From Escherichia phage CMSTMSU: a stretch of DNA of 64,000 nucleotides. The notes beneath the pieces were generated by a model. That model worked only from the letters and a program-made list of their open reading frames with translations, did no database searches and had not been told where the DNA came from. Of the stretch, positions 1-64,000 are shown one piece after another; the stretch's first letter is position 1; the number at the start of each line of letters is the position of its first letter. The stretch is taken from sequence record MH494197.1. One strand, written 5' to 3'. The translations under genes and the position numbers were made by a program.

Positions 1-221
1 AATATATAGATTTGATACTAAACGGTTAGTTGGGAATAATGTAATTCTAATCTTTGATAAATCTGGACTTACGTTTGCTTGTATATTATAATCTGTATAA
101 TCTGAATATTCAACTCGTGTAACTGGTGAAGTGCATTCAAATAATGAATCATTACTAGTTCCAACTGAATATAATCTTTCATAAATTTTCAAATTATTAG
201 CACTTGTGTAGTTAACACTTC

Positions 222-1456
222 TTAAGGTTTGACCAGAAAACCAGTAACCTTAGCAAAAGTACTCATAGTACCATCTTTAATACTACTTGTATTAACAGTA
301 TATAATGTTAAAGCCAAACCATAGTTTGCTATAGTAGTGTCTTTGCACCACACAAATACTTTATCATTGACGATATGTGCATATAATGGTTTATCTGTAC
401 CAAATGATGTAGCAGCGATAGAAGCGTGAATATGTGCAACTTCGTTAAATGTACCATTTGTTAAAGTGAAAATATAATTACTTGCACTAGATAGGCTAAC
501 TAGTAATTCATAACCATTCGTTCCGATAAACTGTTTAACATTTTCAGTACTTGGAAGAATTCTAGGATGATATTTTGATGTAGTACTGATAACACTACTT
601 TGTGTTAGTGCATCAATATTACGCAAATCACGAATGAATGCATAGTAATATCCTTCAGTACTACCATTTGTACCAGCACGTAATACCACACCAGTACCAT
701 CATCTTCGACTATTGTTGGTTGCATACGGTATACATCTGAAAGCGACGTTGCCTTCGTATGAACCATTAACGTTTAATGGTAGATAATCCATTTCTATAC
801 GGGAGATTGGTAACATATCAAGTATTTTTGAACTTCTGATCTTTTATAAATTGGATAGTCAACAATACCTGTATTTGCGTCTGGTGCTGTACCATTAAAA
901 GTACGCATAGCGTACTTTCCACCAATTGCCAAATTTCCAAGTATAGCAGCACTACCAATGATGCGTTTGGATGACATATTCTTTTCCTTTAATTACCAGC
1001 CTAATGTACCAGTTTGTGTTGGATTTCCAGTACTGACTGGGAAAGATGAACCTTTTGTGTTGTACTTGGTCTGTATGTATTGAATCGTGATACGCGTTCA
1101 ATGTTGATAGCAGTAATACCAGAAGTTCCAACGGTAATAGTCCCGATGAACATTATAATCTGTGATTCTTGTAATTGTGAAGTTGAGATTCTATAAATTG
1201 GCTCACCCAGTACTAAAGTAGCGTATACATATTGTGTTTGTGTGCCTGATGCCACTGTTGGTGCTGTCACTGCAACAACAGGGTAATTATAAAGATAGCC
1301 ACCGATGAATGCAGGTATCTCTCGGTTAAAACGTAATGAATAACCGCTTGATGTAATTGACAAACTAGATACATCATAAAGTTCACCATATTGTGATAAT
1401 GGTAAACCGTTAACAATAGAATCAACTTCATCTTTTGTTAAGAGGGGAATGTACAT
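222..1456 (-). CDS. putative tail fibre/adhesin-like structural protein (frameshift-fragmented)
   Basis: ORF fragments 1001-1456, 795-977, 222-767; S/T/N/G/Y-rich; N-terminal LPLSQYG motif and DGTGVVLRAGTNGSTEG segment paralogous to 3810-4169; function inferred from composition only. Confidence 0.3.
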
Positions 1457-1590
1457 TCCCCATTTGCGTCTGTTCGATACGATACGTCATTAATATCACT
1501 AATAGATAGTCCAGTGTTTTTATTCTGGACTACGATTTGTGACATAGCTTCGATATCGGATCTTATAATATATGCCATAAGATTAATCCT

Positions 1591-2673
1591 TTACCAATTA
1601 ATTGTTCCTGTTTGTGACGGTAGACCATAACTAACTGGGAATGAAGAACCAGCAGCTTCAAGAGACGCACCGAAAATATCCAATCTTGAACGTTTTTGTA
1701 TGTTAACATTTGATATTTGTATTGAGTTTGTTTGTATAGTACCTATCCAGAAAATATTATATGCTGTAGTACCAGTCTCTGAAATAACATCAGTTGTTAT
1801 TACATATTTTGCATTACCTTGTTCCATTTTAACATATACATGAAATAATGTGTTTGCTGGATTAGCCTTAACTGTAGTTAAGTTTATACTAGTAATCGGT
1901 AATGTAAATGCTTTACCAGAAAGAATTACTGGAGTTTCTTCTGTGAAGTACACAATAAAACCTTGAGCAACGTCTTGTGAAACTACGTTAATCGGTGCAC
2001 CTTGAGCAGTCCAGTTATTATAATCAGCAATTGTAGTACCACATTTTGGAAAGTCATTTTGTTTACATAGTCTATTGCTTGGAAATAACCAAAACCAATA
2101 CCGTAAAGCTGCTGGTTGAATACCTTGCTCATAACTTGCATGTGAACCACTGATAATAAAACTATCAAATTGTGCAGTTGCTTTTGTTACATATGCTCTG
2201 AATTGGTGTGTGTTTGTATTACCAATAGTTGGGTGAGATAATGGGTCAGAACCACCTATGAAGTAGAAAGAACCACCATCATATATTGTTAAACCAACAG
2301 AAGACGATGCAAAACTACCATTACCATTTGGTGTAAAGTTACTTCCGTAAACGTTTTCTAGTACTAAACGCTTGAAGGTAATTGTAGTGATATTACCTGA
2401 ACGTGTATTCACATTCACTTCAGCAATTCTAATATAGTTCTGATATGTATTTGTAACTGTACTTAGCATTACAAATGCAGGTATATCAGTTTGTTGTGGA
2501 ACAAACAATGTCATATCTTTATAAGCAGCAGGAGATAAGTTCCAGTCGCTTAGTACTTTGGCGTATTCAGCATTTCTGAAATTATCAAGTACAGATTGAG
2601 TAACACTAATGATACCAGTTCCGTTCATATTTTTATCATATGATAGTGATTGGGAATATCTCTGACCTACCAT
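1591..2673 (-). CDS. S/T/N/G-rich fibre-like structural protein
   Basis: intact 360 aa ORF, many NxT/S sites, Gly/Ser/Thr/Asn-rich, ends PVSYGLPSQTGTINW; no catalytic motifs. Confidence 0.35.
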   Translation of the reverse strand: MVGQRYSQSLSYDKNMNGTGIISVTQSVLDNFRNAEYAKVLSDWNLSPAAYKDMTLFVPQQTDIPAFVMLSTVTNTYQNYIRIAEVNVNTRSGNITTITFKRLVLENVYGSNFTPNGNGSFASSSVGLTIYDGGSFYFIGGSDPLSHPTIGNTNTHQFRAYVTKATAQFDSFIISGSHASYEQGIQPAALRYWFWLFPSNRLCKQNDFPKCGTTIADYNNWTAQGAPINVVSQDVAQGFIVYFTEETPVILSGKAFTLPITSINLTTVKANPANTLFHVYVKMEQGNAKYVITTDVISETGTTAYNIFWIGTIQTNSIQISNVNIQKRSRLDIFGASLEAAGSSFPVSYGLPSQTGTINW

Positions 2674-2817
2674 GAATATCCCACCATTTGTAGTAACATT
2701 ATTACCACTAATGGAACTAATAAAACTCTGTTGTTCGTGTTATCTGTCACATTAGCACGTTCTGTTGTTGGCTCATAACCTTGTATGGTTCCACGTGATA
2801 AAGAATTAAACGTAAAG

Positions 2818-4169
2818 TTAGAGTACTTTTATGAACTGCATAAGATGGACGGAATGCACCAGAACCAGTTGAACGAGAATACTGTTTAGTACTGTTCCCG
2901 GAAGCAATTCTACGCCGTTAATAAAAGAACCAACTGCTGAACCAAATGAAGGACGAACTATGCCATTTCTGAAATCAGTTGAAATGTTCGCACGTACATT
3001 AATCATGCTATATATTGATTGTGCAGTAAATTTAGCTTTCTGCATAAGTAATGGTTCTGCTAAGTTTGGACATGCAGTACAGAATACTTCACCTGTATTC
3101 AAATAATAATATGAACTGTAAATGTTTCTTGCACCGCTATGGTCATATAACGGATCGTTGTTGAGAACATTACCAGTAGCAACCAATGCCGAACCTGTGT
3201 TTGTAACAACAAATGGTGCAGCAAATGTACCAATATCGTTCCCATTATCCAAGTTACATTGTTTAGTACTCATGTTAAAATTGAAACTATAACTATGCTG
3301 TGGTCGGGTATTGTAGTTTGCCATAGTGAACCATGCGTCACCATTCATTCTGAATCGGAAGTTCTGCGTTCCGGCTCCTGAGCAACATATAAATCGATAG
3401 ATGTCATATAAATCCCCATACCAGCCAAATTTTGTGGTACATAGACATAGGGCTTATCAGCAATATTAGTTGAGTTAACATGGTCAGTAATGATCATATT
3501 ATTCTGAGCAGTATATGTAGTATTGTAAAAGTTTTTGTTGTCCACCCCGTGATTCGGGTAGCAGTATAAGTACCGTTTGCAATATTCAACACAACACGAA
3601 CAACAACAATCTGTAGTTTGTTATTTTCATTAAGGACGTTGAATACATAAACTGAACCGTCTTCTGCCATCATAGCATACTCAATCCCACCTTCAGGTGA
3701 AATATCAGCTTGGTTCACAAAAGACCACTATGTTGAGTATCATCCAATGTACCATTCGTTACTGATATAAACAACCCATTAGTATTGGTAGATGTGTCAT
3801 TGTAACGACCTAACAGTATTTTTGAATCGGTATTGTATAAACCAATAGCAACACGGTTTGCCCCAAAATAGCCGGCTTATACTGACGGCTTGTATTAACA
3901 GTACGGCTCATATCGGTAACGGATAATGCGTTCGCTAGGTAAGAATAAAATAAACCTTCAACACTACCGTTTGTACCACTACGTAATAGTACTAATGTGC
4001 CATCGTTTTCTAAAAGTATTTTGTTTCTACGTTGGGATTGGTTTTCTGATGCACCATTAAAATCACCAGATACCCCAGCAGGTAGATAGTTATGTGTACC
4101 ATAATGCGAGATTGGAAGTAAACTAATTACATCAAGTAATTCTTCTTTGGAATATGTATCAATTTCCAT
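2818..4169 (-). CDS. putative tail fibre/adhesin-like protein (frameshift-fragmented)
   Basis: fragments 3810-4169, 3494-3718, 3345-3545, 2818-3348; N-terminal LLPISHYG and DGTLVLLRSGTNGSVEG paralogous to 222-1456. Confidence 0.3.
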
Positions 4170-4322
4170 ATTACCATTAGCATCAAATACTTGATCATTG
4201 ATACCCTGTACTGTTCTTTTCCTTTAACTGTCACATTATGAGTGACGTCTAAGCCACCATATATTTTCTTTGACATACATATCCCTTGTAATTTAGATAT
4301 TAGTTACTGTATTTATGAATGT

Positions 4323-4346
4323 AATAAAAAGCACCCATTGGGTGCT
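4323..4346 (-). terminator. rho-independent terminator-like hairpin downstream of nrdG
   Basis: plus-strand AGCACCC-att-GGGTGCT stem-loop preceded by A-run (U-tract on minus strand) directly after nrdG stop. Confidence 0.5.
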
Positions 4347-4351
4347 TGTGT

Positions 4352-4820
4352 TTAAAAGTCTTTATTTTTATATAAAATTCGTTGGTTATTTGAACCACGA
4401 AATGGTAATGTTAAATTCTTTTCTTCTGAAACAAATTTACCATCAACTAATACATCTAAGTACTGAAGAATGTCTTTAGCATGATTATTCATAATCTCTT
4501 CTAAAGTATATCCACTCCAGCACCAAATAGTTTTATTGGGATAAGTTTCTTTTACAATCTTACATAGTTCTAAAATTGTTTCTATGTTCTTTTTCATTAG
4601 AGGATCTCCACCAAGGAGGGATAATCCACTAACGTAAGGCTTACTGAGTTCAGCTAAAATTATATCAATTGTATCAGTACTGAACTCTTGTCCACTTCTA
4701 TAATCCCATGCTTCTTCGTTGAAGCATCCGGCACACCCATGACTGCACCCACTAACAAAAGGGAGCATCTTACTCCCTCCCATTAATAAGGTCGTCTTTA
4801 ATTATCGTCTGGTAATTCAT
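4352..4820 (-). CDS. nrdG: anaerobic ribonucleotide reductase activating protein (radical SAM)
   Basis: CSHGCAGC radical-SAM cysteine cluster, GGDPL, IWCWSGY, DGKF, RGSNNQR motifs matching T4 NrdG; N-terminus MNYQ... recovered upstream of a 1-nt frameshift near 4785. Confidence 0.85.
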
Positions 4821-4873
4821 CTAATATTGCACTCACTATCTCAACGAGAACATCACCATGACATGATTTCGGT

Positions 4874-5104
4874 TTACAGAAACAGCCAAGACGTTTCTGC
4901 TAACTCAAGTAAATCATCAATCTTAACTTCTCCATTAGAAATACGCTCAATAATGTATTCTCTGAACTTTTCGATTGATTCTTCCCTTGTAGCAACAATG
5001 AACTCGGCTTTGGTCTGTTTATCACTGATATGGGTAAATGGGTTTCCATTTAGACCCACGCCCGATATACACATCATACGGTTCTTTATATTTGTTAACC
5101 ACAA
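4874..5104 (-). CDS. hypothetical protein
   Basis: 76 aa ORF between nrdD and nrdG on the same strand. Confidence 0.3.
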   Translation of the reverse strand: MWLTNIKNRMMCISGVGLNGNPFTHISDKQTKAEFIVATREESIEKFREYIIERISNGEVKIDDLLELAETSWLFL

Positions 5105-6956
5105 TTGGCTTTAAATCCATAATGTACCTTATTTGTGTTGTATACGCTCACAACATTCTTGTTGTTTTCCTTTGTTGAATCCACGAGACGATGGGTTCCC
5201 AAATATCCAGAAACACGACGAATCACTGAGATTGTCTTCTCATTGCGATTATCACATACTGGACAATGAAAACCGTGTTTATCTACACTGAACTCACCTT
5301 TATACCCACACTCGTAACACTGGTCAATTGGCTGGTTGATGCCAAAATATGGAATCTTTGTGTAAGCGTAATTGACTAAAGTCTCAAGTGCTTGAATATT
5401 GTTACTTAGGTTGGGTGATTCAACATAACTGATGTTTCCACCATTACTGAGGTAAGCAAATCCCTCTTCGTAACTCCACTTATCAAATGGTGAACTTTCT
5501 ACCCATACTGGTTGATGGAAGGAATTTGTGATGTAATCACGTTTTAGTACTGAAGGGTATTTAGATTCGATGCAACGTGCAAATTTGTAGCAAAGTGACT
5601 CTGCTGGGGTTCCATATAGACTAAAAGCTATATTACTCTCTTTTTGAACTCATCGCATTTTACTTTCATATAATTCAGTACTGACATACAGAACTCCTTA
5701 CTGATAGAACCAGTCAGAATTTCTGAACATTCAACTAAACCAACGTAACCAATACTAATACTAGCATATCCGTTATAAAATAGCTTGTCAATCGTTTCTT
5801 CTGCCCCTAAACGTGAAAGTGCACCTTCCATGAACAAAATCGGATTCTGCTTCGCTTTTGTGCCTTTTAAACGCTCTACGCGGTTCATCTGAGCACGATA
5901 TGCAATATTCATATGCTCGTCTATTTTATCAAAAACTCTCCATCTGAGGCACTTTCAAGAGCAATTAGAGGTAAATTGATAGAAACTACGCCTAAGTTGA
6001 AACGACCGTTATATTGCTCATTTCCATTGGAATCTTCCCATTTTCCCAAAATGAACGACAGCCCATCGGGGTTACTGCTGTACTGCTACTTCCTGTAACT
6101 TTGTGATTTAACGGCACAGAAACGAAGTCTGGGTAGATTCTCTTCGATGCACAACGCATTGCCAACTGTTTCATGTCATAGTTGCAATCATCGCTATTCA
6201 TGTTGATTCCGTCCTGTAAAAAGAAAATTACTTTAGGAAACACAGGAGTAATCTTATCTTTACCTAAACCATTCTCATGTACTTTTAAGTACTGTTCAGT
6301 GATTAATTTGCCAAATTTTGAAGTATTCAGTCCTAAACTAAGAGAAATGAATGCTGCTTGTCCGTTTGTACTAATCATTGAATTTGTCTGGTAAAGTAAG
6401 GTTTGACACCCATCATAGACTTCTTTTCGTAATTCTTCCTCAATGTATTCAGTACTGAGATTATATGCCTTTTGCTTCGCTAATAGCTTATCCCACGACT
6501 TTTGGACGTAAGGTTCAAGACCAACGTCGATATGAGCCAACGATTGACCACCGTACTGGGAACTTGCAACAGCTTGTACAATTTGTGTCAGTACTGTACA
6601 TGCTACACTAAAACTCTTTGGTTCTTCAATTTTGGCACAACCAATGGTAAATCCATTTTTAGCATATCTGGATAGTTAACCAAGCAACAGTTAGTTAATG
6701 GGCTGATATAGTAGTCTAAATCATGAATGTGACCATAACCATCATTATGCCACTGCATTAGCTCCTTTGGAATAACATCTTGTGAATAATGCTTAGATAG
6801 GATACCAGCAAGTAAATCCCTGTGTGTATTGACGCATTTCGCATCTTTGTTTGCATTTTCATTTGTAAGATCAGTATTGCTCTGATTTAGGAAATTTGTT
6901 ACGTCAGTATATAATTTATCTAATTGCATTTTACTTTCCTTGTATTTTGAAATCAT
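5095..6956 (-). CDS. nrdD: anaerobic ribonucleoside-triphosphate reductase (frameshift-fragmented)
   Basis: fragments 6603-6956, 5992-6540, 5628-5912 plus C-terminal region; glycyl-radical motif RRVSGYLG translated from about 5190-5215; total about 620 codons; frame changes at about 6540-6603 and 5912-5992. Confidence 0.85.
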
Positions 6957-7060
6957 CTGGGGTGAAGTTATTTAACATCACCAGACACCATTATAGCGTC
7001 AGAACAGGGTATTTCTATTGATCTATATCAAGGAAAGGTCACATTGCTTTTATTTGCACA

Positions 7061-7088
7061 AATAGAAAAAGCACCTCTAGGTGCTTTA
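7061..7088 (-). terminator. rho-independent terminator-like hairpin upstream of nrdD
   Basis: GCACC-tcta-GGTGC stem-loop with flanking A-run on plus strand (U-tract on minus). Confidence 0.5.
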
Positions 7089-7089
7089 A

Positions 7090-7127
7090 AGTACTGCTAA
7101 TATAAAACTGCCCAAATTAGCAGTACT
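7090..7127 (-). repeat. perfect 12-bp inverted repeat anchored on AGTACT
   Basis: AGTACTGCTAAT ... 14 nt loop ... ATTAGCAGTACT, next to the terminator at 7061-7088. Confidence 0.45.
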
Positions 7128-7209
7128 ACATTGGTTGGAGCGGCAAAAACATATATGCAGCAATAGCACTGCATCCGATTACAAGTTTAGCTAGTCTCAT
7201 CTGGACTCC

Positions 7210-7770
7210 ATGTAATAGTCACAGTAAATGTGCCTTCTTGGAAACCAAACTCATCTTGTGGGATTTGACCAGCTAATGGGTTAAATCTTGAATCGAATGC
7301 TTCATGTACGTCTCGCTGAATATCATAGAGACTTTCACCATCGTATTCTTTTTAAAGATTTCATTCTGCATTTATACGTAACGACCCTCGTATTCTGTCT
7401 GGATATCCATCAAATAGATCAATGAATTGGTTTAACGCATAAGTACTGATGAATGGATTATTCTTTGCAAGTTCTATGCGTTTTTCAAAATCCATTAATA
7501 TAATCTCTGGTCTACTGAAATTTCCTTTACGTCTATATGTTAGTAAACGCTCGGTATGACCACTGAACTGAAATTCAAAATATGTTGATGCTGCATAATC
7601 ACTTCCATCAGGAACCGGAATTGAAAAATCAACATTGAACTTATTACCAAATGCGAAAAATACCCACCATCTTCGTGTGGTATAGTTTTATCATTTAGAT
7701 GGAAATCTATTTCATCACCTAATATATCAAATATCTTGATACTTAGAGACATAAAATCATCGGCTAACAT
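7210..7770 (-). CDS. hypothetical protein (frameshift-fragmented)
   Basis: ORF 7540-7770 continues in another frame to about 7210; about 186 aa when merged. Confidence 0.3.
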
Positions 7771-7994
7771 TTTTTTACCTTATTTTATAGCTCTACAATA
7801 GAAATGAATAATATACGGAAATATAGGATTATCGACGTATGTTGCAAAATTAGCTATGGTAATTTTTTATAGTACGAGTTATGTATGGATATAATGGTTT
7901 GTGGGTCGATTGCTTCTCTATTTGATAGTTCAACAAAACGACCACACTTCATATAAGCCTTACCATAATAATCGTAAGTTATCTCATATTGATC

Positions 7995-8352
7995 CATTTA
8001 TTCTGGTTCTTTGTTTTATCTACAGTATTGTTTTGTTTAGATCAATTTGTAACGCCATTGCAGCTTCAGTATTTTCTTCATGTGTACCATTGAATTTATA
8101 CCCATTCTTGATGAGATTCACAGTGTAGTACTTATTATAAAGAAATGCCCACGACCATTGCAATTGTACCCACAATCCAAAAAGACACTGCGTTGAGGAT
8201 GAAGTAAATTACAAATGCACCGATGAACGTAATAAAGTCACCACGAAACAATGCAGGAACGGACCAAAGAACAATGTTGTCCATGAGAATCCAAAGAACC
8301 CATCTTTGCGTTGTCCTACATTTTCATTTTTAAAGAAATAGTTTTAGCCATT
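7995..8352 (-). CDS. predicted membrane protein
   Basis: manual translation MAKTIFFKNENVGQRKDGFFGFSWTTLFFGPF... with hydrophobic helices; one frameshift. Confidence 0.3.
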
Positions 8353-8578
8353 GTTGACTCCTTACATGTTATGATTTGGTATACAGTACACAAATACTAA
8401 ATTGGAAAAGTGTTCAGTACTGGAATATTTTGCTAAATCTGTTATATGGAAGTAGACATCTTTGAAATTATCATTCTCAAATGTCGTTATTTGTAAACAG
8501 TGTGTGGGTCTGAAAATATAATAATAAAATATATCATCTTCAGCCACAACTGTATGGTTTTGTAGCGTTCAATTTTTT

Positions 8579-8943
8579 TCATGTGTGAATAATTTCTTTG
8601 ACCCCATATTCCATAATTGCCAACGTACAAATCTCACAAGGCTTGGCAGGGACTGGAATACCATCTTTACTTACCCGTGCAATCAACAAAGTATGAACTT
8701 CAGCACGAGAAGCCAGCAAACATGAGATTTCAGCATGAAGAAATTCACCTTGTGGACGACCAGCACGGATTGCAAAACCTTTCTGTACTGGGTGAGTATG
8801 TGTGTAAGAATTAGTACGTGTTGCCAATACACGACCTTTCTTATCTAGTGCACGAGCAATCACACGATAACGTTTGTAGCTCCCACTTGCTCGATTGGTG
8901 GCATCCGTCGCAATTCTTCAATTAGTTTCTCAAGTTTACGATT
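8579..8943 (-). CDS. CDA-fold zinc-dependent (deoxy)cytidine/nucleotide deaminase-like protein
   Basis: HAE ... PCEIC zinc-binding signature in ORF 8579-8863; N-terminus MNRKLEKL upstream of a frameshift. Confidence 0.5.
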
Positions 8944-9135
8944 CATAAGTCTAAGTCTATACCCTTTTCAAATGATTTCTCTAGAACCCAAAGTTTACAT
9001 TCTTCACTCTCCAAATGCATCTTTGCCTCTTTCTGTTGTTCTATTGTACAAGACTTTATAAATTCACGCAAGGCTTCTATTGTACTTTTTATATTTTTAT
9101 GTCTTCCAGAATTGTTTCTTTGGCTTCAGCATCAA

Positions 9136-9558
9136 TTACAGATGAACTCCACCCGTGACGTTCTTCCCAAACTGTTTTGCTGGATTGTAAATTGATGATG
9201 TAGAAATGACTGCATGGATCTTATTAAACGTATCGTCTGCTTCTTGTTGGGTGTAATCACCATAAGTGTTTAGCACATTTTTGTATAGTTCATCGATTGC
9301 CTCATCATAAGTATCACCACCGCAATCTAACTCATAATCATGTGCTTGTACCCATTCATCATCTTGCTCAATGTACATAGGTGAGATGAATTCTACCCAA
9401 AATTGTGTCTTTGTATTCAGAGCTTTAAATGATTCAATGCGGTTTGTGATTGGACACACATCATGTGGTTCGATATCAATCCTTGGGGAACCATATCTCT
9501 GTTGATGAATTTAGGATGACCCAAAATCCACCAGTACTTTTCAGATGTAGTCATAGTA
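9136..9558 (-). CDS. hypothetical protein
   Basis: ORF 9136-9459 plus N-terminal extension MTTSEKYWWILGHPKF; acidic. Confidence 0.3.
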
Positions 9559-9956
9559 ATCTCCAATTAAAAGTACTGCCACTATAACAGTACTGATATT
9601 AAATGTAACGTTTCTTTTATAATCATACCCTACTGCTTTGTAAAAGTCAAACAAAGAAGCATGTTCAAATGTAGGTAATAGATCATATGGGTGCTGATAG
9701 TTCGCAATACCAACAATAGCCATCATTGATTCAGCCGTTCTGGAATTTTCACTATCCCATTCATCTAAACGCCAAAGTGAGCAAAGTACCTCGCGTTCAT
9801 GTTGCTTACCCAGAAAGAATTCAGCTTCACGGTCACGAAATGCACCTGCACTGATAGTACTTTTGTACCAGTCTTCTTCACCATAAGCTGGCATACGGAT
9901 AATATGTTTTCTTGAGCTTCACCAAAGCGGTGAAGAAATGCCACATAATCACTCAT
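9541..9956 (-). CDS. hypothetical protein
   Basis: ORFs 9765-9956 and 9541-9894 joined by a frameshift. Confidence 0.3.
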
Positions 9957-10117
9957 AATTTATAACCCATTACAGGTTTGGTATGATCCGGTTCGTAAGA
10001 CTTTTCAGTACTGAACCCTCTGAAATTACCACGACGGCTTCGGACAAGCCATCCCTTCTACACCGTGCTTACCCTGAACCTTTCCGCAGTTTTTGCATTT
10101 GTATCCAATAACTTCTT

Positions 10118-10351
10118 TCATTGTGCATCCTTTGGAATAGTGTTAAGGCGTGTACGGTTTACAATCTTCCTGCACATGAGATTAAGATCTTGCCCATGAC
10201 GCATCTCATGGCAAGCATACAATGTGCCATCATAGTTAAGTTTAGTCAAATTCTGGCGAATGAACTCTGCATCAGCCTCCTGAACTTTAGGTGCACAGCC
10301 TGTTACTAACATCATGAGTGCTGAAACAATTGCAATAGAAATAAATTTCAT
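10118..10351 (-). CDS. putative lipoprotein
   Basis: 77 aa, signal peptide with lipobox-like LVTGC. Confidence 0.45.
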   Translation of the reverse strand: MKFISIAIVSALMMLVTGCAPKVQEADAEFIRQNLTKLNYDGTLYACHEMRHGQDLNLMCRKIVNRTRLNTIPKDAQ

Positions 10352-10356
10352 AATTT

Positions 10357-10536
10357 AATCACCTATACATAAGTACTCGATTGATGGTTTACCATTAACT
10401 AACACAATACCAGTGTGAGTTAATACACAGTTCGTTGGTGCTTCTTCAAATACTGATACGTAAATGTATGAACCATTACTAACTGAACAAGATAATACCA
10501 TAAGAACGGCGATTAGTACAAGTAAAATTTTCATAT
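10357..10536 (-). CDS. small secreted/membrane protein
   Basis: 59 aa manual ORF MKILLVLIAVLMVLSCSVSNG... with N-terminal signal peptide. Confidence 0.3.
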
Positions 10537-10592
10537 GAACCTACTTTTTGATTTATGTAATGCAATTTGTACTCGCGTAATGAACTCACGCT

Positions 10593-11186
10593 CTACTTCA
10601 TCTGAATTAACACCATCATATTGTGTTTTGAATAGTTCCATAGCTTTGATAGCCATCTGAACTGAAAGATCAGCAATACTTTCAGTACTGGTACTTTCAA
10701 ATACATTTTGAGGCTTAGTTCACCATCATCAATACATTCTTTTGGTTTGTTGATTTCTGGTACTTGGATGTATCGCAATGCTTTGTATTCTGCTTTGGTC
10801 AGATTCCCAGTCCATCTTGGTTCATTGAACAAGTCATGCATTGTAATGCCAGCTTCACCCATTAGGTGTACTAACTCTTCATTTCGGCGAATATGCTTTT
10901 CTTCATCTTTGAAATTTTTGTAAGTGTAAGCACAACGCATGATAGCCAAACGTACTTCACCACTTTTAGTAATTGTATACGTATGAATTGCATTATCGTA
11001 GTCACTTTCCCATTGTTGACCCGCATATTCGTACCAAAGGTCATTTGTCTCCCAACGGAGCATTTTACCTTCTAGTAGCTCGTCAATCATTTTAGCCATG
11101 TTACCATGATATTCACAACTGGTAATATTAAATCCACCATTGTACTTTGCAAGGTATAGAATCTTTTCTTGTGATACATTTTTCAT
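10593..11186 (-). CDS. hypothetical protein
   Basis: 197 aa ORF, C-terminus likely frameshifted. Confidence 0.35.
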   Translation of the reverse strand: MKNVSQEKILYLAKYNGGFNITSCEYHGNMAKMIDELLEGKMLRWETNDLWYEYAGQQWESDYDNAIHTYTITKSGEVRLAIMRCAYTYKNFKDEEKHIRRNEELVHLMGEAGITMHDLFNEPRWTGNLTKAEYKALRYIQVPEINKPKECIDDGELSLKMYLKVPVLKVLLIFQFRWLSKLWNYSKHNMMVLIQMK

Positions 11187-11524
11187 TACATGTAATCCTT
11201 GATGTATTTTAGCAGTTTAGATTTCTCTTCGGTACTTAATGATTTCTTGTTCATCAAGTGTTTCATTTCTTGACGTTCAATTTCTTCACATATTTTAGAT
11301 TCAGCTTCAATTCGTGCATGGTATTCTTCGTCAGTTTCTTCTCTGGTCCAAATTACATTGTATCCATGAAAACCGCCGTAACCACCGTCTGGTGTAAGAC
11401 TAATGTGACCGTTATATTCAGCACGATACTTATTAAGAGTGTCAATAAAGGTATCAATGCCACACGGTTCAATTTCAATATAACCAATCACTACAGTAAC
11501 TTCAATTTTGTTCATAAAGTTCAC
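11186..11524 (-). CDS. hypothetical protein
   Basis: 112 aa ORF, acidic/Lys-rich C-terminus. Confidence 0.4.
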   Translation of the reverse strand: MNFMNKIEVTVVIGYIEIEPCGIDTFIDTLNKYRAEYNGHISLTPDGGYGGFHGYNVIWTREETDEEYHARIEAESKICEEIERQEMKHLMNKKSLSTEEKSKLLKYIKDYM

Positions 11525-11911
11525 CTATAAAATTAGGAGCATTAGCTCCTTTGTATTGATGTTTACGTTTTGTACTGTATTTCCAGCCAGTACTGTGTCT
11601 TGTTCTGATATCGTCCCAATACGATGGTAATGAACGCATCTTACGTCTTCCACGTATTTCAGGTTCCCCTCATCCTTCAGTACTGCACAAGCCATACGAC
11701 GCTCTTGTTGGGTCTTAGGACGTTTGTATCGGGAGTGGTTATGTTTGTACATATACGAACGCTTGTGTCGCCATTCAGTGTCACGAGCATTTCGTTTATG
11801 CTCCCAGTACTCATTATAGAGTATCATGTATTCACCCATAAGTAAATCAGGAGATACAAGTAATCCTTTTTCAGTACAAAGATAATAACCTACGAACTTT
11901 TCTGGATACAT
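11525..11911 (-). CDS. hypothetical basic protein
   Basis: 128 aa ORF rich in R/K/H/Y. Confidence 0.35.
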   Translation of the reverse strand: MYPEKFVGYYLCTEKGLLVSPDLLMGEYMILYNEYWEHKRNARDTEWRHKRSYMYKHNHSRYKRPKTQQERRMACAVLKDEGNLKYVEDVRCVHYHRIGTISEQDTVLAGNTVQNVNINTKELMLLIL

Positions 11912-12186
11912 TTCGTAATAGAAACGGTTCTTCCAAAATGTTTCACGATTCTTTTGTTGAATTCAGCTAAATCGAATTTCATCTTACTGTGGAAACGGTC
12001 TATACCATCATGTTCCGCAATGTACTCTAACAGATTATCAATAATCTCAACTTTACCTGAATCATGGTACAACGTAAATGTTTGGTCAAAAACATATATT
12101 TCTCCTTTAAGTTAAACTAACCTAATGGAATGTCATTCTTCCTTTACTACATGTTCTCATGGTTTAATCCTTTTGTCAATATCTAG

Positions 12187-12216
12187 AAAGAAAAATCCCT
12201 GCCAAAAGACAGGGAT
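12187..12216 (-). terminator. terminator-like hairpin
   Basis: TCCCTG-ccaaaaga-CAGGGA stem-loop flanked by A-runs on plus strand. Confidence 0.4.
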
Positions 12217-12317
12217 GAAAAACTGAAATAACACATGGAGTTCTTTTAAATTAATAAAAGTATTATTATTCTTATGAAAGTATTTATCATGAACTCCAGT
12301 TTATTGCTTCAAATGAA

Positions 12318-12505
12318 TCAATAACCTTTTTGTGCTACTAGCTCACGGTATTGAGCACGAGTTAGAACACCTTGTTTACGTAGAGCTTGAAGACCTGTTA
12401 GGGTTTCTGCTTTACGTAGTTCGAAAATACGTTGTTCTTTAGATTGAATAACTTTAACTTTCTTAACTTTTGCTACTGGTTCTTTTTCTTAGGTTGCTTT
12501 GCCAT
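12318..12505 (-). CDS. small basic protein (frameshifted)
   Basis: RBS GGAGA 8 nt upstream of ATG; MAKQPKKKEPVAKVKKVKV...LRKQGVLTRAQYRELVAQKGY after correcting one indel. Confidence 0.3.
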
Positions 12506-12569
12506 GAGTATTTCTCCTTTGTTGTTAACAATATTATTATATCATGTATGGGACGAATGTCCCACATTA

Positions 12570-14010
12570 TTACATATTTTCTTCAGCAAATTCTGCCAGT
12601 GGTGAACGAACAACACCTTCTAGTTCGATTACACGACAACCGTCCCAGTTCTTGAACTTCTCGGTAACATAAGTTAGACCGCTGTTTACTGGACTAATGA
12701 ACTTAGAGTCAATCTGACTCAAGTTACCCATAATAACCACTTTACAGTTCATTCCTGCACGAGTCAAGATTGTTTTGCCTGAGCAGGTGTGATGTTCTGG
12801 AATTCATCAACTACTAGGATAGTATTTGTGAAAGAACGACCACGAACGAAGTTTAGTGCTTTGAACTGGATAACATTGCGTTTCATGATTTCTTCGATAC
12901 TGCCTTGTGGGTTAGCATCATCTTTGTGTAGGAATTCCAACGCATCAATTGCTGCACCACAGAAAGGAATCACTTTCTCTGCTTCAGATCCGGTAAGAAA
13001 CCAATGTCTTCGAATTGGGAATCTTGTGTTTTGGAGAAGATGATACGGTCGTATTTTTCTTCTCTAGTACTAGCTCAGTGCAGTTGCAATAGTGATTAGT
13101 GTTTTACCAGTACCTGCTGAACCTAACAGTACTGTTAGATGAACATCAGGATCTAAAATACTGTTGATTGCTAGTGCTTGCTGAATATTCTTAGCCTTGA
13201 TATCCCACACTTTAGCACGTAAAGCAACTGATTGTCCAACGTCTTGGAATACAAGAATATCTTCTGGTGTTAAAGTACCATCATCTTCTTCAATTGCAGA
13301 TTGACCTTCGTACACAAATAGAACATCAGCATTATCATATAGGTAATCACCGATGCAAATATTTTGTGGCATGATATGTTCAATCAAGCTTTTGGAATGT
13401 AGTGGTACAAACGACGACCAACTTGTTCAGACTGAATAGATACATCAGTCAGATTACTATACACATCCCAGAAATGTAGATCAAGGTGATGTTGACCAAT
13501 GTGAATCAAATCACTATCACCAATCACGATATCATGACGGTAATCTTGAACTTCCACCCCGTAGCTTAGAGCCTTGATACGCATATTGATATCACGGGTA
13601 ACCAGTACTGAATCAGTTGCTAATGCTACTAAAATGATTTTATCATCTGGTACTGTGCTTTTTAGAAGAGTTTGAACTTTCTCTTCGTTACCAGCAGTAC
13701 GAATTAGTGCTTCCGCTTCTTCGCTTGTAATAACAAACAATTTGCTTTCAGGACTCATATTAGTATGAACATCAGCAATATTAACACCAGTACTACTAAT
13801 TTCTTCATGTGATGCATCAGAAAGGATAGCTTCAATGTTACGGATTGCAACACGAGCATCACGGGAAACATCCACATTACGACTTTTGATTGAATCCAAT
13901 TCTTCAAGTACTGTGAACGGTAGAATGATAGCTGCTCCATCAAAAGCAATGGTAGCATTTGGATCAGATAGTAGTACGTTTGTGTCAATTGTATATTTTT
14001 CATAAAACAT
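12570..14010 (-). CDS. phoH: PhoH-like ATPase with N-terminal PIN domain (frameshift-fragmented)
   Basis: Walker A GSAGTGKTLITIAT; PIN-like N-terminus DTNVLLSDP ... TVLEELD; fragments 13384-14010, 13070-13387, 12764-12973, 12570-12767. Confidence 0.8.
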
Positions 14011-14082
14011 CCTTGAGTTATGAGTACATCCTTGTACTCGACTAATGGTTAGTGACTCGAATATTACATGCTCGGTTCGTAT

Positions 14083-14364
14083 TCAACATAACATCTTGAA
14101 CCACGAGCCTTTTCCTCCCAGCATTCCGTAAACTAGTTGACCAATTGATACTGGATCTCTTGATAACCCATTACGAACTTCACCAGTACTGGTTTTATAA
14201 GTAAATGAGCATTTATTTTCATTACATTGACCTAATCCTGTTACAGTCGCTGTATTGTAATGAATATTGTAACGTTTAGTGTTCTCATGATATGAACTGA
14301 ACCATAGAACACCTATACCTAACAGTGTTGTGCAAATAAGACTCTTGATATGTGTTGAAATCAT
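14083..14364 (-). CDS. small secreted/membrane protein
   Basis: 93 aa with N-terminal hydrophobic signal segment and Cys pairs. Confidence 0.4.
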   Translation of the reverse strand: MISTHIKSLICTTLLGIGVLWFSSYHENTKRYNIHYNTATVTGLGQCNENKCSFTYKTSTGEVRNGLSRDPVSIGQLVYGMLGGKGSWFKMLC

Positions 14365-14369
14365 AGTGC

Positions 14370-14678
14370 ATTAAATCCATTAGTTAAGTAAGTTTCAATA
14401 TTAACTTTCCTACTGGATTACTACTATGTACATAGTATTTAAATGGTTCTTTAATATTATGCTCAAACATATAATCAATTAGAAATTTGGCAAAAGTGTA
14501 TCCAGTTTTCTCATCTGTACTCAAGTCACCCAAGTCATGGTCAAATGAGACAAATGCTGGAATTCCATTTTGATTACGTATTCACATGCACTTTCGTAGT
14601 CACGACACAATACCATCTCTTGGTCAGGATAATATTTTGATAATCACGAATATCATCCAAGAACATTGAGTACGACAT
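14370..14678 (-). CDS. hypothetical protein (frameshifted)
   Basis: RBS AGGAG then MSYSMFLDDIRDYQNIILTKRW...; continues in a second frame with FDHDLGD. Confidence 0.3.
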
Positions 14679-14833
14679 TTTAAACTCCTATAGATAGCTG
14701 ATTAGTAAGTTTTCTTTTTGTACAAGATACTCTAATTCTTGTTTCGCAGTTCCGATGAAGTTCTGTGTCATAAGATTATTATATCCTGCTTCTCGATTTT
14801 GTCCCTTCGAATAACGAGAGATGTGACATAAAT

Positions 14834-15238
14834 TTACACCAGCCACCTCTGCACTAGCATGTTTGCCATATGCATAATTATCACGAAGTTTTTAAGTTCA
14901 GCATAAGTCATTTCATAACTATAGCTATGTGAGTGACCCTCTGGAAACAATTCAAGTGATTTTAATGGAGACAGGCGACTTTTGTCAATGATATAGTTCA
15001 TTTCTTCTTGAACTTCACGCTGTAACGCATCTTCTAATGACTTATCAGTACTTTCAACTGTTCCACCACATGCACCCAACAATCCATCCCAACGCACTTG
15101 TAGGAGTACTAAGTTAACCACTGGGATATCATTTAGTTCATAACCAGCGTATGGGGTACATTCTTTTGCATAAAAGAAACAGAATACAAAATTTGCACGT
15201 TTCCCCATTTGCCCCAGTGGTACTTCCGCTTTACTCAT
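14834..15238 (-). CDS. possible Nudix-like hydrolase
   Basis: GGTVESTDKSLEDALQREVQEE resembles a Nudix box but spacing is non-canonical. Confidence 0.3.
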   Translation of the reverse strand: MSKAEVPLGQMGKRANFVFCFFYAKECTPYAGYELNDIPVVNLVLLQVRWDGLLGACGGTVESTDKSLEDALQREVQEEMNYIIDKSRLSPLKSLELFPEGHSHSYSYEMTYAELKNFVIIMHMANMLVQRWLV

Positions 15239-15307
15239 CGCATTCGTTCCTTAATTATAGTTTCAACCTGTGGAATTGCTTTCGTCGCAGGTTTGATGAC
15301 CTTCTCA

Positions 15308-15709
15308 TTAAAAGAAAATCATTATCATTTTTCGGATGTTAACATTTACACTATAGCATGGAAGTGCACCAGCTAGTCTGGACCATACCAGTACTGTATC
15401 ACTACTTCCAATAACTACAACTGTATCATTTTCTGTGAGACTTTTCAACACTTCATTTCGTTCTTCATAAATGGGGAGACGTACCCCATCAACGTAGCGA
15501 TGATACTCACCAATCATCACTACATTTGGTTTTGCAAAAACATCAGCTTTAGGAATATATGGTTCATAACCACAATTAATGACATTGTAATCATCAGTAT
15601 TAATAGAAAAGTTCTCAATTACTTCACATAAATTGCCGTGTAGTTTGAGTTCGGTTCCACCAATTCTAGTATATAGATCATCCATATTAGAAGTCATGTG
15701 TAAAAACAA
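15308..15709 (-). CDS. hypothetical protein
   Basis: 133 aa ORF. Confidence 0.3.
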   Translation of the reverse strand: MFLHMTSNMDDLYTRIGGTELKLHGNLCEVIENFSINTDDYNVINCGYEPYIPKADVFAKPNVVMIGEYHRYVDGVRLPIYEERNEVLKSLTENDTVVVIGSSDTVLVWSRLAGALPCYSVNVNIRKMIMIFF

Positions 15710-15900
15710 TCACCATACAAATCTTCTAATGATTTAATAAAGTAATGCATTTCATTAGGATGACATTCACCTAATTTTACACGCAATGTATTATAAAATG
15801 AATGAACTACATGATACTTAGAACTAAGTCGTGCAATGTTACAAACATCATTAATTTTGAAATTGTCCCACAACCCATCATCAAAGCGGAATGGTTCCAT
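15694..15900 (-). CDS. hypothetical protein
   Basis: 68 aa ORF, may extend upstream by frameshift. Confidence 0.25.
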   Translation of the reverse strand: MEPFRFDDGLWDNFKINDVCNIARLSSKYHVVHSFYNTLRVKLGECHPNEMHYFIKSLEDLYGDCFYT

Positions 15901-16214
15901 CCCGCTCTCAACTGAAAGACCTGCCCTGAAATTATAAGTAATCTTTTGTTCCCAGCATTTTGTATAAATTTATCTGATATCACATTTACTCCTTATATAA
16001 AAAGTATCAAGTTTAATACTAAAAATACAATGATAGCAATATGATAGACATACATCCACTTATTGTGTCCATGTTTATTACCATTCCTGAATTCTCGGTA
16101 TAAACATTTAGTGTGATTGTATAACACCACACAAATAAACACAACTATGAAACAAAAATCCACTCGTAAATTATGTATGCCATCAGATACACTCTCTCTT
16201 TATAATTATTATTC

Positions 16215-16804
16215 TCAGTATTTCAAAATATCAAACTCTGGACTAACACTTGTTACATTATCACTAACAATTTTGAAAATAGACTCAACACGTTCATGTA
16301 ACTGAACATTGGTTTCTTCTTGAACTTCAATATACGCTGACATGGATGCAATTGCATGATAAGTCCCACTTCCGACAGCAGTAATTTGTGTTTTAGGTTG
16401 CAGTACTGAAAAGTCTTCTTGAACTTCATAAATCGTATGATTATGAAGAATAATGAACTGACCACCACCAACATCTTGTGATGCATCACGAGCACCCATT
16501 CATCTTTAAACATTTGACGAATGATAGGAATAACTTTCAGTACTAGATACTGTGAAAAGGTTTCCTGCAACTTGTTCTGGTAGAGTTAGGTTGTAATTCA
16601 ACAACTGTCCCATGCGGAACGAGGTAGTATACCCAACGCCATTACTTCTTTAGTGCGAGAAAGACCATCCTCATTGAGTTTAATGAACTCTTTCTCAAAC
16701 ACTTTAGGCTCAGTTTGAACTGCTTTAGTGAAACCATTGCTTCCTAATTTATCACCAGCGATGAAGGAAGATGTGCCATTTGTGTGAGCGATAATACAAG
16801 TCAT
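16215..16804 (-). CDS. HslV-like Ntn-hydrolase peptidase (frameshift-fragmented)
   Basis: N-terminus MTCIIAHTNGTSSFIAGDKLGSNG parallels HslV [24 protein letters not shown] with Thr2 nucleophile; C-part ITAVGSGTYHAIASMSAY parallels IAIGSGGPYAQAAARAL. Confidence 0.55.
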
Positions 16805-17070
16805 GAAATAACTCCTTGTGCAAAAGTGCCGTATACAACCAGTATATCAGCAACCCTAGTGTAAGTAAACATGCTCCATAAGAAATTGATAGAACATAGT
16901 AAATTCCTGCTTCGAACTTGGATGCAAATTTGTGTGTACTGGAATCCATAAAACCACGTTTGTAGTCTTTATAGATGAAACATGTTAAAACTAATGTAAT
17001 GCAATATACTATAGTTGTTGCATAAAAACAAGAGATGTTAAGTTTTGTAAATTTGTCATAGTTTATACAC
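16752..17070 (-). CDS. predicted membrane protein
   Basis: ORF 16752-16949 with hydrophobic helices, N-terminal extension in another frame. Confidence 0.3.
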
Positions 17071-17150
17071 TCTAGTGTATGTGAACTTATAACAAAGGAT
17101 GTACCACTTTATCATCCTCTTATTATAATATTATTATTTTGTATCTAATA

Positions 17151-17522
17151 CTAATGAATGATACTACCTAATTCGAGCAACTGATCTGGTGTAAGTCTCA
17201 CAACTTCATTACCACGAACCTTACTAACCTCCACTAACAATTCTGGAGGAATACCATTCGCTGCATATAACGCAAATAGAACACCAACCTTAGTTGATAG
17301 CTGTTCAGCAAAAATAGTCATTTGGCGAACTGATATGTATGTGTCATCACTATTTCGTGCTTTACTTTCGATTGACACATTATGTAGACCTAGAATTGAG
17401 TCCTTCATCATGTATCTGTTTTCTATATTAGCACTAAAGAATGCGATAGTGCAAGAAGAATTACAATATCTTTCAACAATAATTGTTAAATTGTTATCAT
17501 TGACAAAATTTCCTAGTGCCAC
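17151..17522 (-). CDS. hypothetical protein
   Basis: 123 aa ORF. Confidence 0.3.
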   Translation of the reverse strand: MALGNFVNDNNLTIIVERYCNSSCTIAFFSANIENRYMMKDSILGLHNVSIESKARNSDDTYISVRQMTIFAEQLSTKVGVLFALYAANGIPPELLVEVSKVRGNEVVRLTPDQLLELGSIIH

Positions 17523-17880
17523 TCCGCATCAAAATCACCACCGTGACGTAATGATGATAGTGTCAAATGGGTGTGTTTCTCTAAAACCATCAAACGGTTT
17601 ACAGTATTTTCAGTTAAAGTTGAAATGAACTGAACTGTCTGTTTAGATTCATCATATCTAATGATACTTTTCTTTCAACACCTGCACTTGCAGGAAAGTT
17701 AATTAAGAAAATAATAATAATAGATTGGATGATTTCTTTACATAATCGTACCACTGGTTAACCCTCTTAGTTGATTGTTGATTACATAAATAATATTATA
17801 GGAAGATTTAACTTAAGTCAAATTGTTTTTATATCACTTCACAAATTCCCTCACAGAATCACCCGCCTTTTTACCTTCTT

Positions 17881-17910
17881 TTGAATGATTATATCACACT
17901 AATGTATAAT
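17881..17910 (+). promoter_or_regulatory. sigma70-like promoter candidate on plus strand
   Basis: TTGAAT - 18 nt - TG TATAAT in a roughly 400 bp gene-free intergenic region. Confidence 0.25.
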
Positions 17911-18003
17911 GTCTATGCTTTTGTCAACAAATAACGTGGTAGTACTGAACTCGTTGTTGGTTCTAAGAGTTTTCCTGAAATTCAAACAAGTTGTGTACTA
18001 ACA

Positions 18004-18030
18004 AAGAAAAAGGAGCCTTATGGCTCTTTT
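18004..18030. terminator. bidirectional terminator-like hairpin
   Basis: GAGCC-ttat-GGCTC stem flanked by A-run upstream and T-run downstream, at the 3' end of minus gene 18035-18295. Confidence 0.5.
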
Positions 18031-18034
18031 TATT

Positions 18035-18295
18035 CTACGTATTAAGTTTCTGACAAATCATGTCAGCTTCAACACGGTCTTTATAATAAATGGTAAAACC
18101 AAATTTACCAGTTACTTTATACTCTTTACAAGTTAAACAATTTACAATGTAGTACTTGTTGTTTTGTGCTGAAAATCGTACTTCATGATTACGCATCACT
18201 GGTGGAGTAGTATTATCATTTAATACCATCATCACTAAGAGTACAAGAATCACAACTGCAAATGGAATACCTAAAATCAAGAAAGTCAAAGTCAC
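18035..18295 (-). CDS. small membrane-anchored protein
   Basis: 86 aa, N-terminal transmembrane helix, GTG start overlapping the cd stop. Confidence 0.4.
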   Translation of the reverse strand: MTLTFLILGIPFAVVILVLLVMMVLNDNTTPPVMRNHEVRFSAQNNKYYIVNCLTCKEYKVTGKFGFTIYYKDRVEADMICQKLNT

Positions 18296-18767
18296 AACCC
18301 CTTATCATAAATGCAATTTACAATAATCCCAGCATCTTCCAGTACTTTAATAGCTTCTGGTGGAGTGCGAGGATAACTTTGTGATAAATCACGCGAGCAA
18401 TACCACTTCCCGCGATCAACTTAGAACAAGTATAGCATGGTTGCAGCGTTGTGTAAAGTGTTGCTCCCTGACGTTCGGTAGGTGAACTGTATAACAATGC
18501 ATTCATTTCAGCATGGATTTCATGGATATTACTCCATTCATGGTGTTCATGCTTTGCGTCATCGCTAACCCAGTCTTGGAAACGTCCACCATTAACTAAG
18601 TGCTCATTAGCGTCACAGCAGTTAGGTTGTTTAGATGGAGTGCCATTATAACCAGTACTCAATACTCGGTTATTTTTAACAATAACACAACCAACTTTCT
18701 GTGAAATGCATTTACTCTCTTCAGCCACGACTTCGGCTATCTTCAACCACGTCAAGTGTTTCATCAT
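18292..18767 (-). CDS. cd: deoxycytidylate (dCMP) deaminase
   Basis: ESKCISQKVGCVI, STGYNG, HAEMNAL and PCYTCSKLI zinc motifs with a T4 Cd-like insert; C-terminus frameshifted. Confidence 0.8.
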
Positions 18768-19085
18768 ATACTCCTAGGGATTGTAATTTGGTTTTACAGT
18801 TCGAATGTATTTTAAGAACACGAAGGTAGTTTAGCACATCTGATTCTTCAATGTCAAATGGTTTCGCTGCATAAACGTCCCATGCTCCCATTAATTCTGT
18901 ACAGAACTTGATATCACCCGAACCCAGCAACTTGTCACGGAATTGTTTAAACTCGATTTCTTCATCGGATAATGAAAACCCAAATCCATAAAGCACATAC
19001 CACCAGCACTGAAGCATGACCCAGATGATGTACCAATTAAAATATCATCCATCCCATATAAGCCGTAAAAATATTGGAGTACCAA
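18721..19085 (-). CDS. hypothetical protein
   Basis: overlapping ORFs 18891-19085 and 18721-19017, probably one gene. Confidence 0.3.
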
Positions 19086-19246
19086 GTACTAAGTTTACTT
19101 CGGTGATGATATTTAAGAACATTCTTCTTGATATTTACATCTAATGAATTAGCTGTTGATATCACTTTTTGGTTAAAATAATAGTTTTGTTCAAATTACT
19201 CAACCATACTTTAGTATCAGTTGGGCTAAGAGCAGTGTATTTCATA

Positions 19247-19612
19247 TTAATCCTCTAAATTCCATTCATCAACCATAGTTGAGCATAATTCCATGTGTCG
19301 GAAATATTTCTCATTAAGTGAATATGGACTCTTATAAAATTGTCTTACATCAGTGAATATATCATAGTTTCTATATATAAATGACATATTTTTATTCATG
19401 AATTCTATAATCTTCCATAACTTTTCTGTATCGTTTTGTATAGTTTCTGCACTCAATCCCGTCAATTTCATTAGACGCTTGATTTTAAAGCCAGACTCTA
19501 TTGACGTATTGTTATGCTTGGTTAAGTAACTATAGCCAATGGAACTATATATTAGTTCAATACTATCAGTACTGGTTATTGTTCCTAGAAATGATTTTAA
19601 ATTTCTATTCAA
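19247..19612 (-). CDS. hypothetical protein
   Basis: 121 aa ORF. Confidence 0.35.
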   Translation of the reverse strand: MNRNLKSFLGTITSTDSIELIYSSIGYSYLTKHNNTSIESGFKIKRLMKLTGLSAETIQNDTEKLWKIIEFMNKNMSFIYRNYDIFTDVRQFYKSPYSLNEKYFRHMELCSTMVDEWNLED

Positions 19613-19881
19613 CCAATACCATTTTTGTTCTTGTTATAGCAAGAATACCACTTTTAACTATAGCTATTGCCTCTGAATTTAAACTTTCGGCAAATTCATC
19701 AATTAAAACATGTGATTGTAAAATAAATCACTTTGATCTTCAGATAATTTATATTGCTGCATATCCACCTACCCTATTAACAATTACACCTTGGGTATTT
19801 ACCTTGTATGGATCAATTTTTGATCAATAATTTTTGATATACAGCAAATAAAATGGGAATCATTAAAGATTCCCTAAGTAA

Positions 19882-20656
19882 TTATTTCTGGAATGGAGTG
19901 TACTGGTACTGCTCACAATCAGATACAGTTAGTACACCTTCATCATAACCGTACTGGAGAATAAGATCAAATGCTTTATCAACCATAGCTACAACGTCTT
20001 TGTAACGAACGATGGTGTGTGCCTGTTTCTCAACTGCTTTCATAATACCCATCAGCATCCAGCGGCCTTCATCAGTGTGAAGTTTAGCAAAACGAGGACG
20101 TTTAGTTGCTGCCATAATGTCAGTCCATTCTGCTTTAAACACTGATGGACGTTTAGGAATATCATACAGAGTTGTTGGGAATGTTACGTTGTTTTTCTTC
20201 ATAGCTTCAGCTTGTGCAGCACGATAACCTTGACGGAATAGTGGGTGCTGTGATTTTAGCTGTTCATTGTTAAAAACTACTTTGTTTTAAACGCGTCATA
20301 ACCTTCTTTGTATTGTGCATTAGACATATTATTCTTTCCCTCGTCAGTACTGATGAATTTTTTATCTGAGAATGTGCCGTGTTCTTGACGCATAGCTTCT
20401 GCGTGTTGAACTGCGTTAATTGGATTAATGTTCTTTTAATAAGAACTTCTTGCATTAATTCGAGAACAATAGAAAAACCATTGAGTACTCGTTCTGCCTC
20501 GTCAACACCTTTCAATTCAATAGCCACTGCACTAATCTGATCTAATGCGGTATTAATAAACTCTGAATCATCTAACACATCATTGACTTCAGTATTATTA
20601 CGTACAAGAACTTTCATATAATCTCCAGAAATAAGATGCCCCAAATGAGGCATCAA
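19882..20656 (-). CDS. hypothetical protein(s) (frameshift-fragmented)
   Basis: ORFs 20270-20656 and 19882-20202 joined by readable sequence in alternative frames. Confidence 0.3.
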
Positions 20657-20668
20657 ATGAAATTCAAA

Positions 20669-21363
20669 TTAGACCCACTCTTCCACGCCACCGCGACGTT
20701 TGACGAGATACTTACCTTCTTCGTTGCGTGGACCAAGGATGATACCATCAATGAAACCATGTTCACCGTATTCGAGTGCTTCTTCAGCGTTCAACCACAA
20801 GTCACGGTCTGCATCTTTCAGTAGTTGTTCGTGCGATACACCAACTGCTTCAGCAATTTCTTTCGTCAATAGTGTGTTCAATGCGTCAGAGTGTTTCAAA
20901 GAAATCTTCTGATCGGTAATCAGACCCTGAGTACCGGAACTCACTTGGTGACACATGAAGTAAGAACGCTTACCACCTAGACGGAAACCTTTAGTTCCAA
21001 CTACTGATTGTGTATAGCAACCCATTGATGCTGCATAACCCATTACTACTGTACGGATAGGAGATACACAAGACTTAGCAATGTCAGCGATACCCAAACC
21101 TGCGTGTACTGAACCACCGGAGAACTAATGTAGAAGGTAATTGGTTCAGAACCCTGAGAATCCAACCACACCAATTGTTGCTTGATGATATGTGCCATTT
21201 GGTCATTGAAGTCAGTATCAAGGAAAATGATACGGTCTTGCATCATACGAGATGCTAGGTCATAAGTACGTTCTGCACCATTAACTTTTTCAACTACATA
21301 AGGAATAGAAATGTTGCGAACTTCACCACCAGCATAACCACCAAAATTGAATTGTTCAACCAT
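20669..21363 (-). CDS. clpP: ClpP-like ATP-dependent protease proteolytic subunit
   Basis: GAERTYDLASRMMQDRIIFL, YISSP and GYAASMGCY match ClpP; a 1-nt deletion near 21100 splits the frame. Confidence 0.8.
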
Positions 21364-21399
21364 TGTTATTTTCCTCTATTGTTTCATTGTTGTGAGTAT

Positions 21400-21805
21400 T
21401 ATATCACAGTGTTCGTATTTGTCTACAAGTTTCTTAAAAATCTAGTAAACCGCAAATTGTATGTTTATTAAACATATCGTGGTCAATCTTTAACAACTTA
21501 ACCATAGCATTATCATACACCGTAGAGTCGGTAATGTCAAACAAAGAATTTGTGTAATAACGTTCATTTTCTACATAAATGTATAAATCATTTGATTTGT
21601 CAAGATCTTCATAGAAGTTAGCATCAAAGTACTCTGCATTTCCATCAATCCAAACCTCAACTGAATCATCATCTAAGCAGTAGTTTCTTGCTTCTTTGAA
21701 TATATTTCCAGCTTTCTGGCTGCACTGGAGTAATGTTTATAACCATTAATCACGTACTTGATTTCATCATTGTACTCAATTATATATACAACAACATTTT
21801 CCATC
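21400..21805 (-). CDS. hypothetical protein (frameshifted)
   Basis: manual translation MENVVVYIIEYNDEIKYVINGYK... continuing in a second frame. Confidence 0.25.
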
Positions 21806-22199
21806 AGTACACTCCTATTGACGCAAGAGCATGAAGAAATTCATATCGTATACCAACTGGGATGTCATCAAAATCAATCTCAATCATTCTTAGTGAATTT
21901 GAAAATTGTTCGTATTTAAAGAACATATTAATTGATAAAGTACTGAATGGTAACACACCACCACGTCTATCATCATTAATTAGAACATACACCTTTCCCA
22001 CAAATGAATCTAAATCGTCTGCTTGTTTTACATCACTGGTGAAGTGATGCCTATCTTTCATCACAGTACCAGTACCATCAGGATTGTAGTATTGGGTTTT
22101 GTCACAAGAGTATAGCATACGCATACCCAATCGTCGAAACATATGACAACTACCCAATATAACAAGCATTTTATCATCAATGTGAAGTGTATGTATCAT
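21804..22199 (-). CDS. hypothetical protein
   Basis: 131 aa ORF. Confidence 0.35.
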   Translation of the reverse strand: MIHTLHIDDKMLVILGSCHMFRRLGMRMLYSCDKTQYYNPDGTGTVMKDRHHFTSDVKQADDLDSFVGKVYVLINDDRRGGVLPFSTLSINMFFKYEQFSNSLRMIEIDFDDIPVGIRYEFLHALASIGVY

Positions 22200-22208
22200 A
22201 ACATTACC

Positions 22209-22997
22209 TTAGATTTCAAATACAAATTTAGGATCGTAATCGAAGTTCTCACATGCACCACTGTAAGATTCATAACCTCTTGGATTACAAATGATACGAG
22301 TTTTCCCAATGTTGTAGTCAAAGCTACTATGAACGTGACCATGAATCCAAACATCAGCACCCAAATCTTCGATGTACTGGTCCATATCAGAACAATAACA
22401 TCCATTCAGTGAGTCATTCTTGTATCTCGGAGATACACTCTGATAACTTGGTGCATGATGTGTTACCACCACAACCTTGAAATCATTATCATTCATTAGA
22501 CGAACTGTGTTAACTGAATTTTTGATAAATTGTTTATCCTGATGATGCATGAACTCAACATCATCAGGTTTGAGCTTACGTTTCCACGGTTCTGATGTTG
22601 TTCCATGACGAATGTGTTTATAATCATTCATCTTTTGTTGAGCATCAAACTTAACCAGTGCGTTGCCTTTATCAAAGTCAGTCCACAGTGTACTACCAAC
22701 CAGCAGTACACCATCCAGCCATACAAATTTGTTTTGTAAAAGATGAAATTTGGAATCTCATCTTGCATATCGGACAGTACTTTATTAGTCTTGTGAATGT
22801 TTGAACCGTAGTACTCATGATTACGGAACCAGTACTACATTCTTGAACTGCTTGCACAGGGATTCGATGCCAGTACGATAACGACTACGTTTAACTTCAT
22901 CAAAATCCCCAGCAATAATCAGTACTGTATCACTGTAATCACCACTATGGAGGTAATCAGTGCCACCGTGTACGTCTGACGTTACAACAAATTTCAT
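22209..22997 (-). CDS. calcineurin-like metallophosphoesterase (frameshift-fragmented)
   Basis: DVHG, GDFD, GNHE, HH and GHVH motifs in order; RBS GGAGG before ATG at 22997. Confidence 0.75.
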
Positions 22998-23016
22998 AAT
23001 TACCTCCTATAAATGA

Positions 23017-24431
23017 TTAACCGAGTGATTCAAGAATACTATTAGAGAACACCTCAACAGCACTATCACGAATTTCTAAGATACGAGTATAGTCGTCACA
23101 GGTGTTTTTGTCAAATCTAAATTCAATAAACACTGGTAAAAATAGTGATGGCTCACCAGTACGCTTATCGAATACAATATCATTGCACTCTACGGTCACT
23201 ACTTGACCAATGAGTTCTTGCATTCTTTCCCAAATGGTTTTAAACGTCCATTCTGCGTCTTTCTCTTTAATTCCAGTACCTACATTAACTTTCAATGTAC
23301 CACAAGCACTTTCCAGTTGTAAAGAACCAAGGCTACCTTTACGCTTACCTTCACCTTCATTGAAACCAACAATACGCAAGTCCAATTGCATTTTAAGTTT
23401 CATTTTCAATTGCTTAGGAGAAGTGTGAGATTTCCAGATACCATCTTCACATTTCAGTACTGAACCCTCTTCACCTTCGTTCATTAGTTCACTATTGTAC
23501 TCAAATGCTTCTTTGATGTTTAGAACTTTACGGAATCCAACCATACGAACAAAATCACTACCGAGTTCGTTAATTGCATCTACTAAGATCTCGCGGCGTT
23601 CTTTGCGTTTTACATTCCATACACCTTCACAAAATGCATCATATGGAACAACATCCCAGAGAACGAATACAGTACGCATTGCTTCATTCTGACTGATGCT
23701 ATCTTTACCAGCTTTCTGAATGATACCGTTACCAGTAGTGCGTGGGAGAATGGTTTCTCCATCATTGTCCAGTACTACACCTTCACCCATAAAGACTACA
23801 CCACTACTAAAACGTTCATCTTTACTTTGGATGATGTGAGCAAGACCTGCCATTTCACCATCACGACAACCCGAAGTCGTATAGTTTGCCATTACGGGAT
23901 GTAGAAGTTAATGAACCATTAATGACAACGTGGTTCAAGTACTGACCATCCATTTTAACTTCTGATATAGCATAACCATAATCTTTGAAGTTAATGTTCT
24001 TTGCAGTCTTTTGTCAATCAAAGAACAACGCATGTATGGTTCGTCTTTGATGAAACCTTTCCCGAACACATCATTACAGTTCTTTTCTTGGATACCACAA
24101 TCAAGGTTCTTCGTGAGCATTTTACGAAGAACTTCTTGGTCATCTTCTGATACAGAACCCAGTACTGAAGCAATGAAGTCACGTCCAGCATTTCCGGTCA
24201 CACCACGTTTGTAAATGCATTCTAGCTTATCAATTGCTTCGTCTAATGTCATATGTTGGTATAGATCATCAGCTTGTGGTAGCTTTTTATATCCACTTAC
24301 AATTGAAGGGTCTAGTGTATATTTCAGTACTTTTTGTAATGTTTGGTTATCTTTGTTTTGTTCAAGGATAGCTTTTTACCCAGAGTACTGCTAGTATTTT
24401 TAATGCTTTCAAGAATTGCTAAAATGCTCAT
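23017..24431 (-). CDS. ATP-dependent DNA ligase, T4 gp30-like (frameshift-fragmented)
   Basis: N-terminus MSILAILESIKNTSSTLGKK, KMDG nucleotidyl-transferase motif I, EGSVLK motif, about 471 codons; fragments 23935-24252 and 23017-23892. Confidence 0.85.
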
Positions 24432-24442
24432 TGTATATTCCC

Positions 24443-25643
24443 TTATAGATAATACTTTCCAATGTAAAGTTTATTACTTAGTGATAGCTGGACGTGACAA
24501 GGTTTTTCTTGGTAGTAACGAGTTGATGATGTTTTATTTTCAGTCGGTGGGAAGAAAGGAGAACGGTATCCGTTCCATGTACCAAATGATACATGTTCGT
24601 TTAAATCCACATCCATTGTCATAATACCATTAGCATCAATTTCAACTGGATACGCACTGTATCGTTCAAATACATCAGTGTATTGAAGAATATAATCACC
24701 ATTACGACCATAATAACTTCTGGTTGTATTGTTCTTTACACCAAAGAACACACGATATGCTTGGTCACCAACTTTAGACATGAACGGTACGTTCTCGTTG
24801 AATCGTCCATTACTCATTATATCATCAGGATTGATTTCTTCGTACTTTACTTTCAAATCTTGTGCTTTAAACGACTTATCACTTATCAGTACTGGAATAT
24901 TGCTTTCACATAATGGGTTACTGCGATTTCGTTGGATATTTTGCCAAAATGCATTAGCTTTAACAATTTCATCTTGAACTGTAGTTTTTACATTCAGTGC
25001 AGCACTTGGTTCTAACGCATAAGTTTCAAGACGAGCATTAAGAGCATATGTCCACGAGTAGTATTATATACTAAGTGATATTTGGAACTCTTATCAGAAA
25101 ATGAAAACTCTTTAGTTTTCTTGATACAAATAGCATTTACTTTACCACAATAATAGTAATCTTCTTTATTGTGTCTAAAACCATCACCTACTTTCAATTT
25201 AGAAACAACTTCTTTTTGTTGTTCTTTCTTATTCTCCTTCTCAACCAATTTAGCAAAGGTTTTAGTTTTACCGTTAATTAGTTCTAAACTATTATTGAAG
25301 AACATAGGTTCAACAAATACACCCTTAACAATATCATTGTTGATGATAAGGTCGTTCATGTTTTTAGCACTCACCAAGAACTCGAAACCTTCAGGGTGAC
25401 GTATGGTGAAGTATGTTTCATGAGCATGAACAGTGAGCTTATGTACCACAGAAAATCCAATTGTAGGCACATTATCAATCCACAGTGAAGGTAGATTGTT
25501 TTTCTTAGCCCAGTACTCGGCCTTTTCTTTTTAGTCTCAAACGCTTTTGTGTGTGATTTTGTAGCATCTATAATGTAACCAGTAACTTGGTTATGATTTA
25601 CATATGAACGAGCCACAAATAACTTCTCTGGAAAATCCATCAA
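24443..25643 (-). CDS. hypothetical protein(s) (frameshift-fragmented)
   Basis: ORFs 25371-25643, 25012-25470, 24443-24856 linked through alternative frames. Confidence 0.3.
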
Positions 25644-25704
25644 ACAGTCCTCATTGTGCTAATTGCTTTTAATGTGTTAAACAATGCACCATATTTTACT
25701 TGCA

Positions 25705-26058
25705 TTAGTTGATCCCAGCAGGAAGATTCATACGCATAACAGACATGTCTTCAACCATTTCAGATGTACATAGTACTGCTACACATGTAGTTGCATCATT
25801 TAATCCGGCTTCATTGAATTTAGCGAATGGCACTTTTCCCTGCTTACAAAGGTCATCATAATAAGAATTTAACTTATCATGACCACCAGCATTTAGTACT
25901 ACAATAGTTTCGTGGTCATAATACCATTCATCAATAATAGTACTGAAAGCAGTACCTTCATATTCTTTAATTAGTTTTATGCCAGCATGAAATGCTTGAA
26001 TGCCAGCTTGTACACCTTGGCAGTACATGTTTGTTAAGCAATATAATTTCATTTCCAT
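25705..26058 (-). CDS. hypothetical protein
   Basis: 117 aa ORF. Confidence 0.4.
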   Translation of the reverse strand: MEMKLYCLTNMYCQGVQAGIQAFHAGIKLIKEYEGTAFSTIIDEWYYDHETIVVLNAGGHDKLNSYYDDLCKQGKVPFAKFNEAGLNDATTCVAVLCTSEMVEDMSVMRMNLPAGIN

Positions 26059-26071
26059 ACCTCTTGTTTTT

Positions 26072-26275
26072 CTACAAACCCTTTACCATCACAATGTGGA
26101 CAAGCATAATAACTGCGATAGTCTTCAGATGGAACTTGTTGTGTACCATTACATGTAGGGCACACTTTACGTGCTCCAGAAATAATACGTTCATGGTGTT
26201 CAGCTTGTTTTGCTGAATCAAAATACGACCATCTTCAGTTTGGTATTTTTCTACCATAACTTGAATTACTTTCAT
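26072..26275 (-). CDS. small zinc-ribbon protein (frameshifted)
   Basis: CPTCNG ... CPHCDGKG double CxxC in an alternative frame of ORF 26072-26275. Confidence 0.3.
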   Translation of the reverse strand: MKVIQVMVEKYQTEDGRILIQQNKLNTMNVLFLEHVKCALHVMVHNKFHLKTIAVIMLVHIVMVKGL

Positions 26276-26557
26276 TTCTATTTCCTTATAAAAATGTTAA
26301 ATCTTCAGTACTTAATTGTAATAATTTACCATCATATTCAATTTCAACATATACATTTTGGTCATAAACAGCAACTACACGACTAATAACTCCACTCTTC
26401 ACCACATTCTTTTGTAGTTGAATTCAACTGAGCAACCAATAAGTTTCTTTGATAGAATCTCACGTATTTGATTAGCATGGTCTTTTAGGATAGAATTAAT
26501 AGATTTTTTCACAACATATCTATCATTTAAGTATTTTTAACTACATCATGCATATTA

Positions 26558-27627
26558 TTACCTTTTGAAGCGGTTAAATGAGTACTCATCTTTTTCTTTA
26601 CGTAAGTATCTCATCCCACCACTTTGGGGAGTTGCAAGAGTCAAATCACCAGTTAAGAACTGACTATCAATCCAGATACGATTACCATAAATGAGTGGGT
26701 CGGATACTGCGGTATGACCACTAAAGACGCAATGGATACCATCAAGTCTAGGGACGTAATATGTGTTATTTTTCTTGCAGTAGTCGAATGTATCACGTTC
26801 CCACAAGCACTTCTCAATTATATCAGCACTAAGTGATTTTGTCCCACTAACGAAACGTTCCCATGTTGTATATTCCAATGGAACACCAGCATGAACTAGT
26901 CCAATCTTCAATCCTCGGTGATTGATTTGGATAATCATAGGGAGTTCCTTTAAGTACTGACGAAAGAACTGTATACCTGTCTCACCAACTTCATCAAGAA
27001 ATTTATCACCACCATTACTTTGCCAGCAATGATACCAATCCCTCATTGTTTCGGAGTCCACACACATCATCTCGTGGTTCCCAGCAATCATAAAACGGTT
27101 TTCACCGAAAAGGAATTCAAACAGTAGTTTGGAATTCTGGTCACCACGGTCAATAACATCACCTACACAAAAACATAGTCATTATTGGTAATGCCAAATT
27201 CTTTCTTGGTAGCATCCCACAGTTTTCCATTACCGTGTAAATCACCAACGATATATAAATCTTTATCATCCGGTACTGTAACTTCCAAAAATGTTTCATT
27301 ATTGTTCCAACCATATAATGTTAGTGTGTTTTGTAACTTGTGTACCTGCAAAAGAACCATCTTTAAGATACGTATTAACTTTGAAACGCCATTCACCACC
27401 GCTAATATACATATCAGCGATAATGTACTTCCCATAACCCTTGAGTTTATCAAACGTACTTCTTGTCCAATATACTTCGGCTTCAAATCATTAATAAAAT
27501 CATCAGCCAAAGACATAAGATATCGCAAATGTGAATAGTCGGTGTTGAACATTATTTCTTTCTCTTGAAGTGGGATATGATATCTTTTGTTATTGAGATA
27601 AAAAGATACACCATAGTTACAGGCCAA
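26558..27627 (-). CDS. Ser/Thr protein phosphatase-family metallophosphatase with N-terminal extension
   Basis: GDLHGN, GDVIDRG (alternative frame), GNHE and GH motifs; fragments 27163-27627 and 26558-27091. Confidence 0.65.
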
Positions 27628-27782
27628 ATTATAGCCATTAGTGCTGCTGATTGTAGACTCATTGCAGTTATGATTTCATCTTTGAAACATTTCCAATTCA
27701 GTACTAGAAAGTTACATATAAATGAGCAAAACGCAACAAATCCATATATTGCAAAAAGGTAGTCATTATTATTCCTCATCAA
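27552..27782 (-). CDS. small hydrophobic membrane protein
   Basis: 76 aa with two predicted transmembrane helices. Confidence 0.35.
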   Translation of the reverse strand: MMRNNNDYLFAIYGFVAFCSFICNFLVLNWKCFKDEIITAMSLQSAALMAIIWPVTMVYLFISITKDIISHFKRKK

Positions 27783-28101
27783 CTTGAATAAGATATTCTA
27801 AACTTATTTCATCACCAAAGGCAGCGGCATCAATTGCATCGTGATTGATGTATTCTACTTGTGCAATTAAACGTATACCGTATTTCATAATTTCAATAAT
27901 TCTCATTCTTGTATTGGGATTTATGTACTGGTAGTATGATTCATACTCTGGATCATCGTCCATTTCCGCATATCGGTTGATGTACTCGTCAGTAAATTTT
28001 ACTATCTTACCGACGAGTTCTGTTTCTGCACTTTTATAGAAATCATCTTTCATTTGATGCAACGCAATCAAGTACTGATTATATTGTGCAAGATGTTTCA
28101 T
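27769..28101 (-). CDS. hypothetical acidic protein
   Basis: 110 aa, D/E-rich. Confidence 0.4.
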   Translation of the reverse strand: MKHLAQYNQYLIALHQMKDDFYKSAETELVGKIVKFTDEYINRYAEMDDDPEYESYYQYINPNTRMRIIEIMKYGIRLIAQVEYINHDAIDAAAFGDEISLEYLIQVDEE

Positions 28102-28103
28102 TG

Positions 28104-28697
28104 TTAATCACAGCTACCGGAACTTGAACTAGAGCTTGAATCACAGCTAGAGCTATCATATGAACCAGTATCAGCAGAAGAGATATATGGCGTTACGATT
28201 GCTGCGGTGGTGGCTGCTGTAATAATATGGGAAGTATGGTCGTGTACCTTGTTGTGGTTCATCTTGGACTTTGTTTTATTCTTCCCTTTAGTATAGCGAG
28301 CTTTCTTTGTAGTTTTGGTGTTCTTTGGTGCTTTAGTACTTTTCGGTGCTGCTTTAGGCTTTACTTCATTAACTAAAGGAACAACAGTAACATTAACTTT
28401 AGGGTCAGATTCATCAAGTGCATTGTGAACATTCACTTGCATTTGAACTTCAACTTTAAGTTCTTCTTGTTCTTCAGGAATAACTTTTTCAGGTTCTGGT
28501 GTAACCTGATCACGTTTATCATTAATCATGAAGTTGATATTACGTTCACCTAGCACTAATAAAGTAACGATGGTGAGTACTGGGGTTAGTACTAGACTAA
28601 GTAGTACATAGCCGATGACACTACGATTGTAATTGTATGCAAGCATACCTGCAATAACTACACCAAGTACACTAATAACTGCTGCGATTGTTAACAT
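28104..28697 (-). CDS. membrane protein with Lys-rich region and Ser/Cys-rich C-terminal tail
   Basis: 197 aa intact ORF; two N-terminal TM helices, K/T/P-rich linker, C-terminus SSCDSSSSSSSGSCD. Confidence 0.45.
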   Translation of the reverse strand: MLTIAAVISVLGVVIAGMLAYNYNRSVIGYVLLSLVLTPVLTIVTLLVLGERNINFMINDKRDQVTPEPEKVIPEEQEELKVEVQMQVNVHNALDESDPKVNVTVVPLVNEVKPKAAPKSTKAPKNTKTTKKARYTKGKNKTKSKMNHNKVHDHTSHIITAATTAAIVTPYISSADTGSYDSSSCDSSSSSSSGSCD

Positions 28698-28977
28698 ATT
28701 CTACTCCTTTGTATATAAATTTACCAATATCTTCGATGTATAAACAGATTCCACCTCGATCATTTAACACAAGCCAATCACCAAAACCACAACTGATGTT
28801 GCATATATTAAATTCTTCAATACCATCCGGTGAATACGCAATGAATGGACATATTTCATCTGATATACCATTTACATAGTTATTACATATTAAATCAAAT
28901 GTATGTGAACTATAAGAATTATCAGTACTGAAAATGTGCATTAATGAACTAGATAGAATTACTATTGTTTTTCCCAC
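28672..28977 (-). CDS. hypothetical Cys-rich protein
   Basis: 101 aa ORF. Confidence 0.35.
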   Translation of the reverse strand: MGKTIVILSSSLMHIFSTDNSYSSHTFDLICNNYVNGISDEICPFIAYSPDGIEEFNICNISCGFGDWLVLNDRGGICLYIEDIGKFIYKGVEYVNNRSSY

Positions 28978-29360
28978 ATTTTTAAAAATCGTTATTCACA
29001 ACAACTACTCCATGTCAGTGTTGTAATGAAATTATATCACCGAATCAAGATATGTCTCATGAGATTCGCATTTCATCCAGATATAAACTACATGCTTCGA
29101 AATTGTTGTCAGCACTTAAACCTAAATCAACCATCAGACCACAATGCGTTCCACAGAATTTCTTTATGTATAGTTTCTTATTGTTTGTACTTAAGTCGTA
29201 TACATATTCATTTTCGAAAATAGTTTTAAATCATTACAAATACTTTTACTATCTTCATTACATCATTATGATACTCATATGGTATTCCATCTAGTTCATC
29301 AATGATAATAGCAAAACCATTGTCATAGTACTTTAGTTTATTGAATGTTTGTATATCCAT

Positions 29361-29657
29361 TTAATATATAATCTCACTTACTTCTATGGTGTAGACACCA
29401 TCATCAGTCATTAATCTAACTGCAACTTTAATATTACTAGACATTCGTGTAACTATCAATCCAATAATTATACCATTCTTTAAAGTACCATTATGGTATC
29501 TAACTTTTACTTCAGTTTTATTATCAATTAAGTATCTTCTAATTATGTGTATTTCCGTTCTAAACAGTTCTAAATAAACTTCACTATACTCCTTATCAGA
29601 ACCATCAGCACAGCTATACAATAAATGTACCTGTTCTAACAAAAGTTTTAAATTCAT
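29361..29657 (-). CDS. hypothetical protein
   Basis: 98 aa ORF. Confidence 0.35.
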   Translation of the reverse strand: MNLKLLLEQVHLLYSCADGSDKEYSEVYLELFRTEIHIIRRYLIDNKTEVKVRYHNGTLKNGIIIGLIVTRMSSNIKVAVRLMTDDGVYTIEVSEIIY

Positions 29658-30194
29658 AAGAACCTCACAGATTTAATATTACTTGTTACATGTTTAAACA
29701 CAGTGTTATCGAACTTGTAAACAATTGTATTAAGTGATTTATGAAAATTAACCTCACACTAATGCCTTGGAACCATTGATTGTACAGACCGTGGATGGTA
29801 AGTTGTTTGCTAATATCTCTTTTCATCTAAACATAGTGAACTAATACAATCATAATAGAGAGGTTCAAGAACTTTTCAGTACTAAGAAAATCGAAAGCAA
29901 GATCATCTATTTGTTTTATGTAATTGAATAAATTTTGATAGTACTCATTCATTGTCAATCCTCTTGAATTTAGCATTATTCGAATAAGTATATGAATGTC
30001 CAAAATCATTTACACCATGCACATTCAATACACCGTCGATGAAATAGATTCGGTCAATGGTGAGTTCACGTTTATAATCCGAATCATCATACCAGCACAG
30101 AACACGAATACCTTTATACTTTGTAGTTAGCTCTTTTCTAATGTAACTAAGTACTCGATATAACTTTTGAATAGCTCTAAGTCCTGCTCAAACA

Positions 30195-30455
30195 TCATTG
30201 TTCCTCGTATAATTCCATGTCATCAACTCCAACTTGGCGAATTGCAGTACTTCTTTTAAATGTACCTTTTTCATATAAACATACAGTTAAACGTATTTCA
30301 CACTTCAATGCACTGTAATAAATCATATCAATAACACCATATGTTTCATACATTTCTAAGTATACATTTCGTCCTAAGTACTTTTCTTCTAAATCAGTAA
30401 TTAGACTATTGATAAGATTACCTATCTGTGTTATATCTGTGTGAAATTTATCCAT
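30195..30455 (-). CDS. hypothetical protein
   Basis: 86 aa ORF. Confidence 0.35.
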   Translation of the reverse strand: MDKFHTDITQIGNLINSLITDLEEKYLGRNVYLEMYETYGVIDMIYYSALKCEIRLTVCLYEKGTFKRSTAIRQVGVDDMELYEEQ

Positions 30456-30644
30456 TACAATAATCCTCTCACATAAAACATTGATGAAAATAGATAATCT
30501 TCAGTACTGGAATTTAGTAGTTTATCAAAACTATAATTTTTATGCTTATTTTCATACAAAGACATTCTATAGTATCGTTCTATATTTTCTAAGTAGTCTT
30601 TTCGTAATAACATCTGTGTTGTTACATTCACTATAATGTACCTT

Positions 30645-30678
30645 AAAAGAAAAAGGGACCAATATATGATCCCTTTGT
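30645..30678 (-). terminator. terminator-like hairpin after pseT
   Basis: AAAGGGA - 11 nt loop - TCCCTTT with flanking A/T runs. Confidence 0.4.
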
Positions 30679-30679
30679 A

Positions 30680-31606
30680 TTAGAAATTTCCTTCAGCCAC
30701 TTGGAAAACTTTCAACCCAAGTAGCTTACGCCACATGAACACAACTTGATTGCGGTCATCATATACCTTTTAACATCGTAATGATCAACCACATTTTTCA
30801 TGTACAGGTCGAATTTGACAACATCATCAGGACGTTTATCATCAATGTCTCGCATAAACAATGCATCGTAAGGAATACCCCAATTCTTAAGCCACTGTTC
30901 GGTATCAGCACGACACCCTTCAGTACGCCCACTCATGACGATAATCTTGCGTTTATGAAAACTGCTTCTGCGATAATAGACAAAATAACTTCTTCGTCTG
31001 GTGTATCCGAGTACAGTACTTTCATCGAACGGGTTACGTCCCCATTTATGAGCAAGAGTACCGTCGATATCAACGATAATAGCAGCTTCTCGTGAATTAC
31101 CATAGTAACCAATGTGTAATGCCTTACTATAATAGTACGTATCTGCCATAGTGTCAATGATATTATCTTGTACTGAACGCTCACGCTGGAGGTTATATTT
31201 CTTACAAAGTTTTACGAACTCTTTAATCTTAAAGAATTCATGAACATCTGCACCACGGTCTTCATTAGGTACAAAATCATCATAGAAGTTCTTTTCTTTG
31301 TAATCATAACCATTATCTATAGCCCATACTTTCCATAGATTACGGAAATGTTGTTTAAGGTTTGTATCGGATATGATGATGTTCCAACCATTCTCTGCTG
31401 CTGAATTTGCTGCACTGAACTGTAAATTAGTTACGTACTGCTCATTAGCATCGTTGAATTTGTAAGCATCATGTGACCCAGCCATAGATTCACGAATATC
31501 ATCACGGTTGATGTTGATAGTCTTGGATTTGGCTTTTTAATCTCTTGCACTGCCCATGTAGTTTTACCACACCGTGCAATCCAACTGTTAGTGTGATAGT
31601 TGGCAT
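30680..31606 (-). CDS. pseT: polynucleotide 5'-kinase/3'-phosphatase
   Basis: P-loop region TLTVGLHG..GKTTWA (1-nt deletion), IISDTNL, HAD motif IVDIDGTLA, VMSGR, RKDDVVK all parallel T4 Pnk; RBS GAGGA. Confidence 0.85.
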
Positions 31607-31635
31607 CCTTTAATCCTCTAAAAATTTAACATGCT

Positions 31636-32055
31636 CTATATTATGATAGGTGAGCCATTCCTGTGGTGTTCCTTGCGTATTAAAACACCAATATACGCAA
31701 TACCATTAATTAGACCATTACTATCAGTATTCACATCAACTTTCACAATCTCGGAATCGTACCAGTGTTTGAATGTGTAATCCCAACATCTGACTTTCTT
31801 TCCAATAAGATTGCTCTTGTATTTGTCAATCATTTCATCGACGATAGTTTGTACTGAATTTTTAATTTCATCTTCTACTGACTTTATATATAGTAAATTA
31901 CTTTGTGCATTGTTTATCATTGTATTTCCCAATCCCAAATCGCTTGAGATTTTCACAAGTACAGATTCATCACAACGAATACTAGCAGTATCATTGGATG
32001 AACTGTACTTTAATGGGTCCACTGTAATTGAGATTCTTCTAGGAACTTGATACAT
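31636..32055 (-). CDS. hypothetical protein
   Basis: 139 aa ORF. Confidence 0.35.
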   Translation of the reverse strand: MYQVPRRISITVDPLKYSSSNDTASIRCDESVLVKISSDLGLGNTMINNAQSNLLYIKSVEDEIKNSVQTIVDEMIDKYKSNLIGKKVRCWDYTFKHWYDSEIVKVDVNTDSNGLINGIAYIGVLIRKEHHRNGSPIII

Positions 32056-32414
32056 CTGAAATAATCTTTCAAGGAAAGAAATTTAACTACTGACATATCC
32101 TGAACAATACTATGCTGAACTTCAACTTTCATATGAACTCCTTATAGTGGGTCGAATTTATTTTCACGTTTTGATGTATAGCGAGTTACATCATGTATTC
32201 TCGGCTTAACACCTTTTGGTTTCCTTTTCTTCTTGTATTCAGTACTACTACACCCGAAAGTATTCTCGATTCGTTTCTTACTAATCTTCACACCTTTCTT
32301 AGAGCGTTTGTGCTGTAATTCATCGATTTCTTCTTGTATTTTCCTGAATTCTGTCGGAGAAAGGGAACCGTCATTTTATACTTAGGTTTAGCCATCACTT
32401 CTCCTTGTGCTAGG

Positions 32415-33566
32415 CTAGATAGTACTAAAATCCTTTAGTACAATTTTCATGTACTTAATAAGAGTCTCTTTGTAATCGACTTTCTTATTGTTGTACATTG
32501 CAAAGGCCAAGCCCTGACGATTCAGTTCATTAGTTAAACACTCCTGAACCTTCTTAGCGAATTCCTTTCGCTCCAAGTGCTTGTGTTCCTTGACGAAGCT
32601 TTCAACTTCATCTTGTAAAGCATTATAGCACGAAAAGACTAGTTGTTCCATTCTTAATATCTTTTGGGTAGCATATTCGTCAGTACTGAACAACTGTTTT
32701 AAATCATCACTCGAACCATTTAATACAGCTTCATATAAATGGGAATCGATTATAATACTGTCTTTCGTTAAATGCAAAGAACAATACCAGTCGGTTTTGA
32801 TTTTGCACATTGTACCATTATTTAGGATGCACACAAAACCTTCAATGTCAAGCATTTTCTTAACTTCTTCAACACTTTCTTTGAATGTAGCACGAACAGG
32901 GAAAGTGTAATGAATATCTTTACCTGTCATGTTAGTACTGTACTGTGCAAGGCATGGGAACTTATTACGTAATGCAGAACCACATAATAGTTCACCACTC
33001 TTGCGATGGCGAACGTTTAGTACAAATATTTGTTCAACCCGGTATGGTAATACAATACGGTACTCTGGACTTGTATACTCCAGATTAACAGTATAGCCCA
33101 AACGGTCTGCTTCGTCAATGTATTGATACAAATTTTGGTTCTCATTGAGAAGACGAGTACTGTTAATCGCATGGTCTGAATACAATGCAGTATGTGATTT
33201 ACAACGAATTACACCATCATTATCACGGTAAGTACTGATTACTGAACCATCCAACTTAGGCATCACTACTGCAATGTCATCGAATGTGGTATCAGCAGGG
33301 AACATTGTAGTAGGATTTTCGTAAGCATTGAAGAACTTTTTCATAGTACGAGCAGCACAACGAATCATATCACCGTCTTCATCAATTTCCCACATAGAAC
33401 CACGGGTTTCTAATGCATTGGGTTGCATGAAATCGGTATATGATGCTAGACGATAACTGAATACACGATATGTTCCACCAGCAGGACTTTTATGATCCAC
33501 ATAAAAGAAAGCCTCACGAGTATTACATAAGTGCATTAAATCTTCATATATTTGTAAAAGGGTCAT
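32415..33566 (-). CDS. rnlA: RNA ligase 1 (T4 gp63-like)
   Basis: intact 383 aa ORF; FFY, YRVFSY, LETRGSMWE, KFFN..ENP, DGSVISTY, NRIVL, LNVRH, EGFV, KIKTDWY.SLH and GSSDDLK co-linear with T4 Rnl1. Confidence 0.88.
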   Translation of the reverse strand: MTLLQIYEDLMHLCNTREAFFYVDHKSPAGGTYRVFSYRLASYTDFMQPNALETRGSMWEIDEDGDMIRCAARTMKKFFNAYENPTTMFPADTTFDDIAVVMPKLDGSVISTYRDNDGVIRCKSHTALYSDHAINSTRLLNENQNLYQYIDEADRLGYTVNLEYTSPEYRIVLPYRVEQIFVLNVRHRKSGELLCGSALRNKFPCLAQYSTNMTGKDIHYTFPVRATFKESVEEVKKMLDIEGFVCILNNGTMCKIKTDWYCSLHLTKDSIIIDSHLYEAVLNGSSDDLKQLFSTDEYATQKILRMEQLVFSCYNALQDEVESFVKEHKHLERKEFAKKVQECLTNELNRQGLAFAMYNNKKVDYKETLIKYMKIVLKDFSTI

Positions 33567-33826
33567 TTTATTACCTCTATATCTACATCTGTGCCATAGT
33601 AGGAAACGTAACCATTATCTGAATTACATTGAATTGATAACTCTGATTCATAGTATGTTACTTTGATCACTGTTAGAACTTTTTCATCAATTTTTCCCGT
33701 TAAATAATCCATTTCACGAACACGAACTTTGGTTCCTTTTGGGAGTTCTTGTGCAATTTTATTAACAAGTTCAAAAGCAGCTTCTTCAAGTGTGTGCAAC
33801 AATTGCAATCTATCTTGGATATTCAT
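33563..33826 (-). CDS. hypothetical protein
   Basis: ORF 33563-33871, likely start MNIQDRLQLL. Confidence 0.3.
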   Translation of the reverse strand: MNIQDRLQLLHTLEEAAFELVNKIAQELPKGTKVRVREMDYLTGKIDEKVLTVIKVTYYESELSIQCNSDNGYVSYYGTDVDIEVIK

Positions 33827-33827
33827 G

Positions 33828-34274
33828 TTATTTCCACCAAGTTGTATCACGACCACCAGACAAAGATTCATTGTACTGATGCCTGAAATTAGTATTTGGA
33901 TTATTTGTCATTGTACTAATAAAATCAAATTTAACATTCTCTTGAATGTAATTAATAACATTATCTTTAAATTTAATAGTACTGAAATCTAAATCCAAAT
34001 GTTCATACAATACCGGATGACAAAACTCATGTGTACGCAACGATGGCATGGTATCCTTAATGTATTGCACAGTGTTAATCATTGCATTGTATTCAGGCAT
34101 AGCACGCATCATCATTAGCTGAAAGTGTTCTTCCTCTGACATTGACTCATCCAAATCAATAACGACTTCATCATTTTTAGAGTCATATACTTTAATGGAA
34201 CTCTTGGTTGGATCAAGCATAGCCCACTCTGGATACAGGCATGTTTTCCAAAAAGGATTATTGCACTGAAACAT
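33828..34274 (-). CDS. hypothetical protein with HExxH motif
   Basis: 148 aa; HEFCH may indicate a zinc metallopeptidase-like fold; single-motif evidence. Confidence 0.3.
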   Translation of the reverse strand: MFQCNNPFWKTCLYPEWAMLDPTKSSIKVYDSKNDEVVIDLDESMSEEEHFQLMMMRAMPEYNAMINTVQYIKDTMPSLRTHEFCHPVLYEHLDLDFSTIKFKDNVINYIQENVKFDFISTMTNNPNTNFRHQYNESLSGGRDTTWWK

Positions 34275-34518
34275 ACTAATTAGATTTTGATTTTTATCAA
34301 AATAGCAAACCCAAGATCCGAACTTGGCTGTACTTCACATACACAAATATCATAAGGAGTCTTCAGTACTGAATGAACCAACTACATTTGATATATGTGA
34401 ATATGGAGTTTCTCTTGATTTTAATTCAAAGGCTCTCTCCATACGATTAACCTGTGGTTGTAATGTAATTACACCCCTCAGTACATATAAAATTCTATCT
34501 AAATCTTTAATCAAAATT

Positions 34519-34854
34519 CTATCCTCTTAGTTTAATAGTACTGGCTGGGTAATCTACCATAGTACTATCTGGTAATCCTATACAGTAATAAGGAAAATAT
34601 CCCATCATATTAATACCAATTAACATTCCTGTTTTATATGAAGTATTAATTTCATAGTGGTCGTCTATATCAACCGCCAGTCCATATAAGGATATGTTAC
34701 AATCCTTGATGTATCGTTCAAAGATTTTATACATTGATGGGTATACAGTTCCATTGGATTCTCTCACTACATCAGCCAACAACTTTATAGTACTGTTAAT
34801 CAAATCTATACTAATCATCTTTGTACTGAAAAGACCAGCAAACGCTGGCCTCAA
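34519..34854 (-). CDS. hypothetical protein
   Basis: 111 aa ORF. Confidence 0.35.
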   Translation of the reverse strand: MRPAFAGLFSTKMISIDLINSTIKLLADVVRESNGTVYPSMYKIFERYIKDCNISLYGLAVDIDDHYEINTSYKTGMLIGINMMGYFPYYCIGLPDSTMVDYPASTIKLRG

Positions 34855-34857
34855 AAT

Positions 34858-35139
34858 TTAAATTATTTCATATAGACAATATACACCATCAACGCCATCA
34901 CAAGGAAAATCAACATAGAAATTCACACTAACAGTATCATAATCAATCTCAGTGATGCGTCCGGTTTTACCTACACTCTTCACGAATAGGTCAGAGCCAA
35001 GATATACAAACTCAAACTCATCTGCATACTCTTTTATAATATCAGCAAAATCACAACCATATCTGGGATCAGTATTAATAATCTCAAGATATAATGTAAT
35101 GTATTGTTCGTATGACCATGTGTGTAGGTAAAAATCCAT
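34858..35139 (-). CDS. hypothetical acidic protein
   Basis: 93 aa ORF. Confidence 0.35.
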   Translation of the reverse strand: MDFYLHTWSYEQYITLYLEIINTDPRYGCDFADIIKEYADEFEFVYLGSDLFVKSVGKTGRITEIDYDTVSVNFYVDFPCDGVDGVYCLYEII

Positions 35140-35148
35140 AACAGTTCC

Positions 35149-35886
35149 TTAGAAATATACCATACCCATCAATTCTGAATCTTCAGGGCGAGTATAGCCT
35201 TGTTTCTTAACTTTAAAGTAGAAGGATTCATTGTCTTCTAAATTATAACGTTTCTTCAAGCAACGGGTATATGTCTGGCAATTAGGATGAACCCATTCAT
35301 ATATATGAACACCATCTTCATTATAACCATTTATACTACAACGGTTGCCTTCATGTTTCTTGTAGTTCTTGCTTTTCTCGGTAAATTCTTTTACAGCAGT
35401 AGTACTTGGTGATTTATATTCAAAAGGAACTTCAGTCATACGGAAATAATAATATTGATCGTCTTCATCATATCCCAAGAGCACTGTGTTAGTTTCACGT
35501 ACATTGTAATGATTCTTACTTTTCAATTCATTTTCATATATATCTTGAAGTACTTCTTCAAATACTGTAGTACTGTCAGCATTTGGGTTGGATACACCTG
35601 ATACTCTTCGTTCAATAATAAAATCAGTATATTTGCGGTCTTCTGCAATGTCTTCATTCATATAAAGACTAACGAACTTATCCTTGTACGTCTTTACACT
35701 GTATTGTTTACTTTGAACTTCGCTATATACATCTGCTAACATATTCTCCTGACCGCACTGCACACCACTTACAGAATAAGCACATGCATGTTCAGCCATT
35801 ACTGATGTTAACATTTGAAAATTTGCCATGTTTAATTCATTCGCCATCTCTGTAGCGAAACGGATACGGTCAAGCACTTTACACAC
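35149..35886 (-). CDS. hypothetical protein
   Basis: intact 245 aa ORF. Confidence 0.4.
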   Translation of the reverse strand: MCKVLDRIRFATEMANELNMANFQMLTSVMAEHACAYSVSGVQCGQENMLADVYSEVQSKQYSVKTYKDKFVSLYMNEDIAEDRKYTDFIIERRVSGVSNPNADSTTVFEEVLQDIYENELKSKNHYNVRETNTVLLGYDEDDQYYYFRMTEVPFEYKSPSTTAVKEFTEKSKNYKKHEGNRCSINGYNEDGVHIYEWVHPNCQTYTRCLKKRYNLEDNESFYFKVKKQGYTRPEDSELMGMVYF

Positions 35887-35935
35887 TCCTTGTGTTAGTT
35901 ATTGTTCCTCATCCAATATTATATCACTACTTGAG

Positions 35936-36238
35936 CTATTGTCCCGCTTTGTAACAATAAAGATTCTCAAATTTAAAGTTTTCTATATCACATTCCGAAC
36001 GAACTCGATTCTTGTTCCAGAACAAAATGCGAATCCTTTCATAGTCACGATAAACATTAATAATACTTTTGTGTTTAGATTTGTAGTACTGCTGTATAAC
36101 CTGAAGAGTTATATCCCTCAACTTGGACTTAATTGGGTAAGACATATCATTACTAGTTGTTATGGTATAAACCATCTTCATCGTTTCAGCAACAAGTACT
36201 TCATTCGATTTATTTGCCATTAAAATCCTTACAAACAC
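35936..36238 (-). CDS. hypothetical protein
   Basis: 100 aa ORF. Confidence 0.3.
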   Translation of the reverse strand: MFVRILMANKSNEVLVAETMKMVYTITTSNDMSYPIKSKLRDITLQVIQQYYKSKHKSIINVYRDYERIRILFWNKNRVRSECDIENFKFENLYCYKAGQ

Positions 36239-36663
36239 TATGTAAAGTAAATCCTAAACCTACACCTACGAATGGGAATAGTAAATTAATGTACCAGACA
36301 TTCATTGTCGAAAGGAAACAAATCCCACTTACTGTCAGTACTGCTAGTGAGAAAAGACTCCAGATAAAAATAATGCTCTCATAAAAATGTTACCTCGTTA
36401 GATGAGTAGTTACGATATATTTGTGAATTATGTTCCACACCATGAATTGTTATATGCCCGTTGTAGAAAAAAGTAATATCTACAACTTTGAGTTCTTTAC
36501 GTTTTTAGTACTGAAATATCTACCCACTAACGCAGCATATATATAATCCCTGTACTCTTGAGTAATGAATTTATACATATTATGATTTGCACTACACTTT
36601 TCATCATAAGTATTAGTATATTCTTTCATCAATAACGCATATGTTTTTGTATCAATATAATAT

Positions 36664-36930
36664 TCATCTATAGTTTAATATTGAAATGGGTAGACTATAT
36701 ATATGTACGTAAAGTTTATCAACTCTTTCCATATTCACTTTTAAAGTACTTCCAAGACGACTGATGCTATCTATACGATAAAGCACGTCATTCAGCATCA
36801 TTACGGTATCGGTGTAATCTTCACTAAGAGATTCAATGTAGATATCTTCAAGTTTCACATCCATGCGTGGGATATCTAAATCCCTCAATAAACGCAGTGT
36901 TTGCACGATCAGTTCAGCTTTAGTCATGGA
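36664..36930 (-). CDS. hypothetical protein
   Basis: 88 aa from internal ATG of ORF 36664-37050; start overlaps stop of upstream gene (ATGACTAA). Confidence 0.35.
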   Translation of the reverse strand, partial: SMTKAELIVQTLRLLRDLDIPRMDVKLEDIYIESLSEDYTDTVMMLNDVLYRIDSISRLGSTLKVNMERVDKLYVHIYSLPISILNYR

Positions 36931-37120
36931 TACGCTCACAATTAAGGCAATAAATGCACTCAATGTCAGGTCGCCATGATTTATCGAAATCTTTGTGCTG
37001 TTCTTCAGTGTATTCCGAATCATCATTGATGGGAAAGAAATCACCAGCACCAGTGGCCCAGTCTGAATCTAAACGGAAACGAGCTAATTGAGTACTGTTG
37101 CAATATGGACATTTATTCAA
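36920..37120 (-). CDS. small zinc-ribbon protein
   Basis: 66 aa, CPYC ... CIYCLNC. Confidence 0.4.
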   Translation of the reverse strand: MNKCPYCNSTQLARFRLDSDWATGAGDFFPINDDSEYTEEQHKDFDKSWRPDIECIYCLNCERIHD

Positions 37121-37358
37121 AATTTATTCCTTCTAACTGATATACGTTTAATGAAAATGACCCACTATTATTATCGCATCTGAAACACAGTGTTAAAGAA
37201 CCATTAAAACTAACAACATCAGTACATATACATTTTTCACCATTGGATATGATAGATTTTCCTATATATAAATCTCTTACTATAGTACGGTAATGTTGCC
37301 ATAAAAATAATACACACTTTCATAGTACTCATCTTTTACATATGACAAGTATAAGAAT

Positions 37359-37568
37359 TTATAAAATACTTGTATTTCCTTTAAGTTGTTTTTCATTCTC
37401 CAACTCCAGTAAATTTACACCAATCCAATCAACATCACTATCAGTACTTAATTCCAATCGTAGCTTACCGCTATGACTAACAATATCGCGGAATTTGTAT
37501 ATTTTATTATCACGAACTATACACAAATCATGGTAATATTCATGTAATTCATCCAAAACTTTATCCAT
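37359..37568 (-). CDS. small hypothetical protein, member of small tandem paralog set
   Basis: 69 aa; neighbouring small genes share MN(Y/L)(K/N)(D/H)(I/F)QFTYK N-termini. Confidence 0.3.
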   Translation of the reverse strand: MDKVLDELHEYYHDLCIVRDNKIYKFRDIVSHSGKLRLELSTDSDVDWIGVNLLELENEKQLKGNTSIL

Positions 37569-37982
37569 ACCGAACGATAGATTTCACCGTAGAGATATTC
37601 TCCAGCATCAACCGTAGCGTATTGGATATACAAAAATTTGTATGTGAATTGTATATCATTAAGATTCATATGTCAATCCTTATAGGTCTGTCAACTTCAA
37701 AACTTTGATCTCCATAAATTCCTATCAGTTTTTCAAGAAATTCAACATGGATAATACCTTGATAAGATTTGACACCTGAGTATTCGAATATATCATCGCC
37801 ATCAGTGTAAGTACTGTAATTCTTTTTATATATTCAGCAATAGAATCTAAGTAATCATAGTAATTATTAATAAATGGTGATTCTTTTGATTCGACATGTT
37901 CACCAATCTTCCCACTAAAAGATACATGTCATACAAACCATATATATTTTATACGTGAATTGAACATCATTCAAATTTAATT

Positions 37983-38243
37983 TCAAGGGAATATCTCCAG
38001 AGGAACACTCGTAAATCCAAAATCAGTGTAGAACTGTACCTCTACTTTACCATCGAGCTTAATGATTATATCTGAAAATTCTGCATGATCGTTGTTGATC
38101 ATTACAGTACTGAATTTTTCTTTAATCCTCTCACGCACAATATTAATCATTTCAATACATGTATCTTCTAAAAATATACTATTATTTTTATTTGCTAGGT
38201 CACGAATGCACTTGAATGTTAATTGGAAATCTTTATAATTCAT
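37983..38243 (-). CDS. small hypothetical protein (MNYKDFQLTFK family)
   Basis: 86 aa, N-terminus MNYKDFQLTFK. Confidence 0.35.
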   Translation of the reverse strand: MNYKDFQLTFKCIRDLANKNNSIFLEDTCIEMINIVRERIKEKFSTVMINNDHAEFSDIIIKLDGKVEVQFYTDFGFTSVPLEIFP

Positions 38244-38321
38244 ATATTCACCAAATCAACAGAGAATAAGTCGTTATCAAATTTATATGAAAGTACTAAT
38301 CTACCACCAAAACTATCGACT

Positions 38322-38507
38322 CTAAGTATCTTTCGTTTTTCCATTAATGAAAATTTCAGTATCAACAAAATACTCACGTAATTCTTCTAGGTAATTTGAC
38401 CATAATTTATGAGTAAACGCATTTTTATTAATTGTATTAGTACTTCTATTATTGTGGTGTAATTTAAATAATTCCATATAAGTGAATTGTATATGTTTGT
38501 AATTCAT
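38322..38507 (-). CDS. small hypothetical protein (MNYKHIQFTYM family)
   Basis: 61 aa, N-terminus MNYKHIQFTYM. Confidence 0.35.
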   Translation of the reverse strand: MNYKHIQFTYMELFKLHHNNRSTNTINKNAFTHKLWSNYLEELREYFVDTEIFINGKTKDT

Positions 38508-38549
38508 ATTTCTTACAAAAAGCCCGAACTTATGTCGGGCTATATGTAT

Positions 38550-39341
38550 TATTCATCGTCATCATCGTCGTCGAGATCAGGTAAATGTCACTATCACCAT
38601 CATCGAAGTACTCAACCACTACACGGAATGTTCAGTGCTGTGAACATCGCATCATATTTTTCATCAGATGGGATAAGAACAAACTCATCAATGCTTTGAA
38701 TTTCAGGCATACGATCTTCAGGAATACCCATTTGCAACAAGGATTGGATGATTTTTCTTTGTATTCTTGGAACTTCTCTTCTGATTCAAAATCCATAATA
38801 AGTTGTGCTACATAACCATCTTCGTTACCAAATGCGATTGACATTTGTGCATCAGTACCGACATATGACCATGTACGCTTGCCAGTATTTTTCTCAATGA
38901 AGTTCTGAATTTCAAGAACGATTTCATGACGAGAACTATTGGCAATGTTGTTAAGGTTAGCAACACCAGCAATAATTTCTGAACTGTCATTGATTCTTCG
39001 AATGTGCCATAGTCACCTAATACATATTGAACACCATCACAATGTAATGCATATGCATAATCCAAATCAGCAAGTGAATCACACTTACCACGGATTGGGC
39101 GTAGGGAAAGCCCTAGGCGAAGATAACGAAAGTATGTATTAGTATTTGTATTTGTCAACGTAATGCTCCTTAACAATATAAAAGTAGTTGCTGTTGTTGT
39201 CAAAAAGATGACTAATCCTTTGTAGACATTTACACCAATCTTGATTTGGCATATTTTATTCGATTTACAAGCCTCAGTCAATAACATTTTGTGCTCTTTA
39301 CTGAAAGTGTGGAAGAGTGGTTTTACATGCCACATCTCCAC
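38550..39341 (-). CDS. hypothetical protein(s) with possible poly-Asp C-terminus (frameshift-fragmented)
   Basis: ORFs 38808-39341 and 38632-38844; one frame ends DLDDDDDDE just before a hairpin at 38521-38541; frame assignment uncertain. Confidence 0.25.
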
Positions 39342-39401
39342 ACCATCTAGTACTGGAAATGTTCACTGAATTTGATCATTGATTCTTGCAAAAATAACCT
39401 G

Positions 39402-39707
39402 TTAGATTCGAATCATCAGACATGTAAGTTCGCCGAAGTCAATTACTTCGTCATGTGTTAACTTATCACTACGCTCTAGAACATTGATGATGAATGGTGT
39501 TTGACTATATAATTCAGCCAGAAACGCAACTTCATCAGATGTATAAGAATATCCCATAGGAACAACTTGTGCAGTCCAGTTTCCTAAAGTTTTGTTTGCA
39601 ATGATTGCAACCACCGTATTACCTTTGAATTCAACATGGATTGAACGGAAACCCGAATCCTCATTCTGATCCCAAAGTACTGGGTTAGTTTTAAACAGTA
39701 CTGACAT
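39402..39707 (-). CDS. hypothetical protein
   Basis: 101 aa ORF; ATG 2 nt after the stop of the upstream nucleotidyltransferase gene. Confidence 0.35.
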   Translation of the reverse strand: MSVLFKTNPVLWDQNEDSGFRSIHVEFKGNTVVAIIANKTLGNWTAQVVPMGYSYTSDEVAFLAELYSQTPFIINVLERSDKLTHDEVIDFGELTCLMIRI

Positions 39708-39709
39708 AG

Positions 39710-40238
39710 TTATTTCCTCATGTATTTTATTACATCTTCAAATAGTTTAGTTTTCAGTGCATCATCATTACGTAGAAAAGTACTGAAGCTATTAAAATCT
39801 TCATTCTTGGCAAACTCACGCATCTGTGTGGAACTGTAGCGACTTACATTTCGGTCAATTCCAGCTTGAACTGCCTTGATTGAACAAAAATTATATAACT
39901 TCCCATTGTACGTGTCAAGCGTTTTTGGAATGGTTCAAGTCTGTCTGAACCACATATGAAAAGAACATCTAAGTACTTTCCATCCAGTTCTCTCATTATA
40001 TCAAACAGATTATCTTCTGTATAGATATTTTCTTGTACAGATGGGTAAAATCCTTCTGTATAGTACATTTTCAGTTCAGGAGGTAATGGGTTTTGATGGC
40101 ATCAGTACTGGTACTAAGGAATATTTTCAAATCAGCATTGTACTGTTCTTGTAGTGCTTGAGCTTTTTCAAACACTAAACCATGACCTCGATGTACAGGG
40201 TTAATTCTTCCGAATGTCACTACGCATGTTTCTTTCAT
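39710..40238 (-). CDS. NadM-type nicotinamide-nucleotide adenylyltransferase-like protein (frameshift-fragmented)
   Basis: manual translation MKETCVVTFGRINPVHRGHGL (GRxxPxHxGH signature) and C-terminal SRYSSTQMR (ISxTxxR-like); includes ORF 39844-40068. Confidence 0.55.
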
Positions 40239-40311
40239 ATGTTCTTCATCACCTGACCAATAGATTTAAGATGGTTGATTTTAGCTGGAGTCAAATACTT
40301 ATCCAGTACTA

Positions 40312-40760
40312 TTAAACAACTAGGGAATGGAGCACTGTCAGTCTTTTATCTGGTTCTTCAGGGATACCGAACTTTAAGCGACCTTTTATAAAACAAATAC
40401 AATCACAAACTTTCGCAGCATAATCCTGAAAGGCTATAGTATCAGTTCTTGATGGTACGAGAATCAGTACTGTAGCACCTTTGTTATATGCATCAACTGC
40501 CTTAGATAACCACGTTTTCAAATCACTGTACGGTGGGTTGAGCCACACGATATTGTTTCCCAGTCCTGTTCAAGTGAATTGTCTTCTGGTGTAAAGAACT
40601 TATCACACAATGCAGTTTCTTTGACACACGCTGCATCTAGTGTAAATTCCCAGAGTTCATCCAAATCTTCAAAGAAATCCTTTGGAGTAGTCCAGTTATC
40701 TTTTCCAGTACTGAAATGTACTGATTGTTTTTCTTCGAAGCATCCTTCTTCGACATACAT
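40312..40760 (-). CDS. Dam-like DNA N6-adenine methyltransferase (frameshift-fragmented)
   Basis: WTTPKDFFEDL, FTLDAAC, CDKFFT and NPPY (motif IV) arranged as in small phage Dam MTases; ORFs 40518-40760 and 40312-40548. Confidence 0.65.
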
Positions 40761-40772
40761 AATTTCCTTTGA

Positions 40773-41174
40773 TTATAGACAGTTAAGTACTATGTCATCA
40801 AAAGTACTACTGTCAATGTTGTATTCATATAAAAATTTAAAATGTGATCCATAACGCATCATCAGATTAAACTCTTCTTCAGTATTAAATTTGTAATCAT
40901 GAAGAGTTTCAAGGGTACATGTTAAACCTAAAAACTCAATAATTTCTGATGTTACATCATTTCCTGAATTGAAGTATTTAACCCAAACACATTTTCCTTG
41001 TGGGTTGAATTTTCTATATTCTCCTTCTAGTTCTCCATTGACGATATGTGCTTTCGCACTGATTAGATTATTACTATAACGCTCTTCGTAGTAGTTCCCA
41101 TAACGAGCTTTAAGAATTGTAGGCTTCTTGGTTGGGAATAACTTAATGGAAGTTAATTCAAAACCGCACTGCAA
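40773..41174 (-). CDS. hypothetical protein
   Basis: 133 aa ORF. Confidence 0.35.
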   Translation of the reverse strand: MQCGFELTSIKLFPTKKPTILKARYGNYYEERYSNNLISAKAHIVNGELEGEYRKFNPQGKCVWVKYFNSGNDVTSEIIEFLGLTCTLETLHDYKFNTEEEFNLMMRYGSHFKFLYEYNIDSSTFDDIVLNCL

Positions 41175-41421
41175 CTCTTTGATGTACGAAATACATCCTT
41201 TTCTTTAATCACAACAAAACCAGTAAAATTCTCGGTCTTGTTTCTGATTTTCTGAATCAACAAATTCTAGTGTTTTATAAGTGACGCTTTTAGATTTTTA
41301 ATAAATGACATCATTATTCCTATGGAAACATCAATGACTGTACATGGCGTTGACTTCATCAACACCAGTCGAATTATACACGCTTCGCATGTCTAATTCA
41401 ACGAAAGTACTATGATTTGTT

Positions 41422-41661
41422 TTAATTAATATTGACGGGTTTGCTTGAGCATATTTCATCCCCAGAAAGAACAAAAAGTTTGACGCTGGTGGCCTTCACA
41501 TAGTTCATATCACGAATTCTCTTACGAGGCGAAAGCGGGTTGCTCTGTTTCTCTCTATCGCGGTTCTTGTAGCAACGGTCGTCGGTCTTAAACATCCCGA
41601 CACATAATACAAATACCATATGACCAGTACTTGTATTTGATTTCACGAATTTTGGACGCAA
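41422..41661 (-). CDS. hypothetical basic protein
   Basis: 79 aa ORF; an upstream ATG with RBS TAAGGAG at about 41699 is in another frame. Confidence 0.3.
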   Translation of the reverse strand: MRPKFVKSNTSTGHMVFVLCVGMFKTDDRCYKNRDREKQSNPLSPRKRIRDMNYVKATSVKLFVLSGDEICSSKPVNIN

Positions 41662-41920
41662 CTATTTTGTATAAATTACGACCGCAAATTTCTCATGAAA
41701 TCTCCTTAGATAATTGGTAAGGTGCGATCCTTATATGTCTATCGAGGAACTCTCTTTATCCTATTGGAGTTCTTTATACAGCCGCATTGCCGTGAGTGGT
41801 TCAAACTATGCCATCATCTAACGGGTTTCATTTGCTGTTCGTACTGAAAGGACTACTCATCTACCCTCTACTTTTCGAGTGGATTAGGCTTTAATCATTT
41901 CCATATGGAACCTTTCAGGA

Positions 41921-41953
41921 TTAAAAAAGGCGACAACATATTCTGCTGTCACC
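41921..41953 (-). terminator. rho-independent terminator
   Basis: minus-strand RNA GGUGACAGC-agaauau-GUUGUCGCC followed by UUUUUU. Confidence 0.55.
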
Positions 41954-42038
41954 TTACATTATATCATAAACTTATGGTATGTCTCAGTTGTATTCTGTTT
42001 TTCAGTGAAATTAGTTAAGATATCTGCACTTAAGCTTC

Positions 42039-42830
42039 TCATAACCTCAATCTTACTTGGCATGAACCTGTGCTTGTTTTTACATACAACTCATCATCTT
42101 CAATGAAAGATGTGAACATGAATACCATATCTTCACGTGGAATTGAGAGAATATTACAGTTTTCATTTTCAGCAACAGGGGAATCATTGTAGTACTTAGA
42201 GAATGCAGTACTTTGACGACCGATTATGATAGAATTTCGGATTAGAAAATTACTACAGTACTGAAAATCTTTGTAGTACTTGTCAAGGATATATGGCATT
42301 ATCGCTTCTTTCACTTCTTCATATCCATTTGAACTATCAATTGCAGTACAATAATCTTCTCGGTCTTTATTCCCTCGATGATTATCAAACTCGTACTCAA
42401 AGAATAAATTTTCATTTAATGAATTATTTGAACCAACTGATCCACTATAGTATGATTTTCTATCATTCATTCGATCATCGGGGCATGATGCATACATAGA
42501 AATGTCATGTGTTGACGTACCGATATAAATTTTCTTAGTAATGTGATTGTACGCGATGTAATCATAATCTTGTACTCCAGTGAGCATTAACTGGAACATC
42601 AATTCATCAGGAACATCAATTAACGGGTACTCAAACTTCGAATATCTACTACGACAGAAATTCTTTTCAAATGCTCGATATGCGATGAAATCTTTTAGGT
42701 TTGTAATAGATTCATGCTCATGTGTATTACTTGTGCGTACATTGACATTAGTAGACGAGCAATACCCTTCAGATTCTTCTGCGTAGTCATAATAACCCTT
42801 ACTGTAGTCAACGATTAGATAAAGTTTCAT
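42039..42830 (-). CDS. hypothetical protein
   Basis: intact 263 aa ORF; contains DELMFQLML segment. Confidence 0.45.
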   Translation of the reverse strand: MKLYLIVDYSKGYYDYAEESEGYCSSTNVNVRTSNTHEHESITNLKDFIAYRAFEKNFCRSRYSKFEYPLIDVPDELMFQLMLTGVQDYDYIAYNHITKKIYIGTSTHDISMYASCPDDRMNDRKSYYSGSVGSNNSLNENLFFEYEFDNHRGNKDREDYCTAIDSSNGYEEVKEAIMPYILDKYYKDFQYCSNFLIRNSIIIGRQSTAFSKYYNDSPVAENENCNILSIPREDMVFMFTSFIEDDELYVKTSTGSCQVRLRL

Positions 42831-42841
42831 ATATCTCCAGA

Positions 42842-42878
42842 CAAAAAGGACGAGATATTATATCCCGTCCTTTGGTTT
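42842..42878. terminator. terminator-like hairpin
   Basis: AGGACG - 13 nt loop - CGTCCT flanked by A-run and T-rich tract. Confidence 0.4.
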
Positions 42879-42938
42879 ATTAGTGGCTTGCCCAGCAGTA
42901 AACAGGACGTAGATTTTCCATTGGGTTTACTTCAGGCT

Positions 42939-43184
42939 TCAGTACTGTAACACGAACTTCATACGGAGTACCATCTGCATGATGGAACGTTTCGTAATGA
43001 ATACTCTCAATGAAGGTTTCATATTCTTCTTGAGAACGTGAACGAACTGATGGGGAATATTTCTTTTGGTATCTGATTTTAGTGTAACACTTACTAGTTC
43101 TGATTCTTCACCATTTTCAAGTTTATTGAAATCGAACTCTGGTACACCTTCAAACATATCAAATTTCATTCCGTTGTCTTCCAT
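42939..43184 (-). CDS. hypothetical protein
   Basis: 81 aa ORF, C-terminus probably extended by frameshift. Confidence 0.3.
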   Translation of the reverse strand: MEDNGMKFDMFEGVPEFDFNKLENGEESELVSVTLKSDTKRNIPHQFVHVLKKNMKPSLRVFITKRSIMQMVLRMKFVLQY

Positions 43185-43233
43185 TTTAAATTCCTTTTAT
43201 ATAATGTTAGTTAGATAGTTTTAATAAATCAGA

Positions 43234-43572
43234 TTAGATTACGTCATACGGTAGAGTACCGTGACGGAATTTATCAAGTTGTGCAAGAACTTCTTTACGT
43301 TCGACAATCTCTGGCACATCTTCTTGCAGTTGGTCACATACTTCAACGATGAAATCCCAATCGCTCTCACAACTCACACGTACTGCTTCAATTGTTTTCC
43401 AATCAGCACTAATTTCACCTTCAGGATTTACATACGAAGGCCATACCTTTCCATAGTCTTGTACTGATTTGTCGTTAAGAACACGAATAGCATTGAAAAT
43501 CTGTCCAGTACTGAAGTGTTTAGTATTCTTCATGTCTTCTAAGCAACATAGCTTAGGTTCACCCGACTTCAA
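43234..43572 (-). CDS. hypothetical protein
   Basis: 112 aa ORF. Confidence 0.35.
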   Translation of the reverse strand: MKSGEPKLCCLEDMKNTKHFSTGQIFNAIRVLNDKSVQDYGKVWPSYVNPEGEISADWKTIEAVRVSCESDWDFIVEVCDQLQEDVPEIVERKEVLAQLDKFRHGTLPYDVI

Positions 43573-43687
43573 TCAGAAGTACACCACCAATAGCTTTTAG
43601 AACAGAACTTGTATTCATCTATATCTCCATTTATCAAAAAGATGTGAACATTATATCACAAGGAATTGTCATGTCCACAATATTTTA

Positions 43688-43978
43688 TCAAATAGTCAAA
43701 CTTTCGTGCCAGTTATTGAAATCGTTAATAGCCAGCATAAACATATTCTCATCATTAAATTCTAGAATATGTTCATTGTATAAGTAGCTAATGTACTTAT
43801 TACTACAGTGTTTGCTATTCATAATTAGCATTTCAACTGCACGTTCATACGAACATGGGCTGAGATACAATTTTGTTCCATCAGGATGCTCAATCTCCAC
43901 TGCACGTGGAATAAAACGTTCACCAGTATAAGGGATATACGGCTCTGTTTTGAAAATAAGTTTGAATTTAGTATCCAT
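43688..43978 (-). CDS. hypothetical protein
   Basis: 96 aa ORF. Confidence 0.35.
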   Translation of the reverse strand: MDTKFKLIFKTEPYIPYTGERFIPRAVEIEHPDGTKLYLSPCSYERAVEMLIMNSKHCSNKYISYLYNEHILEFNDENMFMLAINDFNNWHESLTI

Positions 43979-44048
43979 ACCAAATCCTCCATAATTACAT
44001 TGTTTCTTTTATGTTGCGTAACATAGTATTAACTATGTTCATCTTCCC

Positions 44049-44756
44049 CTAACTTGAAGTAATATTCCAATTTATTAATAATATTACTTTTAATATCTCA
44101 AATATTTGATATTCATTTGTTTCGAAACTAAGTTCGAATTGGAAAGTATATAAATTGTTGAATAGATGTACCAACGATGCATCAGGTGATTCCATTGTAA
44201 ATGTGTAGTTGGCACGATAACCAGTACTAATCACCACTTCCGATGATTCACCTTTCATGGATATGTCAATATTATACATCATTGGGCGACCAGTTGCAAT
44301 ATCTTTCATTCGGAAGAATGCAGTACTGCGATACACAACACCATCTTCGGTAACCTTTTCTTGTATAGTGATATTTGAAACTTCACTCTCTTTGAATTTG
44401 GATTCGAATGAATGAATACGATTTGATTTTTCATCATCCGTATACATAGTGCATGTATATTTTCCAAAATCATCTCTAGATGTATATGATTTATCGCTGG
44501 CGGTTTTATAAAACGAAACCCCATTGATGTGTTCTTCTTTGTACATCATTGTGTCATTGGATTTGTAGTATGAACAATTAGGTGTTGAAAGAGATTCAAA
44601 ATTGTTCACATCATGACAGTAAGAAATAGAAGAATCGCTATACAGTACTACATCACGAATTGCAACTTCTTTTGAAGTACCTTTTGACAGAAATTTGAAA
44701 GTCATTGCATGGGAAGATTCTATATCCATCGTATGTATCTGATGTACTGATACCAA
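44049..44756 (-). CDS. hypothetical protein
   Basis: intact 235 aa ORF. Confidence 0.4.
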   Translation of the reverse strand: MVSVHQIHTMDIESSHAMTFKFLSKGTSKEVAIRDVVLYSDSSISYCHDVNNFESLSTPNCSYYKSNDTMMYKEEHINGVSFYKTASDKSYTSRDDFGKYTCTMYTDDEKSNRIHSFESKFKESEVSNITIQEKVTEDGVVYRSTAFFRMKDIATGRPMMYNIDISMKGESSEVVISTGYRANYTFTMESPDASLVHLFNNLYTFQFELSFETNEYQIFEILKVILLINWNITSS

Positions 44757-44991
44757 ATGGTGTTGGGGAATTCAGAAATTCGTTGATATGTTCAAGTACT
44801 GAATACTTTTGAAATTACGAAAATCTGTTGTATCCATAGTAATACAATCTCCTAAATTTCGGACAAAATTAGTCGAGAATAAATCTCGACTTGTGTTTTA
44901 CTTTACCATTCTTCATTGCTTTTTACGGTCCACATGTGTTTGAGGTTTATTAAACTCATTCATATGCTTTTGTACAAAGTTGTTTACATTT

Positions 44992-45372
44992 TTAGCCATA
45001 CTTACTCCAAATCGGATCTTTAACTGTTAGGCTTTCAATATCACTTGCGTAAAGAACTACATTAGTTTGTGTCTCTGATACTTTAAAATCATGATAACTA
45101 TCTTTCACTTTAAAATTATCCAAAATAAACCCTTTACTACAACACATCATGATTTTATCATCTTTGATAGTGTATGTATTCTTTTTCTTACGTACTTCAG
45201 ATTGTGGGGTAATATTATCATTGTTACGAATAACACAATCAATGTACTCGTCATTTGTACTCATAGGCATACCCATGATAAACGAATTGCTAGTACTGAT
45301 TGTTAGTATGAAAACATTAGTATTTGGATTGTGAAAGAAGTCGTGCATAGTTTTACTGCATAAAACAAGCAC
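44992..45372 (-). CDS. hypothetical protein
   Basis: 126 aa ORF with likely N-terminal extension to about 45480. Confidence 0.3.
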   Translation of the reverse strand: MLVLCSKTMHDFFHNPNTNVFILTISTSNSFIMGMPMSTNDEYIDCVIRNNDNITPQSEVRKKKNTYTIKDDKIMMCCSKGFILDNFKVKDSYHDFKVSETQTNVVLYASDIESLTVKDPIWSKYG

Positions 45373-45556
45373 TGAATTATGTCCTTTACATTGAACATTA
45401 TATCATGAACTTTGAATGCGTCCAACTCTAAAATGTCATCTATCTTTCCATTCTCAACAGTTTTAATCTCCATGATCTATCCTTGATCTTCAAAGGCACT
45501 CCATGTGCACATATATTAGGTCACAGCTTTGTATTTCTCCATTGCTTCGGTGATAT

Positions 45557-46015
45557 TCAATACTGCTTGCGGTACGTCATTTTGTTGTATGCAGTGGTTA
45601 GTTTTTCCATGTTATTGAGAAGACTTAGAAACAATGGAAGTACTTCTGCATTGTCACTGAAGTTACAATCATTGACAGTACTCAATTGGAATAACTCACC
45701 AGCATCAACATTGAGTGTGTTGTATTCTTTAACAATGTTTTCTTCAGTATTGAAGATGTAGAATACAGTCCCCATGTGGTGTAAGTATACACCAGTATCA
45801 TTCTGAATATGACATGGGGTGATTACAATTGCTGTGTTATCAATATTATTTACTATTGTCAAACGCAGACTATGTAACCCAAAGATTACAGTACAATCCT
45901 TTGTACTGTGTTGGATCTGGTCACTAGTAAAGGAAGACCCACTATGATTTTTAGATCCATTTAGTATTTCTTTGATAATTTTAAATGAATACTTCATAGA
46001 ATTAGTTAAAAGCAT
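45557..46015 (-). CDS. FQxS-module multigene family protein
   Basis: 152 aa; motif DAGELFQLSTV. Confidence 0.45.
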   Translation of the reverse strand: MLLTNSMKYSFKIIKEILNGSKNHSGSSFTSDQIQHSTKDCTVIFGLHSLRLTIVNNIDNTAIVITPCHIQNDTGVYLHHMGTVFYIFNTEENIVKEYNTLNVDAGELFQLSTVNDCNFSDNAEVLPLFLSLLNNMEKLTTAYNKMTYRKQY

Positions 46016-46359
46016 GAACTTTACCTTTAAGTAAATTAATTAATGTTCGCATAGATTCAGTACTGACAGTACCAAAATCAACACCTAAGCACTCGTATTG
46101 AAAGAACTCAATAGAATCAATTGAGTCCAAAGGAATCTCAACAACCTGATTCCCTATACCAGACATAGTAACATTGCTTTTATTAATCGTCAAGAAGTTT
46201 TTGAATAAGTATTAAATTTTAGTGAAATCGCATCGGGTGCTTTGTAACAATGCAGTACTGGGAGCCATACACATATAGTACTTTACTTTCACTAAGATCC
46301 GTTTTAAAAAATGAATCCCATTGAAGTATTTCTCATTGGCTCCCATCGCCGCGATTAGT

Positions 46360-46686
46360 TCATCTGTTGTTGTTAACCTTGTTTCGTTCTTCGTTAAACT
46401 GTTGAAAAGCATAGAATACTACCTTAACCATTTGTAGTGTTTCAGACATTACTTCTGATGAAAATTCAACATCATTGAATTTCAGCATAGTGTTCTGTGT
46501 AAAGAAAGTTGCTTCTAAGTCTTCCAGATTGAAGGGTTCATCAAACAAATTAGTACTGAACATGTCAGTCTTCTTCTTGTATGTGAACAAGAATTTGGAA
46601 TTATAACGAAGAACTATTTCATCTTTATTAACCAAAATACGTGCAATGTTCTGACGTGTCAATGTGGTAATGTTTAAATTGAACAC
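46360..46686 (-). CDS. FQxS-module family protein (variant motif)
   Basis: 108 aa; EATFFTQNTML. Confidence 0.35.
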   Translation of the reverse strand: MFNLNITTLTRQNIARILVNKDEIVLRYNSKFLFTYKKKTDMFSTNLFDEPFNLEDLEATFFTQNTMLKFNDVEFSSEVMSETLQMVKVVFYAFQQFNEERNKVNNNR

Positions 46687-46911
46687 GTTCTTGCGTGTTT
46701 CAGTGATATCAACAAAATACCCATCTCCTGATGGATATTACATCGTACATCCAACCCTTTCTGTACTGTATTGAACAGTGCATCTTGAATAAAATAATTT
46801 GCTGTATCGATGTTTCCTAAAATGTCTAACATAACTTCTCCTTGATTGCTGTCATATTTAGAAGAAATTCTTCAAGCAATTCCTCTGTAACATACTCAAC
46901 ATACCAGAATA

Positions 46912-47343
46912 TCACAATATCTTTGAAAGTCGAGTATTCTTAAAAATATCTACTAACTCTTTGTAGTACTCAAGATCATATACATCTTTTATAATTAGTG
47001 AGTACTGAAATAGTGATTCTTCAGTTAACTTAAATTCTGGATATAGTAAGTCATTAAATTCTAATGATTCTGATTGTACTTTTATTTTAGTGAAGTCATT
47101 TGTTAATCCACCATTATATCCATATAATGCAGCGTAATTCACGAACTTGGCTTTTGGATTAAAATCAAGAACAGTTTCACCTTTATATGACAATCGGTGG
47201 AACGCCGTGAACTTTGTAATTTGCCACGGTTGCTTAATGCCTAAGTCATTTATGTCTTTATTATTGTACATAAGAACTGTGAATATTTCAGCAATCTTCA
47301 ATAATAATTTAGTACGTGCTAGTACTGTCATAGGTTCAATCAT
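46912..47343 (-). CDS. FQxS-module family protein
   Basis: 143 aa; EESLFQYSLI. Confidence 0.45.
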   Translation of the reverse strand: MIEPMTVLARTKLLLKIAEIFTVLMYNNKDINDLGIKQPWQITKFTAFHRLSYKGETVLDFNPKAKFVNYAALYGYNGGLTNDFTKIKVQSESLEFNDLLYPEFKLTEESLFQYSLIIKDVYDLEYYKELVDIFKNTRLSKIL

Positions 47344-47813
47344 TATACACCTTCATATTCATCAAGGAAATCTTCGATGATCATTTCTGCATCATCCATA
47401 TGCATAGCATCTACTTCAACAATGCGAACCTTAGATGCATCCCAAATCATATAGCTAGGAACTGTATCTGGTTCGTAATCGTTCTTGTACTGAACTGCAT
47501 CATAGCCGTTAATTTCGCAGTACTCAATCACTCCACGCCATTCGTCGTCACTGCCCATATCCGTCCACAGAAGCACGTTATCAACATCAACTTCTAAGGT
47601 ATGTAAGTATACTGTATCAGCGTCAACAACGTTCAGTGGGCTTCTCAGCTTGCGTAATGCAGCTTCTAAAGCACTGTGTTTACCTCCCATATGAAGGCCA
47701 CCATACGGGATATAAAAGTTATCAATTTTACAGTACTCGCATGATACAGTTTCATTATTCATTCCTATTTCAGTACTTTGACCGGGCTTTAACCGCTGTT
47801 TCAAGTTGTGCAA
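47343..47813 (-). CDS. hypothetical protein
   Basis: 156 aa ORF, acidic C-terminus. Confidence 0.35.
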   Translation of the reverse strand: MHNLKQRLKPGQSTEIGMNNETVSCEYCKIDNFYIPYGGLHMGGKHSALEAALRKLRSPLNVVDADTVYLHTLEVDVDNVLLWTDMGSDDEWRGVIEYCEINGYDAVQYKNDYEPDTVPSYMIWDASKVRIVEVDAMHMDDAEMIIEDFLDEYEGV

Positions 47814-48219
47814 AGTCGTTGATTGTAAGATAATGAATACCCAATGTACTCATTTCTGAATCTATTTTACTATACAAATCGAACATGTCAAGTAGATATT
47901 GATATGTATATGACTCCGATGACACACATGATTCTTGAAATAGACGTTCTTCCATATCATTTACTACTTCATCATTTACGTCTCGAATCACACCATCTTT
48001 GTATGTGTAGTAAATCTCATCCCATTCATCTGATAAGCGGAATAGTAAAGGCTTACCATTAAACATCTCAAGGTCATATGCATTGACTTCACTCAATAAC
48101 ATATCATCAGGATCAGGTGTGAAATCGAATTGAGCGAGTGAAGAACCATCATAATCCTTAAGGAATACACCAATAGCATTCAATTTAACTTCGCCATAAT
48201 TGCCATTCTTGAACTTCAC
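47770..48219 (-). CDS. FQxS-module family protein
   Basis: 149 aa; EERLFQESCV. Confidence 0.45.
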   Translation of the reverse strand: MKFKNGNYGEVKLNAIGVFLKDYDGSSLAQFDFTPDPDDMLLSEVNAYDLEMFNGKPLLFRLSDEWDEIYYTYKDGVIRDVNDEVVNDMEERLFQESCVSSESYTYQYLLDMFDLYSKIDSEMSTLGIHYLTINDFAQLETAVKARSKY

Positions 48220-48336
48220 ACGAATATTAATATCAATGCTTTGAACCGTATCATCATCTTGGAACTGATAATCAATTTTATACTTTTCCCAAAGTTTTTA
48301 ATATCTTTGAAGTACTTAATTTTACTTTCTATTTCT

Positions 48337-48833
48337 TTAAAGTTCATCTGGAACCACCATCTCTTGTATGTTCTTGCATTTTATCATTGCACAATTAGTA
48401 TGTAAAATGATAGAGTACTTATGTAATGATTTAATTTTATAACACTCATTAAGTACTGAAATGATGCCCCATAACTCTTCTACATCAATAGTGATAGGTT
48501 CACTAGTACTAAGTTGCATTAGTGCTGCTTCCACATCATCTTTGTTATTGATTTTGAACTGCATACCACGTTTCAGTATTTTGGTTTTGGATTATACTCT
48601 GCCATTACATCACCTTCAGGGTAACCCTCGTGTAATAATAATGTAGTCTCATAATCTCCACAATTGAAATTAATTTCATCATAGTCAGGAACACAAATCA
48701 TTCCTTCACCATATTGATTATCTACTGATTCGATTGTTAAAATACGCTGATGTTCATTACTCAGGATAATAGAATCGTGCCAGTACTGCGTAGTGAATTT
48801 ACTACGTTTCTTTTGACAGCACATACTTGACAT
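48337..48833 (-). CDS. hypothetical protein (frameshift-fragmented)
   Basis: ORFs 48573-48833 and 48337-48564. Confidence 0.3.
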
Positions 48834-48930
48834 GGGACCATACTTTTATATAGGGACTTCTTGAATGCTATCGCACGAGCCACCTTAATAACTTCTCGAA
48901 TTAGGTCAATAGCTTCTTGATAACTTTTTC

Positions 48931-49137
48931 TCATTTGTCGTACCCATATAAAATATGATCTAGTGTGCATTGTACTTCTTCATGGAAGAACAATGGGTAA
49001 ATTTGTATTAATTTTTCTTTAAGTTCAAGTGAATGGCATAATTCTAATGCTTTGATACAATCTTCATATTGAACTAAGCTATGTATTGTACTTAACTGGA
49101 AATGTTGTTCTTCAGAGTAAGCTAAATCATATACCAA
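48931..49137 (-). CDS. FQxS-module family protein
   Basis: EEQHFQLSTI; likely extends upstream by frameshift. Confidence 0.4.
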   Translation of the reverse strand: MVYDLAYSEEQHFQLSTIHSLVQYEDCIKALELCHSLELKEKLIQIYPLFFHEEVQCTLDHILYGYDK

Positions 49138-49224
49138 ATTATCATCTAAAAGGTTTGATTTCTTTGAAGGATCAAGTACTGTGTTGCTATGACCTACCCA
49201 GAAAAAGCATTGGTGTTCATATTA

Positions 49225-49479
49225 TTACAACCCCAACCTGCCCCATTTTTGGTGAATAGCAAAGACACAACTATCATAGAGATTAATACCAAGACGCTCT
49301 TCGTTGACATAAATCGTAACACCATCGATTGTCATGGTTATTTGGAAACGCATTGAACCTTCACTTCGTGATCGTGCACAGAAGCCAAGATAACGGTTGA
49401 TAATTGTATTGATTTTATCTGCCCATCCTTCCACATCTTTGGATGCACATAATTTAAAAAGATCATGACTTTGATTCAT
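49225..49479 (-). CDS. hypothetical protein
   Basis: 84 aa ORF. Confidence 0.3.
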   Translation of the reverse strand: MNQSHDLFKLCASKDVEGWADKINTIINRYLGFCARSRSEGSMRFQITMTIDGVTIYVNEERLGINLYDSCVFAIHQKWGRLGL

Positions 49480-49539
49480 GTAGTTCTCCGTTAATCAAGC
49501 ATAAGTGGCATCATCGCCCATATCTTTTCATAATCATAT

Positions 49540-49951
49540 CTTCAGTAAAACAAACGTTTTAGGTGCAGTATATGATATTGACAACCCAAATGGAAGTACG
49601 ATTGCATCATCAATTATATTATGAATATCAAACCATGTTTTACACAATCATATGGTGGAAGTTCATGTATTGTACTTAACTGAAAGTATTGTTCTTCACC
49701 AAATGTACTGCAATCAATATCACAAATTTTAGTGAATTGATGATTCCATTTAGATATAATACTGTTTTATTATTGAACATATTAGTTCTATGCATGAAAC
49801 CATTTCTGCTAATATGATTTGATATTGCGTTTTCTTCAATATCATTGCTTATTTTAAAATTCATGTCAAAGTTGTAGTGCGAACTCGACGATTCTTTGAA
49901 TTTTAAATGAAAATAACGATTGTTATTAATTTCCATTTCAATACAAAACAC
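49540..49951 (-). CDS. FQxS-module family protein (frameshifted)
   Basis: alternative frame of ORF 49676-49951 reads GEEQYFQLSTIHELPP. Confidence 0.35.
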
Positions 49952-50053
49952 ATCTGAATCAAAACGATTAAACTTGTAATCGTTGTCTTCAGGTAGAGTT
50001 TGTAATTTTTCATAACACCAAGCATAGGGTGCACTAAGCTTCTAATAAAATCA

Positions 50054-50446
50054 TTAGTTATTTTCATAGTATTCCTTTAGAACTTTAAATGATTCAACAA
50101 TACTATCTTGTGTGTAATTAGAACTATATACAATTGCATTTGATTTGATTGACCACAGATATGACATAAAGGTTATAACACTACTACATGAACTTAATGT
50201 ATTGTTTTGGAATTCATTTTCTTCAATGTTATCAGTACTGGTATTGATGAATTGGATAGTATCTTGTTTCTGATTAGACATTGAAACTAAAGTACAATCA
50301 GTATAAGGAGTGTACAAAAACGTCTCATTACTAATTGAACTATCATTAGTATATGATGGTTTGGTAATATAAATCAAACGCATGATATCACGCTCAATAC
50401 CCGATTTACGACTTTCCACTAAAGAAATCATATCTATATTTTTCAT
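50054..50446 (-). CDS. FQxS-module family protein (variant)
   Basis: 130 aa; EENEFQNNTL. Confidence 0.4.
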   Translation of the reverse strand: MKNIDMISLVESRKSGIERDIMRLIYITKPSYTNDSSISNETFLYTPYTDCTLVSMSNQKQDTIQFINTSTDNIEENEFQNNTLSSCSSVITFMSYLWSIKSNAIVYSSNYTQDSIVESFKVLKEYYENN

Positions 50447-50555
50447 ATGATCAACATTGACATGGAACTTTTGTTTAGAATTACATCTTTTGGGGAATTT
50501 TTATATGAAGATAAGATCTCATACATCTCAACTAATTCTCGTGCATTTAATAAAC

Positions 50556-50981
50556 TCATGTTTTGTCTCTTAATGAAAGAATATCCTTAGTATAAACTGA
50601 TACAGAAATGTGATTATATTTCATCATTAATTTATACACATAAGAAGCTAGTACTAAATCGTAAATTAATTTAGTATCATACAGTACTCCGTATTGTAAA
50701 GCAAGTGAATCAATATCATCTTTACTTTCAATATCCAGAAATGTGCCGAAATATGTAGTACCGTGGAGATGAAAATTGGAATTAATGCAATCAATGCATT
50801 CATTGTCCAACAGAGTAGATGATGATGCCCTCGGTGAATCCCAAATAGTCACTGCGTGTATGCCCTCAACGAACAAATCTATCCATATTTTGTGTCGTTG
50901 TCTTTTTGTTTTATAATTTTCTGGATTTGAAAGTGTAGTTTCAATTATATCCCATATGTATAAGCATTCATCTCTTGTCAT
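50556..50981 (-). CDS. hypothetical protein
   Basis: 141 aa ORF. Confidence 0.35.
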   Translation of the reverse strand: MTRDECLYIWDIIETTLSNPENYKTKRQRHKIWIDLFVEGIHAVTIWDSPRASSSTLLDNECIDCINSNFHLHGTTYFGTFLDIESKDDIDSLALQYGVLYDTKLIYDLVLASYVYKLMMKYNHISVSVYTKDILSLRDKT

Positions 50982-51099
50982 TATAGCACCTTATCCATTG
51001 CTGCATTTAATGCTTTTAAACGATCAACATTCAAAGTATTGAAGATGTACGTTCCTAAAATGTGGAAATCGAACTGGTTCTTTTTGTATGTGTGATAAA

Positions 51100-51555
51100 T
51101 TAAACTACAAAAACAACAGTACTAAGAACCTCTTCCGGTATAACGGTGCTCATCTGAAACAGTTCTTCATCAACTGTACTTGATTCTGGATTGATAGCTT
51201 TTAACTCATACTCTTTATCACCGAATAGTACTTTAATATTATATAAAACACCAACAGTACTAATATGAAATGGATGGTGTGAAAAACTTCCATCATCATT
51301 AATTTGGATATCGGATCTAATCTCGCACTCTTCATTACTTTTACTATTATTTTTACAATACAAATATTCCGCACCAGAAATAGTAAGAATACCGTGATCG
51401 TAATATTCTTTGGACAAACATTTAGATGAAAATGACACATCACGAATGAGGTAATGTTTGTTAATTTCTTTGGCACTACCAACAATGTGTAGCATCTTTG
51501 TGCTGATATCATATAGCTGTTGGTGTCGGGCTGTCATATAACTATAAGCGTTCAT
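51100..51555 (-). CDS. FQxS-module family protein
   Basis: 151 aa; DEELFQMSTVIPEE. Confidence 0.45.
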   Translation of the reverse strand: MNAYSYMTARHQQLYDISTKMLHIVGSAKEINKHYLIRDVSFSSKCLSKEYYDHGILTISGAEYLYCKNNSKSNEECEIRSDIQINDDGSFSHHPFHISTVGVLYNIKVLFGDKEYELKAINPESSTVDEELFQMSTVIPEEVLSTVVFVV

Positions 51556-52122
51556 ATGTATCCTTGATGTTTTGATTGCCGTGTAGCTCTTTTAATGTAT
51601 CGGATTCACAGTTAATGAACTTACTATACATTACCAATTCACCAGTGTCAATAGCTTTTGCAGTTTCATAGCAAAGCATCATGTACTCAAACTCCTTGAA
51701 GTTGTCAAGTACTGATCTCTGGAAAATGTATGCTTCACGAATGTCTTCACTTTGATCTAGTTCTGGTGGAATTTCCAAATATGTATCATTCTCTACGTCA
51801 TCAAAATTAGATTCAACAATTCGATTAATATCTTCGTGTAAAGCATTGACAAATATCATGTTTGGAGTAATGGAACCGATTTGCTCACTATGCCTTGATG
51901 TGCGGATATACATTGCCATAGTATCCCATGAACCTTTTTCGTCGTTCCATAATCGTAAACTTTATAAGACTCCAGTACTACTGAACCAAAACGATATGGT
52001 GATTTGCATTCAACTTTAAGACGATAATTTCCAATAGGCTCATGTTCAGTAATGTTGTGCTTTTCAGATAGTTCTGCAATGTCATGCATCAATTTCATAA
52101 TTTGAATGTGTTCAGCTTGCAT
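51542..52122 (-). CDS. FQxS-module family protein (frameshift-fragmented)
   Basis: ORFs 51856-52122 and 51542-51919; EAYIFQRSVLD. Confidence 0.4.
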
Positions 52123-52270
52123 TATAAGTCCTCTAATTTAACAGGTACATGTTCATTGATGAACGTCTTAAGAGCCAGTACTAGATCTTCTAATTCTTCT
52201 GTACTGAATTTTAATATAGTTTTAAAGATTATCAATTCATTTCTTTCTATAATCTTTGGAATTTCATATG

Positions 52271-52684
52271 CTAACATAAGATTGCGAACAGTACCAGCGT
52301 TGTGTATGAGGTTCGCATTGAATAAAAGTACATCGTACTCGTCTTTTTAATTTTATAATTGTACTCTTCAATTACTTCATGTGTGTATGTATTCTTATAG
52401 GCAATTTTATTTTTATGAAATTTATAACCAACAGTAACACTATCATCATAAAATGTAGAACGATAATCTTGTTTTCTATCGCCGGACGAAATGATGTGTA
52501 ATGCTGTGTATTTGTCCTCAACATCTAACTCAATGTTTGCATAACTGTTAACGGTTTCATTCTTTAGGACGTTAATGTTATATTTCTCATTAACTTTAAT
52601 GTACTGGCGTGAACCATTATCATCAATGAACTTAAAACAATGCTTTACCAACAATGTGATTTCTTTAATTAATTCAGTACTCAT
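52271..52684 (-). CDS. hypothetical protein
   Basis: 137 aa ORF, C-terminus continues in another frame to about 52130. Confidence 0.3.
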   Translation of the reverse strand: MSTELIKEITLLVKHCFKFIDDNGSRQYIKVNEKYNINVLKNETVNSYANIELDVEDKYTALHIISSGDRKQDYRSTFYDDSVTVGYKFHKNKIAYKNTYTHEVIEEYNYKIKKTSTMYFYSMRTSYTTLVLFAILC

Positions 52685-52747
52685 ATCTTCTCCTGTACTC
52701 TGTTAAAAGCGATTATAACACACCTGAATGCTCATGTAAAGCACTAA

Positions 52748-52778
52748 ACACAAAAAGACCCATAAGGGTCTTTATTTT
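52748..52778. terminator. rho-independent terminator-like hairpin
   Basis: AGACCC-ataa-GGGTCT followed by TTATTTTGG and preceded by an A-run. Confidence 0.5.
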
Positions 52779-53049
52779 GGTAAAACGCTGTCAATGTACG
52801 CTAGAGCCTCATCTCGGAGGTACGTTCCATCTATTGTTATGTAATAGTTCTTAGGATATCACTCCCAATCTTCTCGTAAATTTTCATACATGATATCACA
52901 TCTTCATCACAAATGGTACTCAATTGAAACTGTACTTCATCAGTTAAAGGTACGATATCATGTTTAGATGGGGTTGGTATTTTCATTCAAAACAATATCA
53001 AACAAATTAGGAGTATTCTTTGACGAAATGTAACGATGTTTACTACGAA

Positions 53050-53842
53050 TTACCATTCTCGACAGAGAAATACTGGAACTCCATCTTGGTCCACATCTTC
53101 GTATGTTAACGCAATTAACATTTCATAATAATCTTGGAATTTCATTGATGCATAATATGTTTTGTCCTCACCGTACATTCCAAATGATTTGAATTCAATG
53201 TCACCTACATTGTGTGTATCGCTATCACTATTCACGAATTTTAACAGACTGTTGATTAGTCTGATTAGAATATCATCTTTATTCATTATCAGATAACTCC
53301 CTGTGCATGTTGTATAAATCTCTAAAGTCCTGATAGAAATCTTTTCTTCAAGAATATCTTTTAAACTAGGAATCTCATCCATAATCTCATCGATATCAGT
53401 TTCAATAGTAAAACCTGATTTATAATTTTGTAAGAGATAACTAAAAGCAACAAGATAAAGAATTTCATTTGGTTTATGGATTAACATGTGTTGGAACATA
53501 ACTGATTCTAAATCAGATTCAGTACTAAGGTCAGCATAACATGTATCGTTGGTGTCAATTCGTACTTTACTTGAATTTGGATTCCATGTAAAGCAATGTG
53601 TTCCAACTGTTCCCAAACATCCTACTCTTGTACTATCATTTGTTCCCAAAAGATATCAAAATACGTTTCATCTGTATAATCGTATTTTTGTACTTTACCT
53701 TTTTAAGGCATAAATCATTATCCTTTCGAAAAGTTTTAGATGATAGTGTATCAATGATGCACATTAATGTTTTTGCAAATGCAATACAATGACGTAATTC
53801 AAGTCTATGGAAATTATAATTAGTAAAATTCATAAAATTCAT
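53050..53842 (-). CDS. FQxS-module family protein (variant, frameshift-fragmented)
   Basis: ORFs 53636-53842 and 53050-53649; LESVMFQHMLI. Confidence 0.35.
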
Positions 53843-54032
53843 AATTGTACCTTCAATATTTTATCAGCAATTGATATAACCTTGTCATTGAATACATTAC
53901 CAATCTCAATTCTTATATACATCGCAGGTGGAATCTTTCCCTGAAGTGCATAATATGTTTGTATACCTAAGTACTCATTATTTGATAATGAAAATTTGAT
54001 TCTCTCCATATCTATGTCTGATTTTGGTAAAT

Positions 54033-54381
54033 CTAGTAGTTCATGGTGGTAGTCAACATTTTCAGTGTATATTGATTTAAGTAATTTGAATGATCACTAC
54101 TAATGTAGATGCTATCATCACGAATAATTACTTTATAATCAGAAGGTTCAAACTTATCTTTAGGAGAAAAGAAGACATCATCTATCTTCTTCTCGTATAC
54201 CGAATAACAATTTACCATCGTACTTTACATCAAGCATATTACCTAGAATAGTAATTACACAATGTTCATCAATGTCATGACGTAATGAACGAGTCTTGTA
54301 TTTTGGGTTAATGAAAATTTTCATTAATTTTATACAAATGTCGGCAATGCATTTTACATTATCATTTTCTATGTACATCAA
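54033..54381 (-). CDS. hypothetical protein (frameshift-fragmented)
   Basis: ORFs 54178-54381 and 54033-54218. Confidence 0.3.
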
Positions 54382-54418
54382 AACCCTCTTTAATTCTTTT
54401 ACATTTTAATGAATACTT

Positions 54419-54853
54419 TCATTGCAGAGATCTCAAAAGATAATGATTTAAAATTGCAGTACTTTTAAAGTACGACATAATGAATAGCATTTTGAGTTCT
54501 TTTTCTGTGTAAATTAAACTATTTTGAAAGTAACTTTCTTCTGATAAATCATCAAGAAAAGGATATACAACTCCATTTGGAGTCAAGAACATGACACGTT
54601 CACTCCAAGATCTAAATGAAATGTAATCAGTCTTACCACATTCATATAAGGAGTTTATCATTCCATCAATCATTAAGGAGAACTCAATACTGTATCCTAA
54701 TCTTTGACACTTGTATCTCTTATCTTCTTTCTTTGTAATTACGAAGTGACGACCCAATGAGTCTTTGTTATCGAAAATGAAATCAACTGTCTCTAAACAC
54801 TCCTTAGCGAACTTCATAGTTTCTCTGTACTTTCGGTTCATTAGTCTCTCCAA
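54419..54853 (-). CDS. FQxS-module family protein
   Basis: 144 aa; SEESYFQNSLIYTEKELKMLFIMSYFK. Confidence 0.5.
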   Translation of the reverse strand: MERLMNRKYRETMKFAKECLETVDFIFDNKDSLGRHFVITKKEDKRYKCQRLGYSIEFSLMIDGMINSLYECGKTDYISFRSWSERVMFLTPNGVVYPFLDDLSEESYFQNSLIYTEKELKMLFIMSYFKSTAILNHYLLRSLQ

Positions 54854-54859
54854 ACTTTA

Positions 54860-55250
54860 CGGAAGTGTTTCTCGTAGAACTCATCATCACTTAACATATA
54901 ATCAGGTGTTTCTACTTCTATGGGTTTGTAGAATGTTTCTGGAATGTGTGTAATTTTATTTGGTTGTACTTTATGTTCGCGTAAAACCTTCTGTATAGCT
55001 CCTAGGCGTTGTAAATCAATACAGGTGGGCAGAACTAAGCTGTACTGAAATAGCTCATCAGGGTCATTATAGATACATCCTTGGCTTGTTTGATTTTATT
55101 GTTGGCATCAATGAATATATCAAATCCAAGTACTGCATTATAGCTTACATATGTTGTTTTGTTTTTGTCAATAGCTGCACTTAAACTATATCCATATATT
55201 CCATGTTGGTCAACAATGCATCGTTGCATAATTTTAATCATTTCGAACAT
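54860..55250 (-). CDS. FQxS-module family protein (frameshifted)
   Basis: ORF 55035-55250; alternative frame reads DPDELFQYSLVLPTCIDLQ. Confidence 0.35.
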
Positions 55251-55259
55251 AATTTACCT

Positions 55260-55595
55260 CGTATGTGTTATAATTCCACGTTTTAACACTATCCATTTGT
55301 ATATCCTGAACTTCATGGAAATATTTAAGTACCTTCTGGTATTCCATTAGTTCGTACACATCTTCAGTATTGACAGTGCTCTCCTGAAACAATTCCTCTT
55401 CTGATAAAGTACTATAATCAGGATTTTTATTTCAGAATATATCTCATTCATATATGAATCATTTTGGTAAATCTGTAGATAAAACTGATTATATTCAGGG
55501 ATATAGGTTACGAAATGGTTCTTGATGAATTCATATCTTGAAGCAAAGCAATCATTGCCATCCGTCATGTACTGAATTGTTGTTGTATTATGCAT
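55260..55595 (-). CDS. FQxS-module family protein (frameshifted)
   Basis: ORF 55347-55595; alternative frame reads LSEEELFQESTVNTEDVYEL. Confidence 0.35.
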
Positions 55596-56070
55596 TCAAA
55601 TAATCCACGCATTTATGGTATACATCTAAATCTAAAAAGAATCGTTGTTTGTATTTGTAATGATGAAGTAGTGCACCATAAAGTAATATAGCATTAAGTA
55701 CTTTTGCATCATGAATACAAGACCCTTGGAAGTACATTTCTTCAGTCATGAAAACTAACTCATTGTAAGGGATAAGCACTGAATCTCTAAATGTATCAAT
55801 GTTAATCTTCAAATCGGACCCTTGGCAATATGAAATATATTCACCTCTGTAATGAAAGTCATTATCGTCAAAGTACTCAGCATATACTTGATTGTTCCTA
55901 TTATTTTTAAAGGCAAGTCTTCCTTTGGTTGAACTGAATTGGTCATATTGGAACATTCCACCAAAAGGCATTCCACCGAAAGGTTGGGGACTTCTGAACT
56001 CCTTTGCAATGCGATGAATGTTAGATGCAAATTCTAAAACACCATCGTAATCATATTCTGTTGTAATCAT
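55588..56070 (-). CDS. FQxS-module family protein
   Basis: 160 aa; TEEMYFQGSCIHDAKVLNAILLYG. Confidence 0.5.
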   Translation of the reverse strand: MITTEYDYDGVLEFASNIHRIAKEFRSPQPFGGMPFGGMFQYDQFSSTKGRLAFKNNRNNQVYAEYFDDNDFHYRGEYISYCQGSDLKINIDTFRDSVLIPYNELVFMTEEMYFQGSCIHDAKVLNAILLYGALLHHYKYKQRFFLDLDVYHKCVDYLNA

Positions 56071-56113
56071 AGACCATTTTTCTCCATGTACTCAATGATT
56101 TCATCTACGAAGT

Positions 56114-56400
56114 TTAAATCCATATAGAATCTATCATTTGCGTCATTGAGTTCATCTTTAAGTACTGTAAAAATTGTAGAACTAAACACGATTCTCTCAT
56201 TGTACAAAGTACTGTACTGGAAGAATTCTTCTTCTGATCTAACATTAAATGTGTCATATTCATCATCAACATCAGATCAGGATGATAGTACTTAAAACTA
56301 TCAGATGTATGGAAACAATATGAGATAAAATCCTGATGGTGCATCGTCAAGTACACGAATACCACAGAAATTCTCATCTGTAGTATGCAACAAATTGCTA
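56114..56400 (-). CDS. FQxS-module family protein (frameshifted)
   Basis: alternative frame of ORF 56114-56377 reads SEEEFFQYSTLYNERIVF. Confidence 0.35.
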
Positions 56401-56601
56401 TTCATTGACAAATAATTTTTGTACGCATAAAGTGTGCATCTTGGGAGAATTATATTCTCTTTAACTGTTACAAGGAACTTATGAAGTTTAATGATATTTT
56501 GTGCGATTTTTTGTGCATTGCTAAATGATAGGTCTTTGACATTGTGATATAACCCTTTACAATTAATATAAAGAGATTATATCACAAAGATTTGGAGGGT
56601 G

Positions 56602-57134
56602 TCAAGAGTTCTCACGAAGTTCTACCATTTCTTTCCATACTAAATGGTAATCTTCTAAGTCCAGATAGAAGTCTTCATTTAAGTGCTCATATAAGTACTT
56701 GTACATGAATAGTACACCTAAATTATATTCAGTATTAAGTAATGATTGTTGGAAGTAGTTTTCTTCATTTAGTTCTATATCCATGAACTCAAATCTACCT
56801 AGACCTTTTAATGTACGTATCTCAACATGTGAAGTATCTGTTTTACTGAAGCACATGAATCCACCTCTAAATTCGGATCATATTCACATTCATACTGTCC
56901 ACTGTTATTATAGAAATCTCTATTACCATCCTTATCTTTTGGCTTAACAACTGATACGTGAAGGTCGTCATCTTTGTACATTGTACGTTCTGGCGTTTTC
57001 ACACATTTTAACTTATTTTCTTTAATGTACTTGATAATATCAATTATATCTTGTGCAGTACTGATTGCTGCCTCAAACGTATCCAACTTAAGATGATTGT
57101 ATAGAGTTCCCTCGTTCTTTATTTTATCTAACAT
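56602..57134 (-). CDS. FQxS-module family protein (frameshift-fragmented)
   Basis: ORFs 56808-57134 and 56602-56856; NEENYFQQSLLNTEY ... FYLDLEDYH. Confidence 0.45.
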
Positions 57135-57140
57135 AAAACC

Positions 57141-57479
57141 TCATAGTTCATACATCTTTGATTTGAATTGCATTGGTCCACCAACTTCACATGGATAATT
57201 TTCCATAATACGATTCAAAAGTATCTGGTACTGTTGTAGTACTTCAATTTCCAAATGTATACTACTATCCAGTACTAATGACTCCTGAAACAATTCACCT
57301 CTATCTAAACCTGAAAAATCATTTATAGTTAGCATTGGCTTATCATTTGTACGCAATGTAAATGATTCCTCATTTCGGATTAATGTACAGAATTCATTAT
57401 GTTTTCTGTTGTAATCCATTTTAACCAATAATAACTTGGTGTGAGTTGCGTACATTATTTTTACTAATTCAGTCTTCAT
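57141..57479 (-). CDS. FQxS-module family protein
   Basis: 112 aa; DRGELFQESLVLDSS. Confidence 0.5.
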   Translation of the reverse strand: MKTELVKIMYATHTKLLLVKMDYNRKHNEFCTLIRNEESFTLRTNDKPMLTINDFSGLDRGELFQESLVLDSSIHLEIEVLQQYQILLNRIMENYPCEVGGPMQFKSKMYEL

Positions 57480-57750
57480 AACGGAATAAAATTCTCCTGT
57501 ACTGCTCCGGCTTAGTACTCAATCTCTTCACTGGATAATTGTCGAAGATCCTTTTCATTTCTTTCTGGATTAAACAAAGAAAATCAAAATCACAATAGTA
57601 TTTTTTATCCCATACTAAACTTTCTTGAAACAACTCATCTTCTTGCATTAGCGTAGTATCAATTGTATCTTCACGTGTATTTGAGTACGCTTCATGACAT
57701 TGAAAACCATCCTCGGATAATCCTAATGTATATGCCGCCATTTCAAACAT
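57469..57750 (-). CDS. FQxS-module family protein
   Basis: 93 aa; QEDELFQESLVWDKKYY. Confidence 0.5.
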   Translation of the reverse strand: MFEMAAYTLGLSEDGFQCHEAYSNTREDTIDTTLMQEDELFQESLVWDKKYYCDFDFLCLIQKEMKRIFDNYPVKRLSTKPEQYRRILFRYED

Positions 57751-57832
57751 ATCATCATTTGTCTTTAACGAAAGTAAACAACAAACGTATTTTTCGTTGT
57801 GTAGTAAGTAATGCTAATGGTATTCATTGGAT

Positions 57833-58435
57833 TTAAACCTCAGTATAAAGCTTACAATAGCTTTCATCGAAATCAAAAATACTTCTCAAGAACTGACAAA
57901 GGTCAGTAAAAATATTTACATTTGCTATATACACATTATCAAATTCTGTTCTTTCGAAGAATGTATGCATAGAATTTGTAATATATCTCATTGCAGATTC
58001 ACGCTGCATTGTTATATCATTTGTGAACATCGCATCTTCATCAGTACTGACTAATTCAATATCAAATGATTGCATATATGGGATACTCTTCCCTAGTGCA
58101 AAGCTATCACCGTATGATGCTTCAACTGCACCTTTAGAATACACCAATTGATATAAGTCCGAAATAGGGTTATAAAAAGTACGACATATTGATGAACATA
58201 ATTTATTATCTATCCAAAAGAAAACCCTATTTGTATTACCGTCAAATGCTATACGCAATCCATCACCATCTAACGATATATCACCATCGAGATTAAAAGA
58301 GAACTGAACTAATGCTTTTTCTAAGTCCATTCTTTTGTGATAAATGATTTCTTGCATATAGATAATATCATTTACTAATTTCTTAAAATACAAATGAACC
58401 TCAGTACTACAACATTTATTTGCATTTAATAACAT
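57833..58435 (-). CDS. hypothetical protein
   Basis: intact 200 aa ORF. Confidence 0.4.
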   Translation of the reverse strand: MLLNANKCCSTEVHLYFKKLVNDIIYMQEIIYHKRMDLEKALVQFSFNLDGDISLDGDGLRIAFDGNTNRVFFWIDNKLCSSICRTFYNPISDLYQLVYSKGAVEASYGDSFALGKSIPYMQSFDIELVSTDEDAMFTNDITMQRESAMRYITNSMHTFFERTEFDNVYIANVNIFTDLCQFLRSIFDFDESYCKLYTEV

Positions 58436-58484
58436 AGTAGATCCTTATACATTGCATGTATTCTTACAATGTCTCTGTAATAAC

Positions 58485-58918
58485 TCATATCTTCACGATT
58501 ATCATTAAAACAGTAACACTGAATACAGCAGTACTAATTGAACTATCAACAATGTACTCTTTTAATTTATTATAAAGATATATGCACTTAGTAGATGTAT
58601 CATCCCACATAAGACTATTTTGAAAGATGTTTTCTTCTGTGTTAGGATATAAGTACTGCTCAATCTTGTACCCCAATGAACTATCACAGTTTTTATATAC
58701 AGAAATAGATGGACATTCATATTGCACATAATACTAATAACATTATCATTGTATGTAGAAATTAAACTGGTACTGGATGCTACACTTTCATCGTAATTCA
58801 GTACTGAAATTCTTGCATTATCTGTGCAGTACAGATGTTTCATTCCACCTCTCATAGCTAGAGTAAGAAATTTATCAGTGAACCATATTCCTTTTGTTTT
58901 CAGTATAGTTTCATGCAT
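58485..58918 (-). CDS. FQxS-module family protein (frameshift-fragmented)
   Basis: ORFs 58562-58918 and 58485-58727; TEENIFQNSLMWDD. Confidence 0.45.
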
Positions 58919-58966
58919 AAGATAAGTTTCAATGAAGATTTTACACGCTCAAATGCCAAGTCAAGT

Positions 58967-59158
58967 TCATTGTACATAACGAATATCCTTCTGTAAGGAA
59001 TCAATATATTCTTTAACAACTTGTTCCTGATACTGTGTGCCCAAATACATCAGTACTTTTAACTCTTTGAATTCAGTACTATATGAGTCGGTTTGCATCA
59101 TTTTAGAAGAATATATATTGAATAGTTTAGCAATATCATCTTGGTCTATTATTTTCAT
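58967..59158 (-). CDS. hypothetical protein
   Basis: 63 aa ORF. Confidence 0.3.
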   Translation of the reverse strand: MKIIDQDDIAKLFNIYSSKMMQTDSYSTEFKELKVLMYLGTQYQEQVVKEYIDSLQKDIRYVQ

Positions 59159-59203
59159 TAACCCTCTTCTGAATAAGTTCCTGTAAGTGCTGAATATAAC
59201 CCT

Positions 59204-59841
59204 TCATTGCAACATCCTGTTTGTTAGAGCCAACGAAGAACAAGAGCTTAAAGTCATGGTAATCCATTTTGGTTTAGTAGTGAACCATATGTCCCACACT
59301 GCACTCACAGTTCTCATGTATTCAATTCGATTAAATGTTTTGAATACTTCATCGAAATCAACCTTTAATAAATTGATATTTAAATTACTGTTAAATGCCA
59401 TCTGCAATTCCATATAGAACTGAATAATAGCATAGTCAGGATCAGTACAAGATAGTTGAAAGCACTGTTCTTCAAATGAATTGTAATTGTACTTAGGAAT
59501 ATTAATAGTACGATATAACTCTGGATAACCCCATATCATAGTGTACACGTCAATTTCAGTACACTTTTTCTTAAAAGTCATCTGTCGAATAGTTTCAGAT
59601 CTGGATTCAAGGTATACAACATTCTTATGAACTGCTGAACCAATTGAAATCAATGATGTATCAATGACGTGTTTTCCACGTATCTCACACTTCTGGAATG
59701 CACCATTCCCTGTAAAAGTTTATGGAAATCGTACTTCTCACTAATAACTGTACTAGGATCGATTAAACCAGTACTGCATTTTTCAGTACTGGTACGATAG
59801 TGCGAATCTTTTTGATAAATCTTGTAATGCATCATAATCAT
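59204..59841 (-). CDS. FQxS-module family protein (frameshift-fragmented)
   Basis: ORFs 59650-59841 and 59204-59653; FEEQCFQLSCTDPDY. Confidence 0.45.
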
Positions 59842-59914
59842 TAATGTTAATTTTTCTCAAAGGATGCCTCTTCTATAGTAACGAAATCAACTAACCTATC
59901 AAGTTTTTCAGTGT

Positions 59915-60298
59915 CTAGATAAAATATATCCAGTACTGACTTCTGATATAGTACACTAAATGTACATAGATTGTCAAGTGTTCCTTCATTATAAACAGTA
60001 CTTCGAAGTACCCTTCTTCTGTACTCAGAGATAAAATATCAGAAATTTTAAAAGATTCTTCATTCTCATGACGCTCTATCGTAACTTCATCATATTTTCT
60101 GTTCAATGAAATATAATCGTATGCTAATTCAATAGTACTACAGTTGTTGTTGCTAGTGTCAAATAAAGAATCAATTGTAATCTTCGTGCCATTAGAAACT
60201 TCTCTTCGTTCATCATCTACGTATTCAGGATTTTCTTTGAAGAACTTAACAACTTTTAGAATATCATTTGCTTTCTTGATTGCACTTTCGTAACTCAT
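59915..60298 (-). CDS. FQxS-module family protein (variant)
   Basis: 127 aa; STEEGYFEVL. Confidence 0.4.
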   Translation of the reverse strand: MSYESAIKKANDILKVVKFFKENPEYVDDERREVSNGTKITIDSLFDTSNNNCSTIELAYDYISLNRKYDEVTIERHENEESFKISDILSLSTEEGYFEVLFIMKEHLTIYVHLVYYIRSQYWIYFI

Positions 60299-60382
60299 TT
60301 TTTCTGGACTCCATATATATCACCTGATTTAGTTCATATACATAATCTAAATCAATGAATATAGAATTATTAAAGTTCTCTT

Positions 60383-60565
60383 TCAGAAATGCATTAAAAC
60401 TACTAAAGCTCTTAATGCACTATTTGGGTATATAGTACTGTACTGGAAGTAAGCATCTTCTGAATTTAAGAATAGTACTTCTTCTTCGGTGAATTCAAAA
60501 TATTTTCCACTTTCATCGATTGAATAGAAAGTTCCAGAATCCCATACGAAGTACTTGAATTCCAA
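60383..60565 (-). CDS. FQxS-module family protein
   Basis: NSEDAYFQYSTIYPN; N-terminus likely further upstream. Confidence 0.4.
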   Translation of the reverse strand: MEFKYFVWDSGTFYSIDESGKYFEFTEEEVLFLNSEDAYFQYSTIYPNSALRALVVLMHF

Positions 60566-60734
60566 ATCATAATCATGGGACTCGTACTTATATTCATTAC
60601 CTAATCCTAGAATATCTGTACCAACACTTATAGTACTAATATATGCCCTTTATAGTCTAAGTACTTTACATTATTTTGAAAGAACTTTACTATATTAACT
60701 AATTCCTCAGCGTGCTTAAGATCACTTTCGTACA

Positions 60735-61109
60735 TTATATTTCAATCTCTATATATTTTTGGGTAATTAAGTAATCCCAGTAGTACTTCACATGTTTTTG
60801 TATCTCAAGTAAAGCATAAAAATTAATTCTCTTGTCCCATACAAGTGATTCCTGAAAAATAAATGATTCATGGTCATCTCTGTAATCACATTCAAGGAAG
60901 TCAGGAATATAATCACAATCGTGAAGATATTCAATCATTAAAGATTCATTACATCTTCTAACGGCAAGGTGCTGGAAATTATCATGATCGAAGAAATACA
61001 TTAAACTAATTGTACCGGAATGTACTGAATACTGTATAAGAATTTCATCGTTTGCCCTTATGTTCGGTACGTACATATTCATAATCCAAATAAAATCTTG
61101 TGCTATCAA
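60735..61109 (-). CDS. FQxS-module family protein
   Basis: 124 aa; DDHESFIFQESLVWDKRINFY. Confidence 0.45.
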   Translation of the reverse strand: MIAQDFIWIMNMYVPNIRANDEILIQYSVHSGTISLMYFFDHDNFQHLAVRRCNESLMIEYLHDCDYIPDFLECDYRDDHESFIFQESLVWDKRINFYALLEIQKHVKYYWDYLITQKYIEIEI

Positions 61110-61227
61110 TACTTTTAAAGTACCACATAATAACTAAAGTATCTAGTACTTCATCATCATACAAAGTACTATTCTGAAAGTAATACTCTTCACTATCCCA
61201 CGGACCTTTCAGTACTTCAAAGTTCAA
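61045..61227 (-). CDS. FQxS-module family protein
   Basis: VLKGPWDSEEYYFQNSTLYDDEVLDTLVIMWYFKS ... FYLDYEYV; may be fused to 60735-61109 by a frameshift. Confidence 0.45.
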   Translation of the reverse strand: MNFEVLKGPWDSEEYYFQNSTLYDDEVLDTLVIMWYFKSIDSTRFYLDYEYVRTEHKGKR

Positions 61228-61229
61228 TT

Positions 61230-61745
61230 TTAACGGTCTACTGCGATTATAAAACGGATTTCACCTCCATATGCATAACTAATAAATTCTGCATCTGGAT
61301 TGTATTGTGAAAAATCTGCTGGACTTTTGGAATTCAAACCAAGAATAACTGTAGTTGTAGCAAAATCACTATCCTTGTAGTAGTTACCATTCTCGGCTTT
61401 GTATACTTCTTCGAACTTCCCAGCCTTAATATCTTCAATATATGCCTGTAGTTCTTTTGCTTTATCAAGAGCACTTCGTAATGACATTATCTTCCCTACA
61501 GTATTCTCTACGTATTCATAATCGAAATAGAAACTACTAGAGCCAATACTTTTAAAGTACCACATAATTACAATAACATCTAATTCTTCTTCATTGTACA
61601 CAGTACTGTTCTGGAAGTAATATTCTTCACTATCCCACGGACCTTCCAGTACTGAATACGGAATGATTGTGTCATCATCATCGTAATCAGGGCTGTAAAT
61701 TATAATATCTTCATCTCTACAATAACTAATGTACTGATTGTACAT
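61230..61745 (-). CDS. FQxS-module family protein
   Basis: 171 aa; PYSVLEGPWDSEEYYFQNSTVYNEEELDVIVIMWYFKS ... FYFDYEYV. Confidence 0.5.
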   Translation of the reverse strand: MYNQYISYCRDEDIIIYSPDYDDDDTIIPYSVLEGPWDSEEYYFQNSTVYNEEELDVIVIMWYFKSIGSSSFYFDYEYVENTVGKIMSLRSALDKAKELQAYIEDIKAGKFEEVYKAENGNYYKDSDFATTTVILGLNSKSPADFSQYNPDAEFISYAYGGEIRFIIAVDR

Positions 61746-61905
61746 ATGATATTCACAGTCATCAGTATCACCCGTATCAGTGTGTAGTACTAACGTTTCT
61801 GCACATATCTCTGACTCATCATAATCGTCGCGGTCTTTTACAAAAATTCAGTATCAGATGTTTTATACACACGGCACTGAACCTTCTTGTACCATAATCA
61901 TGTAA

Positions 61906-62103
61906 TCATGAATCTTCTTTGCTTCTTTCAATGCACTTTCTAATGACATTACTAATCCCTGTACTTAAATATTCACATGCTCCCCAGTCAAGGAAGAAGG
62001 GTTCAAAATTCAATTCCTTAAAGTACCACAAAACAACCAAGGAATCAAGCATTTCTTGGTTAAAAATAAGACTCTGTTGGAAGTAATACTCTTCAGTACC
62101 CAC
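61906..62103 (-). CDS. FQxS-module family protein
   Basis: TEEYYFQQSLIFNQEMLDSLVVLWYFKE; N-terminal part in another frame to about 62350. Confidence 0.45.
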   Translation of the reverse strand: MGTEEYYFQQSLIFNQEMLDSLVVLWYFKELNFEPFFLDWGACEYLSTGISNVIRKCIERSKEDS

Positions 62104-62363
62104 GGCCCATCAAGTACCCGAAGTCAACAGGTGTATTTGATGTGTCAAAAGTAATCTTAGTACGGAATATATACAAAGAAACTAGTATATTGACTACATG
62201 AAGAGTACTGTATAGTATTGTCTTTATCATGGCCCATAAGTAAAATATCATCAGAGTATGTCTTTATACCTGATAGATAATACTCATTACCAAATGCACT
62301 TACTTTATCACCATAGAAACCACTTTTATGTTATCGTGGAAGTGATGTATTTTGTGTGCCAGT

Positions 62364-62738
62364 TTAAGTGCACTTGCTAAACTCATATATCCTCTTTAAT
62401 AACTCGTAGTAGATCCAAGTCCAGATAGAAGCTAGGACAATCGGTATTATTAAAGTACCACAGAATGACAAGCTTGTCAAGCACATATTCCTCGTAGATA
62501 GTATTCTGCTGGAAGTAGAACTCTTCACTTCCCAGTCATTATCCAGTACTGAATACGGAAGATGTTTCTCTGCTGCACCAGTTATAATGTCAGTATATTG
62601 TATTAAAATATCAGCATCACGACAGAAGTACATGTAATTATCTTCCAGATTAACATCACACCCAGTGAGTGTTGTTTCAGAAGAATCTAAGTTTTCTTCG
62701 TACATGTGAATGTACTCACTACTGTCATCGTATATCAT
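62364..62738 (-). CDS. FQxS-module family protein (frameshifted)
   Basis: LPYSVLDNDWE then, after a 1-nt shift, SEEFYFQQNTIYEEYVLDKLVILWYFNN ... FYLDLD. Confidence 0.45.
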   Translation of the reverse strand: MIYDDSSEYIHMYEENLDSSETTLTGCDVNLEDNYMYFCRDADILIQYTDIITGAAEKHLPYSVLDNDWEVKSSTSSRILSTRNMCLTSLSFCGTLIIPIVLASIWTWIYYELLKRIYEFSKCT

Positions 62739-63124
62739 TCGACAATAAGCTTTACCTTCCTTGAATAGATACCCATTGAGACGATTGAGTACTATTTCCT
62801 TTTACATAAATCAATTAACTTAGCAATTTCTAATGCTCTTGTAAAACTCATATCAACTCCTGTGTTGTGTCTTGATATAATCTCGGTACACCATGTGAAT
62901 ATTAGCTATATACAATTCACTAATATCATATGTACCGAAGTTCATGTCATTCCTAATGCTGTTGTTATGTCTAATATCAATTACGAATCGTCGAAGTATT
63001 GTATTCATGAATGATTCCATTTGTTCTTTTTATTCATAGCTTAAAACGATACCTATCTTTGAATCAGACTCTATACAGATTCTTCTATATTCTTTCATCT
63101 TCTGTTGGAGTTCAATTACTTCCT

Positions 63125-63448
63125 CTAGTGTACACAAGTACTTTTGTCAAATATTAATGACTCTTGAAATATTTCAGCCTCACCATGTACTGTTGTATAG
63201 TCTTTCATATTTTCTACAACTGTTCCTTTGGACTGATAATCAATGAAGCTAAAGTAAGCACCATTAAATTTAATGTACTGATCCATTTTGTGTTCATAAT
63301 CACCTTTGTTAAGATTGCAATACACTTCTAGCGAAGTACTAATCTTAGGTATAAACATAGAAAAATCATATTCCATATTACTCACCTGTATTGAAATAAT
63401 AATTACTTGTTGTTGGTGTAGATGTATCAAAGGTGTTTTCTTTAACAT
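63125..63448 (-). CDS. FQxS-module family protein
   Basis: N-domain MEYDFSMF ... CNLNKGDYEH and C-module HGEAEIFQESLIFDK. Confidence 0.45.
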   Translation of the reverse strand: MLKKTPLIHLHQQQVIIISIQVSNMEYDFSMFIPKISTSLEVYCNLNKGDYEHKMDQYIKFNGAYFSFIDYQSKGTVVENMKDYTTVHGEAEIFQESLIFDKSTCVH

Positions 63449-63743
63449 ATCTCTTCATTTCATTTTGTATAAAAATCATATCTTCTATTGTACATGAGTA
63501 CTTATTCTTGTCAAACACCAAAGAAGCTTGAAATAGTTCAGCATTATCTAGTACTGTATAATCTGTAATACTTTCAGAGTTATAGTCGAAGTCATCATGT
63601 AATACATCAATGAAATTAAAACACAAATCGGAGTACTGAATATATAAACTCAACTCATGTTCCGAATCACCCTTGATAAGATTACAGCATAAATCCCATC
63701 CTGTTCTGGACCTGCAAACGTACATTGAATAATCATATGTCAT
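63378..63743 (-). CDS. FQxS-module family protein
   Basis: 121 aa; N-domain MTYDYSMY ... CNLIKGDSEH; C-module YTVLDNAELFQASLVFDKNKY ... IQNEMKRY. Confidence 0.5.
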   Translation of the reverse strand: MTYDYSMYVCRSRTGWDLCCNLIKGDSEHELSLYIQYSDLCFNFIDVLHDDFDYNSESITDYTVLDNAELFQASLVFDKNKYSCTIEDMIFIQNEMKRYVKENTFDTSTPTTSNYYFNTGE

Positions 63744-64000
63744 TATGTAATTCCTATATTGAATTTGTATTCTTGATTAATACTTACATTGGATGTATTC
63801 AAAGCAGCATACTCTTTCATTTCATTTTGTATAGCAATTACTTCTTCTAGTGTACACAAGTACTTCTTATCAAATACTAATGCAGCTTGGAATAGTTCAG
63901 CGGCATCCATTACTGTATAATCCGGCATATCTTGATGTGGATACTGTAATGAATCGTAATCAATAAATGTAAATTTACCCTGAGTGTAATGAATATACTC
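63743..64000 (-). CDS. FQxS-module family protein (5' end beyond window)
   Basis: YTVMDAAELFQAALVFDKKY ... IQNEMKEY; upstream in-frame coding continues to the window edge. Confidence 0.45.
   Translation of the reverse strand, partial: EYIHYTQGKFTFIDYDSLQYPHQDMPDYTVMDAAELFQAALVFDKKYLCTLEEVIAIQNEMKEYAALNTSNVSINQEYKFNIGIT

Follow-up and report, generated by a model that had tools for sequence, protein, structure and literature searches.

Highly iterated palindromes have been described in cyanobacteria, where HIP1 (GCGATCGC) occurs alongside alternate palindromes of this kind (Elhai 2015; PMC4390886). In the searchable literature such elements are described and debated in cyanobacteria only, and our literature search found no published description of an AGTACT iteration in the phages considered here. 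Other dispersed words are read by known proteins. Chi (GCTGGTGG), an asymmetric word found every 4.5 kb or so, marks self-DNA for RecBCD and is recognised on a single strand; polar motifs such as Chi and KOPS guide directional enzymes. The DUS and USS sequences of Neisseria and Haemophilus occur at about 1 copy per kb, in genes and as inverted hairpin pairs downstream of genes. The SlmA sites of E. coli (SBS) and the Noc sites of B. subtilis (NBS) are palindromic dimer sites, tens per genome, which are spread chromosome-wide and absent from one region, the gap itself carrying positional information. The SBS is the 12-bp palindrome GTGAGTACTCAC, in which the outer GT/AC and the inner AG/CT are conserved and AGTACT forms the centre. 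In phage T5, the first-step-transfer DNA consists of a long direct terminal repeat with small early genes, strong host-type promoters and an injection stop signal; we know of no iterated palindrome in T5.

The window (the whole 64-kb stretch of DNA that was analysed) belongs to an Asteriusvirus, a jumbo coliphage like PBECO4 and 121Q, and contains 214 AGTACT copies, dispersed over positions 1–64,000, whereas 21.5 are expected from base composition and 18.8 from dinucleotides. Even a third-order Markov model predicts only 82 (z=14.5), and AGTACT is the commonest of the 4096 hexamers. The preliminary description had put the excess at ten-fold or more, which agrees with 214 copies against 19–22 expected, and a recount of its hand-counted segments gave 12 copies in 1–4200, 6 in 9961–11,880, 5 in 30,001–32,000 and 13 in 60,001–62,000. 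The spacing is near Poisson (mean 299 bp, CV 0.9), the densest kilobase with 10 copies lying at 59,701–60,700. Although the window sequence is an error-prone long-read assembly, its AGTACT sites are practically error-free, with 1 of 90 differing from close relatives. The reading to which we give an even chance is that in the enterobacterial Rak2-like jumbo phages AGTACT is an iterated palindrome of the HIP1 kind and a recognition site, serving as a dense self-mark read by a phage protein. Here the function and the reader protein are inferred, and the proposed self-mark is derived from the density contrast with host DNA and from the genome layout.

The bases around the motif suggest how it might be read. 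The full site can be written as 5'-HAGTACTD-3' with the optimum CAGTACTG, present 49 times in the window (0.89 expected); TCAGTACTGA occurs 12 times (0.10 expected). Information beyond the hexamer is found at -1 (C in 96 of 214 copies) and +1 (G in 97 of 214) and nowhere else, positions -3 and -2 of the window sites carrying none. For the ten flank classes, the enrichment fits a product of half-site weights of 6.6 for C, 2.4 for T, 2.3 for A and 1.05 for G (C>T≈A>>G) and ranges from 44-fold for CAGTACTG down to 1.1-fold for GAGTACTC (the latter value in 121Q). Such multiplication by half-site is as it would be for a symmetric dimeric protein, and recognition by such a protein fits the data best. 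This narrows the list of modification, nicking, nucleoid-binding and recombination functions offered by the preliminary description, from which a symmetric DNA-binding protein emerges as the best candidate.

The resemblance to HIP1 that had been proposed is borne out. Both are short palindromes far over expectation that occur about every 300 bp in coding DNA (all frames) and non-coding DNA, both extend a shorter palindromic core, and in both the outer one-base variants are the commonest neighbours. For AGTACT, the neighbours TGTACT, AGTACC and AGTACG are 2.9- to 3.2-fold enriched, compared with 0.4- to 2.2-fold for internal variants; GTAC as the bare core reaches 2.6-fold. AGTACT differs in being found in a virus clade and not in a cellular genome, in being an AT-rich hexamer or octamer and in having neither an evident cognate methyltransferase nor any sign of conversion-type gain.

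Within the called genes of the window 153 copies are found, whereas synonymous shuffling leaves 44.5±5.6 and permutation of the codons 19.7±4.6; the observed copies occupy all three codon phases (68, 30 and 55), as had been claimed. For a dicodon shuffle the accurately sequenced relative 121Q was used: its genes contain 689 copies against 312.6±12.7 when protein, codon usage and dinucleotides are kept (z=29.5). A loss of the excess under a codon- and dipeptide-preserving null had been named as grounds for rejection; the excess persists. Of all 121Q copies, 76% are located inside genes and are evenly distributed along them, and the density is higher in intergenic (4.2/kb) than in coding DNA (2.3/kb). 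The use of all phases, the denser intergenic DNA and the survival under every codon-aware null uphold the earlier view of a DNA-level signal and not a conserved peptide; neither peptides nor codons explain the occurrence in all frames and in non-coding DNA. The motif skews dipeptide use in one direction, ST, VL and QY being about 1.8-fold enriched and the reversed TS, LV and YQ not. Keeping AGTACT constrains the choice of codons and amino acids, and both codon and dipeptide usage are distorted by it.

The signal is not peculiar to the window. The 121Q genome has 903 copies (about 100 expected) and each of its 10-kb bins is enriched 3- to 19-fold, so that the motif occurs genome-wide as claimed and is not confined to the paralog array, the second outcome that would have spoken against it. 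AGTACT is also the top hexamer in RaK2 (103 copies, 9.2 expected), fHe-Yen9-04 (74, 8.9 expected) and GAP32 (79, 8.7 expected). Enrichment amounts to 6–11-fold across four enterobacterial Rak2-like genera on four host genera, and these phage genera have about 29% ANI (PMC13070987). No enrichment was found in T4 (12 copies, 8.8 expected) or in E. coli (3 copies, 4.8 expected; 0.06/kb); phage DNA has about 50 times the AGTACT density of host DNA. Of the earlier suggestion that the function belongs to the phage or its host, the phage part stands, since the trait follows the phage lineage over four genera and four host genera, whereas the E. coli density argues against the host part. In the related Pseudomonas phage PA5oct the motif is depleted (1 copy, 10.2 expected). 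PA5oct is also the most distant relative, host and phylogeny are therefore confounded, and either could account for the absence.

Individual sites are conserved as well. In 121Q, 69% of the AGTACT sites of the window are intact compared with 41% for hexamers generally, and 39% are common to all three genomes compared with 9% for control words. With A4 as outgroup, 10, 10 and 21 losses were counted where 25.8, 27.6 and 50 were expected, a loss rate about 40% of the generic one. Purifying selection on individual sites keeps AGTACT at about 900 positions per genome. A neutral by-product of mutation bias, of codon or tRNA usage or of the expansion of AGTACT-containing paralogs or promoters is, given this conservation well over background, extremely improbable and already largely refuted. 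It would agree with a phage tRNA-Ser that reads AGU and with the location of the densest zones (121Q 130–150 kb, 19-fold; the fEgEco12 terminal repeat, about 6.6/kb), which are arrays of tiny paralogous genes with repeated motif-carrying promoters. However, every 10-kb bin of 121Q is enriched, only about 28 of 903 copies lie within strong promoters, the excess outlasts the codon-aware nulls, its grading by flanks is protein-like and four genera at about 29% ANI have it in common (PMC13070987). The higher density in the terminal repeat and early regions may reflect weaker protein-coding constraint alone.

Reduced loss is likewise compatible with site-restoring repair, which could act instead of selection for binding. 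It might be that an orphan methyltransferase targets AGTACT or GTAC and that methyl-directed repair creates and maintains the sites, a mechanism that has been put forward for HIP1 of cyanobacteria; here we regard this explanation as distinctly unlikely. These phages do encode two orphan methyltransferases, a C5 enzyme (DNMT3-like) and a Dam-family enzyme, whose targets, going by their families, are presumably CpG and GATC. The Dam-family (PF05869) N6-adenine methyltransferase gene is located in the window (40,238–40,760, minus strand; frameshifted by assembly errors). As a partner of AGTACT it finds no support, its homologs being widespread in unrelated phages and basecalling at AGTACT being undisturbed; homologs of the C5 enzyme are equally widespread. 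The parallel with HIP1, the closest described case, is that HIP1 co-occurs with cognate orphan methyltransferases (PMC4390886), and the enriched GTAC core with its outer one-base variants follows the same pattern. Yet the methylation-naive long-read assembly miscalls CCWGG at 12 of 12 sites while AGTACT is altered at 1 of 90 and GTAC miscalls remain at background (5.4%). CpG methylation is present in RaK2 DNA, which behaves like DNA methylated at Dam, Dcm and CpG sites (PMC3622015). This fits DNMT3-like C5 and GATC-type Dam enzymes, and AGTACT contains neither target. Conversions of neighbour words to AGTACT show no excess (8, 7.2 expected) and no sign of bias, and no neighbour word is depleted. 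As regards a ScaI-type restriction-modification target, no AGTACT-specific endonuclease/methyltransferase pair was recognisable among the annotated 121Q genes, and the literature reports no ScaI digest. On this indirect evidence, base modification at AGTACT is disfavoured, and with it the modification mark considered in the preliminary description.

If a protein reads the site, it could also be a protein of the host. AGTACT would then recruit or titrate an Enterobacterales DNA-binding protein such as SlmA and thereby manipulate the infected cell. The restriction of the enrichment to phages of Enterobacterales, with PA5oct as the counterexample, and the AGTACT core of the SlmA site point in this direction, and palindromic sites that are widely spread and excluded from a defined region recall nucleoid occlusion. 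However, the number of such sites is in the tens compared with about 900 AGTACT per phage genome, and the G...C flanks and outer GT/AC of the SBS are exactly what is missing around AGTACT. The SlmA-like flank is the sole non-enriched class, GAGTACTC being found twice in the window and reaching 1.1-fold in 121Q; the window has no 12-mer of the form GT.AG..CT.AC, which, with the uninformative positions -3 and -2, speaks against identity with the SBS. Since the motif is kept across four host genera, and the distance of PA5oct leaves its host confounded with phylogeny, we consider a host-factor site very improbable.

Near the terminal repeat the layout changes abruptly. In fEgEco12 the last AGTACT lies at 20,857, the mapped end of the terminal repeat at 20,993 and the next AGTACT at 26,616. 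From 29,017 to 37,646 there is no AGTACT at all; the coding strand of this segment carries about 40 AGTACA but not a single TGTACT. The corresponding segment of 121Q (161,800–169,384) has 41 AGTACA; TGTACT is missing, as is GTACT on the top strand, where about 7 would be expected. The same AGTACA-only island of about 7 kb is found in 121Q, Sharanji and PBECO4, three independently sequenced genomes, in which 80–83% of the AGTACA sites are orthologous, and it is situated 30–37 kb from the mapped genome end, just beyond the terminal repeat. Window position 64,000 corresponds to fEgEco12 position 37,694, and the island begins about 50 bp past the right end of the window. At this edge AGTACA on the coding strand (minus; TGTACT on the plus strand) rises to 6, 11, 7 and 8 per 4 kb over 48,001–64,000, compared with 1–8, mostly 3–5, per 4 kb further left. 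Sharply bounded segments near the terminal repeat thus either exclude AGTACT or hold a half-site variant in one orientation. To our knowledge, HIP1 has not been reported to have motif-free zones or hemi-site islands of this kind, with sharp bounds and a connection to a genome end.

A strictly one-orientation island is not predicted by a simple symmetric binder and suggests that something reads one strand or direction. The word read might therefore be polar, an oriented (C)AGTAC recognised by an enzyme that tracks along or processes DNA (for example a primase, translocase, nickase or exonuclease regulator), with the palindrome as its most compact two-way carrier. The conserved one-way island close to the genome end and the precedent of polar motifs favour this, and orientation dependence is shared with Chi, likewise an over-represented short genic word that separates own from foreign DNA. 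We nevertheless think it unlikely. Outside the island the palindrome itself is enriched, non-palindromic AGTACN and NGTACT being only about 2-fold up and roughly equal; the modest coding-strand excess of AGTACA goes with the direction of the genes, amino-acid usage explaining part of it; and the flanks are preferred symmetrically, each half-site contributing a factor. Compared with Chi, AGTACT is palindromic and about 15 times denser, and its polarity is limited to the 7-kb island. These phages have genuine host Chi at about 12-fold enrichment, with a shared orientation in the terminal repeat, and a Chi-type role is thus already filled. Nor do homology breakpoints coincide with the motif: the median distance of 62 breakpoints (against 121Q and A4) to AGTACT was 102 bp compared with 96 bp at random, a comparison of low power. 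A Chi-like site was rejected for lack of asymmetry, orientation bias and association with exchange points, and the recombination function suggested earlier finds no support.

We return to the self-mark read by a phage protein. A symmetric dimer of a putative protein would read AGTACT on double-stranded DNA; this protein is probably encoded by the phage itself and conserved across its clade, where about 83% of the genes have no known function. Dense binding might label the genome as the phage's own while unmodified DNA shares the cell with host DNA, and it could protect or organise phage DNA or set global regulation. DUS and USS would be comparable as protein-read self-marks, but they are non-palindromic 10–12-mers used for transformation. 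The motif-free zone and the AGTACA island would be places in which symmetric binding has to be avoided or given a direction. This would connect the function with some polar event at the end of the genome, for which the stepwise entry of the DNA or the processing of concatemers and their packaging are candidates. In T5, too, a terminal repeat of small early genes gives way to a special zone at its boundary; this comparison is a lead only, two-step entry in Rak2-like phages being purely hypothetical. The complete scenario, in which Rak2-like phages, having neither hypermodified DNA nor a phage nucleus, tell self from host by means of a phage-encoded dimer reading about 900 sites of the CAGTACTG type at 50-fold the host density, with the end-zones controlling stepwise entry or concatemer cutting, seems doubtful to us.

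A type of signal described in cyanobacteria is now available in a culturable clade of E. coli phages with a 350-kb genome. It offers new handles, namely measurable purifying selection on sites and flank preferences resembling the energetics of a dimeric protein, and natural controls are built in with the motif-free zone at the mapped genome end and the one-orientation half-site island. A self-mark, if true, would account for the ability of large phages that have ordinary DNA and lack a nucleus-like shell to discriminate self from host DNA and would give access to the early biology of therapy-relevant jumbo phages. In practice, ScaI is expected to cut the phage DNA into more than a thousand fragments, and the AGTACT excess is a simple clade signature for metagenomes.

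A role as promoter or terminator element does not fit, with 76% of the 121Q copies genic, about 28 of 903 in strong promoters and few hairpins. Nevertheless, some copies have such contexts. Among the 29 promoter-like sites of the window one contains the motif, a Sigma70-like promoter (TTGACA-N16-TACAAT; 63,487–63,514, minus strand) with AGTACT in the spacer; in 121Q, 14 of 108 strong promoters share the fixed register TTGACA-N9-AGTACT-G-TATAAT. Hairpin-forming pairs, a small minority of the copies and in this unlike the DUS and USS pairs, include the intergenic hairpin noted earlier at 7090–7127 (AGTACTGCTAAT...ATTAGCAGTACT), which indeed has a 12-bp stem (-16.2 kcal/mol) with two AGTACT at its base, and the pair CCAGTACTG-N7-CAGTACTGG at 59,768–59,792 with a 10-bp stem (-15.7 kcal/mol).

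In the window we counted 214 copies of the palindrome AGTACT, more than of any other hexamer. Base composition predicts 21.5 copies, the dinucleotides 18.8, and a third-order Markov model 82. The high abundance claimed in the preliminary description is thus confirmed, and the hand counts made there for sub-regions were correct to within one. Flank information is limited to a C at -1 and a G at +1; for CAGTACTG there are 49 copies where 0.89 would be expected, and for TCAGTACTGA 12 where 0.10 would be. The copies are dispersed almost at random (mean spacing 299 bp, CV 0.9), and helical phasing or clustering was rejected since the spacing is near-Poisson except for an excess at 18-23 bp.

According to sequence matches, the window belongs to the PBECO4/121Q-like jumbo coliphages (genus Asteriusvirus, Rak2-like group). 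The top matches are vB_Ec-M-J, Turkey3, Ecwhy_1 and fEgEco12 with about 98% identity, while 121Q and PBECO4 show 83-90%. All genes called in the window are carried by the minus strand. Comparison with Turkey3 over the first 25 kb gave 117 indels, and in all of them it is the window that lacks bases, either in a homopolymer or at a CCWGG (Dcm) site, none of which is spared (for instance at positions 752, 2103, 2900, 3373 and 3874). Such errors are typical of long reads that went through a methylation-naive basecaller and were assembled without correction. These deletion errors break reading frames: NrdD, PhoH, ligase and Dam are frameshifted in the window, the first three being intact in relatives. 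AGTACT is altered at 1 of 90 sites, compared to 12 of 12 CCWGG sites (two close references pooled), and its counts are unaffected by the assembly errors.

The genes called in the window contain 153 AGTACT, compared to 44.5±5.6 after synonymous shuffling and 19.7±4.6 after codon permutation, and the presence of the motif in all three codon phases, as described before, was found again with a 3- to 4-fold enrichment in each. In the same genes Ser-Thr, Val-Leu and Gln-Tyr exceed expectation by a factor of 1.7 to 1.9, which does not hold for the reversed dipeptides, and 68 of 119 Ser-Thr pairs are encoded by AGTACT; the pressure for the motif has reached the protein sequence. For a shuffle that keeps protein, codon usage and dinucleotides, we used the accurately sequenced genome of 121Q, whose genes contain 689 AGTACT against 313±13 (z about 30). 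The motif density in this phage is 4.2/kb in intergenic and 2.3/kb in coding regions. Since the excess survives codon-aware shuffling and intergenic DNA is even denser, it is neither lost under a codon-aware null nor confined to an array of paralogous genes, and the proposal of a signal at the DNA level rather than a conserved peptide holds. Of the Ser codons in the window 37% are AGT, a share that is raised by AGTACT. A tRNA-Ser annotated with the anticodon ACT (ACU), which would read AGU, is located in 121Q (stretch L123, 25464-25555), as is a tRNA-Thr(TGT) at 27896-27969; the phage tRNA-Ser (ACU) may be a translational compensation for AGT usage.

The enrichment is genome-wide, as had been proposed: 121Q contains 903 AGTACT where about 100 are expected. 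Enrichment extends to all of its 10-kb bins and ranges from 3- to 19-fold, with the lowest values in the replication and structural modules and the highest in arrays of tiny early genes. CAGTACTG is present 194 times in 121Q against 4.4 expected. AGTACT also ranks first among the hexamers in phages of three further genera with other hosts, namely Klebsiella phage RaK2 (103 against 9.2 expected), Yersinia phage fHe-Yen9-04 (74 against 8.9) and Cronobacter phage GAP32 (79 against 8.7). T4 has 12 copies with 8.8 expected, and the comparison with the host genome showed no enrichment in E. coli K-12 (3 against 4.8 in a 50-kb sample, 0.06/kb), the density in the phage being about 50 times higher. 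The related Pseudomonas jumbo phage PA5oct (L131, MK797984 100,001-135,000) has a single copy where 10.2 are expected, an about ten-fold depletion that is the opposite of what its enterobacterial relatives show. Since AGTACT is the top hexamer in four genera of enterobacterial phages (Asteriusvirus, Alcyoneusvirus, Eneladusvirus and Mimasvirus) and is not enriched in this way in PA5oct, T4 or E. coli, its enrichment is an ancient feature of the Rak2-like phages that infect enterobacteria.

Two viral contigs that are related to each other, L014 (IMGVR_UViG_2639762939_000003) and L025 (IMGVR_UViG_2651869657_000002), likewise have AGTACT among their top two hexamers (35 copies each, against 3.3 and 4.3 expected), and L014 shows the same CAGTAC/GTACTG extension as the Rak2-like phages. 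Neither contig has a recognisable kinship with Rak2-like phages, and for L014 the phage collection gave no match at the DNA level. A reader protein common to both groups was rejected, since only a DUF4326 protein is common to them and this protein is frequent in T4-like phages. The analysis also covered an Asteriusvirus contig (L002-L005).

Of the 204 AGTACT sites of the window that align with 121Q (83% identity), 141 are intact. This share of 69% compares to 41% when all hexamers are considered and to 43% when the words are matched in composition. When phage A4 was taken as the outgroup, losses amounted to 10, 10 and 21 where generic substitution predicts 25.8, 27.6 and 50, which is about 40% of the rate, and 39% of the sites but 9% of control words are common to all three genomes. 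Lineage-specific gains (15 and 14) roughly match the losses. Conserved one-mismatch neighbours changed to AGTACT 8 times against 7.2 expected, thus without excess, and hexamer counts revealed no depleted neighbour words. Judged from the alignments, this turnover is the pattern that purifying selection on single sites at mutation-selection balance would give, and not the one that a site-manufacturing conversion would leave. Biased repair of the very-short-patch type was rejected on the same neighbour-word and conversion counts, and repair that restores damaged AGTACT sites is a conceivable alternative to selection. The nulls, the conservation and the grading of the flanks exclude that the excess is a neutral by-product.

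The grading of the flanks follows a simple rule. For the ten N-AGTACT-N classes of 121Q, enrichment is reproduced almost exactly when each half-site is given a weight (C 6.6, T 2.4, A 2.3, G 1.05) and the two are multiplied, and it ranges from 44-fold for CAGTACTG through the mixed classes to 1.1-fold for GAGTACTC. The flanks define the site as 5'-HAGTACTD-3' with CAGTACTG as the optimum. A homodimeric DNA-binding protein yields independent, symmetric half-site contributions, and the multiplicative, symmetric half-sites are the main basis on which we prefer such a protein. We give about even chances to the reading that AGTACT is a selected recognition site for a putative symmetric protein, a dimer that would read it as a dense self-mark of phage DNA. 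A host site of the SlmA type was rejected, since the G...C flank is the least favoured one and a 12-mer resembling the SlmA-binding site is absent.

One methyltransferase of the Rak2-like phages is a C5-cytosine enzyme (121Q gene 91, L123 12483-13343). Its recognition domain is very short and DNMT3-like, and it is most similar to the catalytic domains of DNMT3 from mammals. This enzyme fits the CpG methylation that was reported from bisulfite sequencing of RaK2 DNA; in restriction digests RaK2 DNA behaved as Dam-, Dcm- and CpG-methylated (PMC3622015). A Dam-family N6-adenine methyltransferase is encoded as well (window about 40238-40760; 121Q gene 417). AGTACT contains neither CpG nor GATC. 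Both enzymes have homologs that are widespread among unrelated phages, those of the C5 enzyme being found also in phi92/rV5-like and Bacteroidota phages. Basecalling errors in the window assembly affect CCWGG always, GATC in 13.5%, GTAC in 5.4% (background) and AGTACT in 1.1% of cases. The C5 enzyme was rejected as partner of AGTACT because of its DNMT3-like nature, the mCpG of RaK2 and its homologs in unrelated phages, and the Dam-family enzyme because its family is widespread and basecalling is undisturbed at AGTACT. DNA of fEgEco12 was cut as predicted by ten enzymes (PMC13070987) and is therefore not hypermodified. A modification of AGTACT is disfavoured by this indirect but consistent evidence.

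The nearest known kind is HIP1, the highly iterated palindrome of cyanobacteria (PMC4390886). The resemblance to HIP1 pointed out in the preliminary description extends to the statistical features; however, HIP1 is defined by the link to a cognate methyltransferase, and such a link is disfavoured for AGTACT. The first interpretation as a HIP-like palindrome acting at the DNA level is supported and sharpened. No mention of AGTACT in this clade was found by full-text searches or in the papers on RaK2, 121Q, CBB, Sharanji, fEgEco12 and jumbo-phage comparisons that were read. The signal is conserved and very strong, and it is open to experimental study.

Along the length of genes AGTACT is evenly distributed (121Q), it is rare in the 30 nt preceding start and stop codons and it is enriched directly past stop codons. 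The latter peak comes in part from sigma70-like early promoters with the motif in a fixed register. Such a register, TTGACA-N9-AGTACT-G-TATAAT, was found in 14 of 108 strong sigma70-like promoters of 121Q (-10 hexamers for example at 92,636, 96,946, 107,531, 142,483, 145,513 and 149,153); the motif copy abuts the -10 hexamer and its TG is the extended -10. Some of these early promoters carry a further copy that abuts the -35 hexamer, and thus have two sites. A protein on AGTACT at such promoters would overlap the RNA polymerase contacts. One of 29 promoter-like sites in the window contains AGTACT. The hairpin at 7090-7127 of the window, noted before as containing AGTACT, is present and formed by a pair of copies, and such pairs are few. 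We infer that the 18-23-bp excess stems largely from copies abutting the -35 and -10 hexamers, plus hairpin pairs. The promoter and hairpin sub-classes comprise only about 3% of the copies, and a general function as promoter or terminator element was rejected since only this small sub-class fits.

In fEgEco12, which is of the window's own lineage, the termini have been mapped experimentally and a direct terminal repeat spans 1-20,993. AGTACT density peaks in this repeat (about 6.6/kb). Its last copy is located at 20,857, and AGTACT reappears only at 26,616, leaving a free zone of 5.8 kb (20,858-26,615, L139) that starts at most about 140 bp from the mapped repeat boundary; the other flank of the repeat is AGTACT-dense as far as the terminus. 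No GTAC excess was found in the 5.8-kb zone. A motif-free zone is located at 155,502-159,569 in 121Q. About 15 paralogous RCC1-like genes annotated 'DNA condensation' (121Q L124 17089-31255; fEgEco12 L140 1-10732) lie on the opposite strand directly upstream of the tiny-gene region and the terminal repeat.

A short AGTACT-bearing stretch separates the free zone of fEgEco12 from an island at 29,017-37,646 with 0 AGTACT, about 40 coding-strand AGTACA and 0 copies of the reverse complement TGTACT. The window's right end lies at fEgEco12 37,694, and inside the window coding-strand AGTACA increases toward this end. The island was also found in 121Q (161,800-169,384: 0 AGTACT, 41 AGTACA, 0 TGTACT, and 0 top-strand GTACT against about 7 expected), Sharanji (L137 3001-10581) and PBECO4 (L138 3001-10399). 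It is about 7-8 kb long with sharp borders, and 80-83% of its AGTACA sites are orthologous. Its reproduction in these four phages led us to reject a sequencing artefact, and its presence in 23 of 33 Asteriusvirus records with 81-94% identity a recent horizontal origin. To our knowledge, neither a hemi-site island nor a boundary at a terminal repeat has a counterpart in HIP1.

AGTACA in the island resembles AGTACT elsewhere, being dispersed, present in all phases and showing the same C and G flank preference, and the copies are half-sites in a single orientation. Such a one-orientation island is not predicted by any simple symmetric-binder model. From it follows that symmetric recognition has to be missing close to this genome end, where something reads direction. 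An oriented (C)AGTAC, read on one strand, therefore keeps real weight as a rival to the symmetric site suggested by the half-site weights, since the island runs one way and lacks the reverse complement. With such an island near a genome end, the function of AGTACT would be tied to a polar, end-related process.

Host Chi is enriched about 12-fold in 121Q (29 against 2.5 expected) and strongly co-oriented, and the 21-kb terminal repeat of fEgEco12 carries ten Chi on one strand (L139, between 590 and 19,625). The window contains Chi at 19000, 21326, 25883 and 33475 (CCACCAGC) and at 41485 (GCTGGTGG), four of these five being oriented as the ten in the fEgEco12 repeat. We found 62 homology breakpoints to be no nearer to AGTACT than random positions, and a recombination hotspot at AGTACT was rejected on this ground. 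Because genuine Chi is already enriched and breakpoints are not near AGTACT, a Chi-like role of the motif is unlikely.

AGTACT is the sole palindrome above 1.5-fold in the window, in which 26 GC-containing palindromic hexamers have zero copies, GCGC is missing too and GATC reaches 0.44 of its expected count. The missing palindromes are a case of classic restriction-site avoidance. In 121Q (348 kb), 24 GC-containing palindromic hexamers are without any copy (3-47 expected for each) and two more are nearly absent, with GCGC at 0 against 178 expected and GATC at about 0.6; this avoidance is far weaker in RaK2 than in 121Q.

Follow-up and report, generated by a model that had tools for sequence, protein, structure and literature searches.

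Two classes of error, one at Dcm motifs and the other in homopolymer length, dominate the consensus errors of Oxford Nanopore (ONT) assemblies, and in the benchmark of Wick, Judd and Holt (2019, Genome Biol 20:129, PMC6591954) the final Albacore consensus reached Q21.9, or about 0.65% error. Homopolymer indels that give frameshifted gene calls have been described for R9.4.1 assemblies as well as for phage genomes (PMC9262707; PMC10438801), and the accessible parts of two further reports (PMC10687267, PMC11610603) link nanopore basecalling errors to novel or diverse base modifications. The window considered here covers 64 kb of an Asteriusvirus-type jumbo coliphage (121Q/PBECO4 group). It is colinear, in the same gene order, with the corresponding regions of 121Q, PBECO4, fEgEco12, Turkey3, WPEC3, WPEC5, vB_Ec-M-J, EC.P1, Ecwhy_1 and TH47, and its gene order and content are fully conserved with relatives; a WGR-domain cassette present in fEgEco12 is missing from the window. 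In aligned columns the window is ~98-99% identical to fEgEco12, Turkey3 and WPEC5, and it is ~94% identical to TH47, an unannotated GenBank record flagged 'UNVERIFIED'. Its 272 private substitutions are trustworthy and define a distinct Asteriusvirus strain. Its many frameshifts, by contrast with the intact orthologues of fEgEco12, are almost certainly systematic consensus errors of the deposited sequence, produced by ONT sequencing of native, Dcm-methylated DNA and left unpolished.

Private deletions and the frames they break

Judged against three independent genomes (fEgEco12, Turkey3 and WPEC5), the window carries ~270 private runs of short deletions (269-273), which together remove 330 bases (0.52%, about Q23), and no private insertions. 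This amounts to ~1 lesion per 240 bp, a much higher density than the one per 1-2 kb estimated in the initial annotation. These deletions occur in none of the Asteriusvirus relatives: each of the three reference genomes has only 1-4 private deletions, versus 273 runs in the window, and a comparison with TH47 found 71 deletions that were window-only and none in common. The excess over chance is overwhelming. The lesions are evenly spread (6-23 deletions per 4 kb), and their initial description as 1-nt deletions holds for ~227 runs and fails for ~35 of 2 nt and ~13 of 3 nt.

At least one frameshift is present in 108/129 mapped CDS (84%), and the share of the window occupied by ORFs of 100 aa or longer is 66% instead of 92%. 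Nine genes had been singled out at the outset as split across frames (NrdD, NrdG, PhoH, ClpP, DNA ligase, Pnk/PseT, the HslV-like protease, the calcineurin-like phosphatase and the Ser/Thr phosphatase), and all of them prove to be frameshifted when frameshifting gap runs are counted against intact fEgEco12 orthologues (Table 1).

Restoring the private deletions alone opens 123 of 126 CDS, where only 22 were open before, and gives a mean amino-acid identity of 98.5% to fEgEco12. The 3 CDS that stay closed match natural alleles of WPEC5 or Turkey3, and no private nonsense substitution is left once the deletions are restored. Of the private substitutions, 70% fall at codon position 3, with a ts/tv of 1.34, values that we place inside the span covered by the relatives (57-64% and 1.11-1.31, respectively), and only 16/272 adjoin a gap. 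The genome is under purifying selection in its intact frames, and the private substitutions have the look of real divergence shaped by that selection, which acts in the very frames disrupted by the deletions.

Homopolymers and Dcm sites

Homopolymers hold 208/269 deletion runs and 224 of the deleted bases, and the rate of deletion climbs steeply with run length. A/T runs of length 3 are never shortened (0/1809), while those of length 4, 5 and 6 are shortened in 1.1%, 38.8% and 90.9% of cases; for G/C runs the corresponding values are 1.2% at length 2, 6.1% at length 3, 45% at length 4 and 5/5 at length 5. Only 11 A/T runs of 6 or more are left in the window. Raw counts (T 97 vs A 55) suggested a strand asymmetry, which we rejected: they mirror the numbers of T and A runs, and per-site deletion rates for A and T are equal.

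The second class is all-or-none. Every one of the 23 conserved CCWGG (Dcm) sites is damaged, 20 by deletion and 3 by substitution, with 24 deletion runs and 45 deleted bases assigned to the motif, whereas damage to control motifs (GGWCC, GATC, CATG, GTAC, CTAG, GCWGC, CCWCC, GGWGG and half-sites) ranges from 1.7 to 7% (binomial p = 2e-39). The window reads as having 0 CCWGG, versus 32 +/- 6 in shuffles and 27-30 in relatives; in TH47 the sites are intact. Genuine 5mC mutagenesis gives C to T at the inner C (CCWGG to CTWGG), a change seen at 0/23 sites, and deamination of 5mC as the biological cause of the damage is therefore out.

A test of whether the indels cluster at motifs indicative of base modification had been suggested from the outset, and they do (23/23 vs 2-7% for controls); and the two lesions pinned in the initial annotation, in ClpP and Pnk, are themselves CCTGG sites. 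The strings quoted for them, TCTCCGGTGGT (21113-21123, minus strand) and CACGGTGTGGTAAA (31563-31576, minus strand), are present once each and mark real lesions. In Pnk, however, the missing base lies elsewhere than had been placed: the lesion is GCCTGGG to GCACGG, in which a CCTGG site has lost one base and had two others substituted, and the true P-loop is therefore GLPGCGKTT and not GLHGCGKTT as first read.

Together, the two classes account for 232/269 deletion runs. The 37 others (14%) fit neither class cleanly, and mostly abut homopolymers or lie within dinucleotide repeats; a few of them could be real mutations. An unbiased 4-6-mer enrichment with homopolymers and CCWGG masked revealed no second modification motif of comparable strength, the best k-mer (CGAC/GTCG, 9/95 sites, Bonferroni 0.005) proving to be scattered ordinary substitutions. 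GATC is damaged at 5/72 sites (p = 0.008 uncorrected), two of them GATC to GGTC, a faint effect for which we claim no signal. Host Dam and a phage-encoded Dam-family enzyme could both methylate GATC, yet this motif is barely affected, as would be expected if the training data of the basecaller had included Dam-methylated E. coli DNA.

Table 1. Positions within the window of frameshifted genes (frameshifting gap runs) and of lesions at Dcm sites
Feature	Position	Strand	Observation
Whole window	1..64000		~270 private short deletions (330 bases), 0 private insertions
898-aa hypothetical gene (phrog_3573)	1591..4276	-	10 frameshifting deletions, 4 at CCWGG sites
nrdG	4352..4820	-	2 frameshifts
nrdD	5129..6929	-	5 frameshifts
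phoH-like	12570..14003	-	6 frameshifts
Sir2-like	15235..15983	-	4 frameshifts
HslV-family peptidase	16215..16804	-	3 frameshifts; label backed by phrog_1040, E 2.6e-22
ClpP-like protease (Pfam match weak)	17151..17754	-	4 frameshifts
ClpP	20669..21363	-	1 frameshift
Calcineurin-like phosphoesterase	22209..22997	-	2 frameshifts, one at CCWGG site 22824-22826
ATP-dependent DNA ligase	23017..24431	-	3 frameshifts
Ser/Thr phosphatase	26558..27299	-	2 frameshifts
Polynucleotide kinase/phosphatase (PseT, Pnk)	30680..31606	-	5 frameshifts, 2 at CCWGG sites
RNA ligase 1	32425..33566	-	1 frameshift near C-terminus, plus CCTGG->CCCGG miscall at 33038-33042
Phage Dam-family N6-adenine methyltransferase (PF05869)	40235..40756	-	3 frameshifts
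Dcm-site lesion	2101..2103		CCAGG -> CC--G
Dcm-site lesion	2898..2901		CCTGG -> CC-GG
Dcm-site lesion	3371..3374		CCTGG -> CC-GG
Dcm-site lesion	3872..3875		CCAGG -> CC-GG
Dcm-site lesion	10035..10037		CCTGG -> C--GG
Dcm-site lesion in ClpP (TCTCCGGTGGT)	21117..21120		CCAGG -> CC-GG (coding strand CCTGG)
Dcm-site lesion	22824..22826		CCAGG -> C--GG
Dcm-site lesion	31007..31009		CCTGG -> CC--G
Dcm-site lesion in Pnk P-loop (CACGGTGTGGTAAA)	31572..31576		CCCAGG -> -CCGTG (coding strand GCCTGGG -> GCACGG)
Dcm-site lesion	33038..33042		CCTGG -> CCCGG, substitution only
Dcm-site lesion	38624..38626		CCAGG -> C--GG
Dcm-site lesion	39433..39435		CCAGG -> CC--G
Dcm-site lesion	39771..39772		CCAGG -> C---G
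Dcm-site lesion	43563..43565		CCTGG -> CC--G
Dcm-site lesion	43905..43906		CCAGG -> C---G
Dcm-site lesion	47782..47785		CCAGG -> CC-GG
Dcm-site lesion	51369..51371		CCTGG -> CC--G
Dcm-site lesion	54860..54861		CCAGG -> C---G
Dcm-site lesion	57284..57288		CCTGG -> CCTGA, substitution only
Dcm-site lesion	60004..60005		CCCTGG -> C----G
Dcm-site lesion	61015..61018		CCAGG -> CC-GG
Dcm-site lesion	61872..61874		CCAGG -> C--GG
Dcm-site lesion	62163..62165		CCTGG -> C--GG

Probable origin of the lesions

Most probably, an Asteriusvirus-type jumbo coliphage was propagated on E. coli of dcm+ genotype and its virion DNA, native (unamplified), was run on an R9-generation pore of Oxford Nanopore, called with an older basecaller model lacking 5-methylcytosine training, and put together with no effective polishing, whether at the signal level or with short reads. 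Two known failure modes would then have cost the consensus its bases. The pore signal is near constant inside a homopolymer, such that runs of at least 5 A/T or at least 4 G/C are called one base short; and a methylated inner C (5mC) in CCWGG shifts the current, such that the motif comes out with 1-4 bases lost or replaced. We infer the platform from the error signature alone, and likewise infer the chemistry and basecaller era and the Dcm status of the host.

Other platforms have only a slim chance of being the source. Flow-based chemistries (454 or Ion Torrent) miscount homopolymers too, which is where 208/269 lesions lie, and an unpolished PacBio CLR consensus can carry indels. However, 454 and Ion Torrent templates are amplified, and hence without methylation, while 5mC is not known to corrupt PacBio base calls; therefore neither would yield all-or-none damage at 23/23 CCWGG sites. 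Flow-space errors also include over-calls, against the absence of insertions in the window. The combination of Dcm and homopolymer lesions is, moreover, the one documented for ONT (PMC6591954).

If the deletions were instead real, the window would come from a phage or prophage remnant that is degenerate, non-viable or in decay and has turned its genes into pseudogenes, as the breakage of most of them (108/129) might suggest. Such decay would give insertions too, along with nonsense substitutions, larger deletions and a relaxed codon-position bias. Against this, private deletions stand to insertions at 273 to 0, position 3 takes 70% of private substitutions, restoration leaves no private nonsense substitution, gene order and content are fully conserved, and the CTWGG product of 5mC mutagenesis is at none of 23 sites; the pseudogene explanation is already strongly disfavoured, and we regard it as highly improbable. 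Scarcely conceivable is that the genes are functional as written because the cell itself decodes the frameshifts, whether through programmed ribosomal frameshifting or through slippage of transcription at A/T runs: many lesions do sit in tracts of A5-A6 or T5-T6, a classic kind of slippage-prone sequence, but four close relatives encode the same proteins in one frame and have an extra base at each site, conservation would be expected of programmed sites where those of the window are private, up to 10 shifts per gene are beyond such decoding, and 24 lesions are at CCWGG, which is no slippery sequence. The initial annotation had likewise favored unpolished long-read consensus error over pseudogenisation or programmed frameshifting, a judgment upheld by the damage at Dcm sites, the length dependence in homopolymers, the private nature of the deletions, the purifying selection, and the reopening of genes on restoration.

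Consequences, and comparison with nanopore error profiles

Understood as nanopore consensus error, the finding is a matter of data quality and not of biology; it is ordinary, yet relevant to users of the sequence. Gene calls, protein searches, pseudogene counts, codon statistics and motif-avoidance analyses on the window are corrupted, and the absence of CCWGG together with the missing long homopolymers could be mistaken for restriction avoidance or selection. Other readings of the window need to be revisited where they depend on split genes, short ORFs, odd intergenic gaps or missing motifs. Repair is possible by reference-guided frameshift correction, with fEgEco12, Turkey3 or WPEC5 as the template.

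The artefact may also double as an accidental methylation readout, in which damage at 23/23 CCWGG sites would mean that most packaged genomes of this lytic jumbo phage, by a large margin, carried 5mC at all their Dcm sites; we consider this an evenly balanced proposition, and the same holds, as a separate matter, for a handful of the 37 unclassified deletions being real mutations. No Dcm-like C5-methyltransferase was detected in the whole TH47 genome, either by tblastn with E. coli K-12 Dcm (best E = 2.6) or by a scan for the PCQxFS motif, while the phage Dam-family methyltransferase was recovered as a positive control at 95% identity. Given the lack of such an enzyme in this complete congeneric genome, host Dcm would have been able to reach the replicating DNA of the phage essentially without restriction. 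If true, this would speak against any compartment that shields the DNA of this phage group, and equally against hypermodified cytosine or an anti-methylation activity there.

The window shares with the R9-era ONT error profile (PMC6591954) the same two dominant classes, CCAGG/CCTGG and homopolymer length, as well as a similar level of consensus error (0.52% here), and it shares with other ONT assemblies the consequence of fragmented gene calls (PMC9262707). As in the accessible parts of the reports on diverse modifications (PMC10687267, PMC11610603), a modification outside the training of the basecaller would lead to motif-specific, reproducible consensus errors; unlike the cases described there, the signal in the window is clear at the ordinary host Dcm site only, with no extra motif. 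Errors in the window are exclusively deletions, which is not so in the R9-era profile (PMC6591954). In the K. pneumoniae benchmark of the same study, Dcm errors outweighed those in homopolymers, whereas in the window this order is reversed (45 vs 224 bases); the phage, at 34% GC, has only ~0.4 CCWGG sites per kb but many A/T runs.

Private deletions in an otherwise intact genome

From end to end, the window is colinear with jumbo coliphages of Asteriusvirus type (121Q/PBECO4 group), the top megablast matches in the phage collection (~98%) being vB_Ec-M-J, Turkey3, WPEC3, WPEC5, EC.P1, fEgEco12 and Ecwhy_1. In each relative's record the matching span exceeds that of the window by ~100 bases per 22 kb, an early sign that the length defect runs in one direction. 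The window was split in thirds, and each third aligned with the annotated regions of fEgEco12 (Finland), Turkey3 (Czech Republic) and WPEC5 (Thailand). These alignments hold 293 gap runs in the window (227 of 1 nt, 35 of 2 nt and 13 of 3 nt) and no window-only insertion; longer runs mostly reflect insertions in a single relative or genuine structural variation, for example the WGR-domain cassette of fEgEco12. Events private to the window, i.e. those in no other aligned genome, comprise 273 deletion runs and 0 insertions, while the three relatives have 1, 4 and 1 private deletions. Under strict criteria 330 bases (0.52%) are lost in 269 runs, which are distributed evenly along the window (6-23 in each 4-kb bin); at one lesion per 238 bp, their density is ~5x that estimated in the initial annotation. 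Against a fourth relative, TH47 (MT446416.1, 26605-49979), 71 deletions are window-only and none is common to both.

ORFs in the window (31-38% GC, no tRNAs) are nearly all on the minus strand and unusually short. When fEgEco12 CDS were mapped onto it, 108 of 129 carried at least one frameshifting deletion, including every gene named in the initial annotation; the 21 intact genes are each no longer than 729 nt. The most fragmented encodes a conserved 898-aa protein of unknown function with no Pfam domain, and three protease-like genes lie within ~5 kb on the minus strand.

Genes and features of the window, with frameshifting gap runs
Feature	Position	Strand	Gap runs	Match
898-aa conserved protein	1591-4276	-	10	phrog_3573
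HslV-family peptidase	16215-16804	-	3	phrog_1040
Weak ClpP-like gene, annotated head maturation protease	17151-17754	-		PF00574, E 4e-4
Clear ClpP	20669-21363	-	1	PF00574, E 1e-41
Dam-family N6-adenine methyltransferase	40235-40756	-		PF05869, E 6e-33
~46 successive small hypothetical genes (~60-280 aa)	42880-63743	-		
NrdD			5	
NrdG			2	
PhoH			6	
DNA ligase			3	
Pnk/PseT			5	
Calcineurin-like phosphatase			2	
Ser/Thr phosphatase			2	

Real pseudogenisation could have produced such frameshifts, but should also leave insertions, nonsense substitutions and a relaxed codon bias, and the window shows none of them. The 272 private substitutions of the window are within the relatives' range (208-788); 70% fall at codon position 3, in frames taken from the relatives' intact genes, with ts/tv of 1.34 (57-64% and 1.11-1.31 for the relatives' own), and only 16 lie within 4 columns of a gap. 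These substitutions are therefore genuine divergence that built up under purifying selection, in just the frames broken by the deletions. With only the window-private deletions restored, 123 of 126 CDS are open instead of 22, and mean amino-acid identity with fEgEco12 is 98.5%; the three exceptions are stop-position or C-terminal variants also found in WPEC5 or Turkey3. Decoding by programmed frameshifting or transcriptional slippage would need conserved sites, but the four relatives are all single-frame with one extra base per site.

Some differences between these genomes are of another kind. The WGR-domain gene and a neighbouring small gene (10422-11507 of the aligned fEgEco12 region) are absent at window ~10319-10531 and from Turkey3, with a shorter variant in WPEC5; this is a real structural polymorphism and no error. 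TH47, labelled UNVERIFIED in GenBank and unannotated, differs from other Asteriusviruses by several insertions of its own (425-746 bp), which may be mobile elements. The small hypothetical genes are unannotated in every relative, and BLASTP at 1e-5 joins only small paralogue groups among them (6, 4 and 2 members).

Homopolymers and CCWGG sites

Homopolymers conserved in all three aligned relatives are shortened in the window at a frequency that climbs steeply with length: for A/T runs from 0/1809 at length 3 to 1.1%, 38.8% and 90.9% at lengths 4, 5 and 6, with equal per-site rates for A and T, and for G/C runs from 1.2% and 6.1% at lengths 2 and 3 to 45% and 5/5 at lengths 4 and 5. Lesions outside homopolymers suggested CC[A/T]GG (CCWGG, the Dcm site). 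Every one of the 23 CCWGG sites that the relatives conserve is damaged: 20 have lost 1-4 bases and 3 carry substitutions (binomial p = 2e-39 against the 5-mer background). The corresponding figure is 1.7-7% of sites for nine control motifs and two half-site classes, except GGWCC (2/13), and in TH47 all CCWGG sites are intact. Clustering of the indels at a motif, which the initial annotation had raised as a check, is thus evident. By class, the deletion runs number 208 in homopolymers, 24 at CCWGG and 37 others, most of which adjoin a homopolymer or sit in a dinucleotide repeat.

Once these two classes were set aside, unbiased k-mer enrichment recovered no further motif of comparable strength. 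CGAC/GTCG is weakly enriched in window-private changes (9/95 sites, Bonferroni 0.005) and was rejected as a second lesion motif: the changes (examples at positions 5086 and 13607 in the alignment of the first third) are mostly scattered ordinary substitutions of inconsistent type and probably reflect real divergence or chance. Two single-T deletions share the context GATC[T]AGG (window 38578 and 56278), and GATCTAGG, with one conserved site, which is damaged, offers too few sites for a motif call.

Both lesions that had been pinned to the base fall at CCTGG. In ClpP, TCTCCGGTGGT occurs once in the window (21113-21123, minus strand) where all relatives have TCTCCTGGTGGT (…YISSPGGSVHAG…), and the T of CCTGG is missing from the window. 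In Pnk, CACGGTGTGGTAAA likewise occurs once (31563-31576, minus strand); the relatives have GCCTGGGTGTGGTAAA (GLPGCGKTT) and the window GCACGG-TGTGGTAAA. One base is indeed deleted, accompanied by two miscalls, so the histidine previously read there is itself an error.

The same signature is visible without alignment.

Alignment-free counts in the window and relatives
Measure	Window	Relatives
CCWGG sites	0 (shuffles expect 32 +/- 6)	27-30
A/T runs >=6	11	87-90
G/C runs >=5	0	7-8
GATC sites	95	89-101
Sequence in ORFs >=100 aa	66%	92%

Origin of the lesions

The frameshifts are no biological feature but consensus error, as initially proposed, and the data converge on a single known cause: lesions that are deletion-only, dependent on homopolymer length, all-or-none at the Dcm motif and private to one record, laid over a genome otherwise under selection, argue for Oxford Nanopore consensus error on native Dcm-methylated DNA. 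Native DNA carrying Dcm 5-methylcytosine would have been basecalled by a model that had not been trained on this base, and the consensus left unpolished; platform, pore generation and missing polishing are what we infer from the pattern. Amplified-template platforms, blind to methylation, would give no CCWGG effect, and 5mC is not known to corrupt PacBio base calls. Real 5mC deamination predicts CCWGG->CTWGG, seen at 0/23 sites.

Since every CCWGG site is damaged, most sequenced molecules would have been methylated at each. The window region encodes no C5 enzyme, and tblastn of E. coli K-12 Dcm with a PCQxFS motif scan found no C5-methyltransferase in the complete TH47 genome, where the Dam-family methyltransferase was recovered as positive control (95% identity); the parsimonious candidate for the methylation is therefore host Dcm. 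The artefact and the gene set of this congener suggest a dcm+ strain as the probable propagation host. Altered GATC sites (5/72 conserved, two being GATC->GGTC) amount to no more than a faint Dam-type basecalling signal, and GATC counts are normal.

Although of low interest in itself, the artefact should be flagged for all other analyses of the window. Homopolymer indels are known to fragment gene calls, in phage genomes included (Sereika et al. 2022, PMC9262707; Elek et al. 2023, PMC10438801). With default models, ONT basecallers were reported to perform poorly at CCAGG/CCTGG, and most consensus errors after Dcm motifs were wrong homopolymer lengths (Wick et al. 2019, PMC6591954); the window's error corresponds to ~Q23, compared with Q21.9 for the final Albacore consensus in that benchmark.

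Follow-up and report, generated by a model that had tools for sequence, protein, structure and literature searches.

The shoulder domain of siphophage receptor-binding proteins, which is shared with SPP1 gp22 and TssK, is N-terminal and mediates both trimerization and attachment to the baseplate. The T4 proteins gp34–gp37 are late host-recognition proteins encoded by adjacent genes, and they form an elongated trimeric fibre. In phiKZ, gp131–gp135 are tandem paralogous virion proteins; gp131 has a distal β-propeller, its N-terminal domain, which anchors the baseplate fibres, joins the six-helix-bundle base of the fibre, and gp132 is a short paralogue of 110 aa. Agricanvirus likewise encodes tandem paralogues (gp18, gp19, and gp20; DM_18–DM_20 in Deimos-Minion), including a short form, DM_18, that consists of the C-terminal domain only. 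SPN3US gp168, a member of paralog family C, is essential, is a candidate baseplate or tail-fibre protein, and has been reported to be absent from the tailless mutant.

Three adjacent genes of Escherichia phage CMSTMSU, located at one end of the 64,000-nucleotide stretch of DNA analyzed here (the window; record MH494197.1), encode proteins that share a module with SPN3US gp168 and its Agricanvirus relatives. These are probably paralogous virion proteins of the receptor-binding type, encoded by a late three-gene unit and most likely situated at the periphery of the tail or baseplate. The window is 98.7–98.8% identical to fEgEco12 and EC.P1, and CMSTMSU is, judged by its sequence, an Asteriusvirus-type jumbo coliphage.

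Three Tandem Paralogous Genes and Their Motifs

When missing bases are restored, nine ORF fragments become three minus-strand genes (Table 1), whose products differ from those of fEgEco12 by 0–5 residues. The alignment of the two long proteins spans their whole length (26% identity, E 2e-53) and bears out the paralogy proposed in the first-pass annotation; this similarity is true homology and not chance. In the short protein, a helix and LPLSQYG lie in an N-terminal segment, after which come a β-sandwich domain and a conserved tail at the C-terminus. This protein aligns with both long proteins at their N-termini and over their last ~120 residues, and its profile matches residues 1–77 and 797–916 of CBB_148. 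The 195-aa protein is a long paralogue lacking the ~720-aa middle, that is, the propeller part.

Table 1. Positions in the window of the three genes, their motifs, and the preceding signals
Feature	Position	Strand	Remarks
Long paralogue 1 (orthologues: fEgEco12 g242, phAPEC6 gp323c, 121Q gp499)	1591..4276	-	898 aa after restoring 10 deletion events (11 bases)
ORF pieces of long paralogue 1	4169..3810, 3718..3494, 3545..3345, 3348..2818, 2673..1591	-	
Short paralogue (orthologues: g243, 121Q gp500)	993..1578	-	195 aa, 2 single-base deletions restored
Long paralogue 2 (orthologue: g244)	1..977	-	First 328 of 909 codons, window edge cuts the rest; 4 deletion events (7 bases) in the window part
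LPISHYG motif, paralogue 1	4098..4118	-	Start of the module common to jumbo phages
LPLSQYG motif, short paralogue	1385..1405	-	
DGTLVLLRSGTNGSVEG segment, paralogue 1	3954..4004	-	
DGTGVVLRAGTNGSTEG segment, paralogue 2	651..701	-	
C-terminal tail FPVSYGLPSQTG, paralogue 1, on to terminal W	1606..1641	-	Conserved
C-terminal tail FPVSTGNPTQTG, short paralogue, on to terminal W	1008..1043	-	Conserved
Terminator-like hairpin (AAGCACCCAATGGGTGCTT, then T run)	4329..4347	-	From terminator scan; closes the nrdD–nrdG unit
T4-type late-promoter-like word CATAAATAC	4309..4317	-	~33 nt before the ATG of the first gene

The LPxSxYG and DGT motifs, described earlier as shared by three groups of ORFs, are indeed present on the minus strand, but the genes number three and each motif is common to only two of them: the DGT segment is absent from the 195-aa gene, and the third gene has, in an intact relative, LPISRIG in place of LPxSxYG. 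Within the DGTLVLLRSGTNGSVEG segment, seven columns are invariant (D92, T94, L98, R99, G101, T102, and G104), and the AlphaFold2 model places strands at residues 95–102 and 107–114 of this region. The S/T/N/G content is 36–37%, versus 24.8% in the other minus-strand ORFs of the window.

Full-length matches were obtained to phrog_3573, a group of jumbo-phage proteins without an assigned function (g242, 7e-263; g244, 1.6e-230), and g243 matches phrog_26864 (9.5e-84); the CMSTMSU proteins are thus members of a family that databases already list, though with no function assigned to it. No significant hit came from Pfam or NCBIfam for the three proteins and six relatives, or from sequence and profile searches of the PDB, which included SPN3US gp168 as a query and used a copy recent enough to hold the phiKZ cryo-EM chains. 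Identity between fEgEco12 and G17 is 72–85% for the three proteins, versus 88–97% for NrdD, NrdG, and the DUF4326 protein. The fEgEco12 paper does not mention g242–g244. RaK2 gp098, which is known as a secondary receptor-binding protein, was set aside as a homologue by its description only (595 aa and a different reported architecture).

Homologous Modules in SPN3US and Agricanvirus and an Indirect Link to phiKZ

The family profile matches DM_20 (1.5e-145) and DM_19 (9e-109) over their full length, and SPN3US gp168 at residues 558–866 and 1298–1403 (3e-26). The gp168 family, phrog_7449, is matched by residues 55–870 of g242 on profile positions 540–1376 (5.4e-37). The homologous module extends from LPxSxYG through DGT..LR.GTNGS to the C-terminal sandwich, and the homology to DM_19, DM_20, and gp168 starts at positions 46–57 of the family profile. 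The CMSTMSU proteins begin about 45–55 residues before this module, whereas the chimallivirus proteins carry an extra gp131-related N-terminal domain and, in some cases, C-terminal extensions.

The link to phiKZ is indirect and passes through DM_19, which combines the CMSTMSU-type module with an N-terminus homologous to the N-terminal domain of gp131 (2.8e-12). A phmmer search with gp131 hit DM_19, DM_18, gp168, and gp169, but not g242, g243, or g244, and the family profile gave no direct match among 21 phiKZ proteins, including gp131–gp135. The gp131-type N-terminal domain is thus absent from the CMSTMSU proteins, unlike the chimallivirus homologues that are tied to the baseplate, and because family C is defined by a gp131-like N-terminal domain, g242, g243, and g244 lack its defining feature. 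If the proteins act in host recognition, the module links the adsorption apparatus of the RaK2-like and phiKZ-like phages. Proteins of this kind, which belong to a known family, are unsurprising in the biology of a jumbo phage.

Predicted Architecture

The AlphaFold2 monomer model of a long paralogue is globular and all-β (pLDDT 83.7, pTM 0.78), and the fibre-like character expected from the first-pass annotation is not seen. The likeness to T4 gp34–gp37 is one of general role, as the T4 proteins build an elongated fibre whereas the CMSTMSU proteins are predicted to be globular; T4 fibre proteins are absent from both the sequence and the fold matches.

The best fold matches of the C-terminal domain are receptor-binding-protein or tail-fibre chains of phages and the type VI secretion protein TssK, and its β-sandwich can be superposed on lactococcal phage p2 ORF18, SPP1 gp22, and TssK. 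The comparison with these proteins and with the receptor-binding protein of phage 1358 is one of fold only, at ~10% identity and with no relation at the sequence level. The order of the parts also differs: the sandwich domain is C-terminal in the CMSTMSU proteins, the shoulder domain N-terminal in the siphophage proteins, and, unlike the latter, the long paralogues hold a module of ~720 aa between the N-terminal helix-plus-motif and the sandwich. The middle part matches lectin- or glycosidase-like β-propellers, namely the six-bladed fucose lectins AofleA and AAL and the five- or six-bladed GH43, GH130, and sialidase folds; this is a generic, fold-level match at 5–12% identity, with no family signature and no Asp-box. 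The top 60 fold matches do not include the crystal structure of phiKZ gp131. The model is of low confidence in the conserved N- and C-terminal segments, and the C-terminal tail of paralogue 1 is predicted to be disordered in the monomer, yet it is nearly invariant across the family.

The predicted architecture is as follows. A long paralogue of ~900 aa opens with a short, poorly modeled N-terminal segment, followed by a helix and LPxSxYG, and then by a globular all-β part of ~700 aa whose five- or six-bladed β-propeller, of the lectin or glycosidase type, is the candidate glycan-binding head. A C-terminal β-sandwich of ~100 aa comes next, and then the nearly invariant tail of ~30 aa with its terminal tryptophan. 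The sandwich domain and the conserved termini may drive oligomerization and attachment to the virion, while the propellers would bind host surface polysaccharide.

A more specific arrangement, tentative and rather unlikely, is that the three tandem paralogues form one obligate heterotrimeric receptor-binding protein through the shoulder-like domain, which would be split by the ~720-aa propeller insertion in the long subunits. The product of the 195-aa gene, like DM_18 in Agricanvirus, would then be a conserved "headless" subunit, and the complex would bear propeller heads of two different kinds, or of three kinds in CBB and Eneladusvirus. This arrangement is suggested because three genes were found in each lineage examined, because the peptide counts of the Eneladusvirus trio are alike, because the short form has a precise breakpoint, and because protein lengths in the family, compared over about 500 clusters, have a bimodal distribution.

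Virion Presence and a Probable Role in Host Recognition

The orthologue of the first gene in phAPEC6, gp323c, has been detected in whole virions by mass spectrometry, although weakly (4 peptides, 5.6% coverage), so that the virion proteomics by which the earlier proposal could be checked speaks in its favor. The phAPEC6 orthologues of the second and third genes lie unannotated at 240118–242923 of MK817115. CBB_148 and CBB_149 are labeled "structural protein" in GenBank; the CBB paper nowhere names CBB_147–CBB_149 in its main text, mass-spectrometry table included. In Eneladusvirus, virion proteins of 99.7, 99.0, and 97.3 kDa agree with the masses computed for the three paralogues (99.8, 99.1, and 97.2 kDa), an identification made by mass match alone.

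The three genes very probably encode virion proteins with a role in host recognition. In this respect, the initial description of receptor-binding or glycan-binding decoration proteins agrees with the presence of gp323c in phAPEC6 virions, the homology to gp168, the C-terminal fold resembling that of receptor-binding proteins, and the lectin- or glycosidase-like propeller; the fibre-like fold finds no support. The genes are labeled "hypothetical" in nearly all Asteriusvirus genomes; if recognized as encoding host-recognition proteins, they become candidates for host-range determinants in phages that are under consideration for the therapy of pathogenic E. coli.

Virion association combined with termini that are strongly conserved but unstructured in monomer models is also compatible with a different location, in which the proteins are joined head to tail through these termini to form the "hairy" whisker filaments that phAPEC6, CBB, and fEgEco12 bear on capsid and tail sheath. 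No gene products have been assigned to the hairs of phAPEC6 or CBB, and for the DUF7941 proteins of phage Goslar, which are unrelated, filament formation by head-to-tail joining has been proposed. However, GAP32 has homologues of all three genes, whereas the CBB authors expected the hair genes to be missing from GAP32, provided that GAP32 is truly hairless. Agricanvirus and SPN3US also have the family, fused there to the gp131-type N-terminal domain that anchors baseplate fibres in phiKZ, and the model is that of a globular protein of ~100 kDa and not of a filament subunit. The Goslar authors regard the DUF7941 module as confined to chimalliviruses, and the Pfam scan found no significant family, in a copy that may not hold DUF7941. 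A whisker function is improbable.

It is quite improbable, too, that the proteins act as depolymerases, enzymes of the virion that degrade glycans by means of a catalytic propeller, instead of as pure binders. Glycosidases are among the fold matches of the propeller, but the top two matches are fucose-type lectins with similar scores, and identity to the matches is low (5–12%). A search for the sialidase Asp-box motif found none, Pfam and NCBIfam gave no glycosidase family hits, and invariant charged residues are few.

A Conserved Terminator and a Late-Promoter-Like Word

The spacer between nrdG and the first gene carries two signals that suggest a separate late unit. The hairpin after nrdG is conserved in phAPEC6, G17, CBB, and fHe-Yen9-04, and a terminator is annotated at the same position in G17. 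The word CATAAATAC that follows it is the sole HATAAATAC in the 64-kb window; phAPEC6 and G17 have TATAAATAC in the orthologous spacer, CBB and fHe-Yen9-04 AATAAATAC, so that in five genomes the first gene comes after the conserved terminator and a [T/C/A]ATAAATAC word. In the CMSTMSU lineage the word is CATAAATA, which has one mismatch from the T4 consensus. In the 60–110 kb region of RaK2, for which a gp55 homologue is annotated, the lysozyme, baseplate-hub, and gp098 genes have the consensus-type word TATAAATA 36–50 nt upstream. In the window it occurs 0 times versus 11.8 ± 3.4 expected, a strong avoidance of the late-promoter word outside this spacer. CATAAATAC is accordingly put forward as a candidate promoter, and the three-gene unit may be transcribed late and separately from nrdDG.

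The genes are co-directional with nrdDG, as noted in the first-pass annotation, but the contrast drawn there with the orientation of the T4 tail-fibre genes carries no weight, because every large ORF of the window is on the minus strand, because structural genes are scattered around these genomes (according to the legend of Figure 2 of the phAPEC6 paper), and because the terminator and late-promoter-like word stand between nrdG and the three genes. That the genes follow nrdD and nrdG immediately and on the same strand, an arrangement kept across RaK2-like phages, would fit non-structural proteins co-expressed with the nucleotide-metabolism genes. This is very improbable, as the phAPEC6 orthologue was detected in virions, the conserved terminator and late-promoter-like word separate nrdG from the first gene, and both the predicted folds and the homologues point to tail and receptor-binding proteins.

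Frameshifts in the Draft Sequence

The window sequence is an unpolished nanopore draft, and its likely source is the CMSTMSU genome, MinION only and assembled with Canu (reads deposited as SRP158495). In positions 1–8000, comparison with fEgEco12 as the reference reveals 36 indel events, every one of which (36/36) consists of bases missing from the window, and nearly all of these deletions fall in homopolymer runs or CCWGG sites. The nine ORF pieces arise because of the frameshifts that these missing bases cause, so that three comparable ORF groups do not exist; the earlier picture is a nanopore-error artefact in which three adjacent paralogous genes have been cut up. The nrdD, nrdG, and DUF4326 genes carry the same kind of frameshift breaks as the S/T/N/G-rich genes. 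A group I intron behind the fragmentation of nrdD was ruled out, as the breaks are single-base homopolymer deletions.

Although the ORFs are genuinely interrupted in the window sequence, a biological origin of the fragmentation, as pseudogenes or through programmed frameshifting in hypervariable fibre genes, has a practically negligible probability given the one-sided deletions, the enzyme genes nrdD and nrdG being hit to an equal degree, the probable draft source, and the intact genes of seven near-identical genomes. In practice, the error has already spread, and the fragmented ORFs of the CMSTMSU draft are stored as separate "proteins" in protein and structure databases.

Gene Models and Sequence Quality

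Downstream of nrdG, fEgEco12, EC.P1, and G17 carry three genes encoding proteins of 898, 195, and 909 aa, all annotated as hypothetical, and these genes map to the start of the window (see table). The first-pass annotation had described three fibre-like ORF groups here; those groups are a sequencing artefact, and the real units are three genes of two sizes. Once the deleted bases are restored, the first, second, and third proteins differ from those of fEgEco12 by 5, 0, and 1 residues, respectively. The family has already been catalogued, as of unknown function, and deposited genomes contain sequences essentially identical to those of the window. The best-supported reading is that the three paralogues are virion host-recognition proteins, which we regard as probable; this retains the receptor-binding role proposed at first pass, while the proposed fibres are not retained.

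Features of the paralogue region and homologous loci
Feature	Coordinates	Strand	Basis or remark
First gene (long paralogue 1, 898 aa)	4276..1591	-	mapped from fEgEco12, EC.P1, G17
Second gene (short paralogue, 195 aa)	1578..993	-	mapped from fEgEco12, EC.P1, G17
Third gene (long paralogue 2, 909 aa)	977..1	-	mapped; ends after codon 328 at window edge
DUF4326-family gene	4798-5120	-	between nrdD and nrdG; overlaps nrdG start
Hairpin terminator 3' of nrdG	4347..4329		terminator scan
Late-promoter-like word CATAAATAC	4317..4309	-	upstream of first paralogue
Chimallivirus homologues with gp131-like fusion, Deimos-Minion (L005)	613-8924		
Chimallivirus homologues with gp131-like fusion, SPN3US (L004)	4366-9549		

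Across window 1-8000, identity is 98.7-98.8% to the jumbo coliphages EC.P1, Turkey3, WPEC3, fEgEco12, and Ecwhy_1, and ~83% to the group comprising phAPEC6, G17, and 121Q (genus Asteriusvirus). The alignment of this stretch with fEgEco12 contains 62 substitutions, and its 36 indel events are all deletions on the window side (36/36), located almost without exception in homopolymer runs or CCWGG; nrdD, the DUF4326 gene (whose placement is kept in fEgEco12, G17, and phAPEC6), and nrdG are broken by the same deletions as the three paralogues. This pattern is that of uncorrected nanopore data, and the CMSTMSU genome (MH494197), a 386-kb MinION-only draft assembled with Canu, is the likely source. 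The minus strand carries all window ORFs of at least 90 aa, except for a few short ones, and the ORFs are unusually short for an nrdD-encoding phage; single-base homopolymer deletions probably extend beyond 1-8000 over the whole window, splitting most other genes.

Fragments of matching length are found in public databases. A 151-aa protein labelled "UNVERIFIED_ORG ... Escherichia phage CMSTMSU" matches the short paralogue at 100% identity wherever the two overlap, and its length is that of window ORF 1001..1456. BFVD holds fragment "proteins" of 360, 119, 74, and 168 aa (A0A2Z5HF58, A0A2Z5HF77, A0A2Z5HH06, and A0A2Z5HGE6), three of which match broken-ORF lengths of the paralogue region; the predicted-structure entries of 360, 119, and 74 aa show 93-98% identity. 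As UniProt and BFVD hold such fragments with predicted structures of their own, the artefact has entered public collections of both proteins and structures. The deletion pattern, the MinION-only draft, and the matching fragments together indicate that the ORF fragmentation is technical, not biological, and frameshift correction is needed before any ORF-based reading of the window.

Several deletions, at window positions 3873, 3372, 2899, and 2102 (minus-strand gene coordinates), lie in CCWGG and not in homopolymers, for example CC[T]GG, CC[A]GG, and AC[CT]GG. Dcm-methylated sites are a known nanopore miscall position, and these deletions suggest 5-methylcytosine at Dcm sites in the phage DNA.

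Paralogy and the Short Form

The proposed paralogy is borne out, as the 898- and 909-aa proteins align end to end with 26% identity (E 2e-53), and the L-P-x-S-x-Y-G and DGT motifs noticed at first pass are where they were reported, each being common to only two of the three genes. The 195-aa protein matches the N-termini and the last ~120 residues of both long proteins. CBB, GAP32, fHe-Yen9-04, and pEa_SNUABM_47 have a full-length version of the middle gene and so three ~900-aa tandem paralogues after nrdG. The short-protein profile matches CBB_148, from the CBB trio, at residues 1-77 (1.4e-16) and 797-916 (2e-43), and thus the short gene corresponds to that middle paralogue less ~720 residues. 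When 1.84 billion representative proteins were searched, the module matched 496 clusters, whose lengths group near 190-250 and 890-990 aa and in which the domain nearly always lies at the very C-terminal end; short forms make up a regular class of the family.

Putative Transcription Signals

The hairpin after nrdG is kept in phAPEC6, G17, CBB, and fHe-Yen9-04; the G17 annotation labels it a terminator and has a second one after the third gene. The word [T/C/A]ATAAATAC stands between this hairpin and the first-gene ATG. HATAAATAC occurs once in the 64-kb window against 6.2 copies expected, the sole copy lying exactly upstream of the first paralogue, and the T4 late-promoter octamer TATAAATA, with an expectation of 11.8 +/- 3.4 copies, is missing altogether from both strands of the window. 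In RaK2, for which a gp55-type late sigma factor is annotated, TATAAATA lies 36-50 nt upstream of the lysozyme, baseplate-hub, and gp098 genes. Such strong avoidance suggests that the word works as a signal in the phage and that early or middle territory makes up the remainder of the window. From these sequence signals, we infer that the three paralogues form a late transcription unit of their own, so that the strand shared with the enzyme genes says little; the orientation contrast once drawn with T4 does not hold.

A further terminator-like hairpin at 7068-7087, upstream of nrdD, is sufficiently palindromic to be matched on either strand and has the same stem as that after nrdG (AGCACC...GGTGCTTT), for which the chance expectation is none.

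Virion Association

Virion proteomics supports the first gene: its phAPEC6 orthologue, gp323c (98.6 kDa), has been detected in the virion proteome by 4 peptides (5.6% coverage). phAPEC6 MK817115 (L003, 10443-13250) has no CDS annotated for its counterparts of the second and third genes, the 195-aa gene being present at 72% identity by tblastn; both would have been undetectable in the published proteome if the annotation served as the search database. GenBank labels CBB_148 and CBB_149 "structural protein"; the CBB paper does not mention them by name. LC-MS/MS of ghost particles of three Eneladusvirus phages has revealed "hypothetical proteins" of 99.7, 99.0, and 97.3 kDa with similar peptide counts, which are equated by mass alone with the pEa_SNUABM_47 paralogues (computed masses of 99.8, 99.1, and 97.2 kDa).

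Predicted Structure and Conservation

The AlphaFold2 model of the long paralogue (pLDDT 83.7, pTM 0.78; 38-sequence alignment) contains 62 strands and 5 helices, with low confidence at residues 1-75 and 866-898. As modelled, the protein is globular, with a propeller and a sandwich, and the fibre-like fold expected at first pass is not predicted. A Foldseek search of viral models returned jumbo-phage "virion structural" and "minor tail" proteins. The short-paralogue model contains a confident beta-sandwich (pLDDT 88-96 at residues 71-160). The predicted sandwich resembles that of receptor-binding proteins; a "shoulder" domain involved in trimerisation and baseplate docking is common to p2 ORF18, SPP1 gp22, and TssK.

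The termini, disordered in the models, rank among the best-conserved stretches of the family; they comprise a helix with LPxSxYG and the tail ...SRF..YR.S....G..FPVS.G.P..TG..W. This pattern fits contacts among the subunits themselves or with another protein. A further, rather unlikely possibility is that the three paralogues form a heterotrimer in which one conserved subunit is headless. Between fEgEco12 and G17, the first, second, and third proteins are 85%, 72%, and 73% identical, falling to 52-68% in the middle of the third, against 97%, 88.5%, and 92% for nrdD, nrdG, and the next gene downstream; this divergence is weakly in line with a host-interaction role.

Distant Relatives in Chimalliviruses

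The long-paralogue profile covers the whole module in the Agricanvirus proteins DM_20 (1.5e-145) and DM_19 (9e-109) of Deimos-Minion, only the C-terminal domain of DM_18 (420 aa), and two stretches of SPN3US gp168 (3e-26), in agreement with PHROG 7449; gp168, gp169, and gp170 constitute SPN3US "paralog family C". The family profile has no match among 21 phiKZ proteins tested. In local searches, the phiKZ gp131 N-terminal domain matches the N-termini of DM_19 (2.8e-12), DM_18, gp168, and gp169, and has no match in the window's three proteins. A 2026 phiKZ atlas describes twelve peripheral baseplate fibres anchored by gp131-type N-termini, the gp131 C-terminus being a propeller. In chimalliviruses, then, a domain related to the fibre anchor of phiKZ gp131 precedes the module in a fusion; in RaK2-like phages the module stands alone. 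DM_18, which consists of the gp131-like N-terminal domain and the C-terminal sandwich only, parallels the 195-aa gene. In GenBank, DM_18 and DM_20 bear what looks like a mistaken label, "putative membrane protein".

Follow-up and report, generated by a model that had tools for sequence, protein, structure and literature searches.

A second, predicted minimal CDA-fold deaminase encoded in addition to a canonical dCMP deaminase in an Asteriusvirus-like jumbo coliphage

The presence in one phage genome of two genes with the zinc signature of CDA-fold deaminases raises the question of what the second of them is for, and an answer requires that the smaller gene be correctly located and read before its relatives, its fold and its likely substrate can be considered. 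The window analysed here, which is the whole stretch of 64,000 nucleotides (64 kb) from Escherichia phage CMSTMSU (MH494197.1), comes from a jumbo coliphage of the 121Q/PBECO4 group, Asteriusvirus-like by megablast and 99% identical to Turkey3 and WPEC5. The smaller gene carries the annotation “dCMP deaminase” or “cytidine/deoxycytidylate deaminase” in Turkey3, vB_Ec-M-J and 121Q, and for the related phage CBB the presence of “two CMP/dCMP deaminases” has already been noted in print (PMC5259590). The gene has thus been annotated before in relatives, and the novelty lies in its recognition as the representative of a large phage-only group, so far uncharacterised, that forms a minimal variant of the CDA fold with a non-canonical topology.

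The reading of the gene depends on the following features.

8579..8946, minus strand: small deaminase gene, delimited by translation and by alignment to three relatives; homologue of 121Q gp490 and of Turkey3 XMR01135.1
8943..8946, minus strand: ATGA overlap with the upstream 204-aa ORF, from the sequence
8579..8582, minus strand: ATGA overlap of the deaminase TGA stop with the ATG of a downstream 73-aa ORF, from the sequence
8885..8946, minus strand: N-terminal segment in frame A, which takes in helix alpha1 (residues 3-14) together with the first part of the alpha1-beta1 linker, from translation and the AlphaFold2 model (pLDDT about 80)
8882..8884, unstranded: G-run one base short (CCC on the plus strand, GGG on the coding strand), which is GGGG in Turkey3, vB_Ec-M-J and 121Q

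Translation of the raw window from the minus-strand ATG at 8946-8944 (frame A) gives MNRKLEKLIEELRRMPPIEQVGATNVIV and then a stop, and the deaminase core, in which SGSYKRYRVIARALDKK is followed in turn by LHAEISCLL, AKPCEICTLAI and a terminal IIHT, is read in the -1 frame, which runs as SGSYKRYRVIARALDKKGRVLATRTNSYTHTHPVQKGFAIRAGRPQGEFLHAEISCLLASRAEVHTLLIARVSKDGIPVPAKPCEICTLAIMEYGVKEIIHT to a stop ending at 8579. The original prediction had placed the gene at 8579-8943. A gene with a CDA signature does lie there, on the minus strand, but its start codon is at 8946 (positions 8945-8943 are the TGA stop of the overlapping upstream gene) and its frame is broken; because frame A stops and the core is in the -1 frame, the predicted span had silently joined two frames. 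Neither its 365 nt nor the 368 nt of the span 8579-8946 are divisible by three. That the raw ORF is split by a one-base deletion had gone unmentioned, and the program-made list of open reading frames contains at this locus solely a 94-codon ORF with a GTG start, at 8579-8863. In Turkey3, vB_Ec-M-J and 121Q, alignment and the annotated coding sequences show an intact ORF of 369 nt (122 aa plus stop) at the same gene, with four-nucleotide overlaps between coding sequences at the annotated coordinates as in the window. On the coding strand GTGGGGAGC in these relatives becomes GTGGGAGC in the window, with one base missing from a run of four G. The frame-corrected protein has 122 aa, MNRKLEKLIEELRRMPPIEQVGSYKRYRVIARALDKKGRVLATRTNSYTHTHPVQKGFAIRAGRPQGEFLHAEISCLLASRAEVHTLLIARVSKDGIPVPAKPCEICTLAIMEYGVKEIIHT, and is identical to the copies in Turkey3, Ecwhy_1 and fEgEco12.

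The missing base may be evaluated against the general pattern of differences between the window and its relatives. The 24 kb compared with Turkey3 show 116 deletions in the window and not one insertion; 81 of the deletions fall in runs of at least four bases, and six-base runs number two in the window as against 28 in Turkey3. In the 1 kb around the gene all five indels are single-base homopolymer deletions, and nrdD, among other genes nearby, is likewise fragmented. The ORF is intact in all of the 30 or more relatives, including those that are 99-100% identical. Because the deletions are one-directional across the window and the ORF is intact in the relatives, the deletion in the G-run is very probably a sequencing artefact. 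The raw sequence would also be produced by a real deletion, in which case the gene would be a genuine pseudogene in this phage or would be expressed by programmed -1 frameshifting, for which the homopolymer at the shift site could in principle be slippery; the excess of homopolymer deletions, the intact relatives, the breakage of neighbouring genes and the strong purifying selection described below make this explanation highly improbable.

The residues that define the CDA signature, and others that are conserved with them, lie at the following positions.

8729..8737, minus strand: H71-A72-E73, which supplies the first zinc ligand and the catalytic glutamate and lies at the N-terminus of helix alpha2, from translation; invariant in the alignments
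8627..8641, minus strand: P103-C104-E-I-C107, where helix alpha3 starts, with zinc ligands two and three, reverse complement CCTTGTGAGATTTGT; P, C and C invariant
8768..8812, minus strand: segment with N46, H52, P53, Q55 and the helix 53-61, from alignments and the model
8675..8677, minus strand: R91, an almost invariant arginine (97% conserved, and invariant in one alignment) with which strand 3 ends on its C-terminal side

Both the zinc and the catalytic motifs are downstream of the frameshift site. The original prediction of an HAE...PCxxC zinc signature is borne out after frame correction, and the possibility which it had itself raised, that the ligands might be lost in a corrected sequence, can be set aside, as H71, E73, C104 and C107 are all present. 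These four residues are invariant both in the alignment of the Rak2-like and distant homologues and in a diverse alignment of 69 members, and the pattern H[A/S]E...PCxxC is kept in 145 of 149 cluster representatives. Conservation in the family alignments is at least 90% for N46, H52 and P53 and 89% for Q55; a loop of 10 residues separates R91 from PCxxC. Among the three Asteriusvirus copies the Nei-Gojobori dN/dS is 0.035-0.05, with dS up to 0.84, and the small deaminase is under strong purifying selection.

The motif is more than a chance occurrence: when all 64 kb were searched in six frames for [HC]xE...xCxxC in ORFs of at least 80 codons, only the small deaminase and one other gene, the canonical Cd, were returned.

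18318..18767, minus strand: canonical dCMP-deaminase-type gene Cd, with HAEMNAL...PCYTC and a Cys/His-rich insert; PF00383 at 78.7 bits; 480 nt in Turkey3, XMR01116.1 “deoxycytidylate deaminase”

The translated Cd insert contains KQPNCCDANEH and HEHHEW and is Cys/His-rich. A canonical Cd, which the original prediction called T4-like, is confirmed at these coordinates; the phage is an Asteriusvirus-like jumbo phage and not T4. BLASTP of the small deaminase against the Cd of the window detects no similarity (E 9.8), which rules out a truncated duplicate of cd, the alternative named in the original prediction; with this and with the zinc ligands in place, the proposal of a second CDA-fold deaminase beside Cd, its substrate left unassigned, is supported. 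A candidate third enzyme, the “tRNA-specific adenosine deaminase” annotated in phage Sharanji, proved to be a homologue of the canonical Cd and not of the small deaminase.

Direct assignment of the small deaminase to a known family was attempted with Pfam, PHROGs, NCBIfam, PADLOC and PDB sequence searches, and these returned generic or sub-threshold matches only. The hit to Pfam PF00383 (E 7.7e-6) scores 26.2 bits where the cutoff is 25, and the PHROG 174 “dCMP deaminase” profile is matched at 1e-11; NCBIfam gives no match to the window protein at E <=0.1, and phmmer finds no relative among PDB sequences. Homologues, at E-values down to 5e-74, occur in 195 phage records. They are found in all of the Rak2-like jumbo phages (RaK2, GAP32, CBB, 7t3 and XaC1) and also in phiKZ-like phages, in Aeromonas Plateaulakevirus and in T4-like cyanophages; phiKZ gp260 is a member with 34% identity and the HSE variant. 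An exhaustive search of representatives gives 579 clusters at 50% identity (E <=1e-3), all of 100-165 aa, a profile search gives at least 1,598 clusters at 90% identity (E <=1e-8), and 345 relatives in IMG/VR were confirmed by means of two peptide patterns. The origin is a phage in every context examined. The members share the signature A...DKxGR..S.G.NSYxKTHPxQ...A...GxP....LHAEIxAL...VxR....G....AKPCxICxxAI...GIK.V.YT, and their pI has a median of 9.6 and exceeds 8 in 98% of them (about 9.8 for the small deaminase, 7.07 for the Cd of the window). This is a phage-only family of very basic proteins of 100-140 aa, whose members carry inconsistent names in their source records (“deoxycytidylate deaminase”, “TadA” and “hypothetical”).

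An AlphaFold2 model built on the homologue alignment (pLDDT 89.7, pTM 0.83) has the elements of the CDA-fold superfamily, with H/CxE in helix 2, PCxxC in helix 3 and the strand order 2-1-3-4(-5) between helices. The first half contains a1 (3-14), b1 (28-34), b2 (40-45), an inserted helix (53-61) and a2 with HAE (72-80), and the second half b3 (86-92), the 10-residue loop, a3 with PCxxC (105-113) and b4 (118-121), after which the chain ends directly, at T122. With the confidence that belongs to such a model, the small deaminase is predicted to adopt a minimal form of the CDA fold, with no element beyond strand 4. What had been described as an unusual N-terminus turns out to be the plain helix alpha1 (residues 3-14), which has no counterpart in the relatives of about 100 aa. 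Some 40% of the representatives terminate right after strand 4, and most of the others extend for a further 10-15 residues. In the long-form relative P0073 (pLDDT 96.5) the model pairs b4 (111-115) and b5 (121-125) across a five-residue turn as an antiparallel hairpin, so the predicted strand-5 topology of the long forms is of the cytidine deaminase type and not of the helix-4 type of dCMP deaminase and TadA, in which helix 4 lies between strands 4 and 5 and makes them parallel, with one or more C-terminal helices after them (PMC3239186). This hairpin, which marks the C-terminal hairpin division, occurs in the predicted structure of the long forms, and the window protein is without strand 5. 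Should the nucleotide reading preferred below be right, the family, with 100-122 aa and four or five strands, may contain the smallest working deaminase fold. The downstream 73-aa ORF was considered as a split-off C-terminal part of the enzyme and rejected, since it has no Pfam match and the short forms have no conserved +1 neighbour in many lineages.

The best Foldseek matches, to tetrameric cytidine deaminase and blasticidin-S deaminase (E 2.5e-4, TM up to 0.59), are followed closely by human dCMP deaminase, and every E-value is weak; the nearest solved proteins by sequence profile are dCMP deaminases (4p9c, 5.5e-6). The sub-threshold NCBIfam matches among the 69 members are to the anti-phage dCTP deaminase domain (39), to tetrameric cytidine deaminase (26 and 17), to ComEB (14) and to TadA (7). 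The family sits among the cytosine nucleoside and nucleotide deaminases, with a dCD-like sequence and a CDA-like C-terminal topology, and falls within none of their classes as these are defined.

The departures from each class are specific. The canonical dCMP deaminases (T4 Cd 1VQ2, S. mutans 2HVV, cyanophage S-TIM5 4P9C, ComEB and human DCTD) have a helix 4, strand 5 and helix 5 that are missing from the model of the small deaminase, and their parallel helix-4 arrangement is replaced in the modelled long forms by the antiparallel beta4-beta5 hairpin. Where they carry a Cys/His-rich second-zinc insert, the small deaminase has a helical KTHPxQ insert, SYTHTHPVQKGFAIRAGRPQGEF, which contains no Cys and in which H52 alone is conserved. 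The 10-residue loop between strand 3 and PCxxC also sets it apart, as does its basic pI of about 9.8 as against about 7; the matches to TIGR02571 ComEB and equivalent curated models remain below threshold. A canonical allosteric dCTP/dTTP site is unlikely, judging by the size of the protein and the missing segments. The tetrameric cytidine deaminase and blasticidin-S deaminase usually have CAE, of which HAE is an acceptable minority variant, and they have a C-terminal helix that is absent here; the small deaminase scores 12.8 bits on TIGR01354 against a cutoff of 113.65. The shared derived features of the CDD/CDA clade, PCxxCR and a strand-5 glutamate (PMC3239186), are likewise absent, the motif being PCEICT without the Arg and the fold lacking strand 5, and the conserved basic residues suggest a phosphorylated substrate. 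With respect to the bifunctional PBCV-1 dCMP/dCTP deaminase (7FH4) and the anti-phage dCTP deaminase (NF041025), all matches are far under the 400-bit cutoff, the C-terminal topology differs from both, and the kinase-like N-terminal domain of the anti-phage enzyme is absent. The loss of strand 5 has a precedent in the Bd3614-like deaminases, a branch of the TadA clade with a CDA fold that “lacks the terminal Str-5” (PMC3239186); weak PF14439 matches to these occur in nine of the 69 members, and the window protein has none.

Since some automatic annotations name members TadA, it must be asked whether the protein could be a tRNA adenosine-34 deaminase of that kind. Members of the TadA/Tad2 group are recognised by E-PC-l-MC, by a basic residue that follows strand 4 and by conserved E and F in a pair of helices beyond strand 5 (PMC3239186), a set that the small deaminase does not share: its motif is AKPCEIC and not PC[V/L]MC, and its chain stops once strand 4 is complete, so that the C-terminal helices which define the clade are missing. 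The TadA model (NF008113) is touched by only the seven members mentioned above, all far below threshold, and the Sharanji gene that bears such a name belongs with Cd. A phage tRNA-Arg as target was also considered and rejected: the 64-kb window contains no tRNA genes, and the deaminase gene occurs without tRNA-Arg in phiKZ (whose tRNAs are Thr, Asn, Asp, Met, Pro and Leu) and in phiA019 (tRNA-Pro only). A TadA-like activity is accordingly extremely doubtful.

The genomic setting of the family provides a further indication of function. In phiKZ, gp260 is the sole ORF with a CDA signature and phmmer finds no canonical Cd homologue (no match at E <=1), while the phage has genes for thymidylate synthase, DHFR, thymidylate kinase and RNR. 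In Aeromonas phage phiA019 the family member is again the sole CDA-fold gene, alongside thyA, dut, nrdAB and nrdDG. In the window the small deaminase lies about 1.6 kb from nrdD/nrdG, the gene order at locus L010 is MazG-like, deaminase, RNR, locus L018 has RNR and glutaredoxin nearby, and neighbours at IMG/VR loci include the RNR small subunit, PolB, DnaB and UvsX. These contexts are replication, nucleotide-metabolism or early modules. Across 80 IMG/VR loci, collected with a narrower alignment as query, there is no conserved neighbour and no enrichment of thymidylate synthase beside the gene; the commonest neighbour cluster, which matches nothing in Pfam, occurs at 13 of 70 loci. Random metagenomic contexts of family members were short or uninformative. 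The carriers are AT-rich, with a G+C content of 34.2% in the window, 34% at the phiKZ locus, 36% in phiA019 and less than 45% in 94% of the 80 IMG/VR loci. The hosts of these AT-rich phages are much more GC-rich. The Asteriusvirus phage Sharanji encodes thymidylate synthase (PMC11895373), and a primary transcription start site is on record for phiKZ gp260 early in infection (PMC8244752). This start site is the sole experimental datum found in the literature on 121Q, PBECO4 and phiKZ gp260/PHIKZ260, and no assay of a family member was found there.

Beyond the gene, its motifs, its fold, the purifying selection on it and the distribution of its family, we infer a substrate, roles for the basic residues, an oligomeric state and a physiological role. 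The preferred reading, to which about an even chance is given, is that the small deaminase is a minimal, non-allosteric cytosine-nucleotide deaminase of the dCMP/dCTP type, zinc-dependent and hydrolytic, that feeds dTMP synthesis. In this mechanism a zinc-bound water would be held by His71, Cys104 and Cys107, with Glu73 as the proton shuttle; Asn46, at the end of strand 2, would contact the sugar, and the conserved basic set K/H50, H52, R91 and K102 would bind phosphate. The most likely substrate would be a free cytosine (deoxy)nucleotide, namely dCMP or possibly dCTP or dC, and the product, dUMP or dUTP, would pass to the phage thymidylate synthase, so that the precursor pool would be pushed from C to T for a genome of 34% G+C in a host of about 51% G+C. 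Because there would be no room for the allosteric dCTP/dTTP site, unlike in the canonical Cd about 10 kb away, the enzyme would act without regulation, probably as an oligomer, as an early-expressed auxiliary enzyme.

Several lines of evidence argue for this nucleotide reading. The catalytic and zinc residues are intact and invariant family-wide, dN/dS among the Asteriusvirus copies is low, and the CDA-fold models are confident for both the small deaminase and the long form. The sub-threshold NCBIfam matches are mostly to cytosine nucleoside and nucleotide enzymes, and PHROG 174 points the same way. The lone CDA-fold genes of phiKZ and phiA019 both occur with thymidylate synthase, and the replication, nucleotide-metabolism or early contexts, the AT-rich carriers, the Sharanji thymidylate synthase and the early start site of gp260 are all consistent with it. 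Against it stand the missing C-terminal helix-4, strand-5 and helix-5 elements of the canonical enzymes and the lack of a conserved neighbour or of thymidylate synthase linkage. In addition, annotated dCTP deaminase fragments are present in phiKZ, so that this phage may have an alternative route to dUMP, and, because a canonical Cd is already encoded in the genome of the window, another dCMP deaminase would be superfluous unless it differed in specificity or regulation. If the nucleotide reading is correct, many AT-rich phages, phiKZ and the Rak2/121Q jumbo phages among them, employ a stripped-down, unregulated deaminase to drive the C precursors of the host in the direction of T, the family helps to define the minimal catalytic core of a fold that is widely used for base editors, and the inconsistent labels “dCMP deaminase”, “TadA” and “hypothetical” within one family can be corrected.

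The coexistence with Cd and the strong basicity, which would also suit a polyanionic substrate, lead to the main rival and most interesting reading: the enzyme would deaminate cytosine in ssDNA or RNA, of the host or the phage, rather than in free nucleotides, with a role in host takeover, mutation or editing, and the backbone would be bound by its small and very basic surface. This is considered unlikely. The family-wide pI is consistent with it, coexistence with a canonical Cd argues against simple redundancy, and the C-terminal hairpin of the long forms belongs to the division that includes the nucleic-acid toxin deaminases MafB19, SCP1.201, YwqJ and DYW (PMC3239186). Weak matches to PF14437 (MafB19-deam) occur in 40 of the 69 members, but this similarity is generic, because the canonical Cd scores higher on the same model (55.6 bits); the small deaminase itself scores 13.3 bits against a gathering score of 27 and is a standalone phage protein with no conserved neighbour, where the MafB19-like toxins form the C-terminal domain of a secreted polymorphic toxin that is accompanied by an immunity gene. 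Phage “dCMP deaminases” of PF00383/PF14437 do act on ssDNA in vitro, which counts for a polynucleotide substrate and against an exclusively nucleotide one: a preprint from NEB describes PF00383 enzymes that deaminate ssDNA, sometimes selectively for 5mC or 5hmC, and that may take both mononucleotides and ssDNA (10.1101/2024.12.05.627091). Those ssDNA-active enzymes, however, have the canonical fold and are linked to thymidylate synthase homologues, neither of which is true of the small-deaminase family. In its fullest form, which is quite unlikely, the proposal is of an ultra-compact polynucleotide cytosine deaminase (100-125 aa, four-stranded and basic), carried by many unrelated phage lineages including phiKZ and expressed early, that edits or mutates host or phage ssDNA or RNA and leaves the nucleotide pool to Cd; such a division of labour would explain the coexistence of the two genes in the Rak2-like jumbo phages. 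A polynucleotide substrate would make the family a new class of phage-encoded editor on a very compact scaffold.

A different specificity of the second enzyme would also explain its coexistence with Cd if the substrate were a C5-modified cytosine nucleotide (5-methyl- or 5-hydroxymethyl-dCMP or -dCTP), as for the mSCD enzymes of phages with modified DNA. Selectivity for 5mC or 5hmC is polyphyletic among phage PF00383 deaminases, and mSCD-B5 and its kin are likewise phage-encoded, single-domain PF00383 enzymes (10.1101/2024.12.05.627091). The comparison otherwise makes this substrate very unlikely: 70% of the mSCD enzymes lie within 3 kb of thymidylate synthase homologues, and the small-deaminase family does not; mSCD-B5 itself, with 154 aa and such a linkage, has the prototypical dCMP-deaminase fold (Foldseek 7fh4, E 2.9e-15), from which the family, with a best Foldseek E of 2.5e-4, is structurally remote. 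Cytosine modification in Asteriusvirus was not found in the literature consulted on the group.

A minor observation concerns the canonical gene. The Cd ORF has 149 codons in the window as against 159 aa in relatives, and its C-terminus is probably cut short by the same kind of deletion as that in the small deaminase gene. With homopolymer deletions at about five per kb, the window gives reason to distrust whatever frameshift or pseudogene it seems to contain.

Under-calling of homopolymer runs is systematic across window positions 1-24000, where alignment with the related Asteriusvirus jumbo phage Turkey3 yields 116 deletions of a single base or a few bases and no insertions, and where the window has 2 six-base runs compared with 28 in Turkey3. 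The under-calling probably extends over the whole window, most of whose long genes show up as series of short ORFs, and a frameshift or pseudogene call anywhere in the window is suspect. The following features are discussed in this light:

window 18318-18767, minus strand: canonical dCMP deaminase ORF, 149 codons
window about 5100-6960, minus strand: nrdD (anaerobic ribonucleotide reductase), fragmented

The canonical dCMP deaminase has 159 codons (480 nt) in relatives, as against 149 in the window, where the C-terminus of the ORF reads …VIYHKVILALHQKLLKYWKMLGLL* and has probably been frame-shifted as well. The fragmentation of nrdD into ORF pieces at 5628-5912, 5992-6540 and 6603-6956 is consistent with the same homopolymer sequencing artefact; the gene is an unbroken 1806 nt in Turkey3 and in the related phages 121Q and Sharanji. 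In the window nrdG lies directly past nrdD.

The small deaminase is flanked by a 204-aa ORF upstream and a 73-aa ORF downstream, neither of which has a Pfam match, and it overlaps both of them:

window 8579-8582 and 8943-8946: ATGA overlaps of the deaminase with its two neighbours
locus L001 1782-1785 and 2147-2150: ATGA overlaps of the deaminase with its two neighbours

These overlaps suggest translational coupling of the three genes, a unit that is conserved in Asteriusvirus. In 121Q the gene that follows this unit downstream carries the annotation 'HrgC'.

The most frequent neighbour of the mini-deaminases, the family members of about 100 aa, is a 203-aa protein without a Pfam match, found in 13 of 70 IMG/VR loci and directly upstream in 8 loci; one of the 13 is locus L035, where it occupies position -1 from the deaminase. 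Other neighbours of family members were also observed:

L009 4291-5502 (92-kb phage contig): IS605-family OrfB/TnpB (Cas12f-like), two genes upstream
L010 6740-9364 (metagenomic phage contig): large subunit of ribonucleotide reductase, two genes downstream, whose gene is split by an intein that contains a LAGLIDADG homing endonuclease

The family is represented in phiKZ by the following gene:

L005 (phiKZ) 3998-4357: gp260, family member

In gp260 HSE replaces HAE, as in 6 of the 145 motif-bearing representatives, and the catalytic Glu is kept. Elsewhere in phiKZ, gp214 and gp217 are two pieces annotated 'putative dCTP deaminase' with two small ORFs between them, and they are possibly one split or interrupted gene.

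Turkey3 80000-104200 is syntenic with window positions of about 1-24000 and contains both deaminases. Host-like housekeeping functions are unusually concentrated in this region for a phage: around the deaminases lie three ClpP-like protease subunits, a CobB/sirtuin-type NAD-dependent deacylase, PhoH, a DNA ligase, a MazG-like NTP pyrophosphohydrolase and a metallophosphatase.
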